Of a DNA stretch of 64,000 nt, positions 1-64,000 are shown piece after piece. The position numbers and the translations under genes were made by a program. The first letter of the stretch is position 1. Each line of letters begins with the position of its first letter. The notes beneath the pieces are model-generated. The model saw only the letters and a list, made by a program, of their open reading frames with translations, was not told the origin of the DNA and ran no database searches. The DNA comes from Candidatus Latescibacterota bacterium (GTDB taxonomy: Bacteria; Latescibacterota; UBA2968; UBA8231). Location: assembly GCA_964291625.2 (NCBI GenBank), contig OZ220089.1:1-64000 (forward strand), given 5' to 3'.

Positions 1-490
1 CCCGCCGACGGCGGAGAGGATCGGCGCGGCCAGGTAACCCTCGTAGAGGGTGGCGAATCCCGAGCCGAGGAACCCCAGCTTGTGGGCGCCGCCCCAGAAC
101 AGCAGCCCGGCCACCACCAGCCTCTGAAGGTGCAGGTGCAGCCGCGGACTGGCCCCCGGTCCGCAGGCCAGCGGCAGGGTCATGAGGAGGTAGAACCAGA
201 CCCAGGGCTGCCAGCGCATCTGGTCCAGGAGAGGAGGACGGCGCCGGCCCCCAGGAAGAGGCGAAGCAGCACCCGTTCAATGGCCGGACCAGAAGGCCCA
301 GGGCCGCGGCCAGGAGGGCGGCGACGAGAACGAGGTCCGCGGGAGAGGGCGGCTGCGGGACGGAATCGACGAGCGGGAAGTGGGGAAAGAGCCTCGTCGT
401 CAGCCACAGCTTCCAGGAGATGATGACTCCCGCAGCCATGCCGGCGGCGGCCGCCCGCTGGGCGATGGCGATCCTGGAGAGGTGATCCAT
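1..490 (-). CDS. Partial multi-pass membrane protein, frameshifted, running off the window end
   Basis: Stitching minus-strand frames gives ...GMAAGVIISWKLWLTTRLFPHFP...RLFLGAGAVLL/LDQMRWQPWVWFYLLMTLPL...LVVAGLLFWGGAHKLG. Hydrophobic segments are split across frames; start is approximate. Confidence 0.45.
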   Translation of the reverse strand, partial: MDHLSRIAIAQRAAAAGMAAGVIISWKLWLTTRLFPHFPLVDSVPQPPSPADLVLVAALLAAALGLLVRPLNGCCFASSWGPAPSSSPGPDALAALGLVLPPHDPAAGLRTGGQSAAAPAPSEAGGGRAAVLGRRPQAGVPRLGIRHPLRGLPGRADPLRRRR

Positions 491-675
491 GGCCCTCACC
501 CGCCGCCACCCCGCGAGAGGGCTCCGCGCAGCCCGCGGCAAGGCCTCCAGACGGCCGGGGCGGGGCGTCCCGGCATCCGGCGGGGCCTTGCGAGCCCTCC
601 CTGCGGGGGCGAGACTTGCCCGTCGGCGTCCGGTCCCCGGGGATGCTCCCTCCCGCCCGCAGCAGAGGAGAGGCC

Positions 676-2751
676 ATGAGATCCCTCCCCGCGCTCCTGC
701 TCCTCACCTGCCTCGGCCCCGCCTCCGCCCTGGAGGTCCTGCTCGTCGACAAGGCGCTGCGGGACCCCGTCGCTTTCCACTCCTTCTTCGAGGACTTCCC
801 GGAGGAGGAGCTCGAGCTGGCATACCGGCGCTTCCACCCCTCCCTCGTGCAGGCGGATCGGGAGAGCTTCGACGTCATCATCGTCGCGGGGGGAACCCAC
901 CCCGACCCGGCGCCCACCGCATCTCGTCCCCGAGGAGGCCGCCCTCCTCGTGCGCTTCGTACGCGAAGGAGGCACGGCGTCTTCTCTACGCCGGGCACTC
1001 GACGGACAACTTCATCTTCATCACCATCCTCGACTCCCTCGGCATCGAGGTGCGCATCGAGGGCAGGAGGATCGAGGACCCCCTCGGGCCCAAGGCGACC
1101 ATCGTCCCCGCCACCCACTACCTCAATCTGCCCCGGGTGCAGGTCTCGCCGCGGACTCCCTCGGAGAAGGCATCGAGGGCTTCATCGCCGGCGGCCGGCT
1201 GGTCTCGCTCATGGTGGGGCGGGACGGAGGGCCTCGAGATCGCGGCCGGACCGCCCCCTCCTCCATGCGGCGCCTCGATGTGGCCGACACCCCCCAGCGG
1301 GGCCGCGAGGGGACCTACGCGGCCGAACCCCGGTCGTACGCCGCCGTGGTCGCCGCCGTCTCCGGAGAGGGCCGCGTGATCCTGGCGCCCCGCTCGATGA
1401 TCAGCCTCAACGGCTTCACCGGCCACGGCTCGGACCGGCCCGTGCACCCGCCCTACTTCCTCGAGGGCAACCGGCGCTTCGAGAAGAACCCTGGCCCGCT
1501 ACATCGGCGCCGTCTCCCGGGGCGGGCACGTCCCGGCGGCTGGTGCCCATGCACCGCGTCGACCACCTCGGCGGCGAGTCGGGCCTTCCGCTCCGGAGTT
1601 CGAGTTCCGGAGACGCTCCCTCGACGCGGAGGCTCGCGAGGGGGACTACGACCACCTCACGCCCTTCGACGAGGCGGGACCCCATCAGCCCTCCTTCCTG
1701 GGGGGGCGGAAGGTCCGCAGCGCCCACCTCTCCGTTCCCGCCGGGGAGCGGGCCTCGGAGGTATGCGGCCGAATGAGGGAGATGGGCCTCAACCTCCTGT
1801 ACGTGTGGGGGCTGAAGATGGAGAGGGACCCGTCGGGCCGGCCGGCGAGGATCCACCCGGACAGCGAAGCACTTCTGGAGGAGTGCGGCAAGGCCGGGCT
1901 GATGGTCCTGATCTGGGGATACATGCCGGACACCTCCCTGTGGCTGCGCAACGAGCTGGCCACCACCCTCGTGGACGGCACGGGGAAGACCTATCTGCCG
2001 CCCTCGCCCTGGACCCGGCCGCCTGGGACCACAGCCTGACCGACAAGGCGAGGGAGTACGCCCTCATGGCCCGTGAGTTCCCGGAGACCGTGGTCGGCAC
2101 CATGTGGGACCTGGAGCTCTACGGCCACCCGGCCTGCGCATCACCGAGGCCCACGGCTTCGACAACCTCTCCTTCGCCGCCTTCGTCGAGACGCCGGGGC
2201 GCGGCTGCGCGAAGCGGACTGTACGAGACCGCCCACCGCGTCGACCAGGCGCGCCGCTTCCGTGGCTCGAGTCGCACGGCCTGCTGCGGGGATACTACGA
2301 GGCCCTCGAGGAAGCCGTCTACCGGCTGGCGGTACGCACCCGGGAGACGGTCGACGAGGTTCACCCGGGGCTCCACTGGGGCCTGTACGCGCCCAACATC
2401 CCGCAGAGCTGGTACACCGCGGCCTTTCCGCGGGCTCGCCCGCGACGATGGCGCCGTCCTGCACACACTGGCAGTCCCGGGGCGCCCTGCAGGTCGGCTA
2501 CTGGAAGAAGGTCCTCGGCCTCGATCTCATCCACGCGCCGGCCATGCTCATGGTCGTGCCCCGGGGCGCGGAATGGGACACCTACTGGAGATGTGCCTGA
2601 GAACGAGGCCGGGTACTGGCTCTACGACGCAACCTCCCTGGTGCGGGACGGCGGCGACTGGCGGGCCCGGATGGAGCTGCGAGAGGCGCCCGGTGCGGTC
2701 GTCGAGCGGATCCGGCGGGCCAACGAGGCCACCGCCCCCCGTGGCCCCTGA
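676..2751 (+). CDS. Secreted hypothetical protein, multiply frameshifted; C-terminal half possibly a glycoside-hydrolase-like TIM barrel
   Basis: Signal peptide MRSLPALLLLTCLGPASA preceded by a GGAGAGG RBS. Protein-like segments continue in different frames (GLNLLYVWG, VVGTMWDLELYG, HWGLYAPNIPQSWY, GYWLYDA) to TGA at 2749-2751. Confidence 0.5.
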
Positions 2752-2779
2752 ACCGCCTCCCCGCCGACGGCCCGGAGGA

Positions 2780-4503
2780 ATGGGTCCGACATCCCCCTCC
2801 GAATCCCGCACCGATGTCCCGGGGCTGACATCGGCCCTCCTCCTCCTCGCCCTCGGCTGCGGCCGACCCGGCCCGGCCGTCGAGGAAGCACCTCCTTCCC
2901 CCGGAGGTCCTCCCGTCCTCGCGGAGACCGCCTCCCGCCTCGGCATCGACTTCCGCAACGAGCGTCCCGCCACGGGGGACCACTTCATGCCCGAGGCGAT
3001 CGGGCCCGGCGCCGCTCTCCTGGATCACGACAACGACGGGGATCTCGATCTATACCTGGTCAACGGGCACCGCAACGCCCGGGGAGGGCTCGCGAGCCTC
3101 GAGGGAGCCAACCGCTTCTACCGGCAGGTCTCGCCGGAGCGCTTCGAGGACGCCACCGAGGAAACCGGTGCGGGGCACACCGGCTACGGCATGGGGGTGG
3201 CCGCGGGGATTTCGACAACGACGGGTACGTCGACCTGTACGTGACCAACTACGGGGCCGACTGCCTCTACCGCAACGAGGCCGGCCGGAGGTTCGAGGAC
3301 ATCACGGGCCGCGCCGGACTCTCCGGGAGCGGCTGGAGCTCCTCGGCGGGGTTCCTCGACTACGACGCGGACGGCTTCCTCGATCTCTTCGTGACCCGCT
3401 ATCTCGACTACGATCCCGCGGTGACCGCCGTGGACGACGGCGGCCTGCCCGAGTACCCCTCACCCTCCTCATTCGACGGGCTGCCGACCTGCTCTACCGG
3501 AACCTCGGCGACGGCACCTCCTCGACGTCAGCGAGAGGACCGGCCTTGCAGGCCCGGCCGGCCGGGGGCTGGGGGTGGTCTTCACCGACCTCGACGACGA
3601 TGGCAGGGCGGACATCTACGTGGCCACGACGGCGACCCGAACTTCGCGTGGATCAACACCGGCTCCGGCCGCTTCGAGGAGCGCGCCCGGGTCCTGGGGG
3701 TGGCGGTGAACGCCTACGGACAGCCCGAGGCGGGCATGGGGATCGCCCTCGGCGACTCCGACCTCGACGGGAGCCTGGACTCGTTGTCACCCATCTCGTT
3801 CAGGAGTCGAACACCCTCTACCGCCAGAGGTCACCCGGGATCTTCGAGGACGCCACCGCCGGCAGCGGTCTGGGTGCCGCCAGCGTCGACCGCACCGCCT
3901 TCGGCGCGGCCTTCGCGGATCTCGACCACGACGGGGACCTGGACCTGCTGATCGCCAACGGGCGCGTCTACCGGGCCCTGCCCCACCGGGGGCGGGGGTG
4001 AGAGCGCACTGGCGGTCCTATGCCGAGCCCAACCAGATCTTCCTCAACGACGGGCAGGGACGGTTCCGTGATGCCGGCCGGCAGGGCGCCGGTTCACCAC
4101 GTCGGTGGAGGTCAGCCGCGGACTCGCCGTGGGGGACCTGGACGGAGACGGGACCTCGACGTGGTGGTCACCAACGGCAACGGCACCGTCAGGGTCTACC
4201 GGAACGACTTCCCCGCTGGCGGCGGCTGGCTCCTGGTCCGCGCCGTCGACCCGGAGCTGCGGCGCGACGCTACGGCGCGGTGGTGACCGTGGCGACCTCG
4301 TCGGTGAGCATGCGCCGGCCGGTGACGGCCACGGTGGGCTACCTGTCCAGCAGCGACCCCCGGGCCCACTTCGGCCTCGGCGCCGCCCCCGGAGTGCAGA
4401 GCATCCAGGTCCAATGCCGGACGGGACCCTGGAGCACTTCCCCGGCGGGCCGGCGGACCGGTCCGTGGTGGTTCGCAAAGGGGAAGGAAGGCCGGCGCCG
4501 TGA
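2780..4503 (+). CDS. CRTAC1/ASPIC-UnbV FG-GAP repeat lipoprotein (frameshifted)
   Basis: LALGC lipobox; repeated DxDxDGxxDL motifs (DHDNDGDLDLY, DYDADGFLDLF, DLDHDGDLDLLIANG); C-terminal GYLSSSDPRAHFGLG typical of UnbV_ASPIC; several frame switches. Confidence 0.8.
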
Positions 4504-6050
4504 GGCGAGCCCTCGACCCCTTCTGCCGCGCCTTCCTGCCGGCGGCCCTGTCGACGGTCAGCCTCCTCCCCGGGTGCGGTCCCGCGGCGGATCCGCCGGA
4601 GGTGGACCCGAGGGGGCTGCCGCCGAGGCTGGCCAAGCGGATCGAGGAGCGGCGGGAGGCGGTGATCGCCCGCCCCGGGTCCGCCGAGGCCTGGGGCGCA
4701 CTCGGGATGGTCCTCGACGTGCACGACCTGCGCCCCCAGGCGGCCCTCTGCTACGAGCGGGCCGAGGGGCTCGACGGAGACGACTTCCGCTGGCCCTACT
4801 TCCTGGGCGTGCTCACGCTCACGTCGGACCAGGGCGAGGCCCTGGAGCACTTTTCCAGGGCGGCTCGGGTCCGGGACGACTACCCGCCCCTCTTCGTGTA
4901 CATGGGCAGCGGCCATCTGCTGCAGGAGCGCTTTCGGGAGGCGGCCCTCGCCTTCGAACGCGCCCTCGAGCTGGACCCCTACTTCTACCGGGCCCGCATG
5001 GGCTTGGCCAGGGTGGCCCTGGCACGGGACCGGCCACGGAGGGCCCGACAGCTGCTGGAGACGGCCCTGGCCCAGGGCGCCTCCGAGGGAGAGGTGCACT
5101 GGCTGCTGGCCGAGGCCAGCCGCAGGATGGGCGACCTGGAGGCGGCGCGCACCCACCTGCAGCGGGCCCGACTCCTGCGCCTCGTGGAGCCCGTCTCCGA
5201 CTCCTTGCGGGTGGCCCTGCGGCGGCAGGAGGGACTGACCCTCGCCCTGATCCAGGAACGCACCGATCACCTGATCCGCCAGGGACGGGCCGACCAGGCG
5301 CTCGAGGAATGGCGGCAGGTGCGGCGGGAGGACCCCGGTTCGCCCGAGGTCCTCGCCCGGCTGGGCCGCGCCTGCGCCCTCTCCGGCCGGCTGGACGAGG
5401 CGGTCGCCGCCTACGAGGCCGCCCTGGAGCTCGACCCCGCCCACCTCGACTCGCGGGTGCTCCTCGGCGACGCGCTGCTGCAGCAGGGGAAGGTCGTCCC
5501 GGCCCGAACCGCGTACGAGGAGGCCCTGGAGCTCGACCCCGCCCACGGCAAGACCCGGTACAAGCTGGGTTCCGCCCTGATCCTGTCCGGGGCCGAGGAG
5601 GAAGGCCTGCGGCACCTGCGGGAGGCCCGCCGGGCCCTGGGCCGCGAACTGGAGGCGCAGCTCCTCTTCGCGGCCACCGTGACCCGAATGGGGCGCCACC
5701 GCGAGGCCGTCGGCGTGTACCACGAGGCGCTCGAGAGCTTCCCCGGGGAGGCCCGCTTTCAGAGAGGTCTGGCCTGGCTCCTGGCCACCAGCCCGGACGA
5801 CGGGGTCCGCAACGGCGCCGAAGCGCTGGTCCGGGCGCGGCGGGCGGCGGAGGGCTCGTCCGATCCACAGACCTTGGAGACCCTGGCGGCGGCTCACGCC
5901 GAGGCCGGCGACTTCCCGGAGGCGGTGCGCGCCGCCACCCGGGCCAAGGAACTGCTGCTCAAGGCCGGGGACTTCTCCGCGGTGCGGCAGGTGGAGGAGC
6001 GTCTGAGGCTGTACCGGGACGGTCGGCCCTTCCGGCAGGCCGAGAGGTAG
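4500..6050 (+). CDS. Tetratricopeptide repeat lipoprotein
   Basis: LPGC lipobox; many TPR units (AYEAALELDP, AWGALG); C-terminal LAWLLATSPD...RNGAEAL; start overlaps the ASPIC gene stop. Confidence 0.85.
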   Translation: MRRALDPFCRAFLPAALSTVSLLPGCGPAADPPEVDPRGLPPRLAKRIEERREAVIARPGSAEAWGALGMVLDVHDLRPQAALCYERAEGLDGDDFRWPYFLGVLTLTSDQGEALEHFSRAARVRDDYPPLFVYMGSGHLLQERFREAALAFERALELDPYFYRARMGLARVALARDRPRRARQLLETALAQGASEGEVHWLLAEASRRMGDLEAARTHLQRARLLRLVEPVSDSLRVALRRQEGLTLALIQERTDHLIRQGRADQALEEWRQVRREDPGSPEVLARLGRACALSGRLDEAVAAYEAALELDPAHLDSRVLLGDALLQQGKVVPARTAYEEALELDPAHGKTRYKLGSALILSGAEEEGLRHLREARRALGRELEAQLLFAATVTRMGRHREAVGVYHEALESFPGEARFQRGLAWLLATSPDDGVRNGAEALVRARRAAEGSSDPQTLETLAAAHAEAGDFPEAVRAATRAKELLLKAGDFSAVRQVEERLRLYRDGRPFRQAER

Positions 6051-6059
6051 GCCGGCGGG

Positions 6060-7262
6060 TCAGAGCCAGGGCAGGAGCTGGTCGGGGGCCTCCCGGTCGA
6101 GGCTGGCTCCGCGCGGCCTCGGGCCGCCGGGCCGGAGGATCTTCCCGTCGCCGCGGGGCTCGTAGGCCACGTCGAGGAAGGGCGTCTCCACGACCCTGTG
6201 GCCCTCGTGGCGGGAGTTCATGACCGCGTCGATGACCCCCGTGGTCAGCAGGGTCCGCTCGGGCGGAGTGGGCGCCGCCCCCTCCTGGAAGAACCGCTGG
6301 ATGTTGCGGCACAGGTAGCCGAAGTTGGCCCCGGGCCCGTCGGGCTGCAGGTAGAACTCGGTCGCCTGCACCCGGCCGCCGACTCGGGCGGCGTAGGCCC
6401 AGTCGGAGACGTACCCCTGCAGCAGCAGGGCCGCCGTCCGCAGCCCGTCCCGGTGCTCCATCAGGAACAGGCGGGGCGACTTCGCGTGCTCCTCCATAGG
6501 GCCCGGCGGCTTTCTCTCGATCGCCGCGCAGGCCGCCTCGGCCAGCTCCCGCGGCCACACGCCCCGGTCGGCGGCCCTCCACACCTCCCCGCCCTCCAGG
6601 CATTGCACCGAGCGCACGCCGCTCTCGCCGCCGGGCCGCCGCTCGACCATGCACTGCAGGACCTCGAGGGTGTGGAAGCCGTAGGCCTCGACCTTGCCGT
6701 AGCCGACGGCCAGGGCTTCCTCGACCGGGGCCCCGATCTCGTGCTCGAGCCAGGGATTGCGCCACGCCAGGGGCAGGCAGGAGCCGGCCATGAGGGGGAT
6801 CTCCAACTCCCGGGCGCGGTTCCACATCCACTGGGCGTCGGAGAAATCCCAGGCGAAGTGCTTGTCGTTGAAGACCGGCACCGGGCGGCCGCCGCGGCCG
6901 ATCTCGCCGGCGATCTGCTCGAAGAACGAGCGCCGGGGGTAGAGGAGTCTCTCGCGCTCGTCCCACGGGTAGTCGCCGTGCTCGCCGATGAGCAGCACCG
7001 CGTCGACGTCGAGGCGGCCCCCGCCCCGGGTCAGGGCCCCGCGGATGCTCGGGTACACGGGAACGCCGTGCTCCCGGGCGAGGGCGAGGCCGATGTCGCT
7101 CTCCGGGACCTGGTCGAGGTAGAGGGAGACGACGTCGACCTCGGGCGGGAAGAAGCCCTCGTCGGTGGACATGCCCTTGAGGAACTTGGTGACGATGGCG
7201 TCGGCGTGGGAGGTGGCGTAGTAGACGGTGCAGACCGCCGCCACCCTCAGGCGGCCGGTCAT
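6060..7262 (-). CDS. Conserved Gfo/Idh/MocA-like oxidoreductase-fold protein
   Basis: MTGRLRVAAVCTVYYATSHADAIVTKFL...VLLIGEHGDYP...VPVFNDKH...YGFHTLE; ATG at 7262 overlaps the upstream stop. Confidence 0.7.
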   Translation of the reverse strand: MTGRLRVAAVCTVYYATSHADAIVTKFLKGMSTDEGFFPPEVDVVSLYLDQVPESDIGLALAREHGVPVYPSIRGALTRGGGRLDVDAVLLIGEHGDYPWDERERLLYPRRSFFEQIAGEIGRGGRPVPVFNDKHFAWDFSDAQWMWNRARELEIPLMAGSCLPLAWRNPWLEHEIGAPVEEALAVGYGKVEAYGFHTLEVLQCMVERRPGGESGVRSVQCLEGGEVWRAADRGVWPRELAEAACAAIERKPPGPMEEHAKSPRLFLMEHRDGLRTAALLLQGYVSDWAYAARVGGRVQATEFYLQPDGPGANFGYLCRNIQRFFQEGAAPTPPERTLLTTGVIDAVMNSRHEGHRVVETPFLDVAYEPRGDGKILRPGGPRPRGASLDREAPDQLLPWL

Positions 7263-8170
7263 TCCTCCCCGTCCTTCGGACTCCGCCTCTGGGCGAAGAG
7301 CCAGCCGAGGAGATCGGGGTCGTCGAAGGCCAGGGGCCAGACCACGTGGCCCTCGCCCGGGAACTCCGTGTAGCGCGGGCTGCTCCCTGCCTCGCGCAGG
7401 GCAGCGATGATGCCGCGCGAGTAGGCCACGGGCACGGCCGGGTCCTGGTCGCCGTGGAAGGCCCACACCGGCACGTGGGCGATCGACCCGGCCACGGCGG
7501 GGTCGGCGCCCCCGGCGATGGGCACGGCCGCGGCGAACAGCCGGGGGCGGGAGACGATGAAGTGCCAGGCGCCGTACCCGCCCATGGACTGGCCGGTGAC
7601 GTACAGCCTGTCTCCGTCGATGGGCAGCTCGGCGCGCAGCACGTCGATGAGCTCGTACACCACCGAGTCCACCCCGTCCGGCCAGGGCAGGATCGACTGC
7701 CGCTGCCACTTGGCGCGCACGCTGTCCGGAACGGAGGAACCCCAGTTGGACCGCGCCGGACACTGGGGTACGAGGACGAAGGCGGGGTACTTCTCCCGGT
7801 TGGGCGGTTCCGCCAGGACCTGGGCCGCCCACGAGCCGGCCACCTGGGCGACGTTGTCCGAGCCCCGGGAGCCGTGGCCGGCGAGGCAGACCACGAGGGG
7901 GTAGGTGCGGTCTTCTTCGAGGCGCGGCGGCGTCAGCATCCGGTAGGGCATGGTGTCGCCGCGGGCGCCGACAAAGGTTCGGGCCTCGAAGAGGGGGACG
8001 ACCGTCCCGGGCGCCTCCCGGAGAGCGGCGCGGAAGCGCTCGGCGGCGCCCGGCCGGGCGCCGCGGTCCGACGGCTTCGCGCTGGCGTCCTGCTCGGGCC
8101 CCGAGCAGGCGGCAAGCAGGAACGCTCCGAGCAACAGGGCGGTGCAGGCCGGCGCCGTCGAGATCCTCAT
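7259..8170 (-). CDS. Alpha/beta-hydrolase lipoprotein (predicted peptidase/phospholipase, COG4099-like)
   Basis: LAAC lipobox; GQSMGG nucleophile elbow; PVWAFHGDQD; GEGH. Confidence 0.85.
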   Translation of the reverse strand: MRISTAPACTALLLGAFLLAACSGPEQDASAKPSDRGARPGAAERFRAALREAPGTVVPLFEARTFVGARGDTMPYRMLTPPRLEEDRTYPLVVCLAGHGSRGSDNVAQVAGSWAAQVLAEPPNREKYPAFVLVPQCPARSNWGSSVPDSVRAKWQRQSILPWPDGVDSVVYELIDVLRAELPIDGDRLYVTGQSMGGYGAWHFIVSRPRLFAAAVPIAGGADPAVAGSIAHVPVWAFHGDQDPAVPVAYSRGIIAALREAGSSPRYTEFPGEGHVVWPLAFDDPDLLGWLFAQRRSPKDGEE

Positions 8171-8180
8171 GGCATCTCCC

Positions 8181-9377
8181 CTACCGCGGACGGATGTCGA
8201 TGAACTCGAAGAAGCAGGTCGCCGTCACCCGGGCCGAGGAGGCCCTCCGGGGCGCGGCCAGGCTGTCCGCCCCCGCCGGCGCGGCACCGGCCGAGACCCG
8301 GAAGCGCCATTGCCGGAGGACGCCCTGAAGACACTCCTCCACGCCGGGGCTGACCACCGACGACGACAGGACGCGGACCTCCTCGACCAGTCCCGAGGGA
8401 AGGATGGTGAGGCGCACCTCCGCTTCCCCCTCCGAGGCCCGGCCGGCGAGGAACTCCGTCTCGAAGCAGCGGTTGACCTCGGCCAACCGGGACTTGGCGA
8501 AGGCGTCGATGGCGGTCACGTCGCGGGTGATGTCGCCGGTGACGGCGCCGCTGACCTCGCTCGGGGAAGCCAGCCTGGCGCGGGTCCCCTCCTCGGCCGC
8601 CTCCCGCCACTCGCGGTGCTCCCAGACCTCGACCGTCCGGCGCCGGTCGAACTCGAAGGCCAGGTCGACCGTCTTCAGGGGATTGTCGAAGGCGTTGAAC
8701 CTGAGGACGAGGTCGCGGATGTGCAAGGTGGCCCGCTCGACCTCGTCATCGAGGGGCTCGAAGGCGATGAACCCTCCGTACTCCTCGCCCTTGAAGATCT
8801 TCTCGCCGCTCAGGTAGCTGTTCGTACGCACGATGCCCATGCGCATGTTGAAGCGGTAGTACTCGTTGCCGCTGGGTCCGCGGCGCGTGCGGTAGTAGGA
8901 CTCGAAGTTGAGGCGCGCCGACCCGGCCCGGATGCCGTAGGGCTCCAGGGCCTCGCCCTCGCGGTCGGTGGTCAGCAGGGCCCGCAGGGGAGGCAGCTCG
9001 ACCTTGGCGTGATTGCGGTTGCGCACGGTCACGCGAAAGACGGTGAAGCGGTTGCGCACGTAGCCCACGGCGGGGTCGACGTAGTCGCCGTAGGTGTAGG
9101 GGTTGGAGGAGTAGCGCCCCTGGGTCGACTCGAGGGGGAAGAGCCGGTTGAGCTCCTCGTCGGTCATGTGCTTCACCTCGACGCGGAGCCCCTCGGCCTC
9201 GTGGGAGAGGACGCCGTCCTCCCCGGCGGCGTATCCCCCGCCGGGACCGGCCCTCGGGACCAGGAACGAGGAGTACTCGTAGCGCGGCGGGAAGAGCAGG
9301 GCGCAGCCGGCCAGCAGGGCCAGGGCGGCGCCCAGGGCGGACAACCTGCGGCAGGGGCTCTTCGAGGCGGTGGCCAT
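8181..9377 (-). CDS. Lipoprotein with C-terminal TonB-C/AgmX-PglI-like domain
   Basis: MATASK...ALLAGC lipobox; C-terminus ...VNRCFE...GEAEVRLTILPSGLVEEVRVLSS...VEECLQGVLRQWRF...VTATCFFEF matches the TonB_C/AgmX pattern. Confidence 0.7.
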   Translation of the reverse strand: MATASKSPCRRLSALGAALALLAGCALLFPPRYEYSSFLVPRAGPGGGYAAGEDGVLSHEAEGLRVEVKHMTDEELNRLFPLESTQGRYSSNPYTYGDYVDPAVGYVRNRFTVFRVTVRNRNHAKVELPPLRALLTTDREGEALEPYGIRAGSARLNFESYYRTRRGPSGNEYYRFNMRMGIVRTNSYLSGEKIFKGEEYGGFIAFEPLDDEVERATLHIRDLVLRFNAFDNPLKTVDLAFEFDRRRTVEVWEHREWREAAEEGTRARLASPSEVSGAVTGDITRDVTAIDAFAKSRLAEVNRCFETEFLAGRASEGEAEVRLTILPSGLVEEVRVLSSSVVSPGVEECLQGVLRQWRFRVSAGAAPAGADSLAAPRRASSARVTATCFFEFIDIRPR

Positions 9378-9391
9378 GGAATCGCGGCGTC

Positions 9392-10604
9392 TCACTGGTT
9401 GTAGAAGTCGATCTGCTGCTGGGCGATGGAGCCCCTCTGGGTGAGGGCGAAGACGACGAGGTTGATCCCCAGCTTCACGTGGGGCTCGTTCTCGTTCTCC
9501 CTCTCCCAGAAGGCCCCGTAGCCCTTGTCGGAGTAGACGGCCACCAGCCGGCCGTCGAGGTAGATCCCCTCCAGCCAGTGGGAGGCCCGCCTCCCGGCCT
9601 GGTTCTCTGCGGCGCCGACGCCGACCTCCCCCCCGGGAGGCGGTCCGGCGAGGTCGAAGAAGACGTGGTAGATGGGATGGCTGTCGGGGATGCGCTCGAA
9701 GCGGGCGTCGCGGCCCAGGGGCGTGGCGGAACATCTGTCTCAGCGAGGCCTCCGCGGGGCCGTGCTGCATCTGGGGCAGGTCGTTGTCGGCGACCACGAA
9801 GCCGCCGCTGCGAAGGTACCGGTCGAGGCTCGCCGCCTCGTGCTCCGTGAGTTCGAAAGCGCGGTCGGTGGTGATGTAGACGAAGGGCGCCTTGAAGAGG
9901 TCCTGGGAGTCGAGGTACATCTGGTCGTCGACCTTGGCCTCGATGCGGGTGTGGTCGTTGATCCAGCGGGCCAGCTGGATCATGGAGCGCTTGCGGGAAG
10001 GCTCGAGGACGGTGCCCCAGGCCAAGCCGAGGTAGATGAAGCCGGTGATGTTGCGCTTGTCGGTGGGGTCCTGGATCACCAGGCTCTTGACCTTGCCGAT
10101 GTCGAGGGCGGCCAGATCGAGGAACTCGGTCTCCATGTCGATCCGCTTCTCGGGCTCCTTCAGACTGGTCATGACGACCTGCTCGAACCGCGGGATGCCG
10201 ACGAGGGCGCCGTCCGCCTCCCCCTCGCCGGCCGGGAGGACGAACTCGCCGCCGGCCCGCGCCCGCGTCCATTCCACCGACCCGGTCACGGCCGTCCGAG
10301 AGAGACCGCCCCGCACCACCGTGGCCGTGCGATCGCTGCGGGAACTCACCACCGGCGAGCCTTCCGGCACGGCCTGCTTGCGGAAGGCGAACTCCCGCAC
10401 CAGCCGGGGGGCGGGGACGTAGAAGGGGGTCTCCTCCTCCTCGAACTCGAAGCGGGCCACGATCCGCTCCTCCTCCACCCCGGGGCGCGTGGCCATCCAC
10501 GCGAAGAGCGCCGCGTGGAGGGCCGCCGAGAGAACCAGGGCGCCGCCGAAGAACCGCCGGTTCCGGCGCAGGACGGCGAGGATGTCGCGCGGCCCCGGGC
10601 TCAC
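9392..10604 (-). CDS. Membrane-anchored DUF4159-domain protein (one frameshift near 9718-9721)
   Basis: N-terminal TM FFGGALVLSAALHAALFAW; PFVYIT...YLRSGGFVVADN. Removing one base in the G run at 9718-9721 continues HALGRDARFERIPDSHPIYHVFFD...LEGIYLDGRLVAVYS...KLGINLVVFALT...FYNQ* (stop 9392-9394). Confidence 0.75.
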
Positions 10605-13600
10605 AGGTGCTTCCTCACGATCGAGTCACGCCGCCGCCGGGCAAAGTCGGCCACCTCGGGGGTGACCTGGGCGTTGCCCGTCTCCTCCTGGTCGATGATC
10701 TCCTGGAAGACCCCCACGGCCCGCTCCCACTCCTTCAGCCGCTGCAGGCAGACGCCGGCGTTGACTTTGGCCCCCACGCCGCCGGGGGTGTCCGGGTAGC
10801 GGCGCCATACCTCCTCCAGGGAGGCCAGGGAGCCGCGCAGCTGGTCCTCGTCCTCCTCCTCGACCGCGCGGTTGAACCGCTCCATGGCGGCGGTGTACTC
10901 CTGGAAGGCGATCACCTCCCGCAGTTGGGGCAGCACGGCGGCGGCCTCCTCGGCGGCCTCCGATCCCGGATGCTCGTCGAGGATGCGGCGGAACAGCTCG
11001 TGGGCGCGCTCGTACTCGCCGGCGTTGAAGCTCATCTCGGCGAGGGTGTAGCGCACCCTCGGCAGGTGCCGGCCCCGGGGATGGCGCCCGGCGTACTCCG
11101 AGAACGCCCGCACCGTCTCCTCTCCGGCCTGGTTCTCCCCGGAGGCGTTGGCCAGGCACCAGGCGATGTTGTAGAGGGCGTCCTCGGCCAGGCTGCTGGA
11201 GGGATGCTCGTCCACGACCCGCCGGTAGTTGCGCCGCGCCCTGTCGTACCGGTCGAGGTTGAACTGGCTCTCGGCCAGGCGGAAGAGGGCGTCGGCCGCC
11301 ACGTCCAGGTGCGGGTAGCGCTCCACCACCTCCTCGAAGTGGCCGATCGCTTCGCCGAAGCGGGCCTGGTTGTAGTGGGCGAATCCGAGATAGTAGCGGG
11401 CGCGGCCGGCGTCCTCGTGCCCCGGGTGGCGCTCGAGGAGCCGCCCGAGGCGGCCCACCGCCAGCTCGTGGCGGTCGAGCTGGAGCGCCGCCAGCCCGCC
11501 CAGGAGCAGGAAGTCCGGCGCGTAGAACCCCTCCGGCCAGCGCTCGAGGCCGGAGGCCGCCGCGGCCTCGGCGGCCCCCACCTCCCCGAGCTGGATGCCG
11601 GCGTCGGCGAGCAGGTAGAGGGCCTTCTCGCGCACGTGGTACGGACGTCCCTCGGGCAGGCTCTCCCCCTCCTCGAACTCCAGCTCCGCGATGCGCCGGC
11701 AGGCGGCGGCGGCCTCCCCGTAGCGCCCCTCGCGGAAGGCGATTTCCCCCTGGGCGAGGTAGAGCTCGGCCCGCTCCAGGGGCGTCTGGGCGCTTCGGGC
11801 CAGCCGGCCGTAGAGCTCCAGGGCTTCCCCGGTCCGCCCCGACGAGGTGTAGGCCGTGGCCAGCAGGCGGGGGGCGGAGGCCCTTAGCTCGGGCTCGGTC
11901 CAGTCCCGCTCCAGGTCGACCAGGGCCTCGGCGGTGCGGCCGAGGCGGAAGAGGGTGACGGCGCGTCCGTAGGCGGCCCTCTCCTCCAGGTCGGGACCGG
12001 CGGCTTCGGCGGCGGCGGAGAACTCGGGCAGAGCGGCCTGGTGATCGCCGAGGCGCGAGTACGAGGCGCCCAGCAGGTAGCGGGACAGCGCCAGGGACCG
12101 GGGCTCCTGCTCCTCGACCTCCAGGCCGACCCGGAGGACCTCGATCGCCCGCCGCGGCTCCTCCTGCAGAAGCAGGATCTGTCCGGCCTCCTGCCGGGAG
12201 CGGCCGTAGAGGCCGGCCTCGGGGTCTACCTCCAGGAACTGCTCGACCGCCGCCTCCGGGTCGCCCGCGTCCCTGAGCACCTGGGCGAGCTCGAAGCGGG
12301 CCATCTCCGCCTCCGGCCGGTCGCCGAACCCGTCGATGAGGCGCCGGTACCCGGCGGCGGCCTCGGCGTGGCGGCCGGCCCCATGGTCGATCCGGGCGAC
12401 CTGGAAGAGGGCGCTCATGCGGTAGCCGCCGTCGCCGGCGGCGGCTACCCCGAGGAACAGCTCCCGGGCCTCCCGCAGCCGGCCGCCGCCGCCCTGCAGC
12501 TGCATGGCGAGGGCCAGGTTGAAGCGCAGCTCGGCCTCGTAGTCGGAGCCCGGGTAGGCGCCCAGGGTCTGGCGCAGCTCGGCCTCGGCCCGGCGCAGGT
12601 AGTCCGATCCCTCGTCGCCGGACCGGCCCTCAGCGCGGCGGAACCAGGCCCTGGCGATCTGCAGCCCCGCTCCCTCGACGCTGAGCCCGGCCTGGGCGGC
12701 GCGGGCCTCGTAGAGGTTCCGGTAGCGGTCGTACTCGCGCACCGCCTCCTCGTAGTTCTCCAGCTCGAAGTGGCGGTTGGCGAGCAGGAGCTGCATGCGG
12801 GCCTTGCCGAAGGGGTCCCGCTGGGCCTCGATGGCCCGGCGGTAGACATCGATGCAGGACTCGACGTCCCCCCGGCCGCAATACATGTCGGCGTGGCGCA
12901 GGTAGGCCTCCTCGGCCAGCCGGCGTTCCTCGGCGAACTGGGTGGCCACCACCTCGAAGGCCTCGGCCGCCCCCGCGAGGTCGCCGGTCTCGGCGTGGCA
13001 GAGTCCGATCCGGAGCAGCGCCTTGGCCGCCAGCTCAAGGGCGGTCTCGTCCACCAGTCCGGCGATCTTCTCCCGCTTCATCAGCAGGATCTCGCGCTCC
13101 GACATCCGGCCGATGCGCTGGGAGTCGACGAGGCGCCGATAGCGCGGGATCGCCTCGGAGCAGCGGCCGAGCCGGACGTAGGCCTCGCCGAGCTGGAACA
13201 GGGCCCGGTGGACGCGGTAGCCGCTAGAGAACCGCTCCACCAGCCGCTCGAAGGCGTCGATGCTGCGGCCGTACTCCTCCTGGTCGTACCAGGCCCAGCC
13301 GATGTCGTACATGGCGTTGATGACGTACTTGCTGCCGGGATAGCGCTCGATCAGCAGCCGCGCCCCCTCGATGGCCCGGGGGTAGTCCTGCATCCCGTAC
13401 CAGCAGGAGACCGCCTGGCTGCGGGCCAGGGCCTTGAGGGCCGGCTGCGACGAGGCCGCCTCGGTCTCCACGAAGAGGGCGGCGGCCTTCTCGTAGAGCC
13501 GGGAGGCCTCGGCCCCGAGCCGGACGCCCTCCTCCGGATCGCGGGCGCGCCCGGCCCGGGCCTGTGCTTCCCTGGCCATCTTGAGGTGGGCGTTGCCGGT

Positions 13601-13849
13601 CTGGTAACGGGCGACCTCCCGCAGCGGCGCGGTGATGTCCCCCACCGTGACCAGGACCGTTTCGCCGTCGAGGAAGGGGCTCTCGGTGGCGGCGATCCCC
13701 TCGTACTTCTCCAGGGCCTGGTCCCAGGCCCCGGAGGAGTAGAACCTCTGGGCCTCGGCGAAGGAGGCCTGCAGCTCCTCCCTCGTCGGCGACAGGCGGG
13801 AGGCCGCGACCATCGCCGCGAGGAGGCCCAGGATCGTCAGCTTGACCAT
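10601..13849 (-). CDS. Large periplasmic TPR protein (BamD/CpoB-like repeats), 1082 aa
   Basis: N-terminal hydrophobic signal or anchor; many TPRs with YPGS/HPSS turns (ALFQLGEAY, ALFRLAESQF, ALYNIAWC). Confidence 0.85.
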   Translation of the reverse strand: MVKLTILGLLAAMVAASRLSPTREELQASFAEAQRFYSSGAWDQALEKYEGIAATESPFLDGETVLVTVGDITAPLREVARYQTGNAHLKMAREAQARAGRARDPEEGVRLGAEASRLYEKAAALFVETEAASSQPALKALARSQAVSCWYGMQDYPRAIEGARLLIERYPGSKYVINAMYDIGWAWYDQEEYGRSIDAFERLVERFSSGYRVHRALFQLGEAYVRLGRCSEAIPRYRRLVDSQRIGRMSEREILLMKREKIAGLVDETALELAAKALLRIGLCHAETGDLAGAAEAFEVVATQFAEERRLAEEAYLRHADMYCGRGDVESCIDVYRRAIEAQRDPFGKARMQLLLANRHFELENYEEAVREYDRYRNLYEARAAQAGLSVEGAGLQIARAWFRRAEGRSGDEGSDYLRRAEAELRQTLGAYPGSDYEAELRFNLALAMQLQGGGGRLREARELFLGVAAAGDGGYRMSALFQVARIDHGAGRHAEAAAGYRRLIDGFGDRPEAEMARFELAQVLRDAGDPEAAVEQFLEVDPEAGLYGRSRQEAGQILLLQEEPRRAIEVLRVGLEVEEQEPRSLALSRYLLGASYSRLGDHQAALPEFSAAAEAAGPDLEERAAYGRAVTLFRLGRTAEALVDLERDWTEPELRASAPRLLATAYTSSGRTGEALELYGRLARSAQTPLERAELYLAQGEIAFREGRYGEAAAACRRIAELEFEEGESLPEGRPYHVREKALYLLADAGIQLGEVGAAEAAAASGLERWPEGFYAPDFLLLGGLAALQLDRHELAVGRLGRLLERHPGHEDAGRARYYLGFAHYNQARFGEAIGHFEEVVERYPHLDVAADALFRLAESQFNLDRYDRARRNYRRVVDEHPSSSLAEDALYNIAWCLANASGENQAGEETVRAFSEYAGRHPRGRHLPRVRYTLAEMSFNAGEYERAHELFRRILDEHPGSEAAEEAAAVLPQLREVIAFQEYTAAMERFNRAVEEEDEDQLRGSLASLEEVWRRYPDTPGGVGAKVNAGVCLQRLKEWERAVGVFQEIIDQEETGNAQVTPEVADFARRRRDSIVRKHL

Positions 13850-13856
13850 GCTCCCC

Positions 13857-16682
13857 TCATTCGTCGAAGCCGAGGATGACGTTCATGAAGAGGGTCGTGG
13901 CCTCCCAGTTCTCGGCCGCCCGCAGGGGGTCGCCGAACTCGCGCGACCTCCTTCTCACCCCCAGGTTCATGGCGACCTCGTAGCCGAAGTAGGGCGAGAG
14001 GTTGGTCAACTGCAGCACCCGCGACCTCTCGTCGATGCTGTTGAAGCCGTCGGCGCGGTCGACGACGCGCACCGGCAGCCCCGGCACCCCCTCCAGGCCG
14101 AACCACAGGCGGGTGTTGGCGGTCAGCCGGTAGCGCACCTTCACGATCGGCAGCAGGGTCCACTCGTTGACCAGGTCCACGGGCAGACTCTCCCGGGCGC
14201 GGCGGAAGACCATCGCCTTGAACTGTCCCGTGAGCTGCCACGACCGGGCCGGCTCCCACACGTACTCGCTCCGCGCCACGGCGGTGAGCAGCCCCAGGCG
14301 GTCGGGGGGCTGGTGGCTGCCGTCGGCGAGCCGGCTCGGGCGCTGGCGGTTGACCGCGTAGCGGGCGTTCCCCCACAGGCGCAGGCCGGGAGCTGCCCTC
14401 CACTCCCCCTCCAGGTAGTGCTGGCGGTCGACGCTGTCCCGCCACTCCAGGTTGTCCTTGAAGATGCGCCTTCCGTAGCGCGGGAAGGTCCCCCCTCCCG
14501 TGAGCCGCTCCGAGAACACCTGGTAGGGGTTCTCCACGTCGTCGTGGAGCCGCTGCCACAGGATCTCGGCCCGGAGTCGGCCCCGGTCGGGGTCGACGAG
14601 CTCCAGGGACAGGCGTCCGTACAGGCTCTCGTTGCGCCCGCCCCCGGCGATGCCCCGCGCGTGCAGGCGGCCGGCGGTCAGACCGAGGCCGCGGGGCAGG
14701 TGCAGGCGGCCGTAGAGGTGGGTGCCCCGCTGGTCGAGGTCGTAGGGGAAGTCGGGGCGCAGGTCGTCCTCGCGCTCGTCGACGATGCCGTTGTTGTTCC
14801 AGTCCCGCCCGTAGACGAAGGCGTCGGGCTCGACGTCGAAACGCAGGAAGGGCTCCAGGTAGTCGGGCAGGTCGTTGCCGTTGCGGTTGGTGTCGGGGAT
14901 GCCGTCGTTGTCGTCGTCCTTGCCGGGAAAGACGCCGTCGGGATCGTACTCGGGGGAGGTCCAGAAGATCACCGGCCGGTGGCCCGGGCCGAGGTCGGGA
15001 TAGCGGTCGTCGTCGTCGTTGTCCTCCACGAAACCGCCGCTGAACTCCTCCTCGATGGAGAACGCCTCGCCGCCGCCTTCGACCGCGCCCCGGCGCCAGC
15101 TCCCGGTCACGTACCAGGCCCCGGAGGAGGTGCGGCTGCGGTCCCCGTTCCACCGGCGCAGTTGCGCCGACTCGCTCAGGCGGCGGAAGCCGGGCCGGCC
15201 GTCGGGATACTGGCGGTGCTCCACGCTGCGCGCGTACTCCCAGCGGACCCGGGCCCCGGCCGCCTCCCAGGAGCCGTCGACGCCCCACAGGGCCCGGCCC
15301 GTCCAGCCGCCCACGTCCAGCCGCACCCAGTCCAGGTTCGACAGGTCCTGCACGTTGCCGGGGGCCCGGACCCCGGCCCGGACCCCGGGGGTCTCCCGGA
15401 TGTTGTTGCCGCCGACGATCCTCCCCGTGATCAGCCCGCCGCCGGTGCTCCAGAGGAACTCCTCCTTGTTGTTGCTGGCCTTCGTCTGGAACAGGCCGAC
15501 CACGTCGACGCGGTAGTCGTTGCCCACCAGGGCCTCCACCTGGGCGGCGCGCACGTAGGGCTCGCCGCGCAGGTCGTAGAACAGGAGCACCGCCTCGTGG
15601 CCGTCGGCCCGCAGCTGCCCGGGTCCCGGCGGCAGCGGCTCCACCCAGCGCAGGAGCTCCGGCAGGTTCACGAGCCGGCTCACGTCCTCGCCGGCGAGGT
15701 GGCGCTGCAGGTAGAACACGTCGGCGAAGCGGGTCCCCTCGTCCTCGTAGACGGTGCGCAGGAACCCCGTCCCCGTGGGGATGCCGACGGCCGTGGGATT
15801 CTGGGCGTCGATGCGCACGGCGAAGGGCTGCAGGTCGGGGCGGAGCTGGCCGTCCAGGTAGAGCCTCACGTCGTTGATCACCGCCCCGGCCGTGCGGTCC
15901 TCGGGGGAGTCGTCGGCGAAGCGCACGATGAGGAAGCTCGGAAGCACCTGGGGCGACTGCAGGCCCCCGCGCATGCTGAACTCCGCCTGGTCCGAGTCGA
16001 AGAGGTGGAAGTTCACCCCGGTGAGGCCGAGGCTGGCGGCCCCCACCCGGACCTCGCCGTGGCCGCCCAGCAGCAGGGCCGCGTCCCGGGCCTCCTCGGA
16101 GATGTCGACCTGCCACCAGGTCGGGGCCTGGCCGTACTGGTCGCCGGAGACCGGGCCCATCCAGCGCTCGGCGATGGTGGTGAAGCGGGCGCGGCCGGTC
16201 TCGGCGTCGAGGCGGACCCCGTCGAAGCCCGCCAGCCTCAGGGTGAGGGGTGTGAAGGTGGTGCGGATCTCGCTGCCGATGACGAGGGCCGTGGCCCACC
16301 CCTTGTGGGACTCCCGGGCCACAATGTTGCGCCCGAAGCGGTCCCAGCGGGCCCGGTTCTCCACCGGCAGGGGCAGTCGCCGGGAACTGCCCGCCGACTC
16401 GGTGAAGGTGTTGGTCCGCGTCTCCCGCCAGTCGTAGACGTCGTATCCCTTGATCAGGAAGTTCCCCATGGGCCCGTAGTGGTTGACCCGGGAGTAGCGG
16501 CTCGAGTCGGGGATCACGTAGTCGGCGAAGCTGTAGTCGCGATAGCCGCGGCCGGGCCGGTAGAGGAAATCGCGGCTGGAGAGCCCCAAGGGGACCTCCG
16601 GCGCGGCGTCGGTGCCCGCCGGCCCCGCGCTCCCCGCCAGGAGGAGGAGGGCCGCGTATCCGAGGCGGGCCCGGCCCGTCAT
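13857..16682 (-). CDS. Secreted ~940-aa hypothetical protein, paralogue 3 (putative outer-membrane protein with acidic Ca-binding-type repeats)
   Basis: Signal peptide MTGRARLGYAALLLLAG; shares DDSPED, GNVQDLSNLDWV, VEDNDDDDRYPD, GVFPGKDDDNDGIPD and DWNNNGIVDEREDD blocks with the two neighbouring genes; amphipathic strands at the C-terminus. Confidence 0.75.
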   Translation of the reverse strand: MTGRARLGYAALLLLAGSAGPAGTDAAPEVPLGLSSRDFLYRPGRGYRDYSFADYVIPDSSRYSRVNHYGPMGNFLIKGYDVYDWRETRTNTFTESAGSSRRLPLPVENRARWDRFGRNIVARESHKGWATALVIGSEIRTTFTPLTLRLAGFDGVRLDAETGRARFTTIAERWMGPVSGDQYGQAPTWWQVDISEEARDAALLLGGHGEVRVGAASLGLTGVNFHLFDSDQAEFSMRGGLQSPQVLPSFLIVRFADDSPEDRTAGAVINDVRLYLDGQLRPDLQPFAVRIDAQNPTAVGIPTGTGFLRTVYEDEGTRFADVFYLQRHLAGEDVSRLVNLPELLRWVEPLPPGPGQLRADGHEAVLLFYDLRGEPYVRAAQVEALVGNDYRVDVVGLFQTKASNNKEEFLWSTGGGLITGRIVGGNNIRETPGVRAGVRAPGNVQDLSNLDWVRLDVGGWTGRALWGVDGSWEAAGARVRWEYARSVEHRQYPDGRPGFRRLSESAQLRRWNGDRSRTSSGAWYVTGSWRRGAVEGGGEAFSIEEEFSGGFVEDNDDDDRYPDLGPGHRPVIFWTSPEYDPDGVFPGKDDDNDGIPDTNRNGNDLPDYLEPFLRFDVEPDAFVYGRDWNNNGIVDEREDDLRPDFPYDLDQRGTHLYGRLHLPRGLGLTAGRLHARGIAGGGRNESLYGRLSLELVDPDRGRLRAEILWQRLHDDVENPYQVFSERLTGGGTFPRYGRRIFKDNLEWRDSVDRQHYLEGEWRAAPGLRLWGNARYAVNRQRPSRLADGSHQPPDRLGLLTAVARSEYVWEPARSWQLTGQFKAMVFRRARESLPVDLVNEWTLLPIVKVRYRLTANTRLWFGLEGVPGLPVRVVDRADGFNSIDERSRVLQLTNLSPYFGYEVAMNLGVRRRSREFGDPLRAAENWEATTLFMNVILGFDE

Positions 16683-19456
16683 CCCTGGAAGGGCTCCACG
16701 CCCATGACCAGCCGCAGGAAGAACACGGCGCGGTCGATGTTGCGCGCGTCCCGGCCCGCCTCCCGGAACCTCAGCTTCTTCAGGCGGTAGCCCATGTTGA
16801 GGGTCATGAGGTGGCCCTGGTAGGTGGTGGTGTTGGCGACCATGGCGACGTAGTCCCGGGAGGAGTAGTCGACGCCGCCGTGGAGCGGGTACCGGTAGCG
16901 GGCATCGAGGAAAGGCAGGCCCTGGGCCCCGGCGCGCAGGGAGGTCCGCGGCGTCAGGGCGTACTCGGCGAGCAGGATCGGGTAGAGCCGGCGCTCCGAG
17001 ACGGCATTGATCCGGCCCTCCTCGTCCCGCCTGCTGTAGGCCATGTACTTCACCTGGGGCGTGAGGGTGAGGGCCCGCAGCCGCCACCGGTAGTCCGCGC
17101 GCAGCACCCAGGCCAGCTCGCGGATGGTGTTGGCCGGCTGCCGGGAGGTCCGCCTCTGCAGGTTGAGGGTGTGCTTGAGCCGGCTGTCGACGGTCAGGTC
17201 CGCGACGCGCAGGAAGGTGGCCTCGAGCCAGGCGATATTCACGACACTGTCCCTCATGAGCAGCTCGTCGCCGACCTCGGCGGTGTAGTAGTCGTCGTTG
17301 CCCGGCACCGGATCCATGGGGACCGCGTGCTGCTCGAACCAGGCGAGCCTCGGCGCGTCGTCGGTGATGTCGTCGCGGACGCGCTTGAGGGTGTTGGAGA
17401 AGTCGATTCTCCCGTAGGGGTAGAGGGGGTGGTCGTACTTCAGCCGCGCATAGGCGACGTGGTTGCGGCCCCCGCCCCACACCTGCCGGACCCGGAACCC
17501 GCCCAAGGTCAGGGTCAGGTCGTCGGCGGCTTCGAACCCCACGAAGAGATGATGCCCCCTCGTGTCGGCGTCGTAGGGATAGTCGGGGTCGCGGTCGTCC
17601 TCCCTGTCGTCGGTGACGCCGTTGTTGTTCCAGTCGTCGCCGCGGGCGTACTCCGGGGGGTCGACGTGGTAGAGGAAGAAGGGCTCGAGATAGTCGGGGA
17701 CGGCGTTGCCGTTCTCGTTGACATCGGCGCGGCCGTCCTGGTCCTGGTCGAGGCCCGGAAAGACGCCGTCCACGTCGCCGAAGCTGCTCTGCAGGAAGTG
17801 GAAGTCCGGGCGCAGGTCCTTGTCGTCGTTGTCGTCCACCGTGTCGAGCTCGAGGGTGTTGTTGTAGCGCTCCGCCCAGTTGGGGTCGACCTCGCCTCGG
17901 AAGGGGCTGCCCTCGATGTCGGTGTAGCTGCGGAAGACGGTGCTCTGGATGGCCAGCGAAGTCCCGTACAGGGGGTCCATGCGGAACAGCTCGCCGCCCA
18001 CCTGGAACCGGTCGAACCGCCGGGTGGCGTTGATGAAGAAGGCGTTCCCCGAGCGCCGCTGCCACCGCTTCCGGCCCGGGGCCGTGGGGTACTGACGGAA
18101 GTCGAGGCTCCGGGCCCACTCGGAGCGCACCTGGAACCCGAGGCTCTCCAGCTCGATGCGGGCGCTGGCCACGGTGCGCCCGCTCTGCCGGCCGTACTCG
18201 AACTCGACCCACCGCAGGTTGCTGCCGTCCTGCACGTTGCCTATCTGGGCGGCGACCTCGTGGAAGTACGAGGCCTGCTGCCCGAAACCGCCCACCCCGG
18301 AGGCCAGGGGCTGGACCTCGGCGATGCTGATGGCGTAGTCGTTGGCCACGAGGGCGCGGAAGCGGACGGCCTCGACCCGGCCGCGCAGATCCTCGGGGAT
18401 CTCGAACCAGTAGATGAGGTACTCGCTGCCGTTGGCCTCGAGGTAGCCGCGCCCCTGCGGGTCCTCCAAGGGAAGCTCCCCCCTGGCGAACTGCAGGTAC
18501 GGCGGGATCGTGCGGTTGCGCGGGAACAGCCGGTCCCGGTTGGCGTTGGTCTGATCGCGCTGCCTGGAGTCGTGGCGGGTGACGCTCACGCGGACCGCGT
18601 CCCTCAGCTCCCCCGCCGCGTGCAGGTCCATGACGCGGGCTCCGCGGCCGTCGTCCGGGGATCCGTCGCCGACCTTGACGGCGATCATCATGGGGGGCAC
18701 GGTGCCGCTGGAGGGCAGCACGCCTCTCAGGGTGTGGTCCCCCCAGTCGATGAAGCTGTCCGTGCGGTTCAGGTTGACGTAGTTGAGGCCCACGTTCAGG
18801 GCGCCGATCTGCCGCTCCAGGTGGCCCCCCAGGAGGTAGGCCGGCTCCTGCCGCCGGCCGTGAAACTCGTTGTCCTCGGGGACCGCCCGGCCCACGTTGA
18901 GCTTGGCCGCGTAGATGGGGAAGTCGGCCCGCGAGGAGACCAGGGAGAGCCGGGTCGGTCCCGTGTCCATGTCCCATCGCACCCCGTTGAGGGCCGCCAG
19001 GTCGAGGGTCAGGGCCGTGAACTTGGTGCGGATGCGATCGCCCACGATGAGCCGGGCGGCCCGGTTCTTGTAGTTGTCCCGGGCCACCACCAGGTTGCTG
19101 ACCCAGTCCGAGTAGATCAGCCGCGACTGGCCGGCGGCGACCCCCCGCTGCCCGAAGGCCCGGTTCGACTTGTCGATCACGCTGCCGTTGCCGAATGCGA
19201 TCGACGGTCTCGTCTCTTCGCTGCTCCAGATCGTCGTGCCGCGCATGACGTAGCTGCCGAGGTCGTCGAAGACGGGCCTCCGTCTCTGCGACCAGGGATC
19301 GACGGCGTAGGGGTGGTAGCCGCTGCGGGCGTAGCTGTCCTCGTACTCCCCCCCCTCCTGGTAGAGCAACTGGGAGGAGGCCGCCCCCGGCCACGACAGG
19401 AGGCCCCACAGCCCCGCGAGGAGGGCAAGACCCGGGCGTCTGGCGCGGCCGGCCAT
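16679..19456 (-). CDS. Secreted 925-aa hypothetical protein, paralogue 2
   Basis: Signal peptide; LLGGHLER, GNVQDGSNLRWVEFEYG, VDDNDDKD, GVFPGLDQDQDG, DDWNNNGVTDDREDDRDPDYPYD. Confidence 0.75.
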   Translation of the reverse strand: MAGRARRPGLALLAGLWGLLSWPGAASSQLLYQEGGEYEDSYARSGYHPYAVDPWSQRRRPVFDDLGSYVMRGTTIWSSEETRPSIAFGNGSVIDKSNRAFGQRGVAAGQSRLIYSDWVSNLVVARDNYKNRAARLIVGDRIRTKFTALTLDLAALNGVRWDMDTGPTRLSLVSSRADFPIYAAKLNVGRAVPEDNEFHGRRQEPAYLLGGHLERQIGALNVGLNYVNLNRTDSFIDWGDHTLRGVLPSSGTVPPMMIAVKVGDGSPDDGRGARVMDLHAAGELRDAVRVSVTRHDSRQRDQTNANRDRLFPRNRTIPPYLQFARGELPLEDPQGRGYLEANGSEYLIYWFEIPEDLRGRVEAVRFRALVANDYAISIAEVQPLASGVGGFGQQASYFHEVAAQIGNVQDGSNLRWVEFEYGRQSGRTVASARIELESLGFQVRSEWARSLDFRQYPTAPGRKRWQRRSGNAFFINATRRFDRFQVGGELFRMDPLYGTSLAIQSTVFRSYTDIEGSPFRGEVDPNWAERYNNTLELDTVDDNDDKDLRPDFHFLQSSFGDVDGVFPGLDQDQDGRADVNENGNAVPDYLEPFFLYHVDPPEYARGDDWNNNGVTDDREDDRDPDYPYDADTRGHHLFVGFEAADDLTLTLGGFRVRQVWGGGRNHVAYARLKYDHPLYPYGRIDFSNTLKRVRDDITDDAPRLAWFEQHAVPMDPVPGNDDYYTAEVGDELLMRDSVVNIAWLEATFLRVADLTVDSRLKHTLNLQRRTSRQPANTIRELAWVLRADYRWRLRALTLTPQVKYMAYSRRDEEGRINAVSERRLYPILLAEYALTPRTSLRAGAQGLPFLDARYRYPLHGGVDYSSRDYVAMVANTTTYQGHLMTLNMGYRLKKLRFREAGRDARNIDRAVFFLRLVMGVEPFQG

Positions 19457-19457
19457 G

Positions 19458-22151
19458 CTACAGGGCCCGGACCTGGATGAAGAACTCGGTGAACCTCTCC
19501 ACCGGCTGCTTCGGCAGCGAGACCCGCACGGCGCGGCTCGAGCGGACCCCCATGTTCACGCTCACGTCGTAGCCGCTGTAGTTGCCCGTGGTCTGCACCG
19601 CCGCGAGGTAGTGGCGGGCGTCGAAGTCCTCCCCCTCGGCCCTGCAGTTGCGGTGCATGTGCCGGAACCCGGGGACCCCCTGGACCCCGGCCCTCAGGAG
19701 CGTGCCGGAGCTGAGGCGGTAGTCGGCGCGGAGGATTGGGAAGAGGTCCCAGACGTGCACCGAAGCCAGCAGCCGCCCCGGGGCCTCCCGCCGCAGCACC
19801 AGGAGCTTGGCCATCGGCGAAAGGGTGATCCCGCCGCGCACCCAGGTGTAGTCGGCCTTGCTCACGAAGGCGTACTCGCGCACGTCGCCCGGGACCGCCC
19901 CGACCCCTGCGCGGCGGGCGTTCCACTCGCACTTCACCGCGTTGAAGACGTCGAGGCCGCGGATCGCGGTGTAGCGGCCCTCCAGGAAAGCGGTGTGGAC
20001 GAGGCTGTTGGCCAGGAGCAGCCCGTCGGGCCTCAGCCGGTAGACGACCTCGGCCCTCGAAGTCTGATCGAAGGCGTGCTGGTAGACGGGGTTGGGGATG
20101 TCATCGCGGACCCTGCGTAGGCGGTAGTTCAGGCGCATTCCGCCGGTCCCATCCCGGGTGAGGCCGTACCCCAGCTCGGCGTAGCTCACCTCGTTGCGGC
20201 CGCCGCCGGCCCGCTGGCGCAGGTCGTAGCGCCCCACGACCAGGTCGAGCCCCGGCGCCGGCCCCAGGCCGAGAAGGACGTGATACCCCCTCTGGTCGCG
20301 GTCGTACGGGTAGTCGGGCTTGTTGTCGTTCTCCCTCTCGTCGACGACCCCGTTGTTGTTGAAGTCGTCGCCGTACACGAACTCGTCGGGCTCGGCCCCG
20401 TACATGAAGAAGGGCTCGGCGTAGTCTGGGATGTGATTGCGGTTGACGTTCACGTCCACCGTGGCGTCGTCGTCCGCGTCGAGGCCTGGGAAGACTCCGC
20501 GGCCCCCTCCGAGCTGGTAGTCCCACCGGGGCTGGGGGACCTGGGCGTCGGGGTCCGGGTCGCTCGAGGAGCGGTAGACCTGGGACCACGCCGGATCGAG
20601 GACGTCCCAGTGCTCGACCACGTCCGGCCACTCGTCGCCGTCGTCGTTGTCCTCCACGAGGTCGTAGCGCAGCAGCTTGTTGCCGCCGCTGAGCCAGACC
20701 GGCATGGAAGTCTCGAAAGCGGCGGGCATCTCCACGTACTCCAGGCCGAGCCGCCAGCCCGCGGCCTTGCGTGACAGCCGGGCGTACCAGGCACCGGTGC
20801 CGTCGGCGCGGCGGCGGCCGTCATGGGGGAACTGGAAGCGCTGCTCGTTGAGCACGTAGGCGGCGTCCACGGTGGCGCCCAGCCACCTCACCGTGAGGTT
20901 GCTACCGTACTGGGCAAGGCCCGTCGGGAAGCCGTATTCGACGGTCACCCAGGCGAGGTTGGACCCATCGGTGACGTTGCCCGCCGCCCGGGCGACGTTG
21001 TGCCAGTCGTCCCAGCGCGGCTCTCCTCCTCCCTGGAAACCGTACGAGGCGCCCACGTCGATGCTGTAATCGCCGGAGACCCGCAGCCGGTAGCGCAGGT
21101 CCCGGGCCGCCCCGGGGATCTCGAAGCGGTAGATGAGCAGGTCCGTGCCGGTGACCTCCACGGGGCCCCCGCCGGAAGGTACGGGAACGCCGTGGGTGAA
21201 GAAGCGGCCCGGCCGGCCCCTGCTCCGGGTATCCACCCGGAGCACCCTGTCGGCCTCCGGAATCCGCGGCGCCCAGGCGCCGTCGCGGCGGATGTGGGGC
21301 GCGTGCTCGGGATCGACGGTTAGGAGCGTCCGGCGGGTGCCGTCGAAGACCGAGGTCGGCAGCAGGCGGACATCCGGCTCCAGGTCGAGCACCCGGCCGT
21401 CGGCGACGACCTGGATATCGAAGAGCCGGGGACCGAGACCGTCCCCGGGCGAGTCGTCGCTGATGATGACGTAGTAGGAGCCGGCCGGCTCGAGACGGGT
21501 GGGGACGTTGCCGCGCAGGCTGGCGCCGCGCCGCTGCGAGTCCTGAAGGTGGAAGTTGACGTAGGTCGCCCCGAAGGTGACCACATCGCCCACCCTGCTC
21601 TCCCAGTGGCCGCCGAAGAGGTAGTGGGAGAAGAACCGGTTGGCGCTAATCGGCCGGGGCGCCCGGGAGACGACGGCGGAGAAGCGGTTGCGGTGGGAGG
21701 AGGCGTCCCAGCGGAAACCCTCCAGGCGGGCCAGGTTCAGGGTCAGGGGGCCGAAGTAGCCGTCCAGCAGGTCTCCCATCATGAACCGGGAGCCCCAGCC
21801 CCGGTAGTCGTCGCGGAGGATGACCATGTTGCGGAAACGGCCCAGGTCCCACGAGGCGGAGCTGCTGACGATAGGGTTGAGCGTCCGCGTCTCCTGGACC
21901 CGCAGGATCTCCCGCCCGTCGACGAGATAGAGCCCGAAGGGGTCGTAGAGCGGGGCCTCCCGACTCTCGCCGTAGTCCCGGTAGCTGTTCAGGCTGTAGT
22001 TCTCGTAGCGCTCCTCCCAGAGGGGGTGGTACTCCTTGTTGAGGAATTCCCGCTCCCCCGACCACGGATCCTGGCTGAGGAACTGGGCGTGGGCGGCCCC
22101 CGCCGCCAGGAGCGCGGTGAGGGCTGCGCTAGTAAGCGACGGCGACGACAC
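19458..22151 (-). CDS. Secreted 897-aa hypothetical protein, paralogue 1
   Basis: Signal peptide ending AHA; LFGGHWES, DDSPGD, GNVTDGSNLAWVTVEYG, VEDNDDGD, GVFPGLDADDD, DDFNNNGVVDERENDNKPDYPYD. Confidence 0.75.
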   Translation of the reverse strand: MSSPSLTSAALTALLAAGAAHAQFLSQDPWSGEREFLNKEYHPLWEERYENYSLNSYRDYGESREAPLYDPFGLYLVDGREILRVQETRTLNPIVSSSASWDLGRFRNMVILRDDYRGWGSRFMMGDLLDGYFGPLTLNLARLEGFRWDASSHRNRFSAVVSRAPRPISANRFFSHYLFGGHWESRVGDVVTFGATYVNFHLQDSQRRGASLRGNVPTRLEPAGSYYVIISDDSPGDGLGPRLFDIQVVADGRVLDLEPDVRLLPTSVFDGTRRTLLTVDPEHAPHIRRDGAWAPRIPEADRVLRVDTRSRGRPGRFFTHGVPVPSGGGPVEVTGTDLLIYRFEIPGAARDLRYRLRVSGDYSIDVGASYGFQGGGEPRWDDWHNVARAAGNVTDGSNLAWVTVEYGFPTGLAQYGSNLTVRWLGATVDAAYVLNEQRFQFPHDGRRRADGTGAWYARLSRKAAGWRLGLEYVEMPAAFETSMPVWLSGGNKLLRYDLVEDNDDGDEWPDVVEHWDVLDPAWSQVYRSSSDPDPDAQVPQPRWDYQLGGGRGVFPGLDADDDATVDVNVNRNHIPDYAEPFFMYGAEPDEFVYGDDFNNNGVVDERENDNKPDYPYDRDQRGYHVLLGLGPAPGLDLVVGRYDLRQRAGGGRNEVSYAELGYGLTRDGTGGMRLNYRLRRVRDDIPNPVYQHAFDQTSRAEVVYRLRPDGLLLANSLVHTAFLEGRYTAIRGLDVFNAVKCEWNARRAGVGAVPGDVREYAFVSKADYTWVRGGITLSPMAKLLVLRREAPGRLLASVHVWDLFPILRADYRLSSGTLLRAGVQGVPGFRHMHRNCRAEGEDFDARHYLAAVQTTGNYSGYDVSVNMGVRSSRAVRVSLPKQPVERFTEFFIQVRAL

Positions 22152-24414
22152 CGCTTCGGGTCTCGTTGCCCGTGTCGAGATCGGCCTCGACTCGGAAGAG
22201 GTAGAGCCCCGGGGGCACCCTCCTTCCGGCCGCGTCGGTGCCGTCCCAGGTTCCGGGCGCCCCCGGACCCACGTAGGCGCCAGCCGGGACCGGCGGCGGG
22301 GTGAGGTCGCGCACCGGCCGGCCGCCGAGATCGAAGATGCGGATCGAAACGCGCCGCGGCCGGTCCACCACCGAGAGGATGAACTCGATCACCGTGCGGT
22401 CGTTGATGCCGTCGCCGTTCGGCGTGATCACCGGCGGCTCGGCCCGCACCTGCGAGAGGGCGTCTTCCCGGGTCGTGGAGGTGGCCACCGACCAGGACCA
22501 GGGCTCGTCCGTGTCCGGGTCGCGGCCTCGGTTCTCGGCGGCGTTGAGGGGGTTCTCAGAACCCGGACTGAAGAGGGCCGCCCGGAACTCGTGAGCGCTG
22601 GCGTGGGTGCGCGTAAGAAAGGGGATCTCCAGCGCCATGGGCGCGGCCAGGGGCTCGGCGAAGGTCAGGGTGAGGTGCCGCTGGGTGGACTCCCAGCCCG
22701 AGAGCAGATCGCTGACGGCGGCCTCTTCCGCCAGCCGGGCGGCGCTCGGCACGTCGATGCGCAGCCTCGCGACGCCGAGATCCTCCGCTTCTAGCTCGAG
22801 ATCCAGGTGGTAGGTGAAGAGCTGCTCCTCGCCCATGGGGACCCTGTTGGGCGAGACCCGGCCCCGGGTCGCCCGTCGATGGAGCAGCCCCGACCCCGCG
22901 GGATAGAGAGCGGTGGAGGCGGCCACCTCGGTGTCGAAGTCCACCTCCAGATGCTCGAACACCGGCGTGAGGTCCTGGTCGTGGGTCGCCAGGTGGAGGC
23001 GATACTGCAGGAGCCGCCCCGGCTCGGCGGCGGGGAACCAGGCGCCGCTGGAGTCAGGGGCGCTCCAGCCTCCGTCGTCGGTGAAGACGGCCAGCTCCAG
23101 GGTGTCGTCGCCGGCGGCGAACTTCGCCAGCGAGTCCCCCGCGGCGGAGACGAAGAGCCGGCGGCCGTCCGCGGCGGCGGCGAGGGAGTCTCCCGTGCGA
23201 ACCTCGAGCGAGATGCTGGTGCGCTCGGGGACCGTCGCCTCCCAGCGCAGCCGCCCCAGGTTCTTTGGGCCGGCGGGGGCGCCGAGGTCCAGGAGCCGGG
23301 AGAGGTAGACGCCCTCGTCGGCGAATCCGTCGCCGAAGACCTCGAACTCGGCGATCGCCGGGCGGGAGCCGGGGTTGATGTCGACGATGACGAAGCGCAC
23401 GAAGCGCGTCCAGGTGGGGCGGAATTCCACCTCCGTCCACGGGTACTGGGACGGGTCGGCGTCGGCACCGGAACAGGGGGAACGCTTCCAGGGCATGCAG
23501 CCGATGTCGTGGCGCACGCCGACCTCGGTCCAGCGGATCTGGTCGTCGCTGACCTGCACCGAGTAGCCCCGCAGGGAGTTCTCCTCGAACTCCCTGGCGT
23601 TTCGGCCCAGGGTGATGACCCTGACCTTGTGGATCAGCCGCCGGTCCTGCAGGTCCACGTCGGCGGAGAAGCTGAGGGCGCTCGCCGGGGCGTTCCAGCC
23701 CTTCTCCAGATTCCCGTCCACGACCTCGGGGTGGTTGGAAGGCTTGCCGAGGGCGAGGTTCACGCCCCTGATCCGGCCGAGGACCACGCCCCCCGCCACG
23801 CTGCCTAGGTCGACGCCTCCGGGCAGACCCGCGACCACGGCCGGAAGCCCTCCCGGGAGCCCGTCGTATGCGACACCGCTCGTGTCCATTGCGCCTTCCT
23901 GGACCACCAGCCAACCCTCGCGGTCCTCCACCCCGCCCATCGTCCATTCCGTCCCCTGCGGCCGATCGGCCGACCAGCGCCAGGCCTGGATCCTCTGGTT
24001 CGTCGTCGTCCGGGCGAGGATCGAATCCCCGGCGACCACAGCCGCCATGACGCCGTTCCCGGCCCCGTCGCCGCCATTCACGACGGCGATACCGATGTCG
24101 TTCTCACCGCTCGCGATGGCGACTTCGTGGGCGGTCATCCGGGTCCAGAGGGAGTCGGAGCCGACGCGGAGACCGTTGAAGAAGACCTCGTACTGGTCGA
24201 CGGCAGCCACGTGCAGGGACCCCGTCGTCTCCGCTCCGGAGACGAAGGTGGTCCGGTAGAGGATGGTGTCGGGCCAAGTGCTCTGCACCAAGGAACCCGG
24301 ACCGGCGGCAGCCCTCCCAGCAAAGGGGGCGGCCGTCAAGACGAGGACGTACGCCGCCAGACGGCCGCCGCTCCTGACGGGAGAAGGACGGCTGCTCAGG
24401 TCGGGGCTCGGCAT
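22129..24414 (-). CDS. Secreted protein with discoidin/F5-8 type C-like domain and C-terminal FlgD/CHU_C-like Ig domain
   Basis: NLALGKPS...VDGN...VDLQ...YSVQVSDDQIRWT...TRFVRF...IAEFEVFG; C-terminal ITPNGDGIND...IFDLGGRPVR...WDGTDAAGRRVPPGLYL. Confidence 0.8.
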   Translation of the reverse strand: MPSPDLSSRPSPVRSGGRLAAYVLVLTAAPFAGRAAAGPGSLVQSTWPDTILYRTTFVSGAETTGSLHVAAVDQYEVFFNGLRVGSDSLWTRMTAHEVAIASGENDIGIAVVNGGDGAGNGVMAAVVAGDSILARTTTNQRIQAWRWSADRPQGTEWTMGGVEDREGWLVVQEGAMDTSGVAYDGLPGGLPAVVAGLPGGVDLGSVAGGVVLGRIRGVNLALGKPSNHPEVVDGNLEKGWNAPASALSFSADVDLQDRRLIHKVRVITLGRNAREFEENSLRGYSVQVSDDQIRWTEVGVRHDIGCMPWKRSPCSGADADPSQYPWTEVEFRPTWTRFVRFVIVDINPGSRPAIAEFEVFGDGFADEGVYLSRLLDLGAPAGPKNLGRLRWEATVPERTSISLEVRTGDSLAAAADGRRLFVSAAGDSLAKFAAGDDTLELAVFTDDGGWSAPDSSGAWFPAAEPGRLLQYRLHLATHDQDLTPVFEHLEVDFDTEVAASTALYPAGSGLLHRRATRGRVSPNRVPMGEEQLFTYHLDLELEAEDLGVARLRIDVPSAARLAEEAAVSDLLSGWESTQRHLTLTFAEPLAAPMALEIPFLTRTHASAHEFRAALFSPGSENPLNAAENRGRDPDTDEPWSWSVATSTTREDALSQVRAEPPVITPNGDGINDRTVIEFILSVVDRPRRVSIRIFDLGGRPVRDLTPPPVPAGAYVGPGAPGTWDGTDAAGRRVPPGLYLFRVEADLDTGNETRSGVVAVAY

Positions 24415-24454
24415 CGGGGATGCGCCTGTTACGAAGGGAGGGAGGCGGCCGGAA

Positions 24455-24498
24455 TGAAAAAAGAAAGCGGCAGGTGGATCACACTGTCCACCTGCCGC
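24455..24498 (-). terminator. Rho-independent terminator after the first gene of the envelope operon
   Basis: Perfect 12-bp stem GCGGCAGGTGGA (24467-24478) / TCCACCTGCCGC (24487-24498), followed on the minus strand by TTTCTTTTTT. Confidence 0.85.
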
Positions 24499-24559
24499 CG
24501 AAGGACTCGACCAGGGGCGGGCAGCCGGAGACGACTGCCCTCCACCTGTCGTTCCGCGC

Positions 24560-26500
24560 CTACTTGAGCAAGGTCAGCCGCTTCGAGTCGACGAAGTCAC
24601 CCGCCGTCAACTCGTAGACATAGACTCCACTGGCCACGGGGTAGCCGTTGGCAGCGAGACCGTCCCACGTGGCCTCGTAGACCGCAGAATTCAGCGGCTC
24701 GTTGACCAATTCGGCCACCTCCTGCCCGGCGGAGTTGTACACGGCGATCCGCACGGTGACGTCCTCTCCGAGACCGCCGATCTCGAAGGGGATCGTCACT
24801 TCGGGGTTGGCCGGGTTGGGATAGGCGTCCCCCAGGGAGGAGCTCGCCGGAGTGGCGCCTGCTCCGACCTCGGCCACCGCCGTGAACTGGTCGCCGATGC
24901 GTCCGGTGATGAGGTCGGCGGGCGTGTGGTTTGCGGTGATCTGGCCACCGTACTGGGTGTAGTAGCCGTCCCATGACGAGCCGTGGTTGATCCAGCGGAC
25001 ATAGCCCGGGTTGGTGCCGGGGACCACGCCGGGGATGTCGACCTTGAACAACCCCGAGCCGTCGGGGCCGAGGACCCAGCCCTCCAGGGGTGTGTTGTAG
25101 CCGCTCCAGACCGAGATGCCCCAGCTTGTGGCCGCCACCTCGGTGTTGGTCAGCTGGTCGAAGCCGTTGGGATCGCCGCCGGCGGCCTCGGCCTCGGGAC
25201 CGTAGAGGCGCTCGATGAAGCCGTCGCCGTTGCGGTTCTGCCAGATCAGGGAGCCGTCGAAATCCCTCTTCATGGGGAAGCTCTGGAGGTTGAAGAAGTC
25301 CCCTTCGGCGACGTTGTCCCAGAACTGGTGCGCGTCGAGGCCCGTCGTGTAGATACCGGTGTCGTCCACGTCAAGCCCCCAGGGCCCCGATACCTTCATC
25401 TGATCGGCGCCGTCGGCGTCGACCCAGGGGGTGGTGTAGTACTCGGTGTAGTCGATCATGTCCACGATCTCGCCGGTGGCGCGATCGAGGGAGTAGACGG
25501 CCGGCTGAACGGGCCAGCCGTTGGGCCTGTGGCTGACCCAGATGAGGCCGTCGTCGGCCACCCACGGATGGTGCTGCTCGGCCGAAAGGGCCGAGCCGGG
25601 CATGCGCTCGTCGAAGGCGACGAAACGGCCGGGATCGGAGACCGGCCAGTCCGGGTCGGGGGTGATGGTGCCCCCATCTTCGTCGATGATCGCCTTGAAG
25701 ACGCCGACGGATGGAGTGTTGCGGTACTTGATGACGTAGATGATGCTGTTGTCGGCCGGATCGATCTCGAGACTGCCCATGTCGTTCCAGCCGCCGTCGG
25801 CATCGGCTCCGGTCATTTCGTTCACCCAGGGGACGCCGAAGGTCTCGTACGGGATCTGCTTCTCCGCGCCTTCCTCCGGGTAGAACACCGAGTAGTCGGT
25901 GCCCATCGGGGCCCGCCGGATGGTGTGGGCGTTGGACCCTCCCTCGATGTCGGTGGCGTGGTAGGTCCAATAGACCATGGGCGCCTCGGGATCGTCGGTG
26001 GGATCGAAGCGCGTGGCCTGGGCCCAGGGGCTGTTGCCGCCGCCGACGATGGTCGGGGTCGTGTCCTGGTTGATGGCGAACAGGTAGTATCGGTAGGTTC
26101 CCGATGCCACTTTGTTCCCGTTGTAGTCGGTGCCGTCCCAGGAGATCGTCCCGTCTCCGGCGGGCATGTCGACGCCGGGCGAGACGTACACCAGCTCGTC
26201 GATCCCGGCCGCTCTCACCACGGCCCCGCCCGGACCTCCCCCGTCCGTGGCGGGAGGGTTAGCGCCCTCCGTGTACACCGCGAGCCACACCGTGGCCTCA
26301 TGGCTCAGGGTGAAGGGAAGCTGCAGATCGCCGTTGAAGTCGTAGGGGACGTCACCGGTCTCACCGAGGGTGAGCTTGACCGGAAAGCCGTACCGGTAGG
26401 TGGTGTGCCAGCCGAAGTCCGGATCTCCGTACTGTGCCGTCTGCGCGAAGACCGCGCCGGCCAGAAGCAGACCCGAAAGGGCCGCCATCGGTGTTCTCAT
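24560..26500 (-). CDS. Secreted protein with an N-terminal FlgD-like domain, probable beta-propeller core and C-terminal FlgD/T9SS-like sorting domain
   Basis: Signal MRTPMAALSGLLLAGAVFA; ISWDGTDYNGNKVASGTYRY; C-terminal TAV...AYPNPANP...VYNSAGQEV...WDG...VASGVYVY...KRLTLLK; strong GGAGGGAGG RBS. Confidence 0.85.
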   Translation of the reverse strand: MRTPMAALSGLLLAGAVFAQTAQYGDPDFGWHTTYRYGFPVKLTLGETGDVPYDFNGDLQLPFTLSHEATVWLAVYTEGANPPATDGGGPGGAVVRAAGIDELVYVSPGVDMPAGDGTISWDGTDYNGNKVASGTYRYYLFAINQDTTPTIVGGGNSPWAQATRFDPTDDPEAPMVYWTYHATDIEGGSNAHTIRRAPMGTDYSVFYPEEGAEKQIPYETFGVPWVNEMTGADADGGWNDMGSLEIDPADNSIIYVIKYRNTPSVGVFKAIIDEDGGTITPDPDWPVSDPGRFVAFDERMPGSALSAEQHHPWVADDGLIWVSHRPNGWPVQPAVYSLDRATGEIVDMIDYTEYYTTPWVDADGADQMKVSGPWGLDVDDTGIYTTGLDAHQFWDNVAEGDFFNLQSFPMKRDFDGSLIWQNRNGDGFIERLYGPEAEAAGGDPNGFDQLTNTEVAATSWGISVWSGYNTPLEGWVLGPDGSGLFKVDIPGVVPGTNPGYVRWINHGSSWDGYYTQYGGQITANHTPADLITGRIGDQFTAVAEVGAGATPASSSLGDAYPNPANPEVTIPFEIGGLGEDVTVRIAVYNSAGQEVAELVNEPLNSAVYEATWDGLAANGYPVASGVYVYELTAGDFVDSKRLTLLK

Positions 26501-26674
26501 CTTCCTGCCTCCCTCCTGCAAGGGTGGTCGGGGGTCGTTTTTACCATGAGGCTGTCCGCCCCCTTTGAGGGGCGTCTGGGAAACTTCACACCTTGTTGTT
26601 TTCCTGTAACTTAGGGGATATTGTGATCAAGGTGGGGAGGAATCCCCACTACACATTTGGAGGATAGTGTATCC

Positions 26675-26703
26675 ATGGAACGGCAAAGTACCGCCCATGT
26701 CAA
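26675..26703 (-). promoter_or_regulatory. Candidate sigma70 promoter for the envelope operon
   Basis: Minus strand TTGACA-17 nt-TTCCAT in an AT-richer intergenic region; the -10 element is weak. Confidence 0.35.
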
Positions 26704-26731
26704 GCAAAACCTCCCTTCGGAGGGGTCTTTC

Positions 26732-27262
26732 TCATTCCGGAGCGGAACCGCCTTCGGAGGAGGTCTCCCCCGGTGGAACCCTGGTCAACTCGGACGCCTG
26801 CACTCGATTCATGGGATCGCGGCCGATGGCGACCATCCGCGTGGCCGGACTCACGCTCAGCTTCTGGTACGACTCGAACGGCGACCATCTCTTGGCCCCG
26901 GGACTCCTGAGGTGCGTGGCCTGGTCCGGGTCGGGGTCGACGCCGACCCGGCGGAAGGCCTCGGCCTCGTCGAAGGGGTCCATGCGCTGAAACCGGTAGG
27001 TCAGCCAGATGATCTTGCCCATGCGCGAGAAGGCGGTGATCCGGGCCCCGGCCACGTCGGGCCAGCTGGCAAAGCCATGTCCACTCTCCATGTGGGGATC
27101 AGGGGTGTAGTGTTCGGGCTCGCCCCAGCGGTCGATCGCCTCCTTGAGACTGCTGCCCAGGGCCCGGCGCGCGTGCAGCAGCCCTTCCTCCTGTCGCGAG
27201 CACGAGCCCATGGAGACGGCGGTGATCAGCAGCGCGAGAACAACTCCTCCAATGCTCTTCAT
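26732..27262 (-). CDS. Hypothetical lipoprotein
   Basis: 176-aa ORF with signal peptide and MGSC lipobox; AGGAGGAG RBS. Confidence 0.65.
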   Translation of the reverse strand: MKSIGGVVLALLITAVSMGSCSRQEEGLLHARRALGSSLKEAIDRWGEPEHYTPDPHMESGHGFASWPDVAGARITAFSRMGKIIWLTYRFQRMDPFDEAEAFRRVGVDPDPDQATHLRSPGAKRWSPFESYQKLSVSPATRMVAIGRDPMNRVQASELTRVPPGETSSEGGSAPE

Positions 27263-27524
27263 CTGCTCCTCCTGGCGGCTCCCTGCCGAGGCCGGTGGCG
27301 CGGCGTTCTCCTGCCGGCTTCCCCCGGCGGCGGGAGTAACCGCCCCGGCATGGAGCGGCGACTGCGGCCAAGGAAGATGGGCATCCAGCCATGGCAGGAG
27401 TAGTCCCTGGCACCGCCATGGGCGGGATCTGGCCTGCTGGACGGTGGCGTCGACGGCCGGCTATCGTTGCCCGCCCCCGGAGCCACCTCCGGATTCTCCC
27501 TCCCGGCGGGAACCGGGAGCACTC

Positions 27525-29480
27525 ATGAGATCTCCGGCTCCCCTTCTGACCCGCCGTCCGCCGAGGGGTCCGGTCCTCCTGGCGGCCGCCGGCCTCTCCG
27601 CCCTCGCCTCCTGCGCCCCGGCACCTCCCCCGCCGCCGAACGTCCTCATCCTCCTCATGGACACCCTGAGGGCGGACCGCCTCGGCTGCTACGGCTACCC
27701 GAGGTCGACGAGCCCCGTCGTCGACAGCCTGGCCGCCGGGGGCACCCTGTTCACGCGCTGCTACGCCCCCTCCGACTACACGCAGGCCTCCACCGCCTCC
27801 CTGTTCACCGGGCAGTACCCCCTGGCCCACGGCTACGTGAACTCCCACTACGTCCTCGAAGAGGCGAAGGTCACCATGGCCGAGATCTTCGCCGAGGGCG
27901 GGTACCGGACGGCGGCCTTCATCGCCAACGGGCTCGCGGGCCGGAAGTACCGGATGGACCAGGGGTTCCAGGAGCACCTCGAGAGGAACAGGGCCTCGGC
28001 CCCGGAGCTGGCCGAGGCGGCCAGGGAGTTCATCGGCCGGCAGACCGAAGGCCGGCCCTTCCTCGCGTACATGCACTTCCTCGACGTCCACGACCCGCAC
28101 CGCCTTCCCCCCGCCTGGTTCGGCCGCTTCGCGGACCCGGAGGCCTTCGCCTTCGACATGCAGGACACGCTGCTTCTGGAGACGATGGTGATGCGCGCCT
28201 GGTGGTCGACGGCGCAGAAGTGGCGGGAGGATCCGGTGCGCGAGAGAGAGGTGACCCGCTACTTCGAGGATTACGCGGACCTGTACGATTCCTCCATCGC
28301 CTACTGGGACGAGGCGGTGGGGTCGATCCTGACAGCCCTGGCCGAGGAAGGACTCGACGGCAACACGGTGGTGGTGGTCACTTCCGATCACGGCGAGCAG
28401 CTGCTGGAGCACGGGTTCTTTGGCCACGCCAACTCCGGGTACGAGGTGGGCCTGCACGTCCCCCTCGTGATCTACGACCCCGCCGAGAGCGGCGGACGGC
28501 GAGTCTCCAGCCCCGTGAGCCTCATCGACGTGCTCCCCACCCTCCTGGAGCGTGCGGGGATGCCGGTGCCGGAGCATGTCCAGGGCCGGTCCCTGGGGAC
28601 CTTCTCCGGTGCCGGAAGCGGAAACGACCGTGGCGAACGACCCATCTACACGGAGGGCACCTTCTTCGCCAACCGGCCGGTGGGGACGCTGATTCAGACC
28701 TTCCGGGAGGGCCGGTGGAAGCTCGTCCTCGACCGGCTGCGGGACACCAAGGAGCTCTACGACCTGCGCGGCGACCCCGGGGAGATCTGCAACCTGCTGG
28801 ATACCGAGGCCGAGGTGGCCGCCCGGCTGTACCGGGGCCTGCTGCGGCAGTACAACGCGAACCTGGAGATCTTCGACGCGGGGCGCAGGCCGGCGGCCGC
28901 TCCGGGAGCCGACAAGCTCAGGGAGCTCCGGTCCCTTGGCTACGTCACCGCCCCGGGCCCGAGGCCTCGCCGGCTCCCTCCGCAGTTCTTCCCCATGGCC
29001 GGGTCGGCGGTGAGCCCCTTCGGCCCCTTCGGCGACGAGGAGGACCTGCACCGGTTCTCCGACCACCTGGACTTCACCCGGCCCGGGGGGGCGGTCCTCG
29101 GACAGATCGTGCGGGGCTGCAGCCAGGACCCGGCCCTGGCCGACGGGACCGGTCTCTGGTTCGACCGCCGGGCCACCTTCCTCCTGCGCAACGACGGCGC
29201 CAGGCGACGCGTGCTCTTCGAGATCGCCGTCGATCCGCGGGCCCCGTCGGCGCCCACGTCGGTCCAGATGGAGTTCGACGACGCGCCGGGGGAGGTCTTC
29301 CCCGTCGAGGGAAGCGGGGTGATTCGAGTGGAGGCCGCCCTGCCGGACTCCCTGCGGAAGGAGGGGTACTTCCACGCGGGGCTGCTCGCCGACAGCCGCT
29401 TCGTGCTGCTCGCAGGGCCGTCTCCTCGAACCCACCGCCACGCGGCGCTCAAGATCCGCGCCGTGCGGCTGCTGGAGTGA
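27525..29480 (+). CDS. Sulfatase-like hydrolase/transferase lipoprotein with C-terminal extension
   Basis: PNVLILLMDTLRAD, TQASTASLFTGQYP, HFLDVHDPH, TSDHGE, LYDLRGDPGE, LRSLGYV; LASC lipobox. Confidence 0.85.
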   Translation: MRSPAPLLTRRPPRGPVLLAAAGLSALASCAPAPPPPPNVLILLMDTLRADRLGCYGYPRSTSPVVDSLAAGGTLFTRCYAPSDYTQASTASLFTGQYPLAHGYVNSHYVLEEAKVTMAEIFAEGGYRTAAFIANGLAGRKYRMDQGFQEHLERNRASAPELAEAAREFIGRQTEGRPFLAYMHFLDVHDPHRLPPAWFGRFADPEAFAFDMQDTLLLETMVMRAWWSTAQKWREDPVREREVTRYFEDYADLYDSSIAYWDEAVGSILTALAEEGLDGNTVVVVTSDHGEQLLEHGFFGHANSGYEVGLHVPLVIYDPAESGGRRVSSPVSLIDVLPTLLERAGMPVPEHVQGRSLGTFSGAGSGNDRGERPIYTEGTFFANRPVGTLIQTFREGRWKLVLDRLRDTKELYDLRGDPGEICNLLDTEAEVAARLYRGLLRQYNANLEIFDAGRRPAAAPGADKLRELRSLGYVTAPGPRPRRLPPQFFPMAGSAVSPFGPFGDEEDLHRFSDHLDFTRPGGAVLGQIVRGCSQDPALADGTGLWFDRRATFLLRNDGARRRVLFEIAVDPRAPSAPTSVQMEFDDAPGEVFPVEGSGVIRVEAALPDSLRKEGYFHAGLLADSRFVLLAGPSPRTHRHAALKIRAVRLLE

Positions 29481-29486
29481 GCGGAC

Positions 29487-29885
29487 TCAGCGGATCCCGA
29501 AGGTCTCGACGCCGAGCGCCTTGAGCCGGTCGAGGAGGGAGATCACGTCCTGGTAGGGAACCACCCCCGCCGCCTGGAAGACGACCTTGCGGTCCCCGGT
29601 GTGATCGGTCGGAAAGAGCTCGGCCAGCAGGTCCGGCAGCTCCTCCTCGGCCACCTCGCGGCCGTCGACGAGGATCCGGCCTTCGGCGGTCAGGACGACG
29701 ACGGGATCCGGCTTCGCCCGCGCCGAGCCGACGCCGCCCGCCCGCGGAAGGGTCGCCGAGAGCGACTCCAGCAGGATCGGGGTGATCACCAGGAATCCCA
29801 GCAGCAGGCACAGGGAGACGTCGCCCATGGGTGTGACGTTGATGCTGGACTGCAGGCGCGGCTGCGCTCTCCGGCGGCGTCTCAC
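29487..29885 (-). CDS. exbD: ExbD/TolR family biopolymer transport protein
   Basis: INVTPMGDVSLCLLLGFLV TM with conserved Asp; VPYQDVISLLDRLKALG; GTG start overlaps the upstream stop. Confidence 0.85.
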   Translation of the reverse strand: MRRRRRAQPRLQSSINVTPMGDVSLCLLLGFLVITPILLESLSATLPRAGGVGSARAKPDPVVVLTAEGRILVDGREVAEEELPDLLAELFPTDHTGDRKVVFQAAGVVPYQDVISLLDRLKALGVETFGIR

Positions 29886-30310
29886 TCGCCTCTCCCGGCG
29901 AGCAGGTCCACCGAGGGAGCGCCGATCCCCTGGCAGATCTCCATCAGCTCGAGGATCTCCTGGTAGGGCAGGTTGCGCGCCCCTTTGATGATCACCGGGC
30001 CGCCCTCCTTCCCGCGGTAGGCCCTGGCCACCTCGGCCTTCACCGACCGGTCGTCCACGGGGATCAGGTTGACGTACATGGAGCCGTCGGCCCGGATCGA
30101 CAGGACCACCCGGTCCTCCGCGCTCTCCTCGAGGCGGTCGGCGTGCAGGGCCACGGGGGTCTCCACCTCGATCCCCTCGCGGAGGATAGGCATGACGATC
30201 ATGAAGATGACGAGCAGGACGAGGGCGACGTTGACGATGGGGGTGATGTCCGGCATCGGATCCAGCCGGGGGCGCCCGGCCCGGGTCCTCAGCCGCTCCC
30301 TGCGGGCCAC
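29882..30310 (-). CDS. exbD: ExbD/TolR family protein (TM Asp replaced by Asn)
   Basis: DITPIVNVALVLLVIFMIVMP; VIIKGARNLPYQEILELME. Confidence 0.85.
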   Translation of the reverse strand: MARRERLRTRAGRPRLDPMPDITPIVNVALVLLVIFMIVMPILREGIEVETPVALHADRLEESAEDRVVLSIRADGSMYVNLIPVDDRSVKAEVARAYRGKEGGPVIIKGARNLPYQEILELMEICQGIGAPSVDLLAGRGE

Positions 30311-30322
30311 GACCGCCTCTCG

Positions 30323-31012
30323 TCAGTCGGTCCCGGCGGGGGCGGGAAGGAGGGCGCGCCTGGCCGAGCGGTTCACGAGGCGGCTCGCCGCATTGTCCAG
30401 CTCGATGGTCATCACGTCGATCCGGTTCATGAAGAAGTTGTAGGCCCACAGGGCCGGGATCGCCACGAAGAGCCCGATCACCGTCGTCACCAGGGCCTCG
30501 GAGATGCCCCCCGAGACGGCGTCCAAGCCACCGGAACCGGTCTCGGCGATGCTGCGAAAGGCGGCGATCAGGCCGGTCACGGTGCCGAACAGGCCCAGGA
30601 AGGGGGCGACCCCGGAGATCGTCGCCATGCCAGTGAGGCGCTGCCGAAGGTTGATCACGGCCACGTCCAGGGCGCGGCCGACGCTCTCGTCCACGCCCTC
30701 CATGACGACGGCGTCCGACTGCCCCTCCGACCGCAGGATCTCGTACTCCTCCAGCCCGGCCGAGACCACCTCTGCCAGGGAGCACGAACCACCCTGCCCG
30801 TGTTCCCGGGCGCTCGCAAGCAGCCGGTCCAGGTCGGGCACCCCCTCTCCCGCCTCGGCGGCGAACTCGGCGGAGCGGCGCCGGGCGCGGCCCAGGGCGA
30901 CGGCGCGGTCGACCATGACGGCGTAGGAGTAGACCGACATGCCCCCGAGGACGAGGACGACGGCCTTGCCCGTAACCGCCATCGAAAACCACAGTCCGCT
31001 GATGATCTCCAT
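30323..31012 (-). CDS. exbB: MotA/TolQ/ExbB proton channel protein
   Basis: ATISGVAPFLGLFGTVTGLI...VSGGISEALVTTVIGLFVAIPA. Confidence 0.92.
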   Translation of the reverse strand: MEIISGLWFSMAVTGKAVVLVLGGMSVYSYAVMVDRAVALGRARRRSAEFAAEAGEGVPDLDRLLASAREHGQGGSCSLAEVVSAGLEEYEILRSEGQSDAVVMEGVDESVGRALDVAVINLRQRLTGMATISGVAPFLGLFGTVTGLIAAFRSIAETGSGGLDAVSGGISEALVTTVIGLFVAIPALWAYNFFMNRIDVMTIELDNAASRLVNRSARRALLPAPAGTD

Positions 31013-31088
31013 GATCCCTCCCTGCCGGGGGCCCGGCCCGCGGTAAAGAAGCGGTTCGAGATGACGGACTCCAAGGTGGAGCTGCCGC

Positions 31089-32240
31089 TCACCCCTCCCG
31101 CTTCTGCTGCGCCAGCTGCGCCATGTAGGCCTCGCGGCCCATGATCGTCTTCTTGTAGTGCCACCGCGTGCGCTGCGGGTACATCGTCAGCGAGCGGTCC
31201 TCCAGGGGCAGGGTGACGGGCACCTGCCCGCGGCGGTGGGACTCGCGCAGGGCGATGGCGATCTCGAGGGCGTGGCGCAGGTCGTCCCCCGTGGTGATTT
31301 CCAGCTCGCCGCCCTCCTCGAGGACGCGGATGAAGTCGTCGACGATGGCGCGCATGACGTCGCCGGGGTCGATCCAGCCTGACTCGTCGTATCCGCGGTC
31401 GGTGTTGAGCTCCTCCTCGAATCCGGCTTCCACCGGCTCCATGTCGGCGAGGCCGACCCTCTCACGCTCCTCCGGGGCCAGGCGCAACTGCAGGCCGAGT
31501 CCGGTGTTGTTGCGGTTCAGGATCATGCCGCGGGTGCCGATGACCTCGAGGCAGCTCGGGGACGTCTCCTCGACGCCGATGAAAGCCTCCACGCCGTTGG
31601 CGAAACGCACCCAGCCGCCGACGTTGCCGAAGCCGGTGGGGGCGCCGTCGTAGGGGTGCTCATGATCGCTGTGGGGGTCTTCGGAGGCGCGGCCGATCAC
31701 CTGCTCCACCGCCGCCCGGGCGGCGAACTTGCGGGTCAGGTTGAGGCCGTGGCAGCCGCCCTGGTTGTTGCTGCCGTAGAGGTTGATGCGGTGGACGCGG
31801 CCGAGGGTCCCGCCCGAGGCCAGGCCGTAGGCCCGGCGGTAGTCGGGATGGGAGGAGACCATCACCCCGGCCCCGAGGGGGATGCGGCGGCTGGCGCAGG
31901 CCGCCACCATGCGGTCGGCGTCGACGAGGGATGCGGTGAGGGGCTTCTCGCAGAAGATCGCCTTGACGCCGGCCTCGGCGGCGGCGACCACGGCGTCGGC
32001 GTTGGGCCGCACCGGCAGGATGGGCAGGACGATGTCGAGCCGCTCGTTGGCGAACATCTCGTCCCAGGTGGAGTAGGCGGCGGCCCCGAAGCGCCGCGAG
32101 GTCAGCTCCAGGTTCTCGGGGTCGGTGTCGGCCACGGCCACCACCGAGCACAGGGGGTGGGCATCGAAGGCGTGGGCCCTCGACGGGCCCGCGCGGCCGC
32201 CGCCGATGAGGGCGACTCGGTACTTGGGCTCCTTCGACAT
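31089..32240 (-). CDS. Gfo/Idh/MocA family oxidoreductase
   Basis: YRVALIGGG Rossmann start; AIFCEKP motif. Confidence 0.85.
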   Translation of the reverse strand: MSKEPKYRVALIGGGRAGPSRAHAFDAHPLCSVVAVADTDPENLELTSRRFGAAAYSTWDEMFANERLDIVLPILPVRPNADAVVAAAEAGVKAIFCEKPLTASLVDADRMVAACASRRIPLGAGVMVSSHPDYRRAYGLASGGTLGRVHRINLYGSNNQGGCHGLNLTRKFAARAAVEQVIGRASEDPHSDHEHPYDGAPTGFGNVGGWVRFANGVEAFIGVEETSPSCLEVIGTRGMILNRNNTGLGLQLRLAPEERERVGLADMEPVEAGFEEELNTDRGYDESGWIDPGDVMRAIVDDFIRVLEEGGELEITTGDDLRHALEIAIALRESHRRGQVPVTLPLEDRSLTMYPQRTRWHYKKTIMGREAYMAQLAQQKREG

Positions 32241-32374
32241 GGGTCAGGCTCCTTGGGCGGAGGGGTGGCGCGGTACCGGCGGTTCTCGCACAAGGTAGGG
32301 AGCCGGCCGGGGGCGGAGCCAGATGCGGCCCCCGCGCCTTGCGGCACGGCGCCGGCGCCCCCACCCTTGCCGCC

Positions 32375-33376
32375 ATGGTCCACCGCCTGCTGGCCGACCT
32401 GGTCGTCCTCCTCCACCTGGCCTTCATCCTCTTCGCCCTCCTCGGCGGGCTGGCGGCCATCCGGCGCCCTCGGATCGCCTGGCTCCACCTGCCGGCCCTC
32501 GGCTGGGCGGTGGCCGTGGAGGCCGCCGGCTGGATCTGCCCCCTGACGCCGCTGGAGCGGCACCTGCGCCTGGCCGCCGGCGACGCGGCCTACGCCGGCG
32601 GATTCGTCGAGCACTACCTCGTCCCCGTCCTCTACCCCGGGGGGCTGACGCGCACCGCCCAGGTGCTGCTGGCCATGGCCCTGCTGCTGTTCAACGCGGT
32701 CGTCTACGGAGCCGGCTGGCGGCGGCAGCGGAGGCCCGACGGCGGCCGGCCGGCGACCGAGGCCGGTCCTCCGGGCAAGGGCGGCGACAGCCGCCGCTCG
32801 GAGGCCGATCCCGTGTCGCCGGGGGGGATGTTCCTCGCCGCGGCGGGCGTGCAGGGCGCCCTGCTGCTGCTGGCCCTCGGCGCCGGCCCTCTCCTCGGGG
32901 CGCCGCCGCTGCGCGGCCTGCACCTCTCCCTGGCCGAGGTCGCCTGGGGGCTGGCGGCGGCCCTGCCCCCGGCGGTGGCCGTGGTCCTCGCCGTGCACCG
33001 GGGGATCCCCTGGGCCCGGCGGCTGGCGGAATCGGTGGAGGAGATCCTCGAGCCTCTGCTCCTCAACTCGCCGGCGCGCCTGGCCCTGGTGGCGGTCCTG
33101 GCCGGCCTCGGCGAAGAGGCCTTGTTCCGGGGCGTGCTGCAGTCCGCCTTCGCCGCTGCCGCGGGGCCCGGGGCCGGCCTGGCGGCGGCGGCCCTGCTCT
33201 TCGGCGCCGCCCACTTCGTGAGCCGCGCCTACGCCGCCCTCGCCACCCTCTTCGGCCTCTACCTCGGCGCCCTCTACCTGTGGTCCGGCAACCTGCTGGT
33301 GCCCGCCACGGTCCACGCCGCCTACGACTTCGTCCTGCTCCTCTACCTGCGGCGCAGGGTCCGTCTCAAGGCCTGA
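32375..33376 (+). CDS. DUF2784 membrane domain fused to a CPBP (CAAX/Abi) intramembrane protease
   Basis: MVHRLLADLVVLLHLAFILF...WICPLTPLE...YAGGFVEHYL (DUF2784), then a G/P linker, then GEEALFRG...FGAAHF...HAAYD (CPBP motifs). Confidence 0.75.
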   Translation: MVHRLLADLVVLLHLAFILFALLGGLAAIRRPRIAWLHLPALGWAVAVEAAGWICPLTPLERHLRLAAGDAAYAGGFVEHYLVPVLYPGGLTRTAQVLLAMALLLFNAVVYGAGWRRQRRPDGGRPATEAGPPGKGGDSRRSEADPVSPGGMFLAAAGVQGALLLLALGAGPLLGAPPLRGLHLSLAEVAWGLAAALPPAVAVVLAVHRGIPWARRLAESVEEILEPLLLNSPARLALVAVLAGLGEEALFRGVLQSAFAAAAGPGAGLAAAALLFGAAHFVSRAYAALATLFGLYLGALYLWSGNLLVPATVHAAYDFVLLLYLRRRVRLKA

Positions 33377-34199
33377 GGCCGGCCTCTTCCAGAAACGCGT
33401 CCAGGTCCCGCCAGAACCGGCCGAAGTCCGGGGGGGTGTCGCCGTGGCCGGAGTCGTAGCTGATCAGCCGGCCCCGCGGAGCCGCCCGCGCCAGACGCTC
33501 GCCGTGAGCGTGGGAGATGAGACCGTCCCGGGTGCCGTGCACCACGAGGACGGGGCCAGCAAAGGAACGCAGGACCGCGGCGTTGTCGTAGCGGTCGCGC
33601 ACGAGGAAGGCCGGCGCCAGGTAGCGGTGCGCCATGGAGGGCAGGTCGGCGAAGGCGGCCACCAGGACGAGGGCCTGCAGGGGTCTGCGGGCGGCCAGGG
33701 CGCAGACCGCGGCGCCTCCGAGGGACTGGCCGAGGGCGAGGACGCGGTCGCCGTCCACCTCGGGGCGCGAGACCAGGGAATCCCAGGCCGCGGTGAAGGT
33801 CTCGGTCACGCTCTCGAGGGACGGCGCCCCGTCCGAGGAGCCGTACCCGGGGTACTCCACCAGCAGGAGCCCGAAGCCGCGCTCGCGGAAGCCCAGGAAC
33901 CCCTCGGGCATGGTGTCGATCAGGTCGTTGTTGCCGTGGGCGAGGATCACCGCCGGCGCCGGTTTCGCGGGGCGGCTCTCCCGGGCCGGAGGCAGGTACC
34001 AGGCCTCGACCTGGCCGAAGCTGGTCTCGAGCCAGACCACCTCGCGGCCCTCGTGCGCCGGTTGCGGCCCCGGGCGCTCGCGCAGGTGGGTGCCGGGATA
34101 GACCATGGTCGACTGCGTCGCCCAGAGCAGCGCGAGGTAGCCGCCGTAGAGGCCGAGAATGGCGAGCAGGCTGAGCATGACGGTCCGGACCCCCGGCAT
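33366..34199 (-). CDS. Alpha/beta hydrolase (ABHD/BEM46-like)
   Basis: N-terminal TM; HGN, EYPGYG, GQSLGG, HGTRD, GH. Confidence 0.85.
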   Translation of the reverse strand: MPGVRTVMLSLLAILGLYGGYLALLWATQSTMVYPGTHLRERPGPQPAHEGREVVWLETSFGQVEAWYLPPARESRPAKPAPAVILAHGNNDLIDTMPEGFLGFRERGFGLLLVEYPGYGSSDGAPSLESVTETFTAAWDSLVSRPEVDGDRVLALGQSLGGAAVCALAARRPLQALVLVAAFADLPSMAHRYLAPAFLVRDRYDNAAVLRSFAGPVLVVHGTRDGLISHAHGERLARAAPRGRLISYDSGHGDTPPDFGRFWRDLDAFLEEAGLRP

Positions 34200-34248
34200 T
34201 CGCTCGACCCGGTTGCGGGCGCCGGCGGCGGCCCCCGGCCGCGCCGCC

Positions 34249-35415
34249 TCAGCGCCCGAAGATGATCCGCTCCTTCTCGAAGAGCCGCGCCGTGATCTCC
34301 ACGCAGAGGAGACCGAGGAGGGTCGAGGACAGGACCACCGCCAGGCAGGCCCCCACCCGGACCGGCTCCCCGCCGAGGACGTCGGTGAGCAGCACGTACT
34401 GGCCCAGGGCCGGGATGGCGAACATCCACCAGGCGTCTCCGAGGCTCCACAGGGAGGCGATGAAGTGGGGGACCATGGGCAGGAGGATCAGCACCGAGAG
34501 GTAGGTCTGGGCCTCCTTGTACGAACGGGCGAAGGTGGAGAAGGTCACCTGCAGCCCGGCGGCGAAGAGCGCCAGGGGCAGGGTTCCCAGCAGCAGCCAG
34601 GCGGCCTCGCGGCCGCCGATGTGAAGCTCCACGCCGAGCTGCTCCAGGGGCACCCGGCTCAGGGCGAAGAGCAGGCTCGCCAGGGTGAGCCCGACCCCCG
34701 CCCCCGAGAACGCCGAGGCCGCCAGCCACTTGCCCATGACCAGCGTCCGCCGCGGCACCGGGTTGACGAGGAGCGGCTCCAGGGATTGGCGCTCGCGCTC
34801 GCCGGCTGTGGCGTCGATGGCCAGGTTCATGCCTCCCATGAAGGCGGCGAGGATGACGAGCATGGGGATGAAGGTGAACCAGCTCGCCGCCCGCTGCCGG
34901 GGGCTGGCCACGTCGACGTCGTCGATGGTGACGGCGTGGCCCAGCCCGGGGCTGACGCCTCTGGCCATGAGGCGCAGGTTGCCCACGACCCGGCTGTAGC
35001 TTCTCACCAGGCCGCGGACCCGGCCCACGGCCTGGGACGCCTCCTTGCGCGAGCCGTCGTGAACGAGCTCGACGGCGGCGCGGCGGCCCTCGGCGAAGAC
35101 GGCGGCGAAGTCCTCGGGCACGACGAGAACGAAGTCCAGGTCCTGGGCGCGCACCGCCTCCTCCGGGTCGGCGGGACCGTCGACGACGGCGTATCCCCGG
35201 CGCCCGAACCAGTCCATCAGGTCGGGGGCGCGCTCGGCGCCGACCACCGGGATGTCGATGTCCAGGGACTCGCGGTCGCGCTCCATCATCGTGTGGAAGA
35301 TGATGGGCAGGAGGAAGGGCATGGTCATGGGGAAGATCAGGGTCGCCAGGACCGACCGCCGGTCGCGGATCCCGTCGACCAGCTCCTTGCGCAGAACCGC
35401 CGGCAGGACCCTCAC
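34249..35415 (-). CDS. natB: NatB-type ABC exporter permease
   Basis: KELVDGIRDRR; DATAGERERQSLEPLL; ARSYKEAQTYL. Confidence 0.8.
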   Translation of the reverse strand: MRVLPAVLRKELVDGIRDRRSVLATLIFPMTMPFLLPIIFHTMMERDRESLDIDIPVVGAERAPDLMDWFGRRGYAVVDGPADPEEAVRAQDLDFVLVVPEDFAAVFAEGRRAAVELVHDGSRKEASQAVGRVRGLVRSYSRVVGNLRLMARGVSPGLGHAVTIDDVDVASPRQRAASWFTFIPMLVILAAFMGGMNLAIDATAGERERQSLEPLLVNPVPRRTLVMGKWLAASAFSGAGVGLTLASLLFALSRVPLEQLGVELHIGGREAAWLLLGTLPLALFAAGLQVTFSTFARSYKEAQTYLSVLILLPMVPHFIASLWSLGDAWWMFAIPALGQYVLLTDVLGGEPVRVGACLAVVLSSTLLGLLCVEITARLFEKERIIFGR

Positions 35416-36143
35416 GGCTCCACCTCGTCGAGGCCGCTCAGGGCGACGAAGGCGTCCTCCAGGTTGGCGTGGCCGGTGCGGGCCCGCAGCTCGTCAGGCG
35501 TCCCCTCCGCGGCCACCCGGCCCTCGGCGAGGATGACGATGCGGTCGCACAAGGCCGCCACCTCCTGCATGATGTGGCTCGAGAACAGCACGCAGCGGCC
35601 ATCCTCGCGCATGCGGCGGATCAGGCCGCGCACCGCCCGCGTGCTGCCCACGTCGAGGCCGTTCGTGGGCTCGTCCATGAGCACCGTGCGGGGATCGTGG
35701 ACCAGCGCCCGCCCGAGGGAGACCTTGGTCCGCTCGCCGTGGGAGAACCCCTGGGCCCTGCGGCCGGCGATGGCGCCCATGTCGAGGAGCTCCACCAGCT
35801 CGTCGACGCGGCGGTCGAGGTCGGCGCCCGCCAGACCCCGGAGCCGTCCGAAGTAGCGCAGGTGCTCGCGGGCGGTGAGCCTCTGGTAGAGGCCGTGGGC
35901 GTCGGGCAGGACCCCCATCCGGGCGCGGGCGCCGGCGGGGTCGGCGGCGGCGTCGACGGCGTCCACGGCGATGCGCCCGCCGTCGGGCTGCATCAACCCG
36001 TAGAGCATGCGCAGGGTCGTCGTCTTGCCGGCGCCGTTGGGGCCCAGCAGCCCCGTCACCTCGCCGTCCCGCGCCGCGAAGGAGACGCCGTCCACCGCCG
36101 TGACCTCGCCGAAGCGCTTGCTCAGTCCCTCGACGGTGATCAC
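35412..36143 (-). CDS. natA: NatA-type ABC exporter ATPase
   Basis: Walker A GPNGAGKTT; FSHGE signature variant; MDEPTNGLD; FSSHIMQEV. Confidence 0.85.
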   Translation of the reverse strand: MITVEGLSKRFGEVTAVDGVSFAARDGEVTGLLGPNGAGKTTTLRMLYGLMQPDGGRIAVDAVDAAADPAGARARMGVLPDAHGLYQRLTAREHLRYFGRLRGLAGADLDRRVDELVELLDMGAIAGRRAQGFSHGERTKVSLGRALVHDPRTVLMDEPTNGLDVGSTRAVRGLIRRMREDGRCVLFSSHIMQEVAALCDRIVILAEGRVAAEGTPDELRARTGHANLEDAFVALSGLDEVEP

Positions 36144-37636
36144 TCGGCGCCTCCCGCCGCCGCCGCGGCCTCCGCCCCGACCCGCGGACCGGTGAAGGAG
36201 CGGAAGTACATGGGCCGCCGGAGATCGTCGACACAGCCGGCATCGAGGTTGTCGACCCCGGCGTCCTCGAGGAACCGGGCGATGAGCCTGGGCACGCAGC
36301 CGTAGACCGAGGCCCCGTGGGCGGCGCCGGGCACGATCACGTGGAGCGAGTTCGACAGGTGCCGGGCCACCGCCTCGCCCCAGCGCGGCGGCGTCACCGG
36401 GTCCAGCCGTCCGGACAGGACCAGCACCGGCTTGTCGGAGACCACGGGGTCGTGATAGCCCGGGGGCAGCTCCCCCCGGGGCCAGAAGTCGCACACCGGC
36501 CCCCACATGTCGAGGACCGCCGGGCCCAGGAAGGGCTCGGCGGCGACTCCGCGGCGGTCCTCCTCGGTCAACCAGGCCACGTCCTCGGCGCACAGGACCG
36601 AGAACAGGAGGGGGACGTTCATCTCGCTCACGCCCTCCATCAGCGGCTCCGAGAGGGCCAGCAGGGGCGCGTAGTCGCCGCCGTGGGCGCGCTCGATCAC
36701 CAGCGGCAGGAGGCGCGTGGTCTCGGCGTCGTACAGGGCCGCGCGCAGGAGGAACAGGACGTGCCGGCGCCCCAGCTCGAACTCGACGACCTGCCCGGTG
36801 CGGGGGTGGGGCACGGCGACCTGCTCGGGGGCCTCCTCGAGCCGGGCGAGCAACTCCTCGTAGCGGCTCCGCACCCGGGGGAAGGCCTCGACGCAGTCGG
36901 GGTCGGCCTCGCAGTCGGCGAGCATCAGCTCCACCGAGCGCCGGGCGTCCTCCCCGATGTGCAGGGGCATGCGCATCCCCGTGGGAGCGACGCCGTCGAG
37001 GACGATGGCGCGCACGCGCTCCGGGTGGCGGCGCAGGTAGACCAGGGCCGCGCGCGTGCCGTAGGACCCCCCCCACAAGTTGATCCGCTCGTAGCCCAGG
37101 GCGCGGCGCACGTCGTCGAGATCGTCCATCGCCGCCGGGGTGGTATACCGACTCGGGTCGGCGTCGAAGGCCTCTAGGCAGCCGCGCAACTGCTGCACCG
37201 GGAGGTCCAGGTCGAAGTTGTAATAGGTTGAGTCGGCGTCGATGTCGTCGCAGCGGAGGGGGCTCAGGTCGCCGGTGCCGCGCTGGTCGACGAGGACGAT
37301 CTCCCGGCGCTCGCGCACCCGGCGCAGGCCGACCTCGGCGACGCGCGCCAGGGAGCTGGCCGGCATCCCCGGTCCGCCGGCGAGGAGGAAGAGGGGGTCC
37401 GGCGCCGCCCCGCGGCCGAGGGCGGGAAGGACGATCACCTTGAGTTCGAGGGTGCGTCCCCGGCCGGACTCCCTGTCCTCGAAGACCTCGAGACGGCCGC
37501 ACTCGGCGCCGCCCACGTCGACCTCGTCGGAGCAGGGCCGCAGCTCCAGGGTGCGCTCCGCGGCGCCCAGGGGAGCGGCGACGAGCAGGGCGGCCAGCAG
37601 CGCCGGCAGCCGCCTCGCCGGGGTGGGCCGGGACAC
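36140..37636 (-). CDS. Secreted TAP-like alpha/beta hydrolase (peptidase S33)
   Basis: Signal peptide; LAGGPG, DQRGTG, GGSYGT, DPVTP, AHG. Confidence 0.85.
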   Translation of the reverse strand: MSRPTPARRLPALLAALLVAAPLGAAERTLELRPCSDEVDVGGAECGRLEVFEDRESGRGRTLELKVIVLPALGRGAAPDPLFLLAGGPGMPASSLARVAEVGLRRVRERREIVLVDQRGTGDLSPLRCDDIDADSTYYNFDLDLPVQQLRGCLEAFDADPSRYTTPAAMDDLDDVRRALGYERINLWGGSYGTRAALVYLRRHPERVRAIVLDGVAPTGMRMPLHIGEDARRSVELMLADCEADPDCVEAFPRVRSRYEELLARLEEAPEQVAVPHPRTGQVVEFELGRRHVLFLLRAALYDAETTRLLPLVIERAHGGDYAPLLALSEPLMEGVSEMNVPLLFSVLCAEDVAWLTEEDRRGVAAEPFLGPAVLDMWGPVCDFWPRGELPPGYHDPVVSDKPVLVLSGRLDPVTPPRWGEAVARHLSNSLHVIVPGAAHGASVYGCVPRLIARFLEDAGVDNLDAGCVDDLRRPMYFRSFTGPRVGAEAAAAAGGAE

Positions 37637-37638
37637 GC

Positions 37639-39072
37639 TCAGCGCCAGCCGCGCTGGCCGGAGAGGCCGCGGTTCGGCGCCGGGGCGACGTCGCGGTCGG
37701 GCTCGCCCTCGAGGCGGCCGTCGCGAACCCAGCGCTCGTCCGAGCCGTAGAGCTCGCCCAGCAGCCGGCGGGTGAGGTCCTCGCGCACGCCGGCGTGGGC
37801 GGGATCCTCCGAGAGGTCCCGCATCTCCATCGGATCCCGGTCGACGTCGAACAGCTGCAGCCGGTTGCCCACGGGGTACCAGATCAGCTTGTGGGAGCCG
37901 CTCCGGACCATGCGCATCGACTTCTCGTCCTCGGAGTGCTCGCAGTAGAGGTGCTCCCGCCGGCTGCCCGAGACCAGCGACAGGCCCTCCACCGTCTCCG
38001 GGACCGGCAGCCCGCACAGGTCCAGGAGCGTGGGCATCACGTCGCGCAGCTCGGCCAGCCGGTCGTCCCGCTGATCGGGAACGCTGCGGTCGCAGCCGGC
38101 GGCGGGCATGAGGATCATGGGGATCTTCGCCGACCACTCGAGCATGGGCGGCTTCGCCCACAGGCCGTGGTGGCCGAGCATGTCCCCGTGGTCGGAGGTG
38201 AACACGAGGATGGTGTCGTCGAGGAGGCCTTCCTCGCGCAGGCAGCCGACGAGCAGCCGGAGCTGGTGGTCGATGTAGGTGCACTGGCCGTAGAACGCCT
38301 GCCGCGCCAGGCGGATCTCGGCCTCGCTCATGGGCGGCACCTTGGCGCGGTGCAGGCGCAGGGCGCAGGGCAGTCCGTCCGGGTCCTCGGCCCAATCGGC
38401 CACGACGGGCTCCTCCACGCCCAGCCGTTCGTAGAGGTCGTAGTAGGGCTGGGGCGGCACCACCGGCGGATGGGGGGTGATGAAGGAGCAGTACCAGAAG
38501 GCCGGGCGAGTCGGGTCCCGCCGCTGGATGGCCCGGCTCATCTCGCGCACCGTCCAGTTCGTCGGGTGGCAGTGCTCGGGCAGGTGCCAGGGCCGGGTGG
38601 TGTAGGCGTTGTTGCCCATGGCGTGGGTGAGCTCCTGGCCGGGGTAGCCCTCCTGGCGCAGGAAGCGCTCGAAGTCGTCGTCGTCGCCGCCGAGGTGGTG
38701 GCGCCCCTCCTCGCAGAGGATGACCTCGTCGAAGCCGATGCGGTCCCGCTGGGGGTAGACGTGCAGCTTGCCCACGGCGTAGGCCTGGTAGCCGTTGTCG
38801 CGGAAGACCCGGGGCATGGTGGGCAGATCCGGGTCCATGCGCAGGTGCTCGTTGAAGACGCGGTCGCCGTGGGTCCGGGCGGTGGTCCCCGTCATCAGGG
38901 CCCGCCGCGCCGGGATGCACGTCGGCGTGGCCGTGTAGGCCTGGGTGAAGAGGGTGCCGTTGGCGGCCACCCGGTCGAGGGTCGGCGTCAGGATGCGCTC
39001 GTGGCCGGCGGCGCCGAGCAGCGGGCCCGGCCAGTGGTCGGCGCAGATCAGCAGGACGTTGGGCTGCGGCAA
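37639..39072 (-). CDS. Cys-type S1 sulfatase (cytoplasmic)
   Basis: PNVLLICADH; CIPARRALMTG (CxPxR); GKLH; SDHGDMLGHHG. Confidence 0.9.
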   Translation of the reverse strand: MPQPNVLLICADHWPGPLLGAAGHERILTPTLDRVAANGTLFTQAYTATPTCIPARRALMTGTTARTHGDRVFNEHLRMDPDLPTMPRVFRDNGYQAYAVGKLHVYPQRDRIGFDEVILCEEGRHHLGGDDDDFERFLRQEGYPGQELTHAMGNNAYTTRPWHLPEHCHPTNWTVREMSRAIQRRDPTRPAFWYCSFITPHPPVVPPQPYYDLYERLGVEEPVVADWAEDPDGLPCALRLHRAKVPPMSEAEIRLARQAFYGQCTYIDHQLRLLVGCLREEGLLDDTILVFTSDHGDMLGHHGLWAKPPMLEWSAKIPMILMPAAGCDRSVPDQRDDRLAELRDVMPTLLDLCGLPVPETVEGLSLVSGSRREHLYCEHSEDEKSMRMVRSGSHKLIWYPVGNRLQLFDVDRDPMEMRDLSEDPAHAGVREDLTRRLLGELYGSDERWVRDGRLEGEPDRDVAPAPNRGLSGQRGWR

Positions 39073-39085
39073 GAACGCCTCCCCC

Positions 39086-40075
39086 CTACTCCTGGGTCAC
39101 CATCTCGTCGTAGAAGGCGACGAGGTCGCCCCGGTTCTCGGCGTTGAAGGCCATGCCGGAGCGCGGGTGCTCGTTGAGGATCCCCGTGACCATGTACGGA
39201 TGGTCGTAGCCCCACATCAGCTCCTGGCGCATCGGCTCGATGTGGTTCTGGATGCACTCGAGGACCGGGCGCAGGTGGTACTTCGGGTTGTGCAGGAAGC
39301 TGAGGAGCAGCTCCAGCTGGCAGTTGCCGGCGCCCCGCCCGAGGCCGGCGACGCTGGCGTCGAGGAAGTTGGCGCCCTTGATGATCGCCTGCACGGTGTT
39401 GGCGAAGGCCAGCTGCCGGTTGTTGTGGGTGTGGATGCCGACCTCCTTGCCGCTGCCCCGGGTCACGGCGAGGAACTTCTCCACCAGCGCCTCCACCTGC
39501 TCGGAGTAGAGGAAGCCGAAGCTGTCGACCACGTAGATCACGTCCACGGGCGAGTCGACGAAGAGCTCCACCGCCTCGTCGAGCTCGCGCTCCTGCACCT
39601 TGGAGACGGCCATGAGGTTCACCGTCGTCTCGTAGCCCTTGTCGTGGGCGTCCTTGATCATGCGCAGGGCCAGGGGGATCTGGTGGATGTAGGTGGCCAC
39701 CCGGATCATGTCGAGGACGCTCTGCTCCCGCGGCAGCACGTCCTCCTCGTAGTCGCTCTTCTCGGCGTCGGCCATGGCCGACAGCCTGAGCCCCGTGTCG
39801 TTGTCGCCGACGATCCGTCGCACGTCCTCCTCGACGCAGTGCTTCCAGGGCCCGAACTCGTTGACCGGGAACTGCTTCCGCGAGTTGATGTAACCGATCT
39901 CCATATAGTCGATGCCGGCCGCCACGCAGGCCTGGTACACGCCCCGCACCACGTCGTCGTCGAACTGGTGGTCGTTCATCAGCCCGCCGTCGCGGATCGT
40001 CGCGTCCAGGACCTTGATCTCCTCCCGGTACGAGATCCAGCGCTCGGCGGCGGTGTGCTCCTCCCGCTCCGTCAT
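39086..40075 (-). CDS. DRE-TIM/HMGL-like aldolase (4-hydroxy-2-oxovalerate aldolase-like)
   Basis: VLDATIRDGG; VDSFG; GIHTHNN; GLGRGAGN. Confidence 0.8.
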   Translation of the reverse strand: MTEREEHTAAERWISYREEIKVLDATIRDGGLMNDHQFDDDVVRGVYQACVAAGIDYMEIGYINSRKQFPVNEFGPWKHCVEEDVRRIVGDNDTGLRLSAMADAEKSDYEEDVLPREQSVLDMIRVATYIHQIPLALRMIKDAHDKGYETTVNLMAVSKVQERELDEAVELFVDSPVDVIYVVDSFGFLYSEQVEALVEKFLAVTRGSGKEVGIHTHNNRQLAFANTVQAIIKGANFLDASVAGLGRGAGNCQLELLLSFLHNPKYHLRPVLECIQNHIEPMRQELMWGYDHPYMVTGILNEHPRSGMAFNAENRGDLVAFYDEMVTQE

Positions 40076-40250
40076 GTCTCTTCCCTGCTGTGCCTGGTGG
40101 TTGCCGAATGCGGTCCGCGGCCCGTCTTGCGGGTCGTCCCGCGGGCTGAGACGGGCCTGGGCCAACGGGGCCCGGACAGCGAGCCTAAGGTCGACACTCG
40201 AGGCCGGTGGCGCCAGTGGCCGGCGCCGCCCGGCGTGGGCGAAGTCGTGC

Positions 40251-40300
40251 TTGACACCCCGGTCCTCCCCCCTATCTTCCATTCGTTTGGCATGCCAAAC
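40251..40300 (+). promoter_or_regulatory. Sigma70 promoter plus downstream 16-bp operator palindrome
   Basis: TTGACA (40251-40256)-16 nt-TATCTT (40273-40278); perfect palindrome GTTTGGCATGCCAAAC at 40285-40300. Confidence 0.65.
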
Positions 40301-40362
40301 TCATGAATGGATTATCGATCATTCGATTGGTTACAGGATCATATGTATATATCGGATTCCGA

Positions 40363-41637
40363 ATGATGGCCCGGTCAACCAGGGGTCCTGCGCGGGGCTC
40401 CTGGACGGCGGCCGCGGCCGCTCTCCTCTGTCTGGCCCCGGTCCGCGGCTCCGCCTCCGGCGAGTCCCCCGGGGCGACGCCCTTCGAGCTGAGCGGCTAC
40501 GGCGAGATCAACTACTGGCGGTTCGACTACGGCCCCGACCAGAAGAGCCGGCCCGAGGGCTCGGCTCCCGACGACCGCGCCCTCATCGACGTCACCCGGC
40601 TGGCCCTGGAGCTGGAGGTGGAGCTGCTGCCCCGGGTCGAGCTGGAGGCGGAGGTGGAGTTCGAGCACGGGGGGACCGGCGGCGCCCTGGAGCTGGAGTA
40701 CGAGGAGTTCGGCGAGTTCGAGCAGGAGGTCGAGAAGGGCGGCGAGGTGATCCTGGAAGAGCTGTACGTGAAGCGCTCCTTCGGCGATGGCCTGGTCCTG
40801 GGCGCCGGCCACTTCTACGTCGCCGTGGGCCAGATCACCAGCCGCTACCGTCCCCTCGACCACTACGGCACGGTGCGGCCCGAGGCCGAGGCGGCGGTGA
40901 TCCCCGCCCTGTGGCACGAGACCGGGATCGAGGCCTCGGGCCGGGTCCGGCGGTGGCGCTGGCGGCTGCAGCTGATCAACGGCCTCGACGCCACCGGTTT
41001 CAGCTCCCAGAGGTGGGTCGCCGGCGGCCACCAGCTGCGCTTCGAGCAGGTCCGGGCCGACCGCCTCGCCCTGGTGGGCCGGGTGGACTTCGAGCCCGTC
41101 CGGGGAGCGCAGGTGGGCGCCTCGCTCTACCGCGGCGACAGCGCCGGCAACCGCCCGAAGCCGGACCTGAAGGGCACCGACGCCCACGTCACCATCGCCG
41201 ACGTCCACGCCCACCTCGACCGGGGGCGCCTGCGGGCGGCCGGACTCTTCCTCCGGGGGCACCTGCAGAACGCCGCCGCCGTGAGCGCCCGCAACCGCAC
41301 CCTCTCCAACAACCTCGACGTCCTGCGCAGCCCCGTGGCCAGCGCCGCCCACGCCCTCTGCCTCGAGGCCGGGTACGACATCCTGCCGTGGCTGGCCGCC
41401 CGTCCCGGCGAGCGCCTCGACCTGTTCGCGCGCCTCGACGACTACGACACCATGAGCGAGGTGCCGGAGGGCTTCTTCGACAACCCCCGCTTCGACCGGC
41501 GGGTGTACACGGTGGGCGTCAACTACGCCGTGGCCCGCAAGCTGGTGCTCAAGGCCGACTACGCCATGCGGCGCCTCGGGGCGGCGCGTTTCAACGACGA
41601 GAACACCCAGGGCCTGGCCCTCGGTTTCCAGTTCTGA
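40363..41637 (+). CDS. Outer-membrane porin-like beta-barrel of imelysin loci
   Basis: Signal peptide; GYGEINY, EVEFEHGGTG, PALWHETG; C-terminal LGFQF. Confidence 0.75.
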   Translation: MMARSTRGPARGSWTAAAAALLCLAPVRGSASGESPGATPFELSGYGEINYWRFDYGPDQKSRPEGSAPDDRALIDVTRLALELEVELLPRVELEAEVEFEHGGTGGALELEYEEFGEFEQEVEKGGEVILEELYVKRSFGDGLVLGAGHFYVAVGQITSRYRPLDHYGTVRPEAEAAVIPALWHETGIEASGRVRRWRWRLQLINGLDATGFSSQRWVAGGHQLRFEQVRADRLALVGRVDFEPVRGAQVGASLYRGDSAGNRPKPDLKGTDAHVTIADVHAHLDRGRLRAAGLFLRGHLQNAAAVSARNRTLSNNLDVLRSPVASAAHALCLEAGYDILPWLAARPGERLDLFARLDDYDTMSEVPEGFFDNPRFDRRVYTVGVNYAVARKLVLKADYAMRRLGAARFNDENTQGLALGFQF

Positions 41638-41668
41638 AGCAGACTCACCTCAGACGGGAGAGCATCCC

Positions 41669-42739
41669 ATGGCACATCGCCTGACCCACCTTCCCCTCAT
41701 CGCGGCCCTGGCCCTCGGGCTGGCGGCCTGCGGGGACGACGACGGCGTCACCGGCCCCGCCACCGAGGCCTACGACTTCGGGCCGATCCTGGCCGACTTC
41801 ACCAACAACGTGGTCATCCCCACCTACCGGGACCTCGACGCCGCGGCGGGGGTCCTGGCCGAGGCCGTGGCCGCCCTGCGGGAGAGTCCCGGCGACGGCA
41901 CCCTGACCGCCGCCCGCGACGCCTGGGTCGCCGCCCGCGTCCCCTGGGAGGCGAGCGAGGGCTTCCTCTTCGGCCCCGTCGACTTCAACGGCTACGATCC
42001 GGCCCTCGACAGCTGGCCCGTCAACCGCACCGACCTCGATGGCGTCATGGCCAGCGGCAACGATCTCGTCGCCGAGTACGTGGACGGCCTCGACGGGACC
42101 CTGAAGGGCTTCCACACCATCGAGTACCTGCTCTTCGACGAGGGCGGCAGCAAGACGGCCGCCGATTTCACCGGGCGCCAGTTCGACTACCTCGTGGCGA
42201 GCACCCGGCTCCTGGCGCGGACGGCCCGGGATCTGCACTCCAGCTGGATCCCCTCGGGCGGGAACTTCGGGGCCAAGGTCATCGAGGCCGGCTCCGGCAG
42301 CGACGTCTACCCCTCGCAGCGGTCGGCGGCCCAGGAGATCGTCAACGGCATGGTCGGGATCTGCGACGAGGTGGCCAACGGCAAGATCGCCGATCCCTTC
42401 ACCGAGCAGGACGCCCGGCTCGTGGAGTCCCAGTTCAGCTTCAACTCCCTGGCGGACTTCCAGAACAACATGCGCAGCGTCTGGAACGCCTATACCGGGG
42501 ACTACGCCGGCCACGAGGGCCGCGGCCTCGACGAGTTCGTCGCCTCGCGCAACAGCTCCCTGGACAGCCGCCTGAAGAGCGAGATCCGGGCGTCGATCGA
42601 CGAGATCGGCAACATCCGCAACCCCTTCCGCGACGCCATCGCCAGCGACGCCGCCCAGATCGAGACGGCGCAGCAGGCGATCGCCAAGGTGCAGCAGACC
42701 CTCGAAGGGGATGTCCTGCCCCTGGTGCTCGCCGAGTAG
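41669..42739 (+). CDS. Imelysin family (IrpA-like) iron-binding lipoprotein
   Basis: LAAC lipobox; GFHTIE (GxHxxE); EVANGKI; ESQFSFNS. Confidence 0.9.
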   Translation: MAHRLTHLPLIAALALGLAACGDDDGVTGPATEAYDFGPILADFTNNVVIPTYRDLDAAAGVLAEAVAALRESPGDGTLTAARDAWVAARVPWEASEGFLFGPVDFNGYDPALDSWPVNRTDLDGVMASGNDLVAEYVDGLDGTLKGFHTIEYLLFDEGGSKTAADFTGRQFDYLVASTRLLARTARDLHSSWIPSGGNFGAKVIEAGSGSDVYPSQRSAAQEIVNGMVGICDEVANGKIADPFTEQDARLVESQFSFNSLADFQNNMRSVWNAYTGDYAGHEGRGLDEFVASRNSSLDSRLKSEIRASIDEIGNIRNPFRDAIASDAAQIETAQQAIAKVQQTLEGDVLPLVLAE

Positions 42740-42767
42740 GGGGTCGGTTGTCTCGGGAGCGCGGCTA

Positions 42768-44150
42768 TTGAGCCGCCTTTGGGGCGCGGGCGCCCTGCTG
42801 CTCCTGGCCGCCTGCGGCGACGGCGGCCCCTCCGGACCGGAGCCGGACCCGGCTTCGGAGAAGGCCCTTTCCGGGGGGGCCGCCACCGTCTTCGACGCCG
42901 CCAGCACCGCCTTCGAGAACCCCCTGCCCGGTCTCGACGGCGAGCAGATGGCCCGCTTCCTGGCGGGGGACGCCGACTTCGAAGCGATCTTCGTCAGTGC
43001 CCCCGCCGAGGTGAACGGCGGCCTCGGTCCGGTCTTCAACCAGACCTCCTGCGCCGGCTGCCACGGCCGCGACGGGCGCGGCCGCTCGGGCTTCGGAGCG
43101 ACCTCGCCCTTCATCGGCTCCTCCCTCATGCGGGTCAGCCTCCCCGGCGTCGGCTCCGAGCATCCCGGGGCCCCGGCGCCGGTGCCGGGATTCGGGGTGC
43201 AGATCGGCGACCGGGCGATCTTCGGGGTGACTCCCGAGGCCCGCGTGGAGGTGAGCTACTTCGAGGAGGAGGGCCGCTTCGCCGACGGCGGGACCTACAC
43301 CCTCCGGCACCCGGTCTACGACATCATCGACCCCTACACCGAGTGGCCGGCGGGGGTGCTCACCTCGGCGCGCATGGCGCCCCCCGTCTTCGGGCGGGGC
43401 CTGCTGGCGGCGGTGGAGGAAGCCGACATCCTGGCCCTCGCCGATCCGGGGGACGCCGACGGCGACGGCGTCTCGGGCCGGCCCAACTACGTCTTCGACG
43501 CGGCCTCGGGCCGCACGGTCCTCGGCCGCTTCGGGTGGAAGGCCAACAACCCCACCCTGCTCCAGCAGGTGGCGGCCGCCTACAAGGAGGACATGGGCAT
43601 CACCACGCCCTACTTCCCGCGGGAGTCCACCGCCGGCCAGCCCCAGGCCGACGGCCTCGACGACGACCCCGAGCTGCCCCGGAAGGTCCTCGACGACGTC
43701 GTCTTCTACATCGCCACTCTCGCCGTTCCCGCCCGGCGCGGCCTCGACGACCCCGAGGCCCTGCGCGGCGAGGAGCTCTTCGCCGGCGCCGGCTGCGCCA
43801 CCTGCCACGTGCCCACCCTGCGCACCGGAGCGGACGAGGTCGCCGACCTGTCCAACCAGGTCATCCATCCCTACACGGACCTGCTGCTCCACGACATGGG
43901 GGACGAGTTGGCCGATCACCGGCCGGACTACGAGGCGGACGGGCGCGAGTGGCGGACCCCGCCCCTGTGGGGCATCGGCCTCACGGCGACGGTGAACGGC
44001 GTCCCCGCCTACCTCCACGACGGCCGCGCCTCCACCCTGATGGAGGCGATCATGTTCCACGGCGGCGAGGGGGAGAGGTCGAGAGAGGCGGTGAGGCGGA
44101 TGAGCGCCGCGGACCGCAAGGCGCTGATCGCCTTCCTCAACTCGCTGTAG
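42768..44150 (+). CDS. Di-heme oxidoreductase family (DHOR/DUF1111) lipoprotein
   Basis: Two CxxCH motifs (CAGCH, CATCH); GRFGWKA; DLLLHDMG; WRTPPLWG; LHDGRA. Start codon uncertain. Confidence 0.9.
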   Translation: MSRLWGAGALLLLAACGDGGPSGPEPDPASEKALSGGAATVFDAASTAFENPLPGLDGEQMARFLAGDADFEAIFVSAPAEVNGGLGPVFNQTSCAGCHGRDGRGRSGFGATSPFIGSSLMRVSLPGVGSEHPGAPAPVPGFGVQIGDRAIFGVTPEARVEVSYFEEEGRFADGGTYTLRHPVYDIIDPYTEWPAGVLTSARMAPPVFGRGLLAAVEEADILALADPGDADGDGVSGRPNYVFDAASGRTVLGRFGWKANNPTLLQQVAAAYKEDMGITTPYFPRESTAGQPQADGLDDDPELPRKVLDDVVFYIATLAVPARRGLDDPEALRGEELFAGAGCATCHVPTLRTGADEVADLSNQVIHPYTDLLLHDMGDELADHRPDYEADGREWRTPPLWGIGLTATVNGVPAYLHDGRASTLMEAIMFHGGEGERSREAVRRMSAADRKALIAFLNSL

Positions 44151-44354
44151 GCTGGACGGCGGGAGCCGCTCCGACGGCGCCAGGCTGCTGTCGACGGCGA
44201 GCCCGGCGGGCTCGGCGAGCTTCCTGGCGGCTCCGGTCCGCGAAGGACGGTTGCCCTCTTCGGCTGCCGGGGTACCGGCGGATCCGCGACGCTCGGACTC
44301 GGTTCCGCCGGCCCGGGCGGCCTGCTCTGGCCGGGTCGGGATCGACCGGCGGTG

Positions 44355-45086
44355 TTACGGCGACGGCAGGGAGACGCGCAGGTGGCCGGGAGCCCCGAAG
44401 TGGGGCGAGGCCTTCAACCCGAGGCCGAGGAACAGTCCCTGCCGCGCCCAGACGACCAGGGGTCCCGCCTCCGGGGTGCGCAGGTCCACGGCTCGCGCGT
44501 ACCCTCGCCGCGGCGCCGGGAAGGGGCCCGGGACACCCGGCTCGGAAGGACCCGAGGAGCCGTACTCCACCGGGGCCCGGGACACGCCGGTGAGCACCAC
44601 GTCGCCCCCCAGCCGCGCGATCCACAGGGACAGCCGCAGAGTCGGGTGCAGGCGCTCCCACTCGCCGCGCAGCTCCGGGGTCCGGAATCCCGCCTCCGGG
44701 AAGTACGTCATCGCCACGCCTCCCCCCGCCAGCAGCAGGATGGGAACCGCCGCCAGGAGCAGCAGGGCCCGCCGCGGGGAGGGCAGGCCGAAGGCCAGGG
44801 AGAGGGCTCCGAAGAGCACCAGGCCTCCGGCCAGCAGCCCGCCCGCCAGCGCCGTCCATTCGGCGTTCGGGTAGCGCTGCAGGATGGCCAGCTGCACGCG
44901 CCCGGTGACCACCAGGGCCGCCGCCAGGCCCAGCCCCAGGCGCAGCAGGCACCCGGGCAGGCGGGCCAGCGCGACGAAGGGGGCCGCGCCCGGGCGCCGC
45001 GCCGGCGGGGCCGAGTCGAAGCCGCGGGCGGAGCCGGCCTCCGCGAGCCCCCCCGGGACGGGACGCACCTCCTCCACGGCGCTCAC
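44355..45086 (-). CDS. Hypothetical membrane protein
   Basis: Three hydrophobic segments; LHPTLRL...AVDLRT...HLRVSLP tail; start overlaps the upstream stop. Confidence 0.55.
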   Translation of the reverse strand: MSAVEEVRPVPGGLAEAGSARGFDSAPPARRPGAAPFVALARLPGCLLRLGLGLAAALVVTGRVQLAILQRYPNAEWTALAGGLLAGGLVLFGALSLAFGLPSPRRALLLLAAVPILLLAGGGVAMTYFPEAGFRTPELRGEWERLHPTLRLSLWIARLGGDVVLTGVSRAPVEYGSSGPSEPGVPGPFPAPRRGYARAVDLRTPEAGPLVVWARQGLFLGLGLKASPHFGAPGHLRVSLPSP

Positions 45087-46510
45087 GAGCCGCTCCCGGG
45101 CGGGGAACCGCTCCCCCCGCGGTCGCGGGCGTCGAGGCGGTCCAGCTTCTCGCTCAGGGCGATCATCACGTCCTGGGTGTCGGTCATGCGCGACTCGAGG
45201 GCGGAGAGGCGGTCGCCGAGGCCCGAGGAGTCCGGCTGGGTCCGGCGGCGGGCCACGTAGACCGCCGCCAGGCCGACGGCCAGCCCCAGCAGGCACCCGC
45301 CGAGGAGCACGAGCCAGTCGTCGCGCCCGTAGGAGTCCCCCCGCAGTTCCCGTCGCACGGCCTCCAGCAGTTCGTCGTCGCCGCGAGGACTGACGTCCCC
45401 GCTCATCGCACCGCCGGGCGATCGCCACGGCACCGTCCTGTAGTCCCAGGTGGCGGGATCCGGAGCATCGGTCCCGAGGATCCGCGCATCGGCCGGGGCG
45501 ATGGCGCCGGCCGCCTGGTCCAGCCTCCGGGCCAGCGGGTGGGAGTGGGGCCGGGACCGGCCGGCCACCGATCTCTCTATGGCCGAGATCCAGACATCCG
45601 GATGATCCCTCAGCCAGGCCTCCAGGTAAGCCTCCATGGCCTCGGCGTCATACCCCGCCGACCAGTCCTCGGGGGCCAGCACCAGACGGCCCACCCGGCG
45701 GTCGCCCATCATCTTGACGGGGACCTGGGGCCCCCAGGGCACCCAGGAGGCGGTCTCCTCGGCCAGCAGGCGGCCCATGTGGGAGGAAGCACGGTACCCC
45801 GGGGGCGGGCCGTCGCCGTCGACGACGACCACGTCGAAACCGATCATCCCGCCGCCCTCGAGGGGGACCGCCCGCCCGGGGGCCGGGTTCGCCAGCGAGC
45901 GGCCGTAGCGCGGATCGGTCCGGGGAGGGGGCGGGTTGGAGGACCGCACCTGCACGCCCCACTCGTAGGTCGTGAGGTCGCCCTGGCGCTGCCAGGCCCC
46001 GCGCGACCTCCTGTCGATGCGGAGGTTGTGGTGGACCCCTCTGCGGTCGAAGGCGGGATAGGTGGCCTGTCCCGGCACGAGAGCGTACTGGATCGGAGGG
46101 TGGTCCTCCGACACGAGCCCCGAGACGTAGATCTCGCAGGCGTCGGTCCGGGAGACGCTGCTGTCGACCGGATAGAGGATGTCGTCGCGCACCTCCACGG
46201 CCACGTAGAGCAGCTGCTCCCCGGGATCGTACGCGACCCGGAAGGAGGGGCTGAGGTCGCGGCTGGTGGCCAGGTCCGTCCCCTCGGTGTCGGTGGGACC
46301 GTAGACTCCGAACTCGTTGCGGATCGGCAGGGCCGGCATCTCCCGCGGCCAGTCGGACAGATCCCCGTCGACGGTGATGCCGGAGATCGGCAGGGCCAGG
46401 GCCAGGTCCAGGTACTCGGGCAGCTCCGCCCTCGCGGCCAGGGGCGGTCCCGCAACGCTCAACCCCGCCAGAACGACGGCGAGATGCAGGGGTGGGCAGG
46501 GTCGAGGCAT
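45083..46510 (-). CDS. CBM9/DOMON-like sugar-binding protein with C-terminal TM and coiled coil
   Basis: Signal peptide; ITVDGDLSDW, FRVAYD...LYVAVEVRDD, IGFDVVVVD; TM WLVLLGGCLLGLAVGLAAVYV; LESRMTDTQDVMIALSEKLDR. Confidence 0.7.
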   Translation of the reverse strand: MPRPCPPLHLAVVLAGLSVAGPPLAARAELPEYLDLALALPISGITVDGDLSDWPREMPALPIRNEFGVYGPTDTEGTDLATSRDLSPSFRVAYDPGEQLLYVAVEVRDDILYPVDSSVSRTDACEIYVSGLVSEDHPPIQYALVPGQATYPAFDRRGVHHNLRIDRRSRGAWQRQGDLTTYEWGVQVRSSNPPPPRTDPRYGRSLANPAPGRAVPLEGGGMIGFDVVVVDGDGPPPGYRASSHMGRLLAEETASWVPWGPQVPVKMMGDRRVGRLVLAPEDWSAGYDAEAMEAYLEAWLRDHPDVWISAIERSVAGRSRPHSHPLARRLDQAAGAIAPADARILGTDAPDPATWDYRTVPWRSPGGAMSGDVSPRGDDELLEAVRRELRGDSYGRDDWLVLLGGCLLGLAVGLAAVYVARRRTQPDSSGLGDRLSALESRMTDTQDVMIALSEKLDRLDARDRGGSGSPPGSGS

Positions 46511-46527
46511 GGCTGTCCTCCGGGCGG

Positions 46528-46896
46528 TCAGGCCAAGTGTCCGTATCGGCGCCGGTCCAGCTTGTCGGCCATATCTATCATGACACCCTGAAGATCGGTC
46601 AACTGCCGGTCGATGCGGTCCATGCGCCCCCGCAGCTCCTCCGACCGGGATCCGGCCGCGGCCTCGGCCGGCATCCATTCCGAGATCCGCAGGCCGCCGG
46701 CGTCGGTGAAGGCGCCGCAGACGATGAGGATCAGGTCGACCAGGGACCAGAGGCCGAACCCTCCGAGGGTGAGGACCATCAACAGGCCGGTGCCCATCTT
46801 GCCGACGTAGAACCGGTGCGCGCCGATCCAGCCGAGGAAGAAGCAGAGCAGCGCCGCCGCCAGGCGCGAACGAGTGGAGGACCCGGCGCCGGTCAT
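46528..46896 (-). CDS. TM2 domain protein with C-terminal coiled coil
   Basis: LLCFFLGWIGAHRFYVGK...TLGGFGLWSLVDLILI. Confidence 0.88.
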   Translation of the reverse strand: MTGAGSSTRSRLAAALLCFFLGWIGAHRFYVGKMGTGLLMVLTLGGFGLWSLVDLILIVCGAFTDAGGLRISEWMPAEAAAGSRSEELRGRMDRIDRQLTDLQGVMIDMADKLDRRRYGHLA

Positions 46897-47624
46897 CGGG
46901 AACCCTCCCCCCTCGCCTCGCCGCGGGGGCGCAGGGCGGCCAACTCTTCATCGACCCGCCGGCGCATCTCGAGTTCCTCGAAGCGGCGCCCGAGGACGCC
47001 GTCCTCCCCGAGGAGGGTGCGGCGCGCCTCGGCCGAGGCCTCCCCGGCCACGTGGGCCAGCTCCAGGCGCTGGCGCATGCGGTCGAACTCGTTGCGGTTG
47101 TGCTCCAGGCGCTGCCCCAGGCGGTCGAACTCGGCCGCCGGATCGCCGTCGAGATCGTCGCGCCGGCAGCCCACCTGGCGGCTGGCGCGGATGCGCGCGA
47201 TCAGGGCGGCCTGGCGGTTGCGGGCCTCCTCCAGCTCCTGGCGCAGGGTCACCAGCTGACCCCGCAGCTGCGAGGCCGTCCGGCGCCCCTCCTCGAGGGC
47301 CGGCTCGATGTCGTCGGCCGCCTGGTCGCTGAGCACCTTGCGGGCCAGCACCTGGCGGGCCAGCTCCTCGTCGCCGGCATCCAGGGCCTGGCGGGCCCGG
47401 CTCTCCAGCCGGCGGCTGCGCTCGCGGTGCTCCTCCTGGTCCTTCTCCAGCCGGCGCTGGCCGGCCACGGCGGCGCCGGTGGCGCTGACGACCCGGTCGA
47501 CCTCGGCCTCCATGTCGCGCACCATCTGGCGCACCATCCTCTCGGGATCCTCCAGGTGATCGAGCAGGTCGTGGACGTTCGACCTGACGATACCGGTGAT
47601 CCGGGACAACGTCGATCTGACCAT
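46893..47624 (-). CDS. pspA: PspA/IM30 (ESCRT-III-like) phage shock protein
   Basis: LSRITGIVRSNVHDLLDHLEDPERMVRQMVRDME...ALDAGDEELAR...VDEELAALR. Confidence 0.9.
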   Translation of the reverse strand: MVRSTLSRITGIVRSNVHDLLDHLEDPERMVRQMVRDMEAEVDRVVSATGAAVAGQRRLEKDQEEHRERSRRLESRARQALDAGDEELARQVLARKVLSDQAADDIEPALEEGRRTASQLRGQLVTLRQELEEARNRQAALIARIRASRQVGCRRDDLDGDPAAEFDRLGQRLEHNRNEFDRMRQRLELAHVAGEASAEARRTLLGEDGVLGRRFEELEMRRRVDEELAALRPRGEARGEGSR

Positions 47625-47667
47625 CTCTGCCTCCGATTCGCTCCCGCTGGGTTGTGGGTGCCTTCTG

Positions 47668-47683
47668 TGCAATTCGGGTGCCA
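47668..47683 (-). promoter_or_regulatory. Sigma54 (-24/-12) promoter of pspA
   Basis: Minus strand TGGCAC-CCGAA-TTGCA, a consensus match about 45 nt upstream of the pspA ATG. Confidence 0.85.
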
Positions 47684-47907
47684 CCGCCTCCACCCGTTGC
47701 TGGAAACGGTGTTCAAGTTGCTGTCATGCAGTCTGTTGCAAAGATCACCGGATGCCTGTCGGGAGATGGGGAATCGGCTGATTCCGCCATCTCGATGGCG
47801 GGTCTCGCCACCGGGCGGCGGACAGGGGAAGGGGGGGACGAGACCACCCGGGGGCTCGCCTCCCCGTCAGGCCACCGCCCCCGCCCGGCGGCCGGCTCCG
47901 CGCCGGA

Positions 47908-48102
47908 TCAGCCGGGGGACCCGGCCGGATCCAGCGTGCCCCGGGCCCGCCGCTTCTGCACCCAGGGCGTCTCCACGCCGTACTTGCGGCACAGCCGTCC
48001 GAAGCTGCGCAGGGTGATGCCGAGGGCGGCACAGGCCTCCTGGTTGCTCTTGTACATGCGCGCGACGCGCTCGATCGTCGCCTTGTCGAATCCCCGATTC
48101 AC
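47908..48102 (-). CDS. Small stand-alone Fis-type helix-turn-helix protein
   Basis: 64 aa; NQEACAALGITLRSFGRLCRKYGV; AGGAGGG RBS. Confidence 0.7.
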   Translation of the reverse strand: MNRGFDKATIERVARMYKSNQEACAALGITLRSFGRLCRKYGVETPWVQKRRARGTLDPAGSPG

Positions 48103-48312
48103 GGCTCCCTCCTGGTGAAGGATGGACGCCGGGGCCGGTCCCCGGCGGGTGATGTCGAGGACGGGTACAGCAAGGCCCGTGCCCGCCGCCGCGGGCAGCC
48201 GCCGCCAGAGAGCGGGACAGGAGAGGAGACGCCGGAGAGCGTTGCCGCGGTGGCCGCATCCGCCACCGTCCGGCGGCAGCCGCCGGGAGCGGAGGTCCGC
48301 GAAGGGGGCTGG

Positions 48313-49551
48313 CTACAGGACGATCTCTCGCCCCTGGAGGAAGAGCCGCTCCGGGCGCAGCCCCTCGTCGAGGATGAGCAGGTCGGCGATCTTGCCCGTC
48401 TCCAGGCTGCCGACGCGGGCGTCGATCCCGAGGATCCGCGCCGGCGTCAGGGAGGCCATGCGCACCACCTCGGCCAGGGGCGCGCCGGTCAGCTCGCGGA
48501 AGGTGCGCACCATGTGGTCCATACCCTGGCAGGAGGAGGCGGGGCCGCCGCCGTCCGGCGTCACGCAGACATCCCCGCGGCGCAGGAAGGGCTCGCCGCG
48601 GTCCTCGGGGCCGAAGCGGTACTCGCCGTCGGGCCGGTCGAGGGCGCGGTTGCAGTCGGAGACCAGGGCGAGGCGGTCCGGCCCCTTGATCCTGTGCGCA
48701 AGGCGCAGGAGTCCGGCGTCGAGATGGACGCCGTCGGCGATCACCTCGGTGGACAGCTCGTCGAGCAGCAGGGCCGCCTCGAGCAGGCCGGCGCGCATCG
48801 GCCAGGGCTGCTCGCGGCGCAGCCTGGTCTTGTCCGACATGGCGCAGAACAGGTGGTCCACGTGGCCCACGCCCCAGTCCAGGCTGGCCTCCACCTGGGC
48901 GAGGGTGGCGTTGGAGTGGCCGGCGTGGAGACGGATGCCCCGCCGCCCGGCGGCCCGGGCGAAGGCCTCGGCGCCCGGCAGTTCCGGGGCCACGGTGGCG
49001 CAGGCGATGGCGCCGCCCTCGGGCAGGCCGCCGAAGGCGAGGTAGGCCTCGAACTCCTCCGGCAGCGGCGGGCGCAGAGGGCCGGCCGGGTGACAGCCCT
49101 GGGCCCCGGGGCCGAAGTAGGGGCCGTAGAAATGGGCGCCGGCCACGCGGCTGCCGGCCGTCCCTCTCCCGGCGAAGAGGCCGAAACCGCCCGCCCGGAC
49201 CGCCCGCGCGCAAGTCTCCAGGGCCGCCAGGATCTGCTCGTGGACCGCCACCGTGGTGGTCGGCGCCAGGGTCGTGGTGCCGTGGCGCAGGTGCGCCTCC
49301 AGGACGGTGCGGAAGGCCTCGGCGGTGCCGTCCATGAAGTCGGCCCCGCCGCCGCCGTGACAGTGGAGGTCGACGAAGCCGGGGGCCACCAGGCGGCCAT
49401 CGAGGTCGATCTCGACGGTCCCGCCCGGGGCCCCGTCCCCGGCCGCCGCTCCGACGGCGGCGATGCGGCCGGCTTCGTCGATGAGCAGGGAGCCCTCCTC
49501 GACGACGCGGTCGGGCAGGATCAGGGAGCCGCCGCGTAGCAGCGCCGGCAT
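48313..49551 (-). CDS. nagA: N-acetylglucosamine-6-phosphate deacetylase
   Basis: PGFVDLHCHGGGG, GTTTLAPT, TVAPE, GHSNA, DHLFCAM, IADGVH, TPARILG. Confidence 0.8.
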   Translation of the reverse strand: MPALLRGGSLILPDRVVEEGSLLIDEAGRIAAVGAAAGDGAPGGTVEIDLDGRLVAPGFVDLHCHGGGGADFMDGTAEAFRTVLEAHLRHGTTTLAPTTTVAVHEQILAALETCARAVRAGGFGLFAGRGTAGSRVAGAHFYGPYFGPGAQGCHPAGPLRPPLPEEFEAYLAFGGLPEGGAIACATVAPELPGAEAFARAAGRRGIRLHAGHSNATLAQVEASLDWGVGHVDHLFCAMSDKTRLRREQPWPMRAGLLEAALLLDELSTEVIADGVHLDAGLLRLAHRIKGPDRLALVSDCNRALDRPDGEYRFGPEDRGEPFLRRGDVCVTPDGGGPASSCQGMDHMVRTFRELTGAPLAEVVRMASLTPARILGIDARVGSLETGKIADLLILDEGLRPERLFLQGREIVL

Positions 49552-50747
49552 CAGGCGAGGCCGCAGAAGCCGGCCGCCGCCAGGGCGTAGACGCGGGCGC
49601 AGCGGCCGAGCTGGGCCACCGAGACGCGCTCCCCGTCGGAGTGGGCCGTCTCGTGGGCGGGCCCGTAGTAGACGGTGGGCACGCCGCCGTCGTTGGCGTA
49701 GAGATTGGCGTCGCCCACCAGGCCCATGCCGACGATCTCGGGGCGTTCGCCGTTGACGCCCTCGCCGGCGCCGAGCAGGGCCTCCACCACGGGGTGCCCG
49801 GCGGGCGTCTCGAAAGGCTCCCGGTCGTTGCCCAGCTCCACCTCGAAACGCAGACTCGAGGCGTCGGCCAGACGGTCGCAGACCGCCGCCAGGTCGGCCT
49901 CGGCGTCGGCCCGGGTCGTGCCCGGCGTCCATCGGAGGGTGCCGGTCACCTGCCACTCCACCGGCAGGCGGTTGAACCAGTCGCCGGCGCGCACCATGCC
50001 CACGTTGAGCTGCCGGCGGCCGCACAAGGGATGGCGGGGGCCGGCCTCGTACCCGGCCTCCAGGCGGTCCAGCTCGGAGAGCAGCGCGCCGAGCCAGCGC
50101 ACCGGGTTGGCCCGCCAGGGCACCTTGATCGTGTGGATCGGCTCGCGGTCGGCGAAGGCCCGGATGGTGAACATGGCCGAGCCGAGGCTGGCCGCCCACA
50201 CGGCGAAGGGCCCCTCGACGATGATCACGGCGTCGGCCGGCAGGCGGCCGGAGCGGAAGTGCTCGATCAGCCGCCGCGGGCCCTCCTTGCGGCCCACGGG
50301 GGTCTCGTGGCCGACGACGCCCGTGAGCCACAGGTCGCCGGCCAGCCCCACCCCGGCCCGGCGCAGGGCCGCGGCGCCGTGGACCATGGCCACGAGTCCG
50401 CCCTTCATGTCCTCGGCGCCGCGCCCGAGGATCCAGCCGCCGTCGCGTCCGGGGCCGTGGCAGTCCCCCACGGGGATGGTGTCGGTATGGCCGTTGAAGG
50501 CCAGGGTGCGGCCGCCGCCGGCGCCCGCCAGGCGCGAGTAGACGTTCGGCCGGCCGGGGAGGAACTCGTCGACCTCGACCTCGAACCCCTCCCGGCGCAG
50601 CAGTTGCTCGAGAAAACGGCTCCCCTCCCCCTCCTCCCCGGTCTCGCTCACCACCTCGATGAAGGCCAGGGTGTCGGCCGCCAGGGCCTCCTCGTCCACG
50701 GCGGCGGCGACGGCGGCCTGCTGCCCGGGCGTCAGGGCGTGGTTCAG
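49551..50747 (-). CDS. M20 family metallohydrolase (ArgE/DapE-like deacylase)
   Basis: FNGHTDT, GRGAEDMKGG, VGHE, GDAN, YGP...AHSDGE; probable CTG start overlapping the trmH TGA, with GGAGG upstream. Confidence 0.82.
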   Translation of the reverse strand: MNHALTPGQQAAVAAAVDEEALAADTLAFIEVVSETGEEGEGSRFLEQLLRREGFEVEVDEFLPGRPNVYSRLAGAGGGRTLAFNGHTDTIPVGDCHGPGRDGGWILGRGAEDMKGGLVAMVHGAAALRRAGVGLAGDLWLTGVVGHETPVGRKEGPRRLIEHFRSGRLPADAVIIVEGPFAVWAASLGSAMFTIRAFADREPIHTIKVPWRANPVRWLGALLSELDRLEAGYEAGPRHPLCGRRQLNVGMVRAGDWFNRLPVEWQVTGTLRWTPGTTRADAEADLAAVCDRLADASSLRFEVELGNDREPFETPAGHPVVEALLGAGEGVNGERPEIVGMGLVGDANLYANDGGVPTVYYGPAHETAHSDGERVSVAQLGRCARVYALAAAGFCGLA

Positions 50748-51472
50748 GCCGGCCTCCCGGCCCCGTGCGGGGCTTCCGCGTCCGGCCGGCGGCGGCGCTC
50801 CTCCTCGAAGCGGGCGACGATCTCGTCGCTGCCGTTGATGCTGCCGCGCAGCCAGCGCAGGAGCAGCTCCTCGCGCTCCGACTCTCCCAGGCGCCAGTCG
50901 GCGGCCCCCAGGCGCAGGCGGCGCGTCAGCTCGCGCAGCACGAGGGCGGCGCTCACGGAGATGTTGAGGCTCTCGGTGAATCCCACCATGGGGATGTGGA
51001 CCCTCTCCGGGCAGCGGCCCAGGGCCTCCTCGGTGAGCCCCTCCAGCTCGGTGCCGAAGAGCACCGCCGCCGGCCCCGCGCAGGGGTCGAAGTCGTCCAC
51101 GGAGGCCGCCCCGGTCGCCGGCGTGGCCGCCACCAGCCGGTATCCCCGCGCCGACAGCTCGTCGCAGCAGCGCCCGATGGCCGCGCCCTCCCCCGCCTGC
51201 CAGCGGACCACGTCGAGCCAGCGGGCGGCGCCGAGGGCGACGTCGCGGCTGACGCGGAACTCGTTGCGCTCCTCCACGACGTGGACCTCCTGGACGCCGA
51301 AGCACTCGCACGAGCGCAGGACGGCGCTGGCGTTGTGGGGCTGGTAGACCTCCTCGAGGACCACGGTGATCCAGCGCGTGCGCTCGGCCAGCACCGCCCG
51401 CATGCGGCGCAGGCGGCGCGGGGTTACGTGCCGCGACAGATGCTCGACCAGACCGGCGCTACCGGGAGCCAT
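50744..51472 (-). CDS. trmH: SpoU/TrmH tRNA (Gm18) methyltransferase
   Basis: HNASAVLRSCECFG; LFGTELEGL; IPMVGFTESLNISVSAA. Confidence 0.85.
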   Translation of the reverse strand: MAPGSAGLVEHLSRHVTPRRLRRMRAVLAERTRWITVVLEEVYQPHNASAVLRSCECFGVQEVHVVEERNEFRVSRDVALGAARWLDVVRWQAGEGAAIGRCCDELSARGYRLVAATPATGAASVDDFDPCAGPAAVLFGTELEGLTEEALGRCPERVHIPMVGFTESLNISVSAALVLRELTRRLRLGAADWRLGESEREELLLRWLRGSINGSDEIVARFEEERRRRPDAEAPHGAGRPA

Positions 51473-51560
51473 GGCAAGAGAGTAGGCAACCGCCGGAGGG
51501 TCACCAACCGGGTCGCGGCTCGCTGGCCGCGCCGCTGGGCGGCCGTTAACGTACCCCCCC

Positions 51561-52268
51561 ATGTGCGGGCGCTTCACCCTCCATCACGGTACCGAGGAGC
51601 TGACCGAACGCTTCGCCGTGGAGCAGGCCCTGCTCGACCTGAAGCCGCGCTACAACATCGCCCCCTCCCAGCCGGTGGCCGCCGTGGTCCAGCGCGAGAG
51701 CCGGGTCCTGGTGGAGCTGCAGTGGGGGCTGGTGCCGTCCTGGGCCCGGGACCCGGCCGTGGGAGACCGCATGATCAACGCCCGCGCCGAGTCGGCGGCC
51801 ACGAGGCCCGCCTTCCGCAACGCCTTCGCCCGCGGGCGCTGCCTGATCCCGGCCAGCGGCTGGTTCGAGTGGCGGCGGCGGGGCCGGCAGCGCATCCCCA
51901 TGCTGCTGCGGCGGCGGGGCGGCGAGCCCCTGGCCCTGGCCGGGCTCTACGAGCGCTGGAAGCGGTCGGACGACGCCGTCCTGCGCACCTGCGCCATCCT
52001 CACCACCGAACCGGACGGGGTCGCCGGATCGGTCCACGACCGCATGCCGGCGGTCCTGACGGCGGCGGCCTGCGAGCTCTGGCTCGACCGCGGGATCGAG
52101 GACCCGGAGCGCCTGTCGCGCCTGCTGCGCCCCTACCCCCTCGGCGACCTCGTGGCCCATCCCGTCTCGGACCGGGTGAACCGGCCCGACGAGGACGACC
52201 CCGCCCTGCTCGAGGAGGTGGAGTTGCCGCCGCCGGAGGACCACGGCCAGCTCGCCCTGGGGCTGTAA
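51561..52268 (+). CDS. SOS response-associated peptidase (SRAP/YedK/HMCES abasic-site protein)
   Basis: MCGRF N-terminus; YNIAPSQ; INARAES; HDRMP. Confidence 0.92.
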   Translation: MCGRFTLHHGTEELTERFAVEQALLDLKPRYNIAPSQPVAAVVQRESRVLVELQWGLVPSWARDPAVGDRMINARAESAATRPAFRNAFARGRCLIPASGWFEWRRRGRQRIPMLLRRRGGEPLALAGLYERWKRSDDAVLRTCAILTTEPDGVAGSVHDRMPAVLTAAACELWLDRGIEDPERLSRLLRPYPLGDLVAHPVSDRVNRPDEDDPALLEEVELPPPEDHGQLALGL

Positions 52269-52273
52269 CCGCG

Positions 52274-52411
52274 ATGCCCGCCATCCTGGACCACCCGTTG
52301 GTCCTCTTCCTGGCCGCCGTCCTCGTGGGCTGGTTCCTGCTGCGGGACACGGTGGGCGCCATCGTCAGCCTCGTCCAGTCGGCCTGGCGGACCTGCTTCC
52401 GGGGCCGCTGA
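52274..52411 (+). CDS. Small membrane protein (45 aa)
   Basis: [28 protein letters not shown]..., a single TM directly after the SRAP gene. Confidence 0.4.
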
Positions 52412-52486
52412 GGGCGGCCCCGGGCGGGCGGTCCTCCACCCGGCTCCGACTCCGACGCGGGCCGTCCGGTCGGACGGCCCCTCCCT

Positions 52487-52960
52487 TCAGGGGGCGGCCC
52501 CGACCAGCGCCTTGATCCGCGCCCACGTGGACGGGCGGGCGGCCGTGGAGACGGCCTCGGGGGGCCGGCTCTCGGCGTCCGCCGGATCGGTGACCCGGGC
52601 GGCGTCGCCGGGGGGATCGTCTCCCGCCTCCCAGGTGCCTTCGGGATCGCCGAGCTCCTGGCCGTTGGTGAAGCCGTCGCCGTCGGAGTCGAGGGCGGCC
52701 AGCTCCGGCGTCCAGAAGACCTCGCGGCCGTTGACCGTGACCAGGGCCTCCACGTCGAGGCCGAACCCGTTGCGCGGGCTGCCGCCGCCGGAGACATGGC
52801 AGAGGTTGCAGCCGGCGCCCACGGCCTCGGCGTTGGGGACCATGTTGCCCCGGAAGCCGCGGGCCTCGGCGGCTCCGGTCCACGGTCCCGCGGTCCACAG
52901 GCCGGCGGCCGCGAGGGCGGCGGCCAGCAGAGCGGGGTTTCTCCCGACTCGTGAACTCAT
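52487..52960 (-). CDS. Secreted temptin-like protein with a CxxCH motif and a short C-terminal W-x-x-I-K tag
   Basis: Signal peptide; [19 protein letters not shown]...[24 protein letters not shown]; ends [14 protein letters not shown]. Confidence 0.7.
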
Positions 52961-53622
52961 GCTTCCTCCTCCTGGCGGGCAGCCCACAGCAGGCCGCGGC
53001 GCTGGATCTCCCGGGCCTCTGGCACCTCGAAGTCGGCGGCCACGTGGCCCAGCGATGAGTAGAACACCCTGCCCTCGCCCCAGACCCGCTTCCAGACCAC
53101 GGGCATCACCGTGCCGTTGACCCAGGGCGCGCTGCGGGCGTCGAAGGTGGTGGTGGCCAGCACCTCGTTGCCCGGGTCGACGTGCATGTAGTACTGCTCC
53201 GAGTGCATGCGGAAGTCGTCCATGCCGCGGACGACGGGGTCGTCGGGGGCGGTGATGTCGACGGTGTAGTCCTTGACCCCGTCGGGGTGGCCGACGAACT
53301 GGCCGCCCGTCATCATCTGGTAGCCGCAGTGGTTGCGGAAGGCGTCGCACATGCCGCCGTGCCAGCCCCCCAGGCCGACGCCGCCCTCCACGGCCTGCAG
53401 CAGCCCCCTCTCCTGCTCGCCCTCGATGGCGCCCATCGTCCAGCAGGGCACCACCAGGCTCAGGGAGCCCATGAGGTCGGCGTCGAGGTAGCTGTCCATG
53501 GTGTCGGACAGGATCACCTCGAGCCCCGCCTCCTGCAGCAGCGGCGCGAAGATGTCGACACACTCCTTCGGCTGGTGTCCGTCCCAACCGCCGTAGACCA
53601 TCAGGACCCTGGACCGGGGCAT
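52957..53622 (-). CDS. ThuA (trehalose utilisation, class I glutamine amidotransferase-like) domain protein
   Basis: GGWDGHQP; [11 protein letters not shown]; GGQFVGHP; SEQYYMH; [10 protein letters not shown]. Confidence 0.88.
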
Positions 53623-53679
53623 TCGACCCTCCTCCTCTCCCTTCGAGATGCGGCCTCGCCGCGCCAGGGGCGCGGCCCT

Positions 53680-55512
<1,833 letters not shown>

Positions 55513-55517
55513 CGTCC

Positions 55518-56963
55518 TCACCCGGCGGCCGCCACGCCCCGCCTCTCTTCGAGCTGCCTGCGGACCTGGTAGGCCTTCTCCTCGGTCAGGGTGTGGGTGG
55601 CGATCGCCCAGATGGCCAGCGCCGAGGTGACCATGGGCACGACCACGTCGAAGAGGCGCATGAGGAAGATGGTGCGCGCCGTCTGCGCCCCCTCGAGGGC
55701 GACGTCGAAGCCGGTGGCGTTGAGCAGCACGCCGCCGCCGGCCAGGGCCAGGGCCATGCCCAGCTTGACCACCCACCAGAAGATGGAGCCGAACATGCCC
55801 TCGCGGCGCTCGTGGGTCTCCAGCTCGTCGAGGTCGCAGACGTCGGCGATCATCGACGGCATGACGGTGAACAGGCAGCCGAGGCCGAAGGCCATGAAGG
55901 GGGTGGGCAGCAGCAGCAGCAGCGGATGGGCCGGGTCGTAGCAGACCCACTTCAGCCCGTAGCCGAGGATGGAGACGCCGATGCACAGGTAGAAGGTCTG
56001 GCGCTTGCCGATGTGGGTGCCCAGCCAGGTCACCAGGGCGATGACCACGAAGGTCGACGCCGCCGCCAGGGTGCCGGACCAGCCCGCGTATTGAGCGCCC
56101 AGGGACTGGTCCCCGGAGAACACGTAGTAGATGATGACGTAGGCCTGGAAGGAGGAGACCAGGATGAAGCCGTTGAAGACCAGGAAGGTGGCGGCGCAGA
56201 GCTTGAGGAAGGGCCGGAACCTCAGGGTGGCCAGGAAGCCGCTGAAGAACTGTTCCATGCTGCGGCGGAATCCGGAGCCCGCGCCGTCGGCCTCGGCGGC
56301 GGCGACCTCCTTGTAGCGCTCGCGCAGGAGGATCGCCGGCAGCACCCCGATGGCGATGGTGAACAGGCCGATCGCCACCGACAGGCCGGCGGCCCCGGCC
56401 ACCAGGTCGTCGAAGAGAGGCTCGTACTTCATGACCCACAGGAACCACGGGGTCACCACGTAGGCGAGCTGGCCGATGAAGTTCTGCACCCCCATGAGGC
56501 GGGTGCGCTCGTGGTAGTCCGGGGTCAGCTCGTAGCCGAGGGCGACCCAGGGCGTGGCGAAGATCGTGTACCCGAGGTAGAACAGGAGCGAGCCGACGAG
56601 GAAGTAGACGAAGTAGAAGCCCTCGCTCTGGCCGCGGGGCAGCTGCCACAACAGGATGAAGAGCAGGCCGGCGCCGATCGCCCCGGCGAAGATCCAGGGC
56701 CGGCGCCGCCCCCACCGCGACCGGGTGTGGTCGGTGATGTAGCCCATGAGGGGGTCGGTGAGGGCGTCGGTCAGGCGGGGCAGGGCGCCGAGGAGGCCCA
56801 CGAGGGCGGGGTTCATGCCCAGGCCCAGGTTGAGGACGATGGTCATGCCGCCGATCGCCCCGGCGAGGAGGTTGTTGACGAAGGCGCCGAGGCCGTAGGC
56901 CACCTTCTGGAAGAAGGGGATCCGGTCTTCGGGCGCCGTGTGGTAGTGACGCTCGGGGCTCAT
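55518..56963 (-). CDS. GPH-family (MelB-like) MFS sugar:cation symporter
   Basis: DALTDPLMGYITD...WGRRRPW; ELTPDYHERT; MIADVCD...RREGMF. Confidence 0.9.
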   Translation of the reverse strand: MSPERHYHTAPEDRIPFFQKVAYGLGAFVNNLLAGAIGGMTIVLNLGLGMNPALVGLLGALPRLTDALTDPLMGYITDHTRSRWGRRRPWIFAGAIGAGLLFILLWQLPRGQSEGFYFVYFLVGSLLFYLGYTIFATPWVALGYELTPDYHERTRLMGVQNFIGQLAYVVTPWFLWVMKYEPLFDDLVAGAAGLSVAIGLFTIAIGVLPAILLRERYKEVAAAEADGAGSGFRRSMEQFFSGFLATLRFRPFLKLCAATFLVFNGFILVSSFQAYVIIYYVFSGDQSLGAQYAGWSGTLAAASTFVVIALVTWLGTHIGKRQTFYLCIGVSILGYGLKWVCYDPAHPLLLLLPTPFMAFGLGCLFTVMPSMIADVCDLDELETHERREGMFGSIFWWVVKLGMALALAGGGVLLNATGFDVALEGAQTARTIFLMRLFDVVVPMVTSALAIWAIATHTLTEEKAYQVRRQLEERRGVAAAG

Positions 56964-57802
56964 TCCCCGGCTCGCTGGTAGACGCGCACGTAGTCGACGA
57001 GCATCCTCCGCGGGAAGGGGGTGGAGGCGTCGGGATCGCCGGCGAACCAGCCCCCCACGGCGACGTTGAGGAGGATGAAGAAGGGGTGGTCGAAGACCCA
57101 GTCGGCGCCCGAAGGCAGGTCGGCGGGGGTCACCTCGTGGAACTGGAAGTCGTCGACGTACCAGCGGATCCGGTGCGGCTCCCAGTCCACGGCGAAGAGG
57201 CGGAAGCGCCCCGCCAGGCCGCCGACGATGGCGGCCTCCGTGCCCAGGCCGCCGCCTCCGGAGTAGCCGGGCCCGTGGACGGTGCCCGCCACCACCGCCG
57301 GATGCTGGCCGCGGAACTCCATGACGTCGATCTCGCCGCAGGCGGGCCACCCGGCGGAGTCGATGTCGTTGCCGAGAAGCCAGAAGGCCGGCCAGATCCC
57401 CTGCCCTTCCGGCAGCTGGATGCGCGCCTCGAAGCGGCCGTACGCCGCCTCGAAGAGCCCCTGGGTCTTGATCCGCGCCGACGTGTAGCCGTTGCCGCCG
57501 AAGCTCTCCCGCCGGGCGACGATGGCCAGGCGGCCCTCGCCGTCGAGGGCCGCGTTCTCCGGGCGGTCGGTGTTGTGCTCGAGCTGCCCGTTGCCCCAGC
57601 CGTGTCCGCCCACGTCGAAGCGCCAGCGCCCCGGGTCGGGGAGGGTGCCCGCCGGGCCCTCGAACTCGTCGGACCAGACCAGCTCGAGGGCGGCGTCGCC
57701 GCCGCCGGTGTCGGACGGACTGGAGCTGCCGCCGCAGGCCGACAGGACGGCGGCGACGGCGAGGACGGGGTACCTGCGGACCATGGTCATCGTCGCGCGC
57801 AC
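56960..57802 (-). CDS. GH16 endo-beta-1,3-glucanase (laminarinase) lipoprotein
   Basis: LSAC lipobox; WSDEF, YTSARI, WPAFWLLG, catalytic EIDVME, LLNVAVGG. Confidence 0.93.
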   Translation of the reverse strand: MRATMTMVRRYPVLAVAAVLSACGGSSSPSDTGGGDAALELVWSDEFEGPAGTLPDPGRWRFDVGGHGWGNGQLEHNTDRPENAALDGEGRLAIVARRESFGGNGYTSARIKTQGLFEAAYGRFEARIQLPEGQGIWPAFWLLGNDIDSAGWPACGEIDVMEFRGQHPAVVAGTVHGPGYSGGGGLGTEAAIVGGLAGRFRLFAVDWEPHRIRWYVDDFQFHEVTPADLPSGADWVFDHPFFILLNVAVGGWFAGDPDASTPFPRRMLVDYVRVYQRAGE

Positions 57803-57842
57803 GGAGGGTGTCGGTATCCGGGACGTGCCGTGGCCCGAGGGT

Positions 57843-59006
57843 CTAGTCGGAGAGGAAGACGCCGTCGACGAGGACGAAGTCGCCGGCCGCCGCCTTCGGG
57901 CCGGTCAGCGACAGGGGCGAGGTCACCGCGGTCAGGTCCAGCCCCTTGGCGGCGAAGTCGGCCAGGGGAATCGCCAGGGAGTGCCACTCCCCGTCGGCGG
58001 CGTACCCGTAGTCGGCGGCGAGCACGAAGTGGCGGTCGTCCGAGGCCCCGTTCATGCCGACCTCGATGACGGCCAGGCTCTCGGAGCGGAAGCTCACGTG
58101 CAGGGCCGTCCAGCCCGACAGGTCCCGGGGATCGCTCCAGTGCACGCCCATCCCCCACCATTCGCCGCCGGCGTGGACCAGCCGGTGCGCCGCCTGCCCC
58201 TCCAGGGCCTCGTCCGTCTCCTGCACCGAGACCGTGTTGTCGTAGAGGAACAGGTTCGCCGTGGCGTTGTCGATCTCCACCATCTCCGACGAGGGGCCCT
58301 CGTAGAACACGCCGATGCTCAGGCGGCGGCCGGCGTCCGCCGTGGCCGTGCTCCCCGGCGTCAGGTCGAAGTAGAGGTTGTCGATGAGGACGAAGTCGCC
58401 GGCCTCCGACTTCGGACCTCCCAGGGACAAGGGCGAGGTCACCGCCGCCAGGTCCAGCCCCCGGGCGGCGAAGTCGGCCAGGGGGATCTGCAGGCTGTGC
58501 CACTCCCCGTCGGCGGCGTACCCGTAGTCGCTGGCCCGCACGGCGTGACGGTCGTCGGCCGCCCCGTTGAGGCCGATCTCGACCTCGGCCAGGCTCTCGG
58601 AGCGGAAGCTGACGTGCAGCGACGCCCATCTGGACAGGTCCCGGGGGCTGCTCCAGTGCACGCCCATCCCCCACCAGTCGCCGCCGGCGTGGACCAGGCG
58701 GTGCGCCAGGCGCCCCTCCAGGGGCTCGCCCACCTCCTCCACCGAGACCGTGCTCTCGTAGAGGTAGAGGTGCGCCGTGGAGTTGTCGATCTCCACCAGC
58801 TCCGACGAGCCCCCCTCGTAGAAGACGCCCACGCTCAGGCGCTGCTCGCCGGGCTCGAAGGGATCCGGCCCCGGCAGTCCGGCCTCCTCCCCGCCGTCGG
58901 GGCTCACCGCCAGGTCGAAGCTCTCCTGGGACTCGTAGTCGGCGTCGTCCAGCCCCGACCGGCAGGCGGCCAGCAGGACGAGCAGCGCCAGGCTCCAGCG
59001 GGTCAT
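57843..59006 (-). CDS. Lipoprotein with two tandem CBM-like (galactose-binding fold) domains
   Basis: LAAC lipobox; duplicated ~157-aa unit LSxGVFYEG...WWGMGVHWS...DGEWHSLxIPLADF...DFVLxD. Confidence 0.8.
   Translation of the reverse strand: MTRWSLALLVLLAACRSGLDDADYESQESFDLAVSPDGGEEAGLPGPDPFEPGEQRLSVGVFYEGGSSELVEIDNSTAHLYLYESTVSVEEVGEPLEGRLAHRLVHAGGDWWGMGVHWSSPRDLSRWASLHVSFRSESLAEVEIGLNGAADDRHAVRASDYGYAADGEWHSLQIPLADFAARGLDLAAVTSPLSLGGPKSEAGDFVLIDNLYFDLTPGSTATADAGRRLSIGVFYEGPSSEMVEIDNATANLFLYDNTVSVQETDEALEGQAAHRLVHAGGEWWGMGVHWSDPRDLSGWTALHVSFRSESLAVIEVGMNGASDDRHFVLAADYGYAADGEWHSLAIPLADFAAKGLDLTAVTSPLSLTGPKAAAGDFVLVDGVFLSD
57849..58839. repeat. Intragenic tandem duplication (two units of ~470 bp)
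   Basis: Near-identical blocks such as GCTCCAGTGCACGCCCATCCCCCACCA, GCCAGGCTCTCGGAGCGGAAGCT and GTGCCACTCCCCGTCGGCGGCGTACCCGTAGTCG occur in both units. Confidence 0.85.
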
Positions 59007-59560
59007 CGCCTCACCGCCTTCTGGTTGCCGTCGGGGTCCTGGACCAGCAGCCAGCCGCCGGTGGGGGTCCCGCCGAGGTCGAGGATGCCGAGGTAGGCCG
59101 CGGTCACCAGCTCGAAGGAGAAGGTGCCGGTGGCGTCCCAGCTGGCCGCGTCGGGGAAGTGGTCGAGGACGGACTGGAAGGCGGCCAGGGCCATGTCGCG
59201 CACCCGGGGCAGGTCCTCCTGCCGGGCCAGGCCCTTCGACCAGATCCGGCCGAGGTTGAGGGCCACGTAGTACTGGTGCTCGCCGGTGGGCTGGTTGGCC
59301 AGCCAGGTGGCCCAGCTGTAGTAGGCGGCCACGTGGTTCCCCGTGCTCTGGATGTCCCACTTGGTCTCCGGGCCGCTGGAGGCCCGGGCGAAGGGGTTGT
59401 TCGGGTCGTCGAGGACGGCCTTGCTCGGGTGGATGCCGGCGCTCTCGTCGTGGACCGCCAGGGGCGCGTCGCCCAAGGGGCTGCCGTAGACCAAGGGACC
59501 CGGCTCGGAACAGCCGGCCGCCAGCAGAGCCAGCAGGGGGATGGCGCTCGTCGGCTTCAT
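59003..59560 (-). CDS. Hypothetical lipoprotein of the beta-glucan locus
   Basis: AAGC lipobox; GIHPSKAVLDDPNNPFA; helical C-terminus; translationally coupled to the downstream gene. Confidence 0.7.
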   Translation of the reverse strand: MKPTSAIPLLALLAAGCSEPGPLVYGSPLGDAPLAVHDESAGIHPSKAVLDDPNNPFARASSGPETKWDIQSTGNHVAAYYSWATWLANQPTGEHQYYVALNLGRIWSKGLARQEDLPRVRDMALAAFQSVLDHFPDAASWDATGTFSFELVTAAYLGILDLGGTPTGGWLLVQDPDGNQKAVRR

Positions 59561-59567
59561 GGTCGCC

Positions 59568-62500
59568 TCACAGTCCGACGTGGACGTAGAGGCCGACCTC
59601 GACCTCGGCGCCGGTGGCTCCGGGATCGCCGGGGTCGGCCACGTACTCGGGTGAGTGCTCGTCGAGGGTGCGCACCTGGGCCCGCAGGCCGAAGCGCGTC
59701 GAGGCGCCCTCCAGGCCGGCTGGCTTCAGCCCGTACGAGACGTCGCCGTACCACTGGAGCGGGTAGGTCAGGTTGAAGTCCCGGTGGAAGTCGTACGGCC
59801 CCCAGTCGTCGAGGCGCAGACGGGTGCGGGCGTCGACGGTGTGCCACCACAGGCGCAGGTCGCCGCCGTAGCGGCGGACCCGCCGCGGGTCGTCGCCGCG
59901 GGGCTCGCCTTCGCCGGCGAGGAGGGTGGTCGCCAGGCGCAGGTCGCGGCCGGGGTTGTGGACCGTGTGCAGCTTCGCCTCCCACTCGTCGGCGGCCGGC
60001 GGCGCCTCCCCGAAGGGCACGACGGCGCCGTTGGCCAGGGTGAAGGTGTGGGCGTCCCGGCGTTCCTCGTGGCGCCGGTACCACAGGTCCAGGGCGGCGA
60101 CGAAGGGGGCGTCCTCGCGGATGTCGCGGTCCCAGGTGTGGAACCAGGTACCCGGCGTCGGATCGTAGACCAGCAGCAGCTCGCCGGCCACGGTCTCGCG
60201 GTTGTCGAGCACGACGAAGGGGTCGTCGAGCACGTTCCGCGGCCGCACCGCCGGGTAGTAGAGGCCGGTGCGGGTGCTGTAGTGGTCGTCGATGCGCGGG
60301 TTGGCGGGCAGGATCGGCTGCTGGTAGAGGACCTGCGGGGAGATCTCCAGCAGGCCCAGGCGGTACGACGCGCCCGACGAGAGGGCCCAGTGGTTGCCGC
60401 GGCCGCTCTCCTTGAGCGACCAGCCGGTGAGCAGGGTGGCGCCCGGGTAGCCGCCGTCGGCGACGATGCCCTGCAGGCTGCCCTGGCCGTACCAGCGCGC
60501 GGCGCCCTCCCAGGTCAGGCGCAGGCGCCCGCCGAAGGTGTCCCCCCACTTCACCTCGTCGTCGATCACCTCCCAGCCGGAGTCGAGGTAGCCGCGGCCC
60601 GAGGTCTCCCGGACCCAGGTGAAGGGGTCGCCGACCTTGGTCGAGCCGGAGAAGATGCCGCCCACCTCCAGGGTCAGGGGCTTCGCGTCCCGGGCGACGT
60701 AGAGGGTGGTGCGGCGGTTGAGCGGCTCGGGCACGGCGAAGCTGGTCTGCGCTCCCGAGGCTTCCGCCAGGTCCTCGTGGTGGACGACCGACCAGCGCCA
60801 GCCGCCCCCCTCGCGGGAGTACTTGGCCAGCACCGCGGGGTTGGCCCCCCACCACAGCTCCGGTCCGACGGCGATCTTCCAGCCCTCCCAGGGCCCCTTG
60901 CCGGCGATCTCGAAGCCGTTCGGCGCCTGGCCGTTGTAGGTGTCGAGGTTGGGCCCGTAGTTGGCCTCCGGATAGAGGCCGAAGAAGTCGCCCTCGTAGC
61001 CCCAGTGGAAGTGGCCGGTGCGGAAGAAGCCCTCGACCGTGAAGCGCGGCCGCTCGATGGTGAAGTCGGCCGAATAGACGGCGAAGCGGTCGACCACCTC
61101 CCGGGGCTCACGGGAGGGCGCCTCGCCCGCCGCCGGCACGACCCGCTTCAGGGCGCGGTTCTCGTAGAAGATGTTGTCGAGGCGGTTCTGGCCCACGGCG
61201 CCGACGCCGTGCAGGGAGAGGCTGCCGCGCAGGTCGCCGCTGGCGATCTCGAAGTCGGTCCAGAAGGACTCGGTGTGGCCGAACCTCCCTCCCGGGCCGC
61301 GCTCGGTGCGCTCGTCGCCGTCGCTGATGCTCGACTCGTAGCGCATGCGCACGTCGCCGAGGCGCACGGCGCCCAGCCGCTTCACCTCGTCGAGGGCGCG
61401 GCCGGTGGCGTAGCGGTGGGAGTAGTCGGAGAGGCGGATCTCGCCGAAGCTCCGGCGGATGGCGTCGACCGTCGTCGTGCCGGCGTAGGGGTCCAGGCGG
61501 AAGGCGCGCTGCAGGACGTAGTAGGCGGTGCGCGGCGTCACCGGGATGAAGCCCCGGCCGTCGGAGGGCCCCTTGGCCGCGATCCCCCACCACTCCTCGT
61601 TCATGTTGTTGCGCCCCTCCACGAAGTCGTGGACGTAGGCGCCCGTCGCCCAGCTGGCGTTGGTGTCGTGGACGTCGAGGTTCTCCTCCTGGCGGAACTT
61701 CCACCAGCCGTCCGACCACTGGAAGATGAAGCCCCCCAGGGCGGTGCCGGCGCCGCCCTTGCCGTAGGACTGCTCGTAGATCTCCCGCCACTGGCCGAGG
61801 AGGTAGCCGGCCTGGGCCACGTCGTCCTCTCGGTCGCGCTTCGCGTCCCAGGCGTCGGCGCCGAACTCGGTGTAGACGAAGGGCACGCCCATCTCGTCGC
61901 GGACGCGCTGGAAGAGGTCGCCGCTGCTGACCCCGCGGTAGACGTTGGCACCCATGATGTCCACGTCGGCGCAGGTCCGGGCGATGACGTCGAGATAGTT
62001 GATGTCGCCGTTGGCCAGGGCCACCGGGTGGCGGTGGTCGAGGCCCTTGATCAGGGTCGCCCCCTCCCCCATCAGCGTGTACAGGTACTCGGCCCGCGGA
62101 TCGTCGGCCTCCTCGGGCAGGTCCTCGATCTCGAAGCTGGTCCACGACAGCCCGTAGTTGTTCTCGTTGCCGAGGAGGTACATCAGCACCCCCCGGGTCT
62201 CCTTGTAGGCCTCGACCGTCCTCTCCAGGTCCGCCAGGATCGCCCGCCGCGTGGTCTCGTCTCCGTAGTCGGTCTCCGGCACGAAGCGGCCGTTCACCTC
62301 GAAGCCGTAGCGCCCCATCAGGTGATTGACGGCGGTCATGATGCCGTAGCGGTCGTAGATGTGCTCCACCCAGCGGGGCGGGATCTCGGAGAACAGGCGG
62401 ATGGCGTTGACGCCCATGTCGCGGAGCATGGACATCTCGGCGTCGAGGGCCTCGACGATGAACTCGTCGGACTGTTCCCACAGGGAGTAGCGGTAGTTCT

Positions 62501-62684
62501 CGCCCACGGGGATGTAGCCCCAGTTCATGCCGAAGACCATGAAGTCCTCGCCGTCGACCTGGAGCTTCCAGCCGCGATCGTCCTCCACGAGGACCACCTC
62601 GTTCGCCTGCGCCTGCGCCCGGGGGGCGGCCCCGGCGAGCAGGGCCGGGAGCAGGAAGGCGGAGAGGAGCCGCAGGGCCGTCAT
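59568..62684 (-). CDS. Clan GH-A (GH2-like) TIM-barrel protein fused to a probable C-terminal outer-membrane beta-barrel
   Basis: GMNWGYIPVGENY, MGVNAIR, LGNENNY (acid/base), YTEFGAD (nucleophile), FQWSDGWWK; then ~550 aa of aromatic amphipathic strands ending VEVGLYVHVGL. Confidence 0.75.
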   Translation of the reverse strand: MTALRLLSAFLLPALLAGAAPRAQAQANEVVLVEDDRGWKLQVDGEDFMVFGMNWGYIPVGENYRYSLWEQSDEFIVEALDAEMSMLRDMGVNAIRLFSEIPPRWVEHIYDRYGIMTAVNHLMGRYGFEVNGRFVPETDYGDETTRRAILADLERTVEAYKETRGVLMYLLGNENNYGLSWTSFEIEDLPEEADDPRAEYLYTLMGEGATLIKGLDHRHPVALANGDINYLDVIARTCADVDIMGANVYRGVSSGDLFQRVRDEMGVPFVYTEFGADAWDAKRDREDDVAQAGYLLGQWREIYEQSYGKGGAGTALGGFIFQWSDGWWKFRQEENLDVHDTNASWATGAYVHDFVEGRNNMNEEWWGIAAKGPSDGRGFIPVTPRTAYYVLQRAFRLDPYAGTTTVDAIRRSFGEIRLSDYSHRYATGRALDEVKRLGAVRLGDVRMRYESSISDGDERTERGPGGRFGHTESFWTDFEIASGDLRGSLSLHGVGAVGQNRLDNIFYENRALKRVVPAAGEAPSREPREVVDRFAVYSADFTIERPRFTVEGFFRTGHFHWGYEGDFFGLYPEANYGPNLDTYNGQAPNGFEIAGKGPWEGWKIAVGPELWWGANPAVLAKYSREGGGWRWSVVHHEDLAEASGAQTSFAVPEPLNRRTTLYVARDAKPLTLEVGGIFSGSTKVGDPFTWVRETSGRGYLDSGWEVIDDEVKWGDTFGGRLRLTWEGAARWYGQGSLQGIVADGGYPGATLLTGWSLKESGRGNHWALSSGASYRLGLLEISPQVLYQQPILPANPRIDDHYSTRTGLYYPAVRPRNVLDDPFVVLDNRETVAGELLLVYDPTPGTWFHTWDRDIREDAPFVAALDLWYRRHEERRDAHTFTLANGAVVPFGEAPPAADEWEAKLHTVHNPGRDLRLATTLLAGEGEPRGDDPRRVRRYGGDLRLWWHTVDARTRLRLDDWGPYDFHRDFNLTYPLQWYGDVSYGLKPAGLEGASTRFGLRAQVRTLDEHSPEYVADPGDPGATGAEVEVGLYVHVGL

Positions 62685-62694
62685 CGGATCAACC

Positions 62695-63648
62695 CTACCT
62701 GGCCAGGACCACGCGGTGCGTTCGGGTGAACCCGCCGGCGGTCATCCGGTAGATGTAGACGCCGCTGCCCACGGGGGAACCGCCGTCGTCGAAGGCGTCC
62801 CAGGTGGCGGCATACTCCCCGGCGGCGTGGAACCCGCTCACCAGGGTCCGCACCTTCTGGCCCAGACTGTTGTAGACGGCCAGCTCGACGCCGCCGGCGT
62901 CCGGCACGGTGAAGTGGATGGTGGTGGCGGGGTTGAAGGGGTTGGGATAGGCCAGTCCGAGACTCCAGGCGGCGGGCACCTCCGACAGCCTCTCCACGGC
63001 CGTCGGCGCCTCGGGGGGGCCGCTGGTGAAGACGATGTCGTCGAAGTCGACGAGGACGTCCGTCGCCTCGCCGCCCTCGACGCCGGAGATGACGATGACG
63101 ACCTCGTCCACGGGGCCGTCGAAGGTGCCGTCGCCGCCGGTCTGCAGGTCGGTCAGGGATCCCAGGGGCGCGCTGACCTGCCGCCAGGTGTCGTCCGCGT
63201 CGGACTGCTCGAAGGAGAGGATGTGCTGGAAGGAGTCGTCCTCCCCCTCCTCGTAGCCCTCGCCGTCGGTGTCCTCGCGGACGGTGATCTCCACGGAAAA
63301 GCGGTCGACGGTGGTGCCGGTCTGGACCAGCACCCACAGGCTCAGCCAGGGATCGTCGGGCAGGGCGAGCTGCCCGTCCTCGGGGAGGTTGCGGAAGAAC
63401 CCGCCGTAGAACACGCTCTCGCTGCCGGCGCCGCCCCAGCCCGTGTCCAGGTACCAGGAGCCCTGCGCCGGCCGGTCGCTGGCCGGGCCGCCGCCGCCGC
63501 CGGCGGCGTTGCCGCCGAAGAAGATCCAGTCCGAGACATCGCCGTCCTCGAAGTCGTCGAAGGTCACCTGCCCCTGGGCGACTCCGGTCCCGAAAAGCAG
63601 CAGCGCGACGGTCAGCGCTCCTGAGCTGGCCAGCACGGAACTTCTCAT
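62695..63648 (-). CDS. Secreted CBM-like (CBM11-type) protein with FlgD/T9SS-like C-terminal domain
   Basis: Signal peptide ending AQG; FDDFEDG...WRQVSAPL...VDFDDIVF; TAVE...AYPNPFNPATTI...VYNSLGQKVRTL...GSGVYIYRM. Confidence 0.8.
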   Translation of the reverse strand: MRSSVLASSGALTVALLLFGTGVAQGQVTFDDFEDGDVSDWIFFGGNAAGGGGGPASDRPAQGSWYLDTGWGGAGSESVFYGGFFRNLPEDGQLALPDDPWLSLWVLVQTGTTVDRFSVEITVREDTDGEGYEEGEDDSFQHILSFEQSDADDTWRQVSAPLGSLTDLQTGGDGTFDGPVDEVVIVISGVEGGEATDVLVDFDDIVFTSGPPEAPTAVERLSEVPAAWSLGLAYPNPFNPATTIHFTVPDAGGVELAVYNSLGQKVRTLVSGFHAAGEYAATWDAFDDGGSPVGSGVYIYRMTAGGFTRTHRVVLAR

Positions 63649-63695
63649 GTTCGGTCTCCTGACTTCGGTCGATGGTGGGAACCGGTGTGGTTGAA

Positions 63696-63711
63696 TGCAA
63701 TTCCCGGGCCA
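63696..63711 (-). promoter_or_regulatory. Sigma54 (-24/-12) promoter of the beta-glucan locus
   Basis: Minus strand TGGC-CCGGGAA-TTGCA about 48 nt upstream of the ATG at 63648. Confidence 0.8.
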
Positions 63712-63886
63712 CGAGCCGTGGAAACCACCGGGACAGACCGCAACTCCTTGCTTCTCAAGGAGATAGACCGCACGGTCCGAAGCCTGGGACGACGGTCGGC
63801 TCGTGAAGCCAAGGGAGCGACATGTCACCCCGGTGGCCTCGACCCGGAGCGTATCATGCTGATTGCCTTGGGCTTACGGTAGAAAT

Positions 63887-63917
63887 GAGCGATATATCGC
63901 TCGGCGCGAAATATCGC
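63887..63917. promoter_or_regulatory. Tandem palindromic upstream activator sequences
   Basis: Perfect palindrome GAGCGATATATCGCTC (63887-63902) plus imperfect copy GCGAAATATCGC (63906-63917), about 180-200 nt upstream of the sigma54 promoter. Confidence 0.6.
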
Positions 63918-63921
63918 TCCC

Positions 63922-64000
63922 TCAGCGGGGCCGCTCCAGGCCCAGCTTCTTCATGCGGCTGCGCAGGGTGGAGGGAGGCAGGCCGAGGGCCTCGGCCGCC
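63922..64000 (-). CDS. 3' end of a sigma54 enhancer-binding protein (NtrC/FhlA-type HTH)
   Basis: AAEALGLPPSTLRSRMKKLGLERPR*, the typical Fis-type C-terminal HTH. Confidence 0.75.
   Translation of the reverse strand, partial: AAEALGLPPSTLRSRMKKLGLERPR

Follow-up and report, generated by a model that had tools for sequence, protein, structure and literature searches.

Eight co-oriented genes on the minus strand of a Candidatus Latescibacterota contig (OZ220089.1) form one copy of a conserved, multi-copy, envelope-spanning module of the FCB group. The cluster lies at 8181–26521 of the window, by which we mean the whole 64,000-nucleotide stretch analysed. The core of the module consists of a protein B, at least one ~900-aa barrel of the family that we call PAR, a ~1,100-aa TPR protein (F), proteins G and H, and a dedicated ExbB–ExbD–ExbD set. 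Its purpose is probably the capture or display of material at the cell surface, and we give a probability of roughly 45% to the reading, inferred as to function, that it is a proton-motive-force (PMF)-coupled capture/uptake or display complex built on cargo–barrel pairs. The module is new, in that searches of Pfam/NCBIfam, of the PDB by sequence and of the literature matched no described system, and the literature searches found no published description of it. The initial annotation had proposed an undescribed, PMF-energised trans-envelope machine specific to Latescibacterota-like bacteria; the conserved, undescribed, PMF-linked and barrel-based parts of that interpretation stand, whereas the phylum-specific and single-machine parts do not. 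The features are as follows.

29487–29885, minus strand: second ExbD, 65.4 bits
29882–30310, minus strand: ExbD, 68 bits
30323–31012, minus strand: ExbB, MotA_ExbB 108.4 bits
24560–26521, minus strand: gene A, 653 aa, FlgD_ig and TIGR04183
24466–24499, minus strand: terminator-like hairpin from a consensus scan
22129–24414, minus strand: gene B, 761 aa, F5_F8_type_C, CHU_C and FlgD_ig
19458–22151, minus strand: gene C (PAR1), 897 aa, predicted barrel of an unnamed family
16679–19456, minus strand: gene D (PAR2), 925 aa, same unnamed family, modelled as a barrel
13857–16682, minus strand: gene E (PAR3), 941 aa, predicted barrel of the same unnamed family
10601–13849, minus strand: gene F, 1,082 aa, TPR
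9392–10604, minus strand: gene G, DUF4159, frameshifted here
8181–9377, minus strand: gene H, 398 aa, lipobox and NF033768

From B onward the genes are tightly packed, as had been claimed: B and C overlap by 23 nt, D and E by 4 nt, and F and G by 4 nt, with spacings of 1 nt (C/D), 7 nt (E/F) and 14 nt (G/H). A and B stand 145 nt apart, and between them lies a putative terminator (13-bp stem, 9 G–C pairs, T-rich tail); because this terminator-like hairpin is strong, A may be on its own transcript, apart from B onward. Signal peptides of the cluster proteins were called by eye. No cluster protein matched an enzyme, Plug or TonB-dependent-receptor family among the Pfam/NCBIfam profiles, in line with the initial annotation.

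The same gene order (A, B, three PAR genes, TPR, G, H) is repeated within the 5.9-Mb genome at C1:354536–372782, C1:4438494–4457613 and C2:42073–65584, with a partial copy at C2:2–4180. There are five full or near-full copies, the window included, and eight more loci with one or two barrels each plus B-type C-terminal domain (CTD) proteins, giving 25 full-length barrel genes where one machine had been envisaged. Of 151 genomes sampled from the phylum, 94 encode the barrel family and 97 encode H, and the two co-occur by family, in 63/63 genomes of one family and in 0/30, 0/19 and 0/2 of three others. Gene order is kept in genomes of 46–72% GC, and a one-barrel form is found in metagenome-assembled genomes (MAGs) labelled KSB1, Zhuqueibacterota, Kryptoniota, Ignavibacteria and Bacteroidota. 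With the same neighbours present under these other labels, we rejected a Latescibacterota-only system.

In a synteny sample of 75 foreign loci, that is, loci from other genomes, a B CTD was the next labelled feature before the barrel in 49, TPR was present in 42, G in 40 and H in 43, and B followed by a barrel, TPR and either G or H in 35. The arrangement is thus more than chance, because the order repeats both within the genome and across phyla; the eight genes are a real, conserved unit, and the gene-order conservation that the initial annotation had put forward as a check is borne out. Modules specific to a substrate or cargo would account for the multi-copy state better than a motility apparatus would.

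PAR1, PAR2 and PAR3 are mutual paralogues (35–38% identity; PAR1 and PAR2, 38%) that matched no Pfam/NCBIfam family even at E ≤ 10. PAR2, the sole paralogue modelled, is predicted by AF2 to be an outer-membrane beta-barrel of ~24–26 strands (pLDDT 74.6, pTM 0.77) and not a soluble enzyme, which agrees with the claim of three paralogous outer-membrane proteins; PAR1 and PAR3 are predicted to be barrels of the same kind. The model has residues 1–120 disordered, an inserted beta-sandwich at ~232–414 and an invariant, calcium-site-like Asp/Asn-rich insert at ~505–631. As modelled, PAR2 is without a close solved relative, the nearest being SlpA, MtrB, LptD and SprA: the best Foldseek match was SlpA (8ae1; E 7.5e-9 but TM just 0.23), followed by MtrB and LptD, and VIA-align gave Z 12–13.7 to CymA, maltoporin, SprA, SlpA and PapC. 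In a tree, the three barrels fall into position-specific clades common to other families, PAR1 in a clade always adjoining B and PAR3 in the last-position clade.

Protein A, putatively secreted, has an internal Ig-like domain (FlgD_ig, 57.9 bits; CHU_C, 33.4 bits) and a type IX secretion system (T9SS) type A sorting domain as its tail (TIGR04183, 27.8 bits; cut-off 23). Homologues of its N-terminal part lie upstream of B in two other copies within the genome and in many loci whose label is Latescibacterota or Gemmatimonadota, and none was seen in loci of the remaining phyla among the foreign loci compared; A is an accessory part, found mainly under those two labels.

Protein B belongs to the core, and its gene always immediately precedes the first barrel gene. 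A putatively secreted surface protein of sugar-binding type, it combines a discoidin (F5/8 type C) domain with a CTD that carries an F(T/S)PNGDGxND motif, ends in VAY and resembles a T9SS type B signal, although window B scored just 27.6 bits on CHU_C (cut-off 27) and did not match TIGR04131, the type B model, at E ≤ 0.01. In an alignment of 29 such CTDs from the same genome, 23 of the proteins matched CHU_C, 11 matched TIGR04131 at E ≤ 0.01 and 0/29 carried an enzyme domain. No glycoside hydrolase or peptidase is encoded inside the cluster. Enzymes appear only in neighbouring genes (a sulfatase and an S9-like esterase), with a GDSL-like protein at another locus.

The genome encodes SprA above its cut-off and two PorU genes above theirs, one next to a PorV-like gene that stays below its own cut-off (114 bits against 250). 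Given these genes and ~92 type A CTD open reading frames (ORFs) dispersed over the genome, we expect its T9SS to work. This expectation, and the ordinary type A tail of A, count against an autonomous, T9SS-independent secretion channel in which A and/or B would cross the outer membrane by way of the PAR barrels themselves, with ExbBD supplying the power via G and H. Barrels of ~24–26 strands do resemble SprA, PapC and other translocons (Z ~12), cargo-like genes lie directly upstream of barrels, and a search for GldM gave no match, though the control search was likewise silent; the translocon matches of PAR2 are no better than its porin matches, and we regard such a channel as improbable.

B-type CTDs are linked to barrel genes: 28 of the 31 B-type CTD ORFs in the genome lie ≤15 kb from one, 12 of them directly upstream, against 4/92 type A CTD ORFs. 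Two reports (PMC9143113, PMC12618676) describe the binding of type B cargo to a PorP-like barrel whose gene lies directly downstream, and name the periplasmic protein PorE as a further binding partner of PorP. The module might therefore be a surface-display and adhesin-handling platform and not an importer, with PAR barrels anchoring B-type cargo once the T9SS has exported it, in the way that SprF anchors SprB, and with TPR, G, H and ExbBD extracting cargo from the translocon or moving or tensioning anchored proteins, for example in motor-driven adhesins or host attachment in sponges. Besides the linkage and the type-B-like CTD, this would fit the domains of B-type proteins, which bind and none of which is catalytic, and the finding that near-identical sequence came mostly from sponge metagenome runs. 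Precedents are PorE–PorP–PG1035, with its periplasmic partner protein (PMC9143113), and the coupling of Bacteroidota SprF-type barrels to a motor-driven periplasmic track (PMC12635249). PorP/SprF anchor barrels, however, are about one-third of the size of PAR proteins, which matched no PorP/SprF model; 25 large barrels per genome are many for anchoring alone; and ExbBD-type motors with a TonB-like partner are known mainly for import and Tol functions. On balance we hold a pure display platform to be somewhat unlikely. A profile search found no PorP/SprF in the genome, and the module is not simply a substitute for it, because Bacteroidota-labelled MAGs hold the module too.

F, whose homologue comes after the barrels in copies within the genome, has a signal peptide without a lipobox, and is presumed to be a periplasmic scaffold. 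Its matches are to TPR families and include repeats like those of YbgF/CpoB and BamD; the 192 bits on YbgF/CpoB TIGR02795 (cut-off 90.1) derive from four stretches of repeats, F being four times as long as YbgF.

G is an inner-membrane-anchored DUF4159 protein, with a single N-terminal transmembrane helix followed by the periplasmic domain. The helix carries S-x3-H in the window copy, its His recurs in 4/6 aligned homologues, and the family profile matches a PDB protein of unknown function (4i66; E 3.7e-17). In the window, one extra base in a G4 run (9718–9721) splits the gene into different frames (N part, 9740–10604; C part, 9392–9739), and this 1-nt frameshift may impair the window copy of the module. 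Two contigs, X3 from a related strain and X6 from an RNA library, are each one base shorter at 9718; removal of the base gives a single 403-aa ORF, and paralogous copies in the genome are in one frame.

H is a lipoprotein, identified by its lipobox, and the initial annotation of a TonB-C domain is supported by NF033768 (AgmX/PglI C-terminal domain; 51 bits, cut-off 40) and by Foldseek (TonB CTD 6fip, probability 1.0). In its AF2 model (pLDDT 87.2), an N-terminal beta-sandwich (~residues 33–250) like YcdA, YjhA and MPT63 precedes a predicted TonB/TolA C-terminal fold (~residues 280–396); VIA-align gave Z 9.4 to 4r4g, and Z 7.2 to TonB CTD 9ddz (rmsd 2.4 Å over 83 residues). Just 3/11 H copies of the genome have the TonB-like CTD, and many homologues elsewhere match profile positions ~5–255 only.

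The CpoB-like repeats of F and the likeness of H to TolA, with SlpA as the best Foldseek match of PAR2, could point to a system for envelope integrity or tethering, of the Tol–Pal or SlpA/OmpM kind, in which CpoB-like TPR proteins would tie SlpA-like barrels to the periplasm and a TolQR-like channel would supply the energy. SlpA_C (PF21620) was matched by a Zhuqueibacterota-labelled relative (37.1 bits; cut-off 35) and scored 32.7 and 26.6 bits on two more. Five full copies and 25 barrels, each with variable B-type proteins, are unlike a housekeeping tether, as is absence from 51 sampled genomes in three families of the same phylum; no cluster protein matched SLH, OmpA_C or Pal domains in Pfam/NCBIfam. 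We give such a tether less chance still than a secretion channel.

Coupling to the PMF, also anticipated by the initial annotation, is indicated by the ExbB–ExbD–ExbD set (29487–31012, minus strand), 3 kb upstream of the cluster beyond a plus-strand sulfatase gene and followed by no tonB gene in the window. ExbB/ExbD lie inside the homologous C2 copy (C2:57326–58903), directly after the copy at C1:4438k and 3–12 kb from the remaining copies, and 6 of the 7 ExbB homologues found in the genome are ≤12 kb from a G/H locus. ExbB–ExbD(–ExbD) stands between the TPR gene and G in genomes G006 and G015, further genomes also have ExbB/ExbD within the cluster, and ExbB/ExbD occur in 10/19 loci of other phyla; the count for all foreign loci was just 17/75, with single-sequence queries and fetched flanks of ≤10 kb.

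For our preferred reading, a PMF-coupled capture complex, we infer each physical contact, the transport direction and the substrate as follows. A and B would be exported across the outer membrane via the T9SS of the genome, and the B CTD would dock on its cognate PAR barrels, like type B cargo on PorP/SprF in Bacteroidota, leaving B as a ligand-binding cap. Proton-motive energy from the ExbBD motor would reach the barrels via G, F (the TPR scaffold) and H, most likely in order to draw a captured macromolecule, for instance a glycan, through the barrel or off it.

Of known systems, the Myxococcus Agl–Glt gliding apparatus has a similar parts list, and H is above cut-off on the AgmX/PglI C-terminal domain model, although that domain is only a TonB-C-like fold. 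GltG (20 bits versus 650), GltE (15 versus 225) and Tgl (47 versus 225) score far below cut-offs, so the likeness drawn by the initial annotation stays an analogy; since the module is multi-copy and modular, a single motility machine is disfavoured, and gliding is the least likely of the readings considered. TonB-dependent transporters share the proposed PMF-driven uptake, but no TonB box, plug or transporter family was recognised in the PAR barrels, whose first ~120 residues are unmodelled. If uptake is the true function, the module would be a TonB-dependent-transporter-like system assembled from unrelated parts.

Eight head-to-tail genes on the minus strand (A to H) occupy positions 8181-26521 of the window. 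Their layout and junctions are as stated in the initial annotation, which had proposed a trans-envelope machine by analogy with the Agl-Glt gliding apparatus; to that layout we add a frame split in G, a hairpin between A and B, and an upstream ExbB-ExbD-ExbD set.

Genes of the cluster and of the ExbB-ExbD-ExbD set (window positions where given)
24560-26521, minus strand: A, 653 aa; internal FlgD Ig-like domain; C-terminal domain of T9SS type A
22129-24414, minus strand: B, 761 aa; discoidin (F5/8 type C) domain and a C-terminal CHU_C match
minus strand: C, D and E, 897, 925 and 941 aa; no family match in Pfam/NCBIfam
minus strand: F, 1082 aa; TPR over the full length, with CpoB/YbgF-like and BamD-like repeats
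minus strand: G, split over two frames; single N-terminal membrane helix, then DUF4159
minus strand: H, 398 aa; lipobox; C-terminal domain over the cut-off of NF033768 (AgmX/PglI C-terminal domain)
29487-29885, minus strand: second ExbD, 65.4 bits (cut-off 25.4)
29882-30310, minus strand: ExbD, 68 bits (cut-off 25.4)
30323-31012, minus strand: ExbB, MotA_ExbB 108.4 bits (cut-off 22.9)

The gap between A and B holds a terminator-like hairpin with a 13-bp stem. A promoter scan did not find a sigma-70-like site, a negative that is uninformative for the Latescibacterota phylum. Contigs from an RNA library (X6) map onto genes B-G with 0-7 differences; since such libraries can contain DNA, this hints at expression weakly at best. 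The ExbB-ExbD-ExbD set lies 3 kb upstream of the cluster, past a plus-strand sulfatase gene (27144-29480; Pfam Sulfatase, 166 bits), and is not followed by a tonB gene. The sulfatase might hint at the use of sulfated glycans or be incidental. At the other end, a gene for a lipoprotein-like S9/esterase-family hydrolase (7259-8170, minus strand) starts 10 nt past the H stop and may be co-transcribed with H; none of the other cluster copies has a homologue of it alongside. Elsewhere in the window, one ORF (32339-33376, plus strand) fuses DUF2784 (125 bits) to an Rce1-like CAAX protease domain (66 bits).

The paralogous products of C, D and E (PAR1, PAR2 and PAR3; pairwise identity 35-38%) matched no family in Pfam, even at E<=10, or in NCBIfam. 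An AlphaFold2 model of D, made from an alignment of 46 sequences (pLDDT 74.6, pTM 0.77), is a large beta-barrel of about 24-26 strands, as counted from the strand list, with a beta-sandwich inserted at about residues 232-414. A second insert, at about residues 505-631, carries most of the invariant residues of the PAR family, and its Asp/Asn/Gly/Pro motifs look like calcium sites. The N-terminal 120 residues are of low confidence and a folded N-terminal plug is not evident in the model. Foldseek, a check suggested in the initial annotation, gave no close match for D: Deinococcus SlpA (8ae1, E 7.5e-9, TM only 0.23), MtrB and LptD were the best PDB entries, and TonB-dependent transporter (TBDT) structures appeared only as weak rows (TM about 0.2). 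Exhaustive VIA-align searching returned a flat list at Z 12-13.7 (CymA, maltoporin, SprA, SlpA, PapC), with SlpA 7zgx at Z 12.4 over 425 aligned residues and an rmsd of 7.9 Å. From the low SlpA TM and this flat list, the D model is best read as an outer-membrane barrel to which no solved structure is closely related, and C and E are predicted to be barrels through their paralogy with D. The barrel fold modelled for D rules out a soluble-enzyme reading of the three paralogues, in keeping with the outer-membrane placement first given to them.

That the cluster encodes no SusC or TBDT homologue was borne out by family models: Plug and TonB_dep_Rec failed to match C, D and E even at E<=10, and SusD was also unmatched in the cluster. 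The PorP/SprF model (TIGR03519) did not match C, D or E in the NCBIfam and Pfam searches, and its best score in the whole genome, at an unrelated place, was 20 bits against a cut-off of 90.55. A PDB sequence search with the barrel profile returned nothing credible (best E 0.015, saporin), and the protein atlas gave uncharacterised clusters only, the nearest named family being DUF6029 (score 0.89, a lead only). A faint sequence link to SlpA may run through relatives of the family: SlpA_C (PF21620) scored 37.1 bits (cut-off 35) in a Zhuqueibacterota-labelled relative and 32.7 and 26.6 bits in two others, and was not reached by C, D or E of the window.

At E<=0.001, 1014 members of the barrel family were found among 1.84 billion representatives of 50% identity clusters. 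In a midpoint-rooted FastTree phylogeny of 45 sequences covering >700 profile positions (a filter that removed none), C, D and E fell into three separate clades, each with the same-position gene of other families, and barrels from loci with one or two barrels made up a fourth. As the position-specific clades span families, the triplication is probably old and its order fixed; the trio of Latescibacterota barrels may form a heterotrimer.

Two cluster proteins end in domains of the kind found on T9SS cargo. The C-terminal domain of A scored over the cut-off of the type A model (TIGR04183, 27.8 bits, cut-off 23). That of B, a secreted discoidin protein, scored just over the CHU_C cut-off (27.6 bits against 27) and did not match TIGR04131 at E<=0.01. 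Since A, a type A protein, matches CHU_C too, this model does not tell type A from type B, and the type B assignment of B is borderline. An alignment of 29 own-genome copies of the B-type domain showed an F(T/S)PNGDGxND motif, a WDGRD...PPGxY block and a terminal VAY; two weak matches (C1:1143345 and C1:1523032, on the window's contig) were left out of it and are counted in the 31 used below. Among the 29 full proteins, FlgD_ig was matched by 26, CHU_C by 23, TIGR04131 (E<=0.01) by 11 and discoidin by 11, and an enzyme family by none. Look-alikes of B in the atlas are hypothetical discoidin/CHU_C proteins.

B-type domains go with the barrels: 28 of 31 such ORFs lie <=15 kb from a barrel gene, 12 of them directly upstream of one, as against only 4 of 92 ORFs with an A-type domain. 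An ORF ending in an A-type domain is also present towards the far end of the window (62695-63828, minus strand, 377 aa; tblastn match 62698-62976), beside a 1038-aa ORF (59568-62684, minus strand). As described in two papers (PMC9143113, PMC12618676), type B cargo of Bacteroidota binds a PorP/SprF-like barrel encoded directly downstream, and PorP also binds the periplasmic PorE; a third paper (PMC12635249) has a periplasmic track driving SprF-type barrels through the membrane. A barrel gene directly downstream is likewise found here, one that falls outside the PorP/SprF family. Among T9SS parts, the genome has SprA and two PorU over cut-off, one PorU beside a PorV-like gene. The GldM model was unmatched in the genome and equally in every control genome, so is uninformative. 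GldK gave only weak FGE-like matches (59 and 70 bits, cut-off 350). These matches to the FGE/SUMF1-like domain lie just downstream of an H copy (C1:353846-354181) and next to a gene with a B-type domain (C1:1766330-1766791); they could be sulfatase-maturing enzymes or PorK/GldK-like lipoproteins.

TonB-like features appear divided between G and H. Both parts of G exceed the DUF4159 cut-off (PF13709; 52.3 and 39.4 bits against 25.9), and the G profile found one solved structure in the PDB, the uncharacterised protein 4i66 (E 3.7e-17). Its N-terminal helix carries S-x3-H in the window copy, the motif of the TonB N-terminal transmembrane anchor, with the His in four of six aligned homologues. The window's G is split over two frames at a G4 run (9718-9721), at which a related-strain contig (X3, ~96.5% alike) and the RNA-library contig X6 have one base fewer; with the extra base removed, G is a single 403-aa frame. 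Contigs of run X1, possibly the source sample, match the window at this site with a depth of only 2.7, and G copies of same-genus genomes, only ~73% identical, are too distant to judge an assembly error. The frameshift may thus be real or an assembly error.

In its AF2 model (pLDDT 87.2), H consists of a beta-sandwich at the N-terminus, similar to YcdA, YjhA and MPT63 (Z 8.2-9.4), and a C-terminal domain that can be overlaid on the C-terminal domains of TonB (78-90 residues at an rmsd of 2.4-2.8 Å, Z 6.5-7.2) and of TolA. By sequence, H reached NF033768 (51 bits, cut-off 40) and stayed below Pfam TonB_C (19 bits, cut-off 24.6) and TIGR01352 (24.0 bits, cut-off 27.1). The single-chain TonB layout of anchor plus C-terminal domain was not found: the lipobox is on H and the S-x3-H helix on G.

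The cluster is one of several in this 5.9-Mb, two-contig genome (C1, which holds the window, and C2), as found by searching six-frame ORFs with the window's proteins; beyond the window, genes were called with a home-made GC3-based caller and starts are approximate. The gene order is repeated in three places: C1:354536-372782 (39-60% identity to the window's proteins), C1:4438494-4457613 and C2:42073-65584. Another eight loci combine one or two barrels with several proteins bearing B-type domains and, often, an H-like lipoprotein, and a profile search counted 25 full-length barrel genes in all. The C2 copy runs, on a single strand and tightly spaced, from an A-type protein, B, three barrels, DUF5683, a 127-aa ORF and G to ExbB, ExbD, ExbD, DUF4340, a 415-aa TPR protein, F and H. 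The DUF5683 and DUF4340 genes (C2:55106-55648 and 58908-60251) and the second TPR gene are extras in this line. ExbB homologues lay <=12 kb from a G/H locus in six of seven cases (single-sequence search); second ExbD genes at other loci were detected with the first ExbD as query.

The very start of C2 holds a further piece (TPR, G, H). This contig begins inside the TPR gene of that copy (C2:1-1687), so the assembly probably broke in a repeated locus, and upstream barrels may be missing. The left part of the window encodes a 346-aa protein without a Pfam family (6060-7100, minus strand). Of its six paralogues in the genome, the most similar one (C2:16841-18214, E 2.8e-220) sits beside an ExbB-ExbD-ExbD set (C2:15123-16644), so that this part of the window and the start of C2 look like a rearranged segmental duplication.

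Gene order was also kept in other genomes, where the initial annotation had asked after neighbourhood conservation, and this synteny rules out chance adjacency of the cluster genes. Regions from seven genomes (46-62% GC) retained it, one (G006) reading B, barrels, TPR, ExbB, ExbD, ExbD, G, H. Of the 151 genomes sampled from the phylum, which are related and hence not independent samples, 94 were matched by the barrel profile: 63/63 in the window's own family and 0/30, 0/19 and 0/2 in three others. The H profile (97/151) followed the same family pattern with two exceptions, one family with weak matches only (E 1e-12 to 1e-14) and another with 11 rather than 13 of 13.

Across 185,579 species genomes, 548 relatives were found. 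By label, the 75 best loci, some of which are truncated by contig ends, comprise 45 from Latescibacterota, 11 from Gemmatimonadota or similar and 19 others (KSB1, Zhuqueibacterota, Kryptoniota, Ignavibacteria, Bacteroidota, one Myxococcales-labelled, one unclassified). In 49 of the 75, a B-type domain was the next labelled feature before the barrel; TPR, G, H and ExbB/D were found in 42, 40, 43 and 17 loci, respectively, and B-then-barrel with TPR and either G or H in 35. Outside Latescibacterota the module has one barrel, in the order B, PAR, TPR, ExbB, ExbD, G, H (for example, loci L085, L091, L122, L126 and L135). The restriction to Latescibacterota-like bacteria first envisaged thus does not hold, as the module also occurs in MAGs labelled KSB1, Zhuqueibacterota, Kryptoniota, Ignavibacteria and Bacteroidota.

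Members of the Latescibacterota, an uncultured phylum, are frequent in sediments and sponges. The nearest named relatives of the window are MAGs labelled Candidatus Latescibacterota, and sequence near-identical to positions 8000-27000 came mostly from sponge metagenome runs (X2 contigs identical, X3 contigs about 96.5% alike), so the organism is probably sponge-associated.

The gene content, predicted compartments, linkage and co-occurrence of the parts are what the analysis shows. We propose that B, once exported by the T9SS, would dock on its cognate PAR barrel or barrels, that F would scaffold the periplasmic side, and that ExbBD could energise G through its N-terminal helix (S-x3-H here), with the TonB-like domain of H, where present, contacting the barrels. 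Tentatively, at a probability of about 0.3, the module would rank with Ton, Tol, Agl-Glt and T9SS as one more class of outer-membrane machine powered by ExbBD, widespread among bacteria of the FCB superphylum. In it, a DUF4159 anchor and a TonB-C-like lipoprotein would share the part played by TonB, the barrels would be a new, distantly SlpA-like family, and a T9SS-delivered cap would dock via a type-B-like C-terminal domain.

As its purpose we favour the capture and uptake of a macromolecule, because ExbBD paired with a TonB-like protein chiefly drives import, the B-type proteins would be binders, and the loci are expanded like substrate-specific uptake loci. Display or anchoring of B-type cargo is a close rival. 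Both readings have to contend with barrels in which a TonB box or plug was not recognised, H copies that lack the TonB-like domain (8 of 11 in this genome), the borderline type of B, a cluster free of enzymes and the frameshift in the window's G.

If capture and uptake is the purpose, the module would join T9SS and Ton-type energisation in that task. Being highly expanded, it is likely central to polymer uptake or retention in Latescibacterota. The barrel family, for which Pfam and NCBIfam have no model, numbers about 1,000 clusters (50% identity), with 25 genes in this genome, and is firmly tied to a module conserved across several FCB phyla. The proposal, if true, would give DUF4159 a function, provide a new coupling of proton-motive force to the outer membrane and extend the principle of type B cargo with a cognate barrel beyond the PorP/SprF of Bacteroidota. 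By their labels, some MAGs with the one-barrel form (Ignavibacteria and Bacteroidota) fall in groups that include cultured members.

No published description of the module was found in the literature searched, in which DUF4159 is named only by the Pfam database article. Of known systems, the PorP/SprF-like pairs (PG1035-PorP-PorE, SprB-SprF) share a CHU_C-like or type-B-like secreted protein encoded directly upstream of the barrel gene, the participation of a periplasmic partner protein, and many cargo-barrel pairs per genome. PorP/SprF barrels are roughly 300-400 aa, whereas those of the module are ~900 aa, triplicated and unmatched by PorP/SprF models; its own ExbBD, DUF4159 anchor and TonB-C-like lipoprotein lie outside described PorP/SprF systems.

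TonB-ExbBD with TBDTs, including the SusC/SusD loci for polysaccharide utilisation, resembles the module in ExbB-ExbD-ExbD, the S-x3-H-type helix anchor, the TonB-C-like domain, a large outer-membrane barrel, surface binders and many paralogous loci. The module differs in having no Plug, TonB_dep_Rec or SusD matches and a surface protein with a T9SS-type C-terminal domain rather than a lipoprotein; the TonB functions also appear split between G (anchor and DUF4159) and H (lipoprotein and TonB-C-like). With Agl-Glt it shares outer-membrane barrels, TPR proteins, AgmX/PglI C-terminal TonB-like proteins and a TolQR-type motor, but it is multi-copy and has proteins with T9SS-type C-terminal domains. 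All Glt family models stayed far below cut-off (GltG 20 against 650 bits, GltE 15.2 against 225, Tgl 47 against 225), so the likeness to Agl-Glt in the initial annotation does not extend to homology.

Tol-Pal/CpoB has in common a TolQR-like channel, CpoB-like TPR repeats and the TolA-C-like fold of H; Pal, TolB and an OmpA-like domain are missing from the cluster, which is multi-copy and patchily distributed. For SlpA/OmpM, 8ae1 was the best Foldseek match of D, one relative reached SlpA_C, and SlpA, a trimer by the title of its structure entry, would fit three conserved paralogues; against this stand the TM of 0.23, a module without SLH domain or coiled coil, and another gene context. Each kind of part has precedents, be it the Ton-type motor, the T9SS cargo, the outer-membrane barrel or the TPR scaffold; what is new is the family to which the barrels belong, the splitting of the TonB-like features and the way the parts are combined.

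Follow-up and report, generated by a model that had tools for sequence, protein, structure and literature searches.

The Agl-Glt/Nfs machinery of Myxococcus xanthus, with a core complex of aglRQS and gltC, D, E and G, has the closest architecture to the gene cassette examined here. In one account of this machinery (PMC11761067), both the adhesin CglB and the TPR protein GltC are bound by a barrel trio, GltA/B/H, while the TonB-like domains of GltG/J bind the TPR protein GltD; a further report (PMC3169522) was also used for the comparison. For type IX secretion (T9SS), PMC9143113 indicates that proteins with type-B tails associate with PorP-like proteins, leading to anchorage at the cell surface, and PMC12635249 indicates that a moving periplasmic track drives SprF. 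Other points of comparison were SlpA of Deinococcus radiodurans, a giant barrel (30-strand trimer; PDB 7zgx and 8ae1), and the TonB-dependent transporters and SusC, in which an outer-membrane barrel is combined with ExbB/ExbD, a TonB-C-like domain and glycan-binding-type surface partners. Among the papers listed on DUF4159, on the outer membrane and TonB of Latescibacter and on sponge-associated Latescibacter, no description of the barrel family was found; TonB, gliding, outer membrane and ExbD each had 0 occurrences in PMC7081726, and PMC4454575 mentioned, of such proteins, only porins and Plug-type receptors.

The window was the whole stretch of 64,000 nucleotides that was analyzed (Candidatus Latescibacterota bacterium, GCA_964291625.2 OZ220089.1:1-64000). 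Positions 13857-22151 were found to hold exactly three tightly packed genes, as follows.

19458-22151, minus strand: barrel gene g1, position 1, 897 aa, with a signal peptide (ORF and translation)
16679-19456, minus strand: barrel gene g2, position 2, 925 aa, with about 24 to 26 predicted strands, a predicted Ig-like insert at protein positions ~232-414 and a predicted acidic loop block at ~505-631
13857-16682, minus strand: barrel gene g3, position 3, 941 aa

The ATG of g3 lay on the g2 stop codon in an ATGA overlap. All three products had a hydrophobic N-terminal leader ending in small residues, as read from the translations rather than by a predictor, and their C termini (...VRAL, ...EPFQG and ...GFDE) lacked a terminal Phe or Trp. 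Pairwise BLASTP analysis agreed with the initial annotation in identifying these genes as diverged paralogues and aligned them over their full length, with identities of 32% for g1 and g2 (E = 7e-96), 29% for g2 and g3 (E = 3e-91) and 30% for g1 and g3 (E = 2e-81). The family was large: clustering at 50% identity left ~975 clusters, 106 genomes were positive for it, and a single genome could carry up to dozens of copies; 25 copies were present in this genome, and 79 match segments were detected in genome G171.

The initial annotation had asked whether the three positions form stable orthologous clades, and stable position-specific clades were found for positions 1, 2 and 3, so that this test did not refute its proposal. 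Positions 1 and 2 each formed one clade in a FastTree phylogeny (28/28 sequences in both cases, with a support of 100), and position 3 held 22 of 27 sequences in its clade. With IQ-TREE, the position 1 (14/14) and position 2 (14/14) sequences each formed a clade with 100/100 support, and the 14 position 3 sequences sat within a clade of 17. In 9/9 comparisons with the three further cassettes of this genome, each window gene was nearest to the gene at its own position. The three positions are separate, old clades, with position 3 being nearly one clade. Pairwise distances among the three positions were correlated (r = 0.98 for 351 locus pairs from 27 triples), which shows co-inheritance only. 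We considered it highly improbable that the barrels are three independent, partly redundant porins arising by tandem duplication, with functionally unrelated neighbors. Family members were also found singly or paired, as this explanation would allow, but order and number were kept in 24 fetched loci and four loci of this genome, and the positional clades, supported at 100/100, had congruent subtrees. Fixed order combined with positional clades is unlike the behavior expected of recent redundant duplicates.

No named family had been recognized in the initial annotation, and this was borne out by the absence of Pfam and NCBIfam matches at an E value of ≤0.1, with homologues being named only as hypothetical. 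A search of PDB sequences with the family profile produced only two chance rows (E = 0.024 and 0.31). Every motif block listed in that annotation was recovered as an invariant run in a three-way alignment of g1, g2 and g3: F..LTL.LA...G.R.D, GGH.E, D.SP.D, GNV.D.SNL.WV, V.DNDD.D, GVFPG.D.D.D, PDY.EPF and D.NNNG..D.RE.D..PD.PYD.D.RG. The acidic block was also real, spanning 97 to 126 residues with 28 to 33 Asp and Glu versus 7 to 9 Lys and Arg, and was better conserved than any other part of the family, with ≥90% conservation among 148 members at 22 of 127 columns, compared with 4/99, 6/111, 6/183, 5/90 and 13/294 columns in the remaining regions. The description of this block as similar to thrombospondin type 3 (TSP3) repeats held for the presence of acidic Dx[DN]x[DN]G loops (one to three per protein) but did not extend to family membership, as the acidic blocks matched neither TSP_3 nor any other Pfam family. 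When the blocks alone were searched against Pfam at an E value of ≤10, the sole row was DUF7151 on g1 (E = 3.8); the likeness is thus a resemblance of motif only, because the TSP_3 profile was without a match even at this threshold. TSP3 repeats have a cysteine framework, whereas cysteines are scarce in the barrels (median of 0 to 1 per protein), and the acidic block is one conserved unit rather than a repeat array. The acidic loop block is probably loaded with calcium.

Structure prediction was in agreement with the proposal of a beta-barrel with an inserted beta-sandwich. An AlphaFold2 model of g2 (pLDDT, 75.7; pTM, 0.75) was of moderate confidence, with values of <60 across the first 120 residues and a large part of the acidic block, and predicted a large, closed, antiparallel outer-membrane barrel of ~24 to 26 strands. 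Foldseek analysis of this model detected 48 matches with an E value of ≤1e-3; those among the matches listed were all outer-membrane barrels and included SlpA (E = 5.6e-9), MtrB, LptD and SprA (8gl6_A; E = 1.9e-4). The matches listed by VIA-align were likewise all outer-membrane barrels, and the best of these was SlpA (7zgx_A; Z = 13.3, rmsd of 7.1, 422 residues aligned). The TM-scores for SlpA were only ~0.2, and the likeness is therefore one that large barrels share in general; there was no sequence similarity, and the barrels here do not have the SLH or coiled-coil N terminus of SlpA. The insert, modeled by itself, was predicted to be an Ig-like sandwich (pLDDT, 78.6; pTM, 0.81). Its best VIA-align matches, to Ig-like domains of pilins, adhesins and cohesins, had Z scores in the noise range (5.9 to 5.0), and Foldseek found no match for it at an E value of ≤1e-3, so that it can be described only as a generic Ig-like sandwich without an assigned family. 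Turn-length parity suggested that this sandwich and the acidic block face outward. The alternation of residues in flanking strands described in the initial annotation was not confirmed; a simple even/odd difference in hydropathy over the 24 predicted g2 strands was 1.75 versus 1.50 ± 0.22 for shuffles, which was not significant. In the ESM Atlas, the clusters nearest to the barrel were unnamed, and the nearest Pfam-bearing cluster was DUF6029, a putative TonB-dependent-receptor-like barrel (score of 0.89), which we treat as a lead only.

The three barrel genes belonged to a wider cassette consisting of two surface proteins, the three barrels, a TPR protein, a DUF4159 protein, a lipoprotein, ExbB and two ExbD proteins. 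The motor, the TPR protein and the surface proteins lie beyond what the initial annotation covered. Four copies of the cassette were present in this genome, and the 24 triple loci fetched from other genomes also represented it, although the 10-kb flanks of these loci cut many cassette ends. From the gene for the F5/8 type C surface protein to the DUF4159 gene, successive genes overlapped or were separated by gaps of ≤7 nt. Short exact contig matches to the cassette were present in one metatranscriptome library (X11), which may contain DNA; these are a weak hint of transcription, and such short contigs say nothing on strand or level. The genes downstream of the barrels and the nearest motor genes were as follows.

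10601-13849, minus strand: 1,082-aa TPR protein with YbgF/CpoB- and BamD-like repeats and an N-terminal signal or anchor
9390-10604 (3' end approximate), minus strand: DUF4159 protein (Pfam), anchored in the membrane at its N terminus
8181-9377, minus strand: 398-aa lipoprotein with an LAGC lipobox and an AgmX/PglI (GltJ/GltG)-type TonB-C-like C terminus
29487-31012, minus strand: motor set nearest the cassette (Pfam, translation and tblastn)
30323-31012, minus strand: ExbB (Pfam MotA_ExbB, E = 3e-31)
29882-30310, minus strand: ExbD (Pfam ExbD, E = 1e-18)
~29487-29880, minus strand: second ExbD (translation and tblastn)

The TPR protein, present in 4/4 cassettes of this genome and 17/24 fetched loci, matched TIGR02795 over five stretches (192 bits) and fell below the cutoff of 250 for the PorW/SprE model NF052312 (100 bits); its other matches were generic TPR matches. 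A DUF4159 protein was found in 21 of the 24 fetched loci. In this assembly its gene was broken by one extra base at a C4 run near 9719-9722, such that the in-frame match covered profile positions 17 to 113 of 202 and the remainder lay in another frame; two other runs were without the extra base at 9718. A TonB-like SxxxH anchor was rejected as a general feature of DUF4159 proteins, since only 10 of 30 carried SxxxH. The lipoprotein was detected in 19/24 fetched loci. In the window, it scored 51.0 bits against NF033768 (cutoff of 40) and 24.0 bits against tonB_Cterm (cutoff of 27.1). Three lipoproteins of this genome exceeded the NF033768 cutoff (51.0, 53.4 and 50.2 bits); two others, the homologues in cassettes C and D, had no TonB-C-like domain in the NF033768 search. 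The full GltG model gave 20 to 37 bits against the lipoproteins, compared to a cutoff of 650.

ExbB and one or two ExbD genes lay inside or within ~10 kb of all four cassettes of this genome, and 5 of the 8 ExbB genes in the genome were beside giant-barrel cassettes. Among the fetched loci, ExbB was found in 7/24, a count limited by the 10-kb flank. In the window, a plus-strand sulfatase gene stands between the motor genes and the cassette. In total, 7 of the 12 barrel loci in this genome lacked their own TPR, DUF4159 or motor set, and therefore the motor is dispensable for some family members.

These features resembled the Agl-Glt system in four respects: a TolQR/ExbBD-type motor is encoded with large TPR proteins, a GltG/GltJ-type TonB-C-like domain is present (NF033768 above cutoff), there is a three-barrel outer-membrane module, for which the holding of adhesins is known in Glt and would be expected in the cassette, and several copies occur per genome. 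There were also differences. The cassette barrels are ~900 aa in length and are paralogues of one another, in a family without a name; a lipoprotein rather than a bitopic FHA protein carries the TonB-like domain; the TPR protein matched no Glt model (15.2 bits for GltE, NF033758, against a cutoff of 225); and the cassette adds an anchored DUF4159 protein and lectin-like cargo with T9SS tails.

An arrangement in which SlpA-like trimeric pillars tether or stiffen the outer membrane, with the cassette acting as an integrity system akin to Tol-Pal, was judged very unlikely. It would fit the best structural neighbor of g2, the trimeric 30-strand SlpA (Z = 13.3), the CpoB/YbgF-type units of the TPR protein (TIGR02795, 192 bits) and the observation that ExbB and ExbD scored best against the TolQ and TolR models, below the cutoff. 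Against this, Pfam searches found no SLH, coiled-coil or peptidoglycan-binding domain in the three barrels, four to five cassettes per genome, with family members numbering up to dozens, are ill suited to a housekeeping tether, and the constant lectin-like partner would be left unexplained.

The lectin-like partners were encoded upstream of the barrels, and a separate T9SS gene was located elsewhere in the genome, as follows.

22129-24414, minus strand: F5/8 type C (discoidin) surface protein with a CHU_C-type T9SS tail (Pfam)
24560-26521, minus strand: surface protein bearing FlgD_ig domains, with a C-terminal tail of T9SS type (Pfam)
G000:C1:99638-104335: SprA gene (TIGR04189), distinct from the barrels (profile match)

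The first of these proteins matched F5_F8_type_C (E = 4e-10) and CHU_C (27.6 bits; cutoff of 27), and its gene was immediately upstream of barrel 1 in 22/24 fetched loci, the other two being cut by the locus edge. The second matched FlgD_ig (E = 1e-15) and CHU_C (33.4 bits) and was found in 18/24 fetched loci. At each of the 12 barrel loci in this genome, a tail-bearing partner was present within 15 kb of the barrels. This direct adjacency of a CHU_C-tailed surface protein gene and an outer-membrane barrel gene is shared with T9SS type-B/PorP-SprF pairs. The barrels described here differ in occurring in threes, in having no Pfam or NCBIfam family match and in their linkage to ExbB/ExbD rather than GldLM; no PorP/SprF profile matched them among these libraries, which presumably contain a PorP/SprF model. 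PorP/SprF barrels are several times smaller than the cassette barrels.

The constant adjacency of tail-bearing genes is also what would be seen if the barrels were a secretion conduit, that is, a second motor-driven translocon, parallel to the T9SS, which exports or inserts the tail-bearing proteins or a polymer. Parallels with the T9SS can be drawn between the giant barrel and SprA, which was among the Foldseek matches, between the TPR protein and PorW/SprE, at a score below cutoff, and between the proton motors. The NCBIfam search, however, produced no match of the SprA/Sov model TIGR04189 to the barrels, and the genome already has a canonical T9SS, with SprA (607 bits) and two PorU proteins (572 and 537 bits) above cutoff and 49 short matches to the PorU-model tail region scattered genome-wide away from the barrel loci. 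The ordinary T9SS can therefore account for export, and we regard a second translocon as quite improbable.

The main rival to the reading that we favor is energized import, in which the barrels would be gated channels that take up large substrates (glycans or peptides, for example), fed by the lectins and opened by the motor through the TonB-C-like lipoprotein as a Latescibacterota counterpart of SusC/SusD or other TonB-dependent systems. The cassette has its own ExbB/ExbD set and a TonB-C-like domain, the surface proteins bear F5/8 type C domains of sugar-binding type, and the expansion of the family (25 copies here and 79 segments in G171) resembles that of substrate-specific uptake families. 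The DUF6029 cluster (score of 0.89), again as a lead only, and flanking genes for a sulfatase, an FGE-sulfatase, a BNR protein, an ABC sugar-binding protein and a GlcNAc 2-epimerase point in the same direction. By contrast, Pfam searches detected no Plug or TonB-dependent receptor match in the barrels and no TonB box was identified, while 24 ordinary Plug-domain receptors are encoded elsewhere in the genome; a motor set for each cassette is a further difference from TonB-dependent transporters and SusC. Nor was the TonB-C-like domain universal among cassettes. At the eight further barrel loci, comprising seven simple loci and a motor-linked pair locus (L080), the recurrent neighbors were tail-bearing proteins, SurA-like chaperones and FG-GAP/ASPIC and TPR proteins. 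Few hydrolases or other degradative enzymes surrounded these loci, and a reading of them as polysaccharide-utilization loci with enzymes was rejected. Overall, energized import appeared unlikely, though less so than the other alternatives.

The reading that we favor, at about even confidence, is that the cassette encodes a motor-linked outer-membrane platform which holds and actuates lectin-like surface proteins. Starting from the paralogy, predicted barrel fold, positional clades, cassette conservation and domain identities observed here, we suggest that the three non-redundant, position-specific barrel paralogues would form the outer-membrane module of a co-inherited cassette and may assemble into one hetero-complex. 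The upstream lectin-like proteins would be exported by the ordinary T9SS of the cell and then bound by the barrels, which would most likely retain them at the surface as PorP/SprF barrels do for type-B cargo. Coupling to the inner-membrane ExbB/ExbD motor could run through the periplasmic TPR scaffold, the anchored DUF4159 protein and the TonB-C-like domain of the lipoprotein. Under force from the motor, the surface proteins would shift or switch state, resulting in capture of, or adherence to, host or algal glycans. Several observations sit poorly with such a platform: a barrel of 24 to 26 strands far exceeds the size needed for anchoring; the lipoproteins of cassettes C and D have no TonB-C-like domain; the opposite-strand sulfatase splits the window motor from the cassette; 7/12 barrel loci of this genome do without the TPR, DUF4159 and motor set; the SxxxH anchor motif is confined to 10/30 DUF4159 proteins; and the barrel model is of moderate confidence, with a hydropathy alternation that was not significant.

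A more far-reaching version of the platform reading, which we put forward tentatively, is that a calcium-stabilized, heterotrimeric giant-barrel platform is the outer end of an undescribed class of ExbB/ExbD-driven envelope machine. The proton motive force would move or gate lectins delivered by the T9SS, and the class would be distinct from TonB transport, Tol-Pal, Agl-Glt and T9SS/gliding. With dozens of cassettes per genome, such machines might be the answer of the Latescibacterota to polysaccharide-utilization loci or gliding adhesion.

The Latescibacterota are uncultured bacteria that abound in sediments, oceans and sponges. Neither Pfam nor NCBIfam names the barrel family, and every elaborate cassette comes with a proton motor of its own. 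For structural work, the conserved acidic block and the constant order of the three genes are clear targets. If the cassette does encode a motor-driven surface platform, this would represent a new use of ExbB/ExbD-type motors at the outer membrane and would make glycan capture or host adhesion open to testing in a phylum that is major but uncultured.

The three giant-barrel genes, designated g1, g2 and g3 for positions 1, 2 and 3 of the triple, are packed end to end, with a one-base gap between g1 and g2.

19458-22151, minus strand: g1, 897 aa
16679-19456, minus strand: g2, 925 aa
13857-16682, minus strand: g3, 941 aa, overlapping g2 as ATGA

Because the window is rich in G+C (~72%), the coding regions are overlapped by long spurious frames. 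The true g1 and g2 frames were distinguished by a third-position G+C of 0.92 to 0.96, and the g3 frame was chosen by homology to these two genes. BLASTP comparisons of the three pairs detected full-length similarity at 29 to 32% identity (E values of 7e-96, 3e-91 and 2e-81), and each of the ordered motif blocks named in the initial annotation was an invariant run in a three-way alignment. The coordinates and pairwise comparisons confirmed the presence of three tandem, diverged paralogues, an observation that is far beyond chance.

No named family had been recognized for these proteins, and none emerged here: Pfam and NCBIfam searches gave no matches to g1, g2 or g3 at E ≤ 0.1, and 32 close homologues lacked Pfam domains and carried only the name "hypothetical protein." Comparison of a family profile with PDB sequences yielded nothing real, the ESM Atlas returned solely unnamed clusters, and no published description of the family was found in the literature searched. 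Searching 1.84 billion representatives with a profile gave 975 clusters at a threshold of E ≤ 1e-3 and 307 at the stricter E ≤ 1e-30, indicating that the family is real and moderate in size. Members were present in 106 of 168 species genomes of the phylum and in every one of the other 75 genomes assigned to the window's taxonomic family; none was detected in the genomes of two sister families (0 of 22 and 0 of 31). Most loci were labelled Latescibacterota, with some labelled Gemmatimonadota, Kryptoniota, Zipacnadia or Myxococcales. Runs carrying sponge or coral metagenome labels contained near-identical DNA, and short exact matches to parts of g1, g2 and four neighboring genes in one RNA-library run weakly suggest transcription of the cassette.

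An AlphaFold2 model of g2, built on a 32-sequence alignment, had a mean pLDDT of 75.7 and a pTM of 0.75. The predicted barrel wall comprised residues 121 to 231, 415 to 493 and 632 to 920, with about 24 to 26 long strands by our own count from the DSSP string rather than by tool output. Residues ~232 to 414 formed a separate strand sandwich predicted with high confidence, the acidic block (residues ~505 to 631) was predicted with low to middling confidence, and residues 1 to 120 were poorly predicted. A Foldseek search of the PDB with this model gave 48 matches at E ≤ 1e-3, and those listed were exclusively outer-membrane barrels; Deinococcus SlpA/SDBC (E = 5e-9) and MtrB (1.5e-8) ranked at the top, followed by LptD and SprA, and TM-scores were only ~0.2. 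Similarly, VIA-align comparison with 48,161 chains gave only barrels among the matches listed, the best being SlpA (7zgx_A; Z of 13.3, rmsd of 7.1, 422 residues aligned). The predicted strands showed no significant hydropathy alternation in a simple test, so the barrel assignment depends on the model and on the structures nearest to it. These results favor, as a predicted fold, the beta-barrel with an inserted sandwich that had been proposed. When folded separately, the insert gave an Ig-like sandwich (pLDDT of 78.6, pTM of 0.81) with no convincing relatives (best Z of 5.9; no Foldseek matches at E ≤ 1e-3). All turns of 2 to 5 residues lay at one side of the modelled barrel. The short-turn side of such barrels is usually periplasmic, and this placement suggests that the insert and acidic block would lie at the outer face.

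The acidic block spans 97 to 126 residues, of which 28 to 33 are acidic and 7 to 9 basic, and is the most conserved region of the family, with 22 of 127 columns at least 90% conserved across 148 members compared to 3 to 6% of columns elsewhere. Dx[DN]x[DN]G loops numbered three in g2, three in g3 and one in g1. The earlier description of this block as TSP3-like survives as a motif resemblance only, since neither TSP_3 nor any other calcium-binding family was matched in Pfam even at E ≤ 10. From established knowledge of such loops, the block is putatively calcium binding.

A lack of position-specific clades, together with variable copy number, had been named as a result that would refute the initial interpretation; such clades were recovered here. 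In a scan that took a single genome from each species, at least 623 family-encoding stretches were detected, and 24 of the 64 loci kept were triples in the same gene order. In a FastTree phylogeny of 148 members, two clades with a support of 100 each united the position-1 genes (28 of 28) and the position-2 genes (28 of 28), respectively; additional members of these clades came exclusively from truncated loci. Position 3 was less uniform, with 22 of 27 genes in one weakly supported clade, and the five outliers were third genes parted from the second by inserted genes. A careful IQ-TREE analysis of 50 rows recovered positions 1 and 2 (14/14 each, both 100/100) and needed two label changes for the 14 position-3 genes. 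A quick IQ-TREE run on the same rows placed these 14 inside a fully supported clade of 17, the other three being stand-alone or tandem genes from other loci, and groupings were shared among the subtrees of the three positions. The third barrels of six variant triples clustered with stand-alone family members. Four of these triples (L004, L005, L037 and L060) have their own F5/8C-like gene ahead of the third barrel; in the other two (L010 and L057), TPR, DUF4159 and lipoprotein genes separate barrel 2 from barrel 3.

The window's genome (5.9 Mb, two contigs) encodes 25 family members at 12 loci, four of which are triples. The nearest relative of each window barrel gene in the other three cassettes (B, C and D) was the same-position gene in 9/9 comparisons. 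Together with the positional clades and shared subtree groupings, this indicated that the triplication is old and that whole cassettes were duplicated later. Pairwise distances correlated across the three positions (r = 0.98, 351 locus pairs), which shows co-inheritance only. Across the family, copy number varied; at the low end a Kryptoniota-labelled genome had a single match, and at the high end one sponge-type genome had 79 match segments. Elsewhere in the window's genome, an isolated gene of the position-3 type (G000:C1:373290-376436, plus strand) adjoins cassette B divergently; its 88% identity to the third gene of that cassette identifies it as a recent single-gene duplication.

The barrels are members of a conserved gene set, the cassette, with the following composition in the window:

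24560-26521, minus strand: FlgD_ig protein with a T9SS-type tail
22129-24414, minus strand: F5/8 type C protein with a CHU_C tail
13857-22151, minus strand: the three barrels, g1 to g3
10601-13849, minus strand: 1082-aa TPR protein with YbgF/BamD-like units
~9390-10604, minus strand: DUF4159 protein with an N-terminal membrane anchor
8181-9377, minus strand: lipoprotein with an AgmX/PglI (GltJ/GltG)-matching C-terminal domain (NF033768, 51 bits versus a cut-off of 40; tonB_Cterm, 24 bits, under its cut-off)
29487-31012, minus strand: ExbB, ExbD and a second ExbD, past a plus-strand sulfatase gene

The sulfatase gene (778 aa, 27144-29480, plus strand) parts the ExbB/ExbD genes from the remainder; an FGE-sulfatase-type gene lies at the end of cassette B. 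The listed ORF at 8181-10604 comprises two genes, encoding the DUF4159 protein and the lipoprotein. The former is broken by an extra C in a CCCC run at ~9719-9722 (window 9690-9750, minus strand); contigs of sequencing runs X11 and X3 have one base fewer at position 9718 and X1 matches the window, which leaves an assembly indel or a strain-specific frameshift as the explanation.

The set recurs at three more sites of the genome, with ExbB and ExbD internal in two. Among 24 fetched triples, the F5/8C protein was directly upstream of barrel 1 in 22 (the remaining 2 being cut by the locus edge), and the DUF4159 protein, lipoprotein, FlgD-tail protein and TPR protein were present in 21, 19, 18 and 17, respectively. 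ExbB was present in 7, a count in which the 10-kb flank hides many ends; giant-barrel cassettes adjoin five of the eight ExbB genes of the window's genome. The minimal conserved pair, a barrel and a tail-bearing protein, was found at 12/12 loci of this genome, and at 7/12 no dedicated TPR, DUF4159 or motor set accompanied the pair.

Eight further barrel loci were annotated, comprising seven simple loci and a motor-linked pair (L080). A SurA-like chaperone gene closely followed the barrel gene in five of these. Such double-PPIases of ~550 aa (L073:11077-12735, L074:12276-13970, L075:15805-17502, L077:11699-13366, L078:13403-15082 and L068:6070-7713), encoded near the barrel gene in these five loci and in cassette C, may be dedicated chaperones of the giant barrels. 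FG-GAP/ASPIC and TPR proteins recurred around the eight loci and degradative enzymes were few. Genes for FG-GAP/ASPIC (UnbV) beta-propellers, frequently accompanied by multi-TPR genes, lie just upstream in the window (950-6050, plus strand) and at L068:2256-6067, L073:2572-4605, L077:13354-17018, L079:5941-7836 and L080:10461-12197. DUF6785/DUF6784 proteins of ~655 aa are encoded next to three barrel loci of the window's genome (L066:15338-17332, L070:4-1974 and L077:16906-18870).

Two known identities were ruled out for the barrels: the T9SS translocon, as SprA (607 bits) and two PorU genes (572 and 537 bits) are encoded elsewhere in the genome, where a PorV-like gene scored under the cut-off; and a TonB-dependent receptor, as plug and receptor matches were absent and the genome has 24 ordinary Plug-domain genes. 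The PorU model gave 49 short genome-wide matches to its C-terminal tail region (in the window, PorU-model matches lie at 24602-24826 and 62740-62955) and three longer PorU-like matches. The tail matches, SprA and the two PorU genes indicated a very large T9SS cargo set in this organism.

In the reading with the best support, the cassette encodes a machine that spans the envelope: an outer-membrane platform formed by the three barrels would hold T9SS-delivered lectin-like proteins, and the TPR protein, DUF4159 anchor and TonB-C-like lipoprotein would tie the platform to an ExbB/ExbD motor of its own. The main rival is energized import through the barrels. For the envelope-spanning machine, we infer that the barrels form a heterotrimer, as had been suggested, that they bind cargo and that they are coupled to the motor. 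In architecture, the nearest known system is Agl-Glt of Myxococcus, in which the GltA/B/H barrel trio is described as holding the adhesin CglB and binding the TPR protein GltC through the barrel N termini, and the large TPR protein GltD as being bound by TonB-like domains of GltG and GltJ (PMC11761067). A core set of aglRQS with gltC, D, E and G is reported in several copies, of unknown function, in polysaccharide-degrading bacteria (PMC3169522). The pairing of barrel and tailed cargo resembles that described for type-B cargo with PorP/SprF barrels (PMC9143113; PMC12635249). In membership checks against Agl-Glt/PorP-type systems, positive outcomes were limited to the motor genes and the GltG/J-type domain; the barrels and TPR protein matched no Glt, PorP or other model. 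Overall, these analyses indicated that a conserved family of predicted giant outer-membrane barrels, fixed in triplicate inside a motor-linked surface cassette, is real, and that this cassette would be a new variation on known motor-coupled envelope machines.
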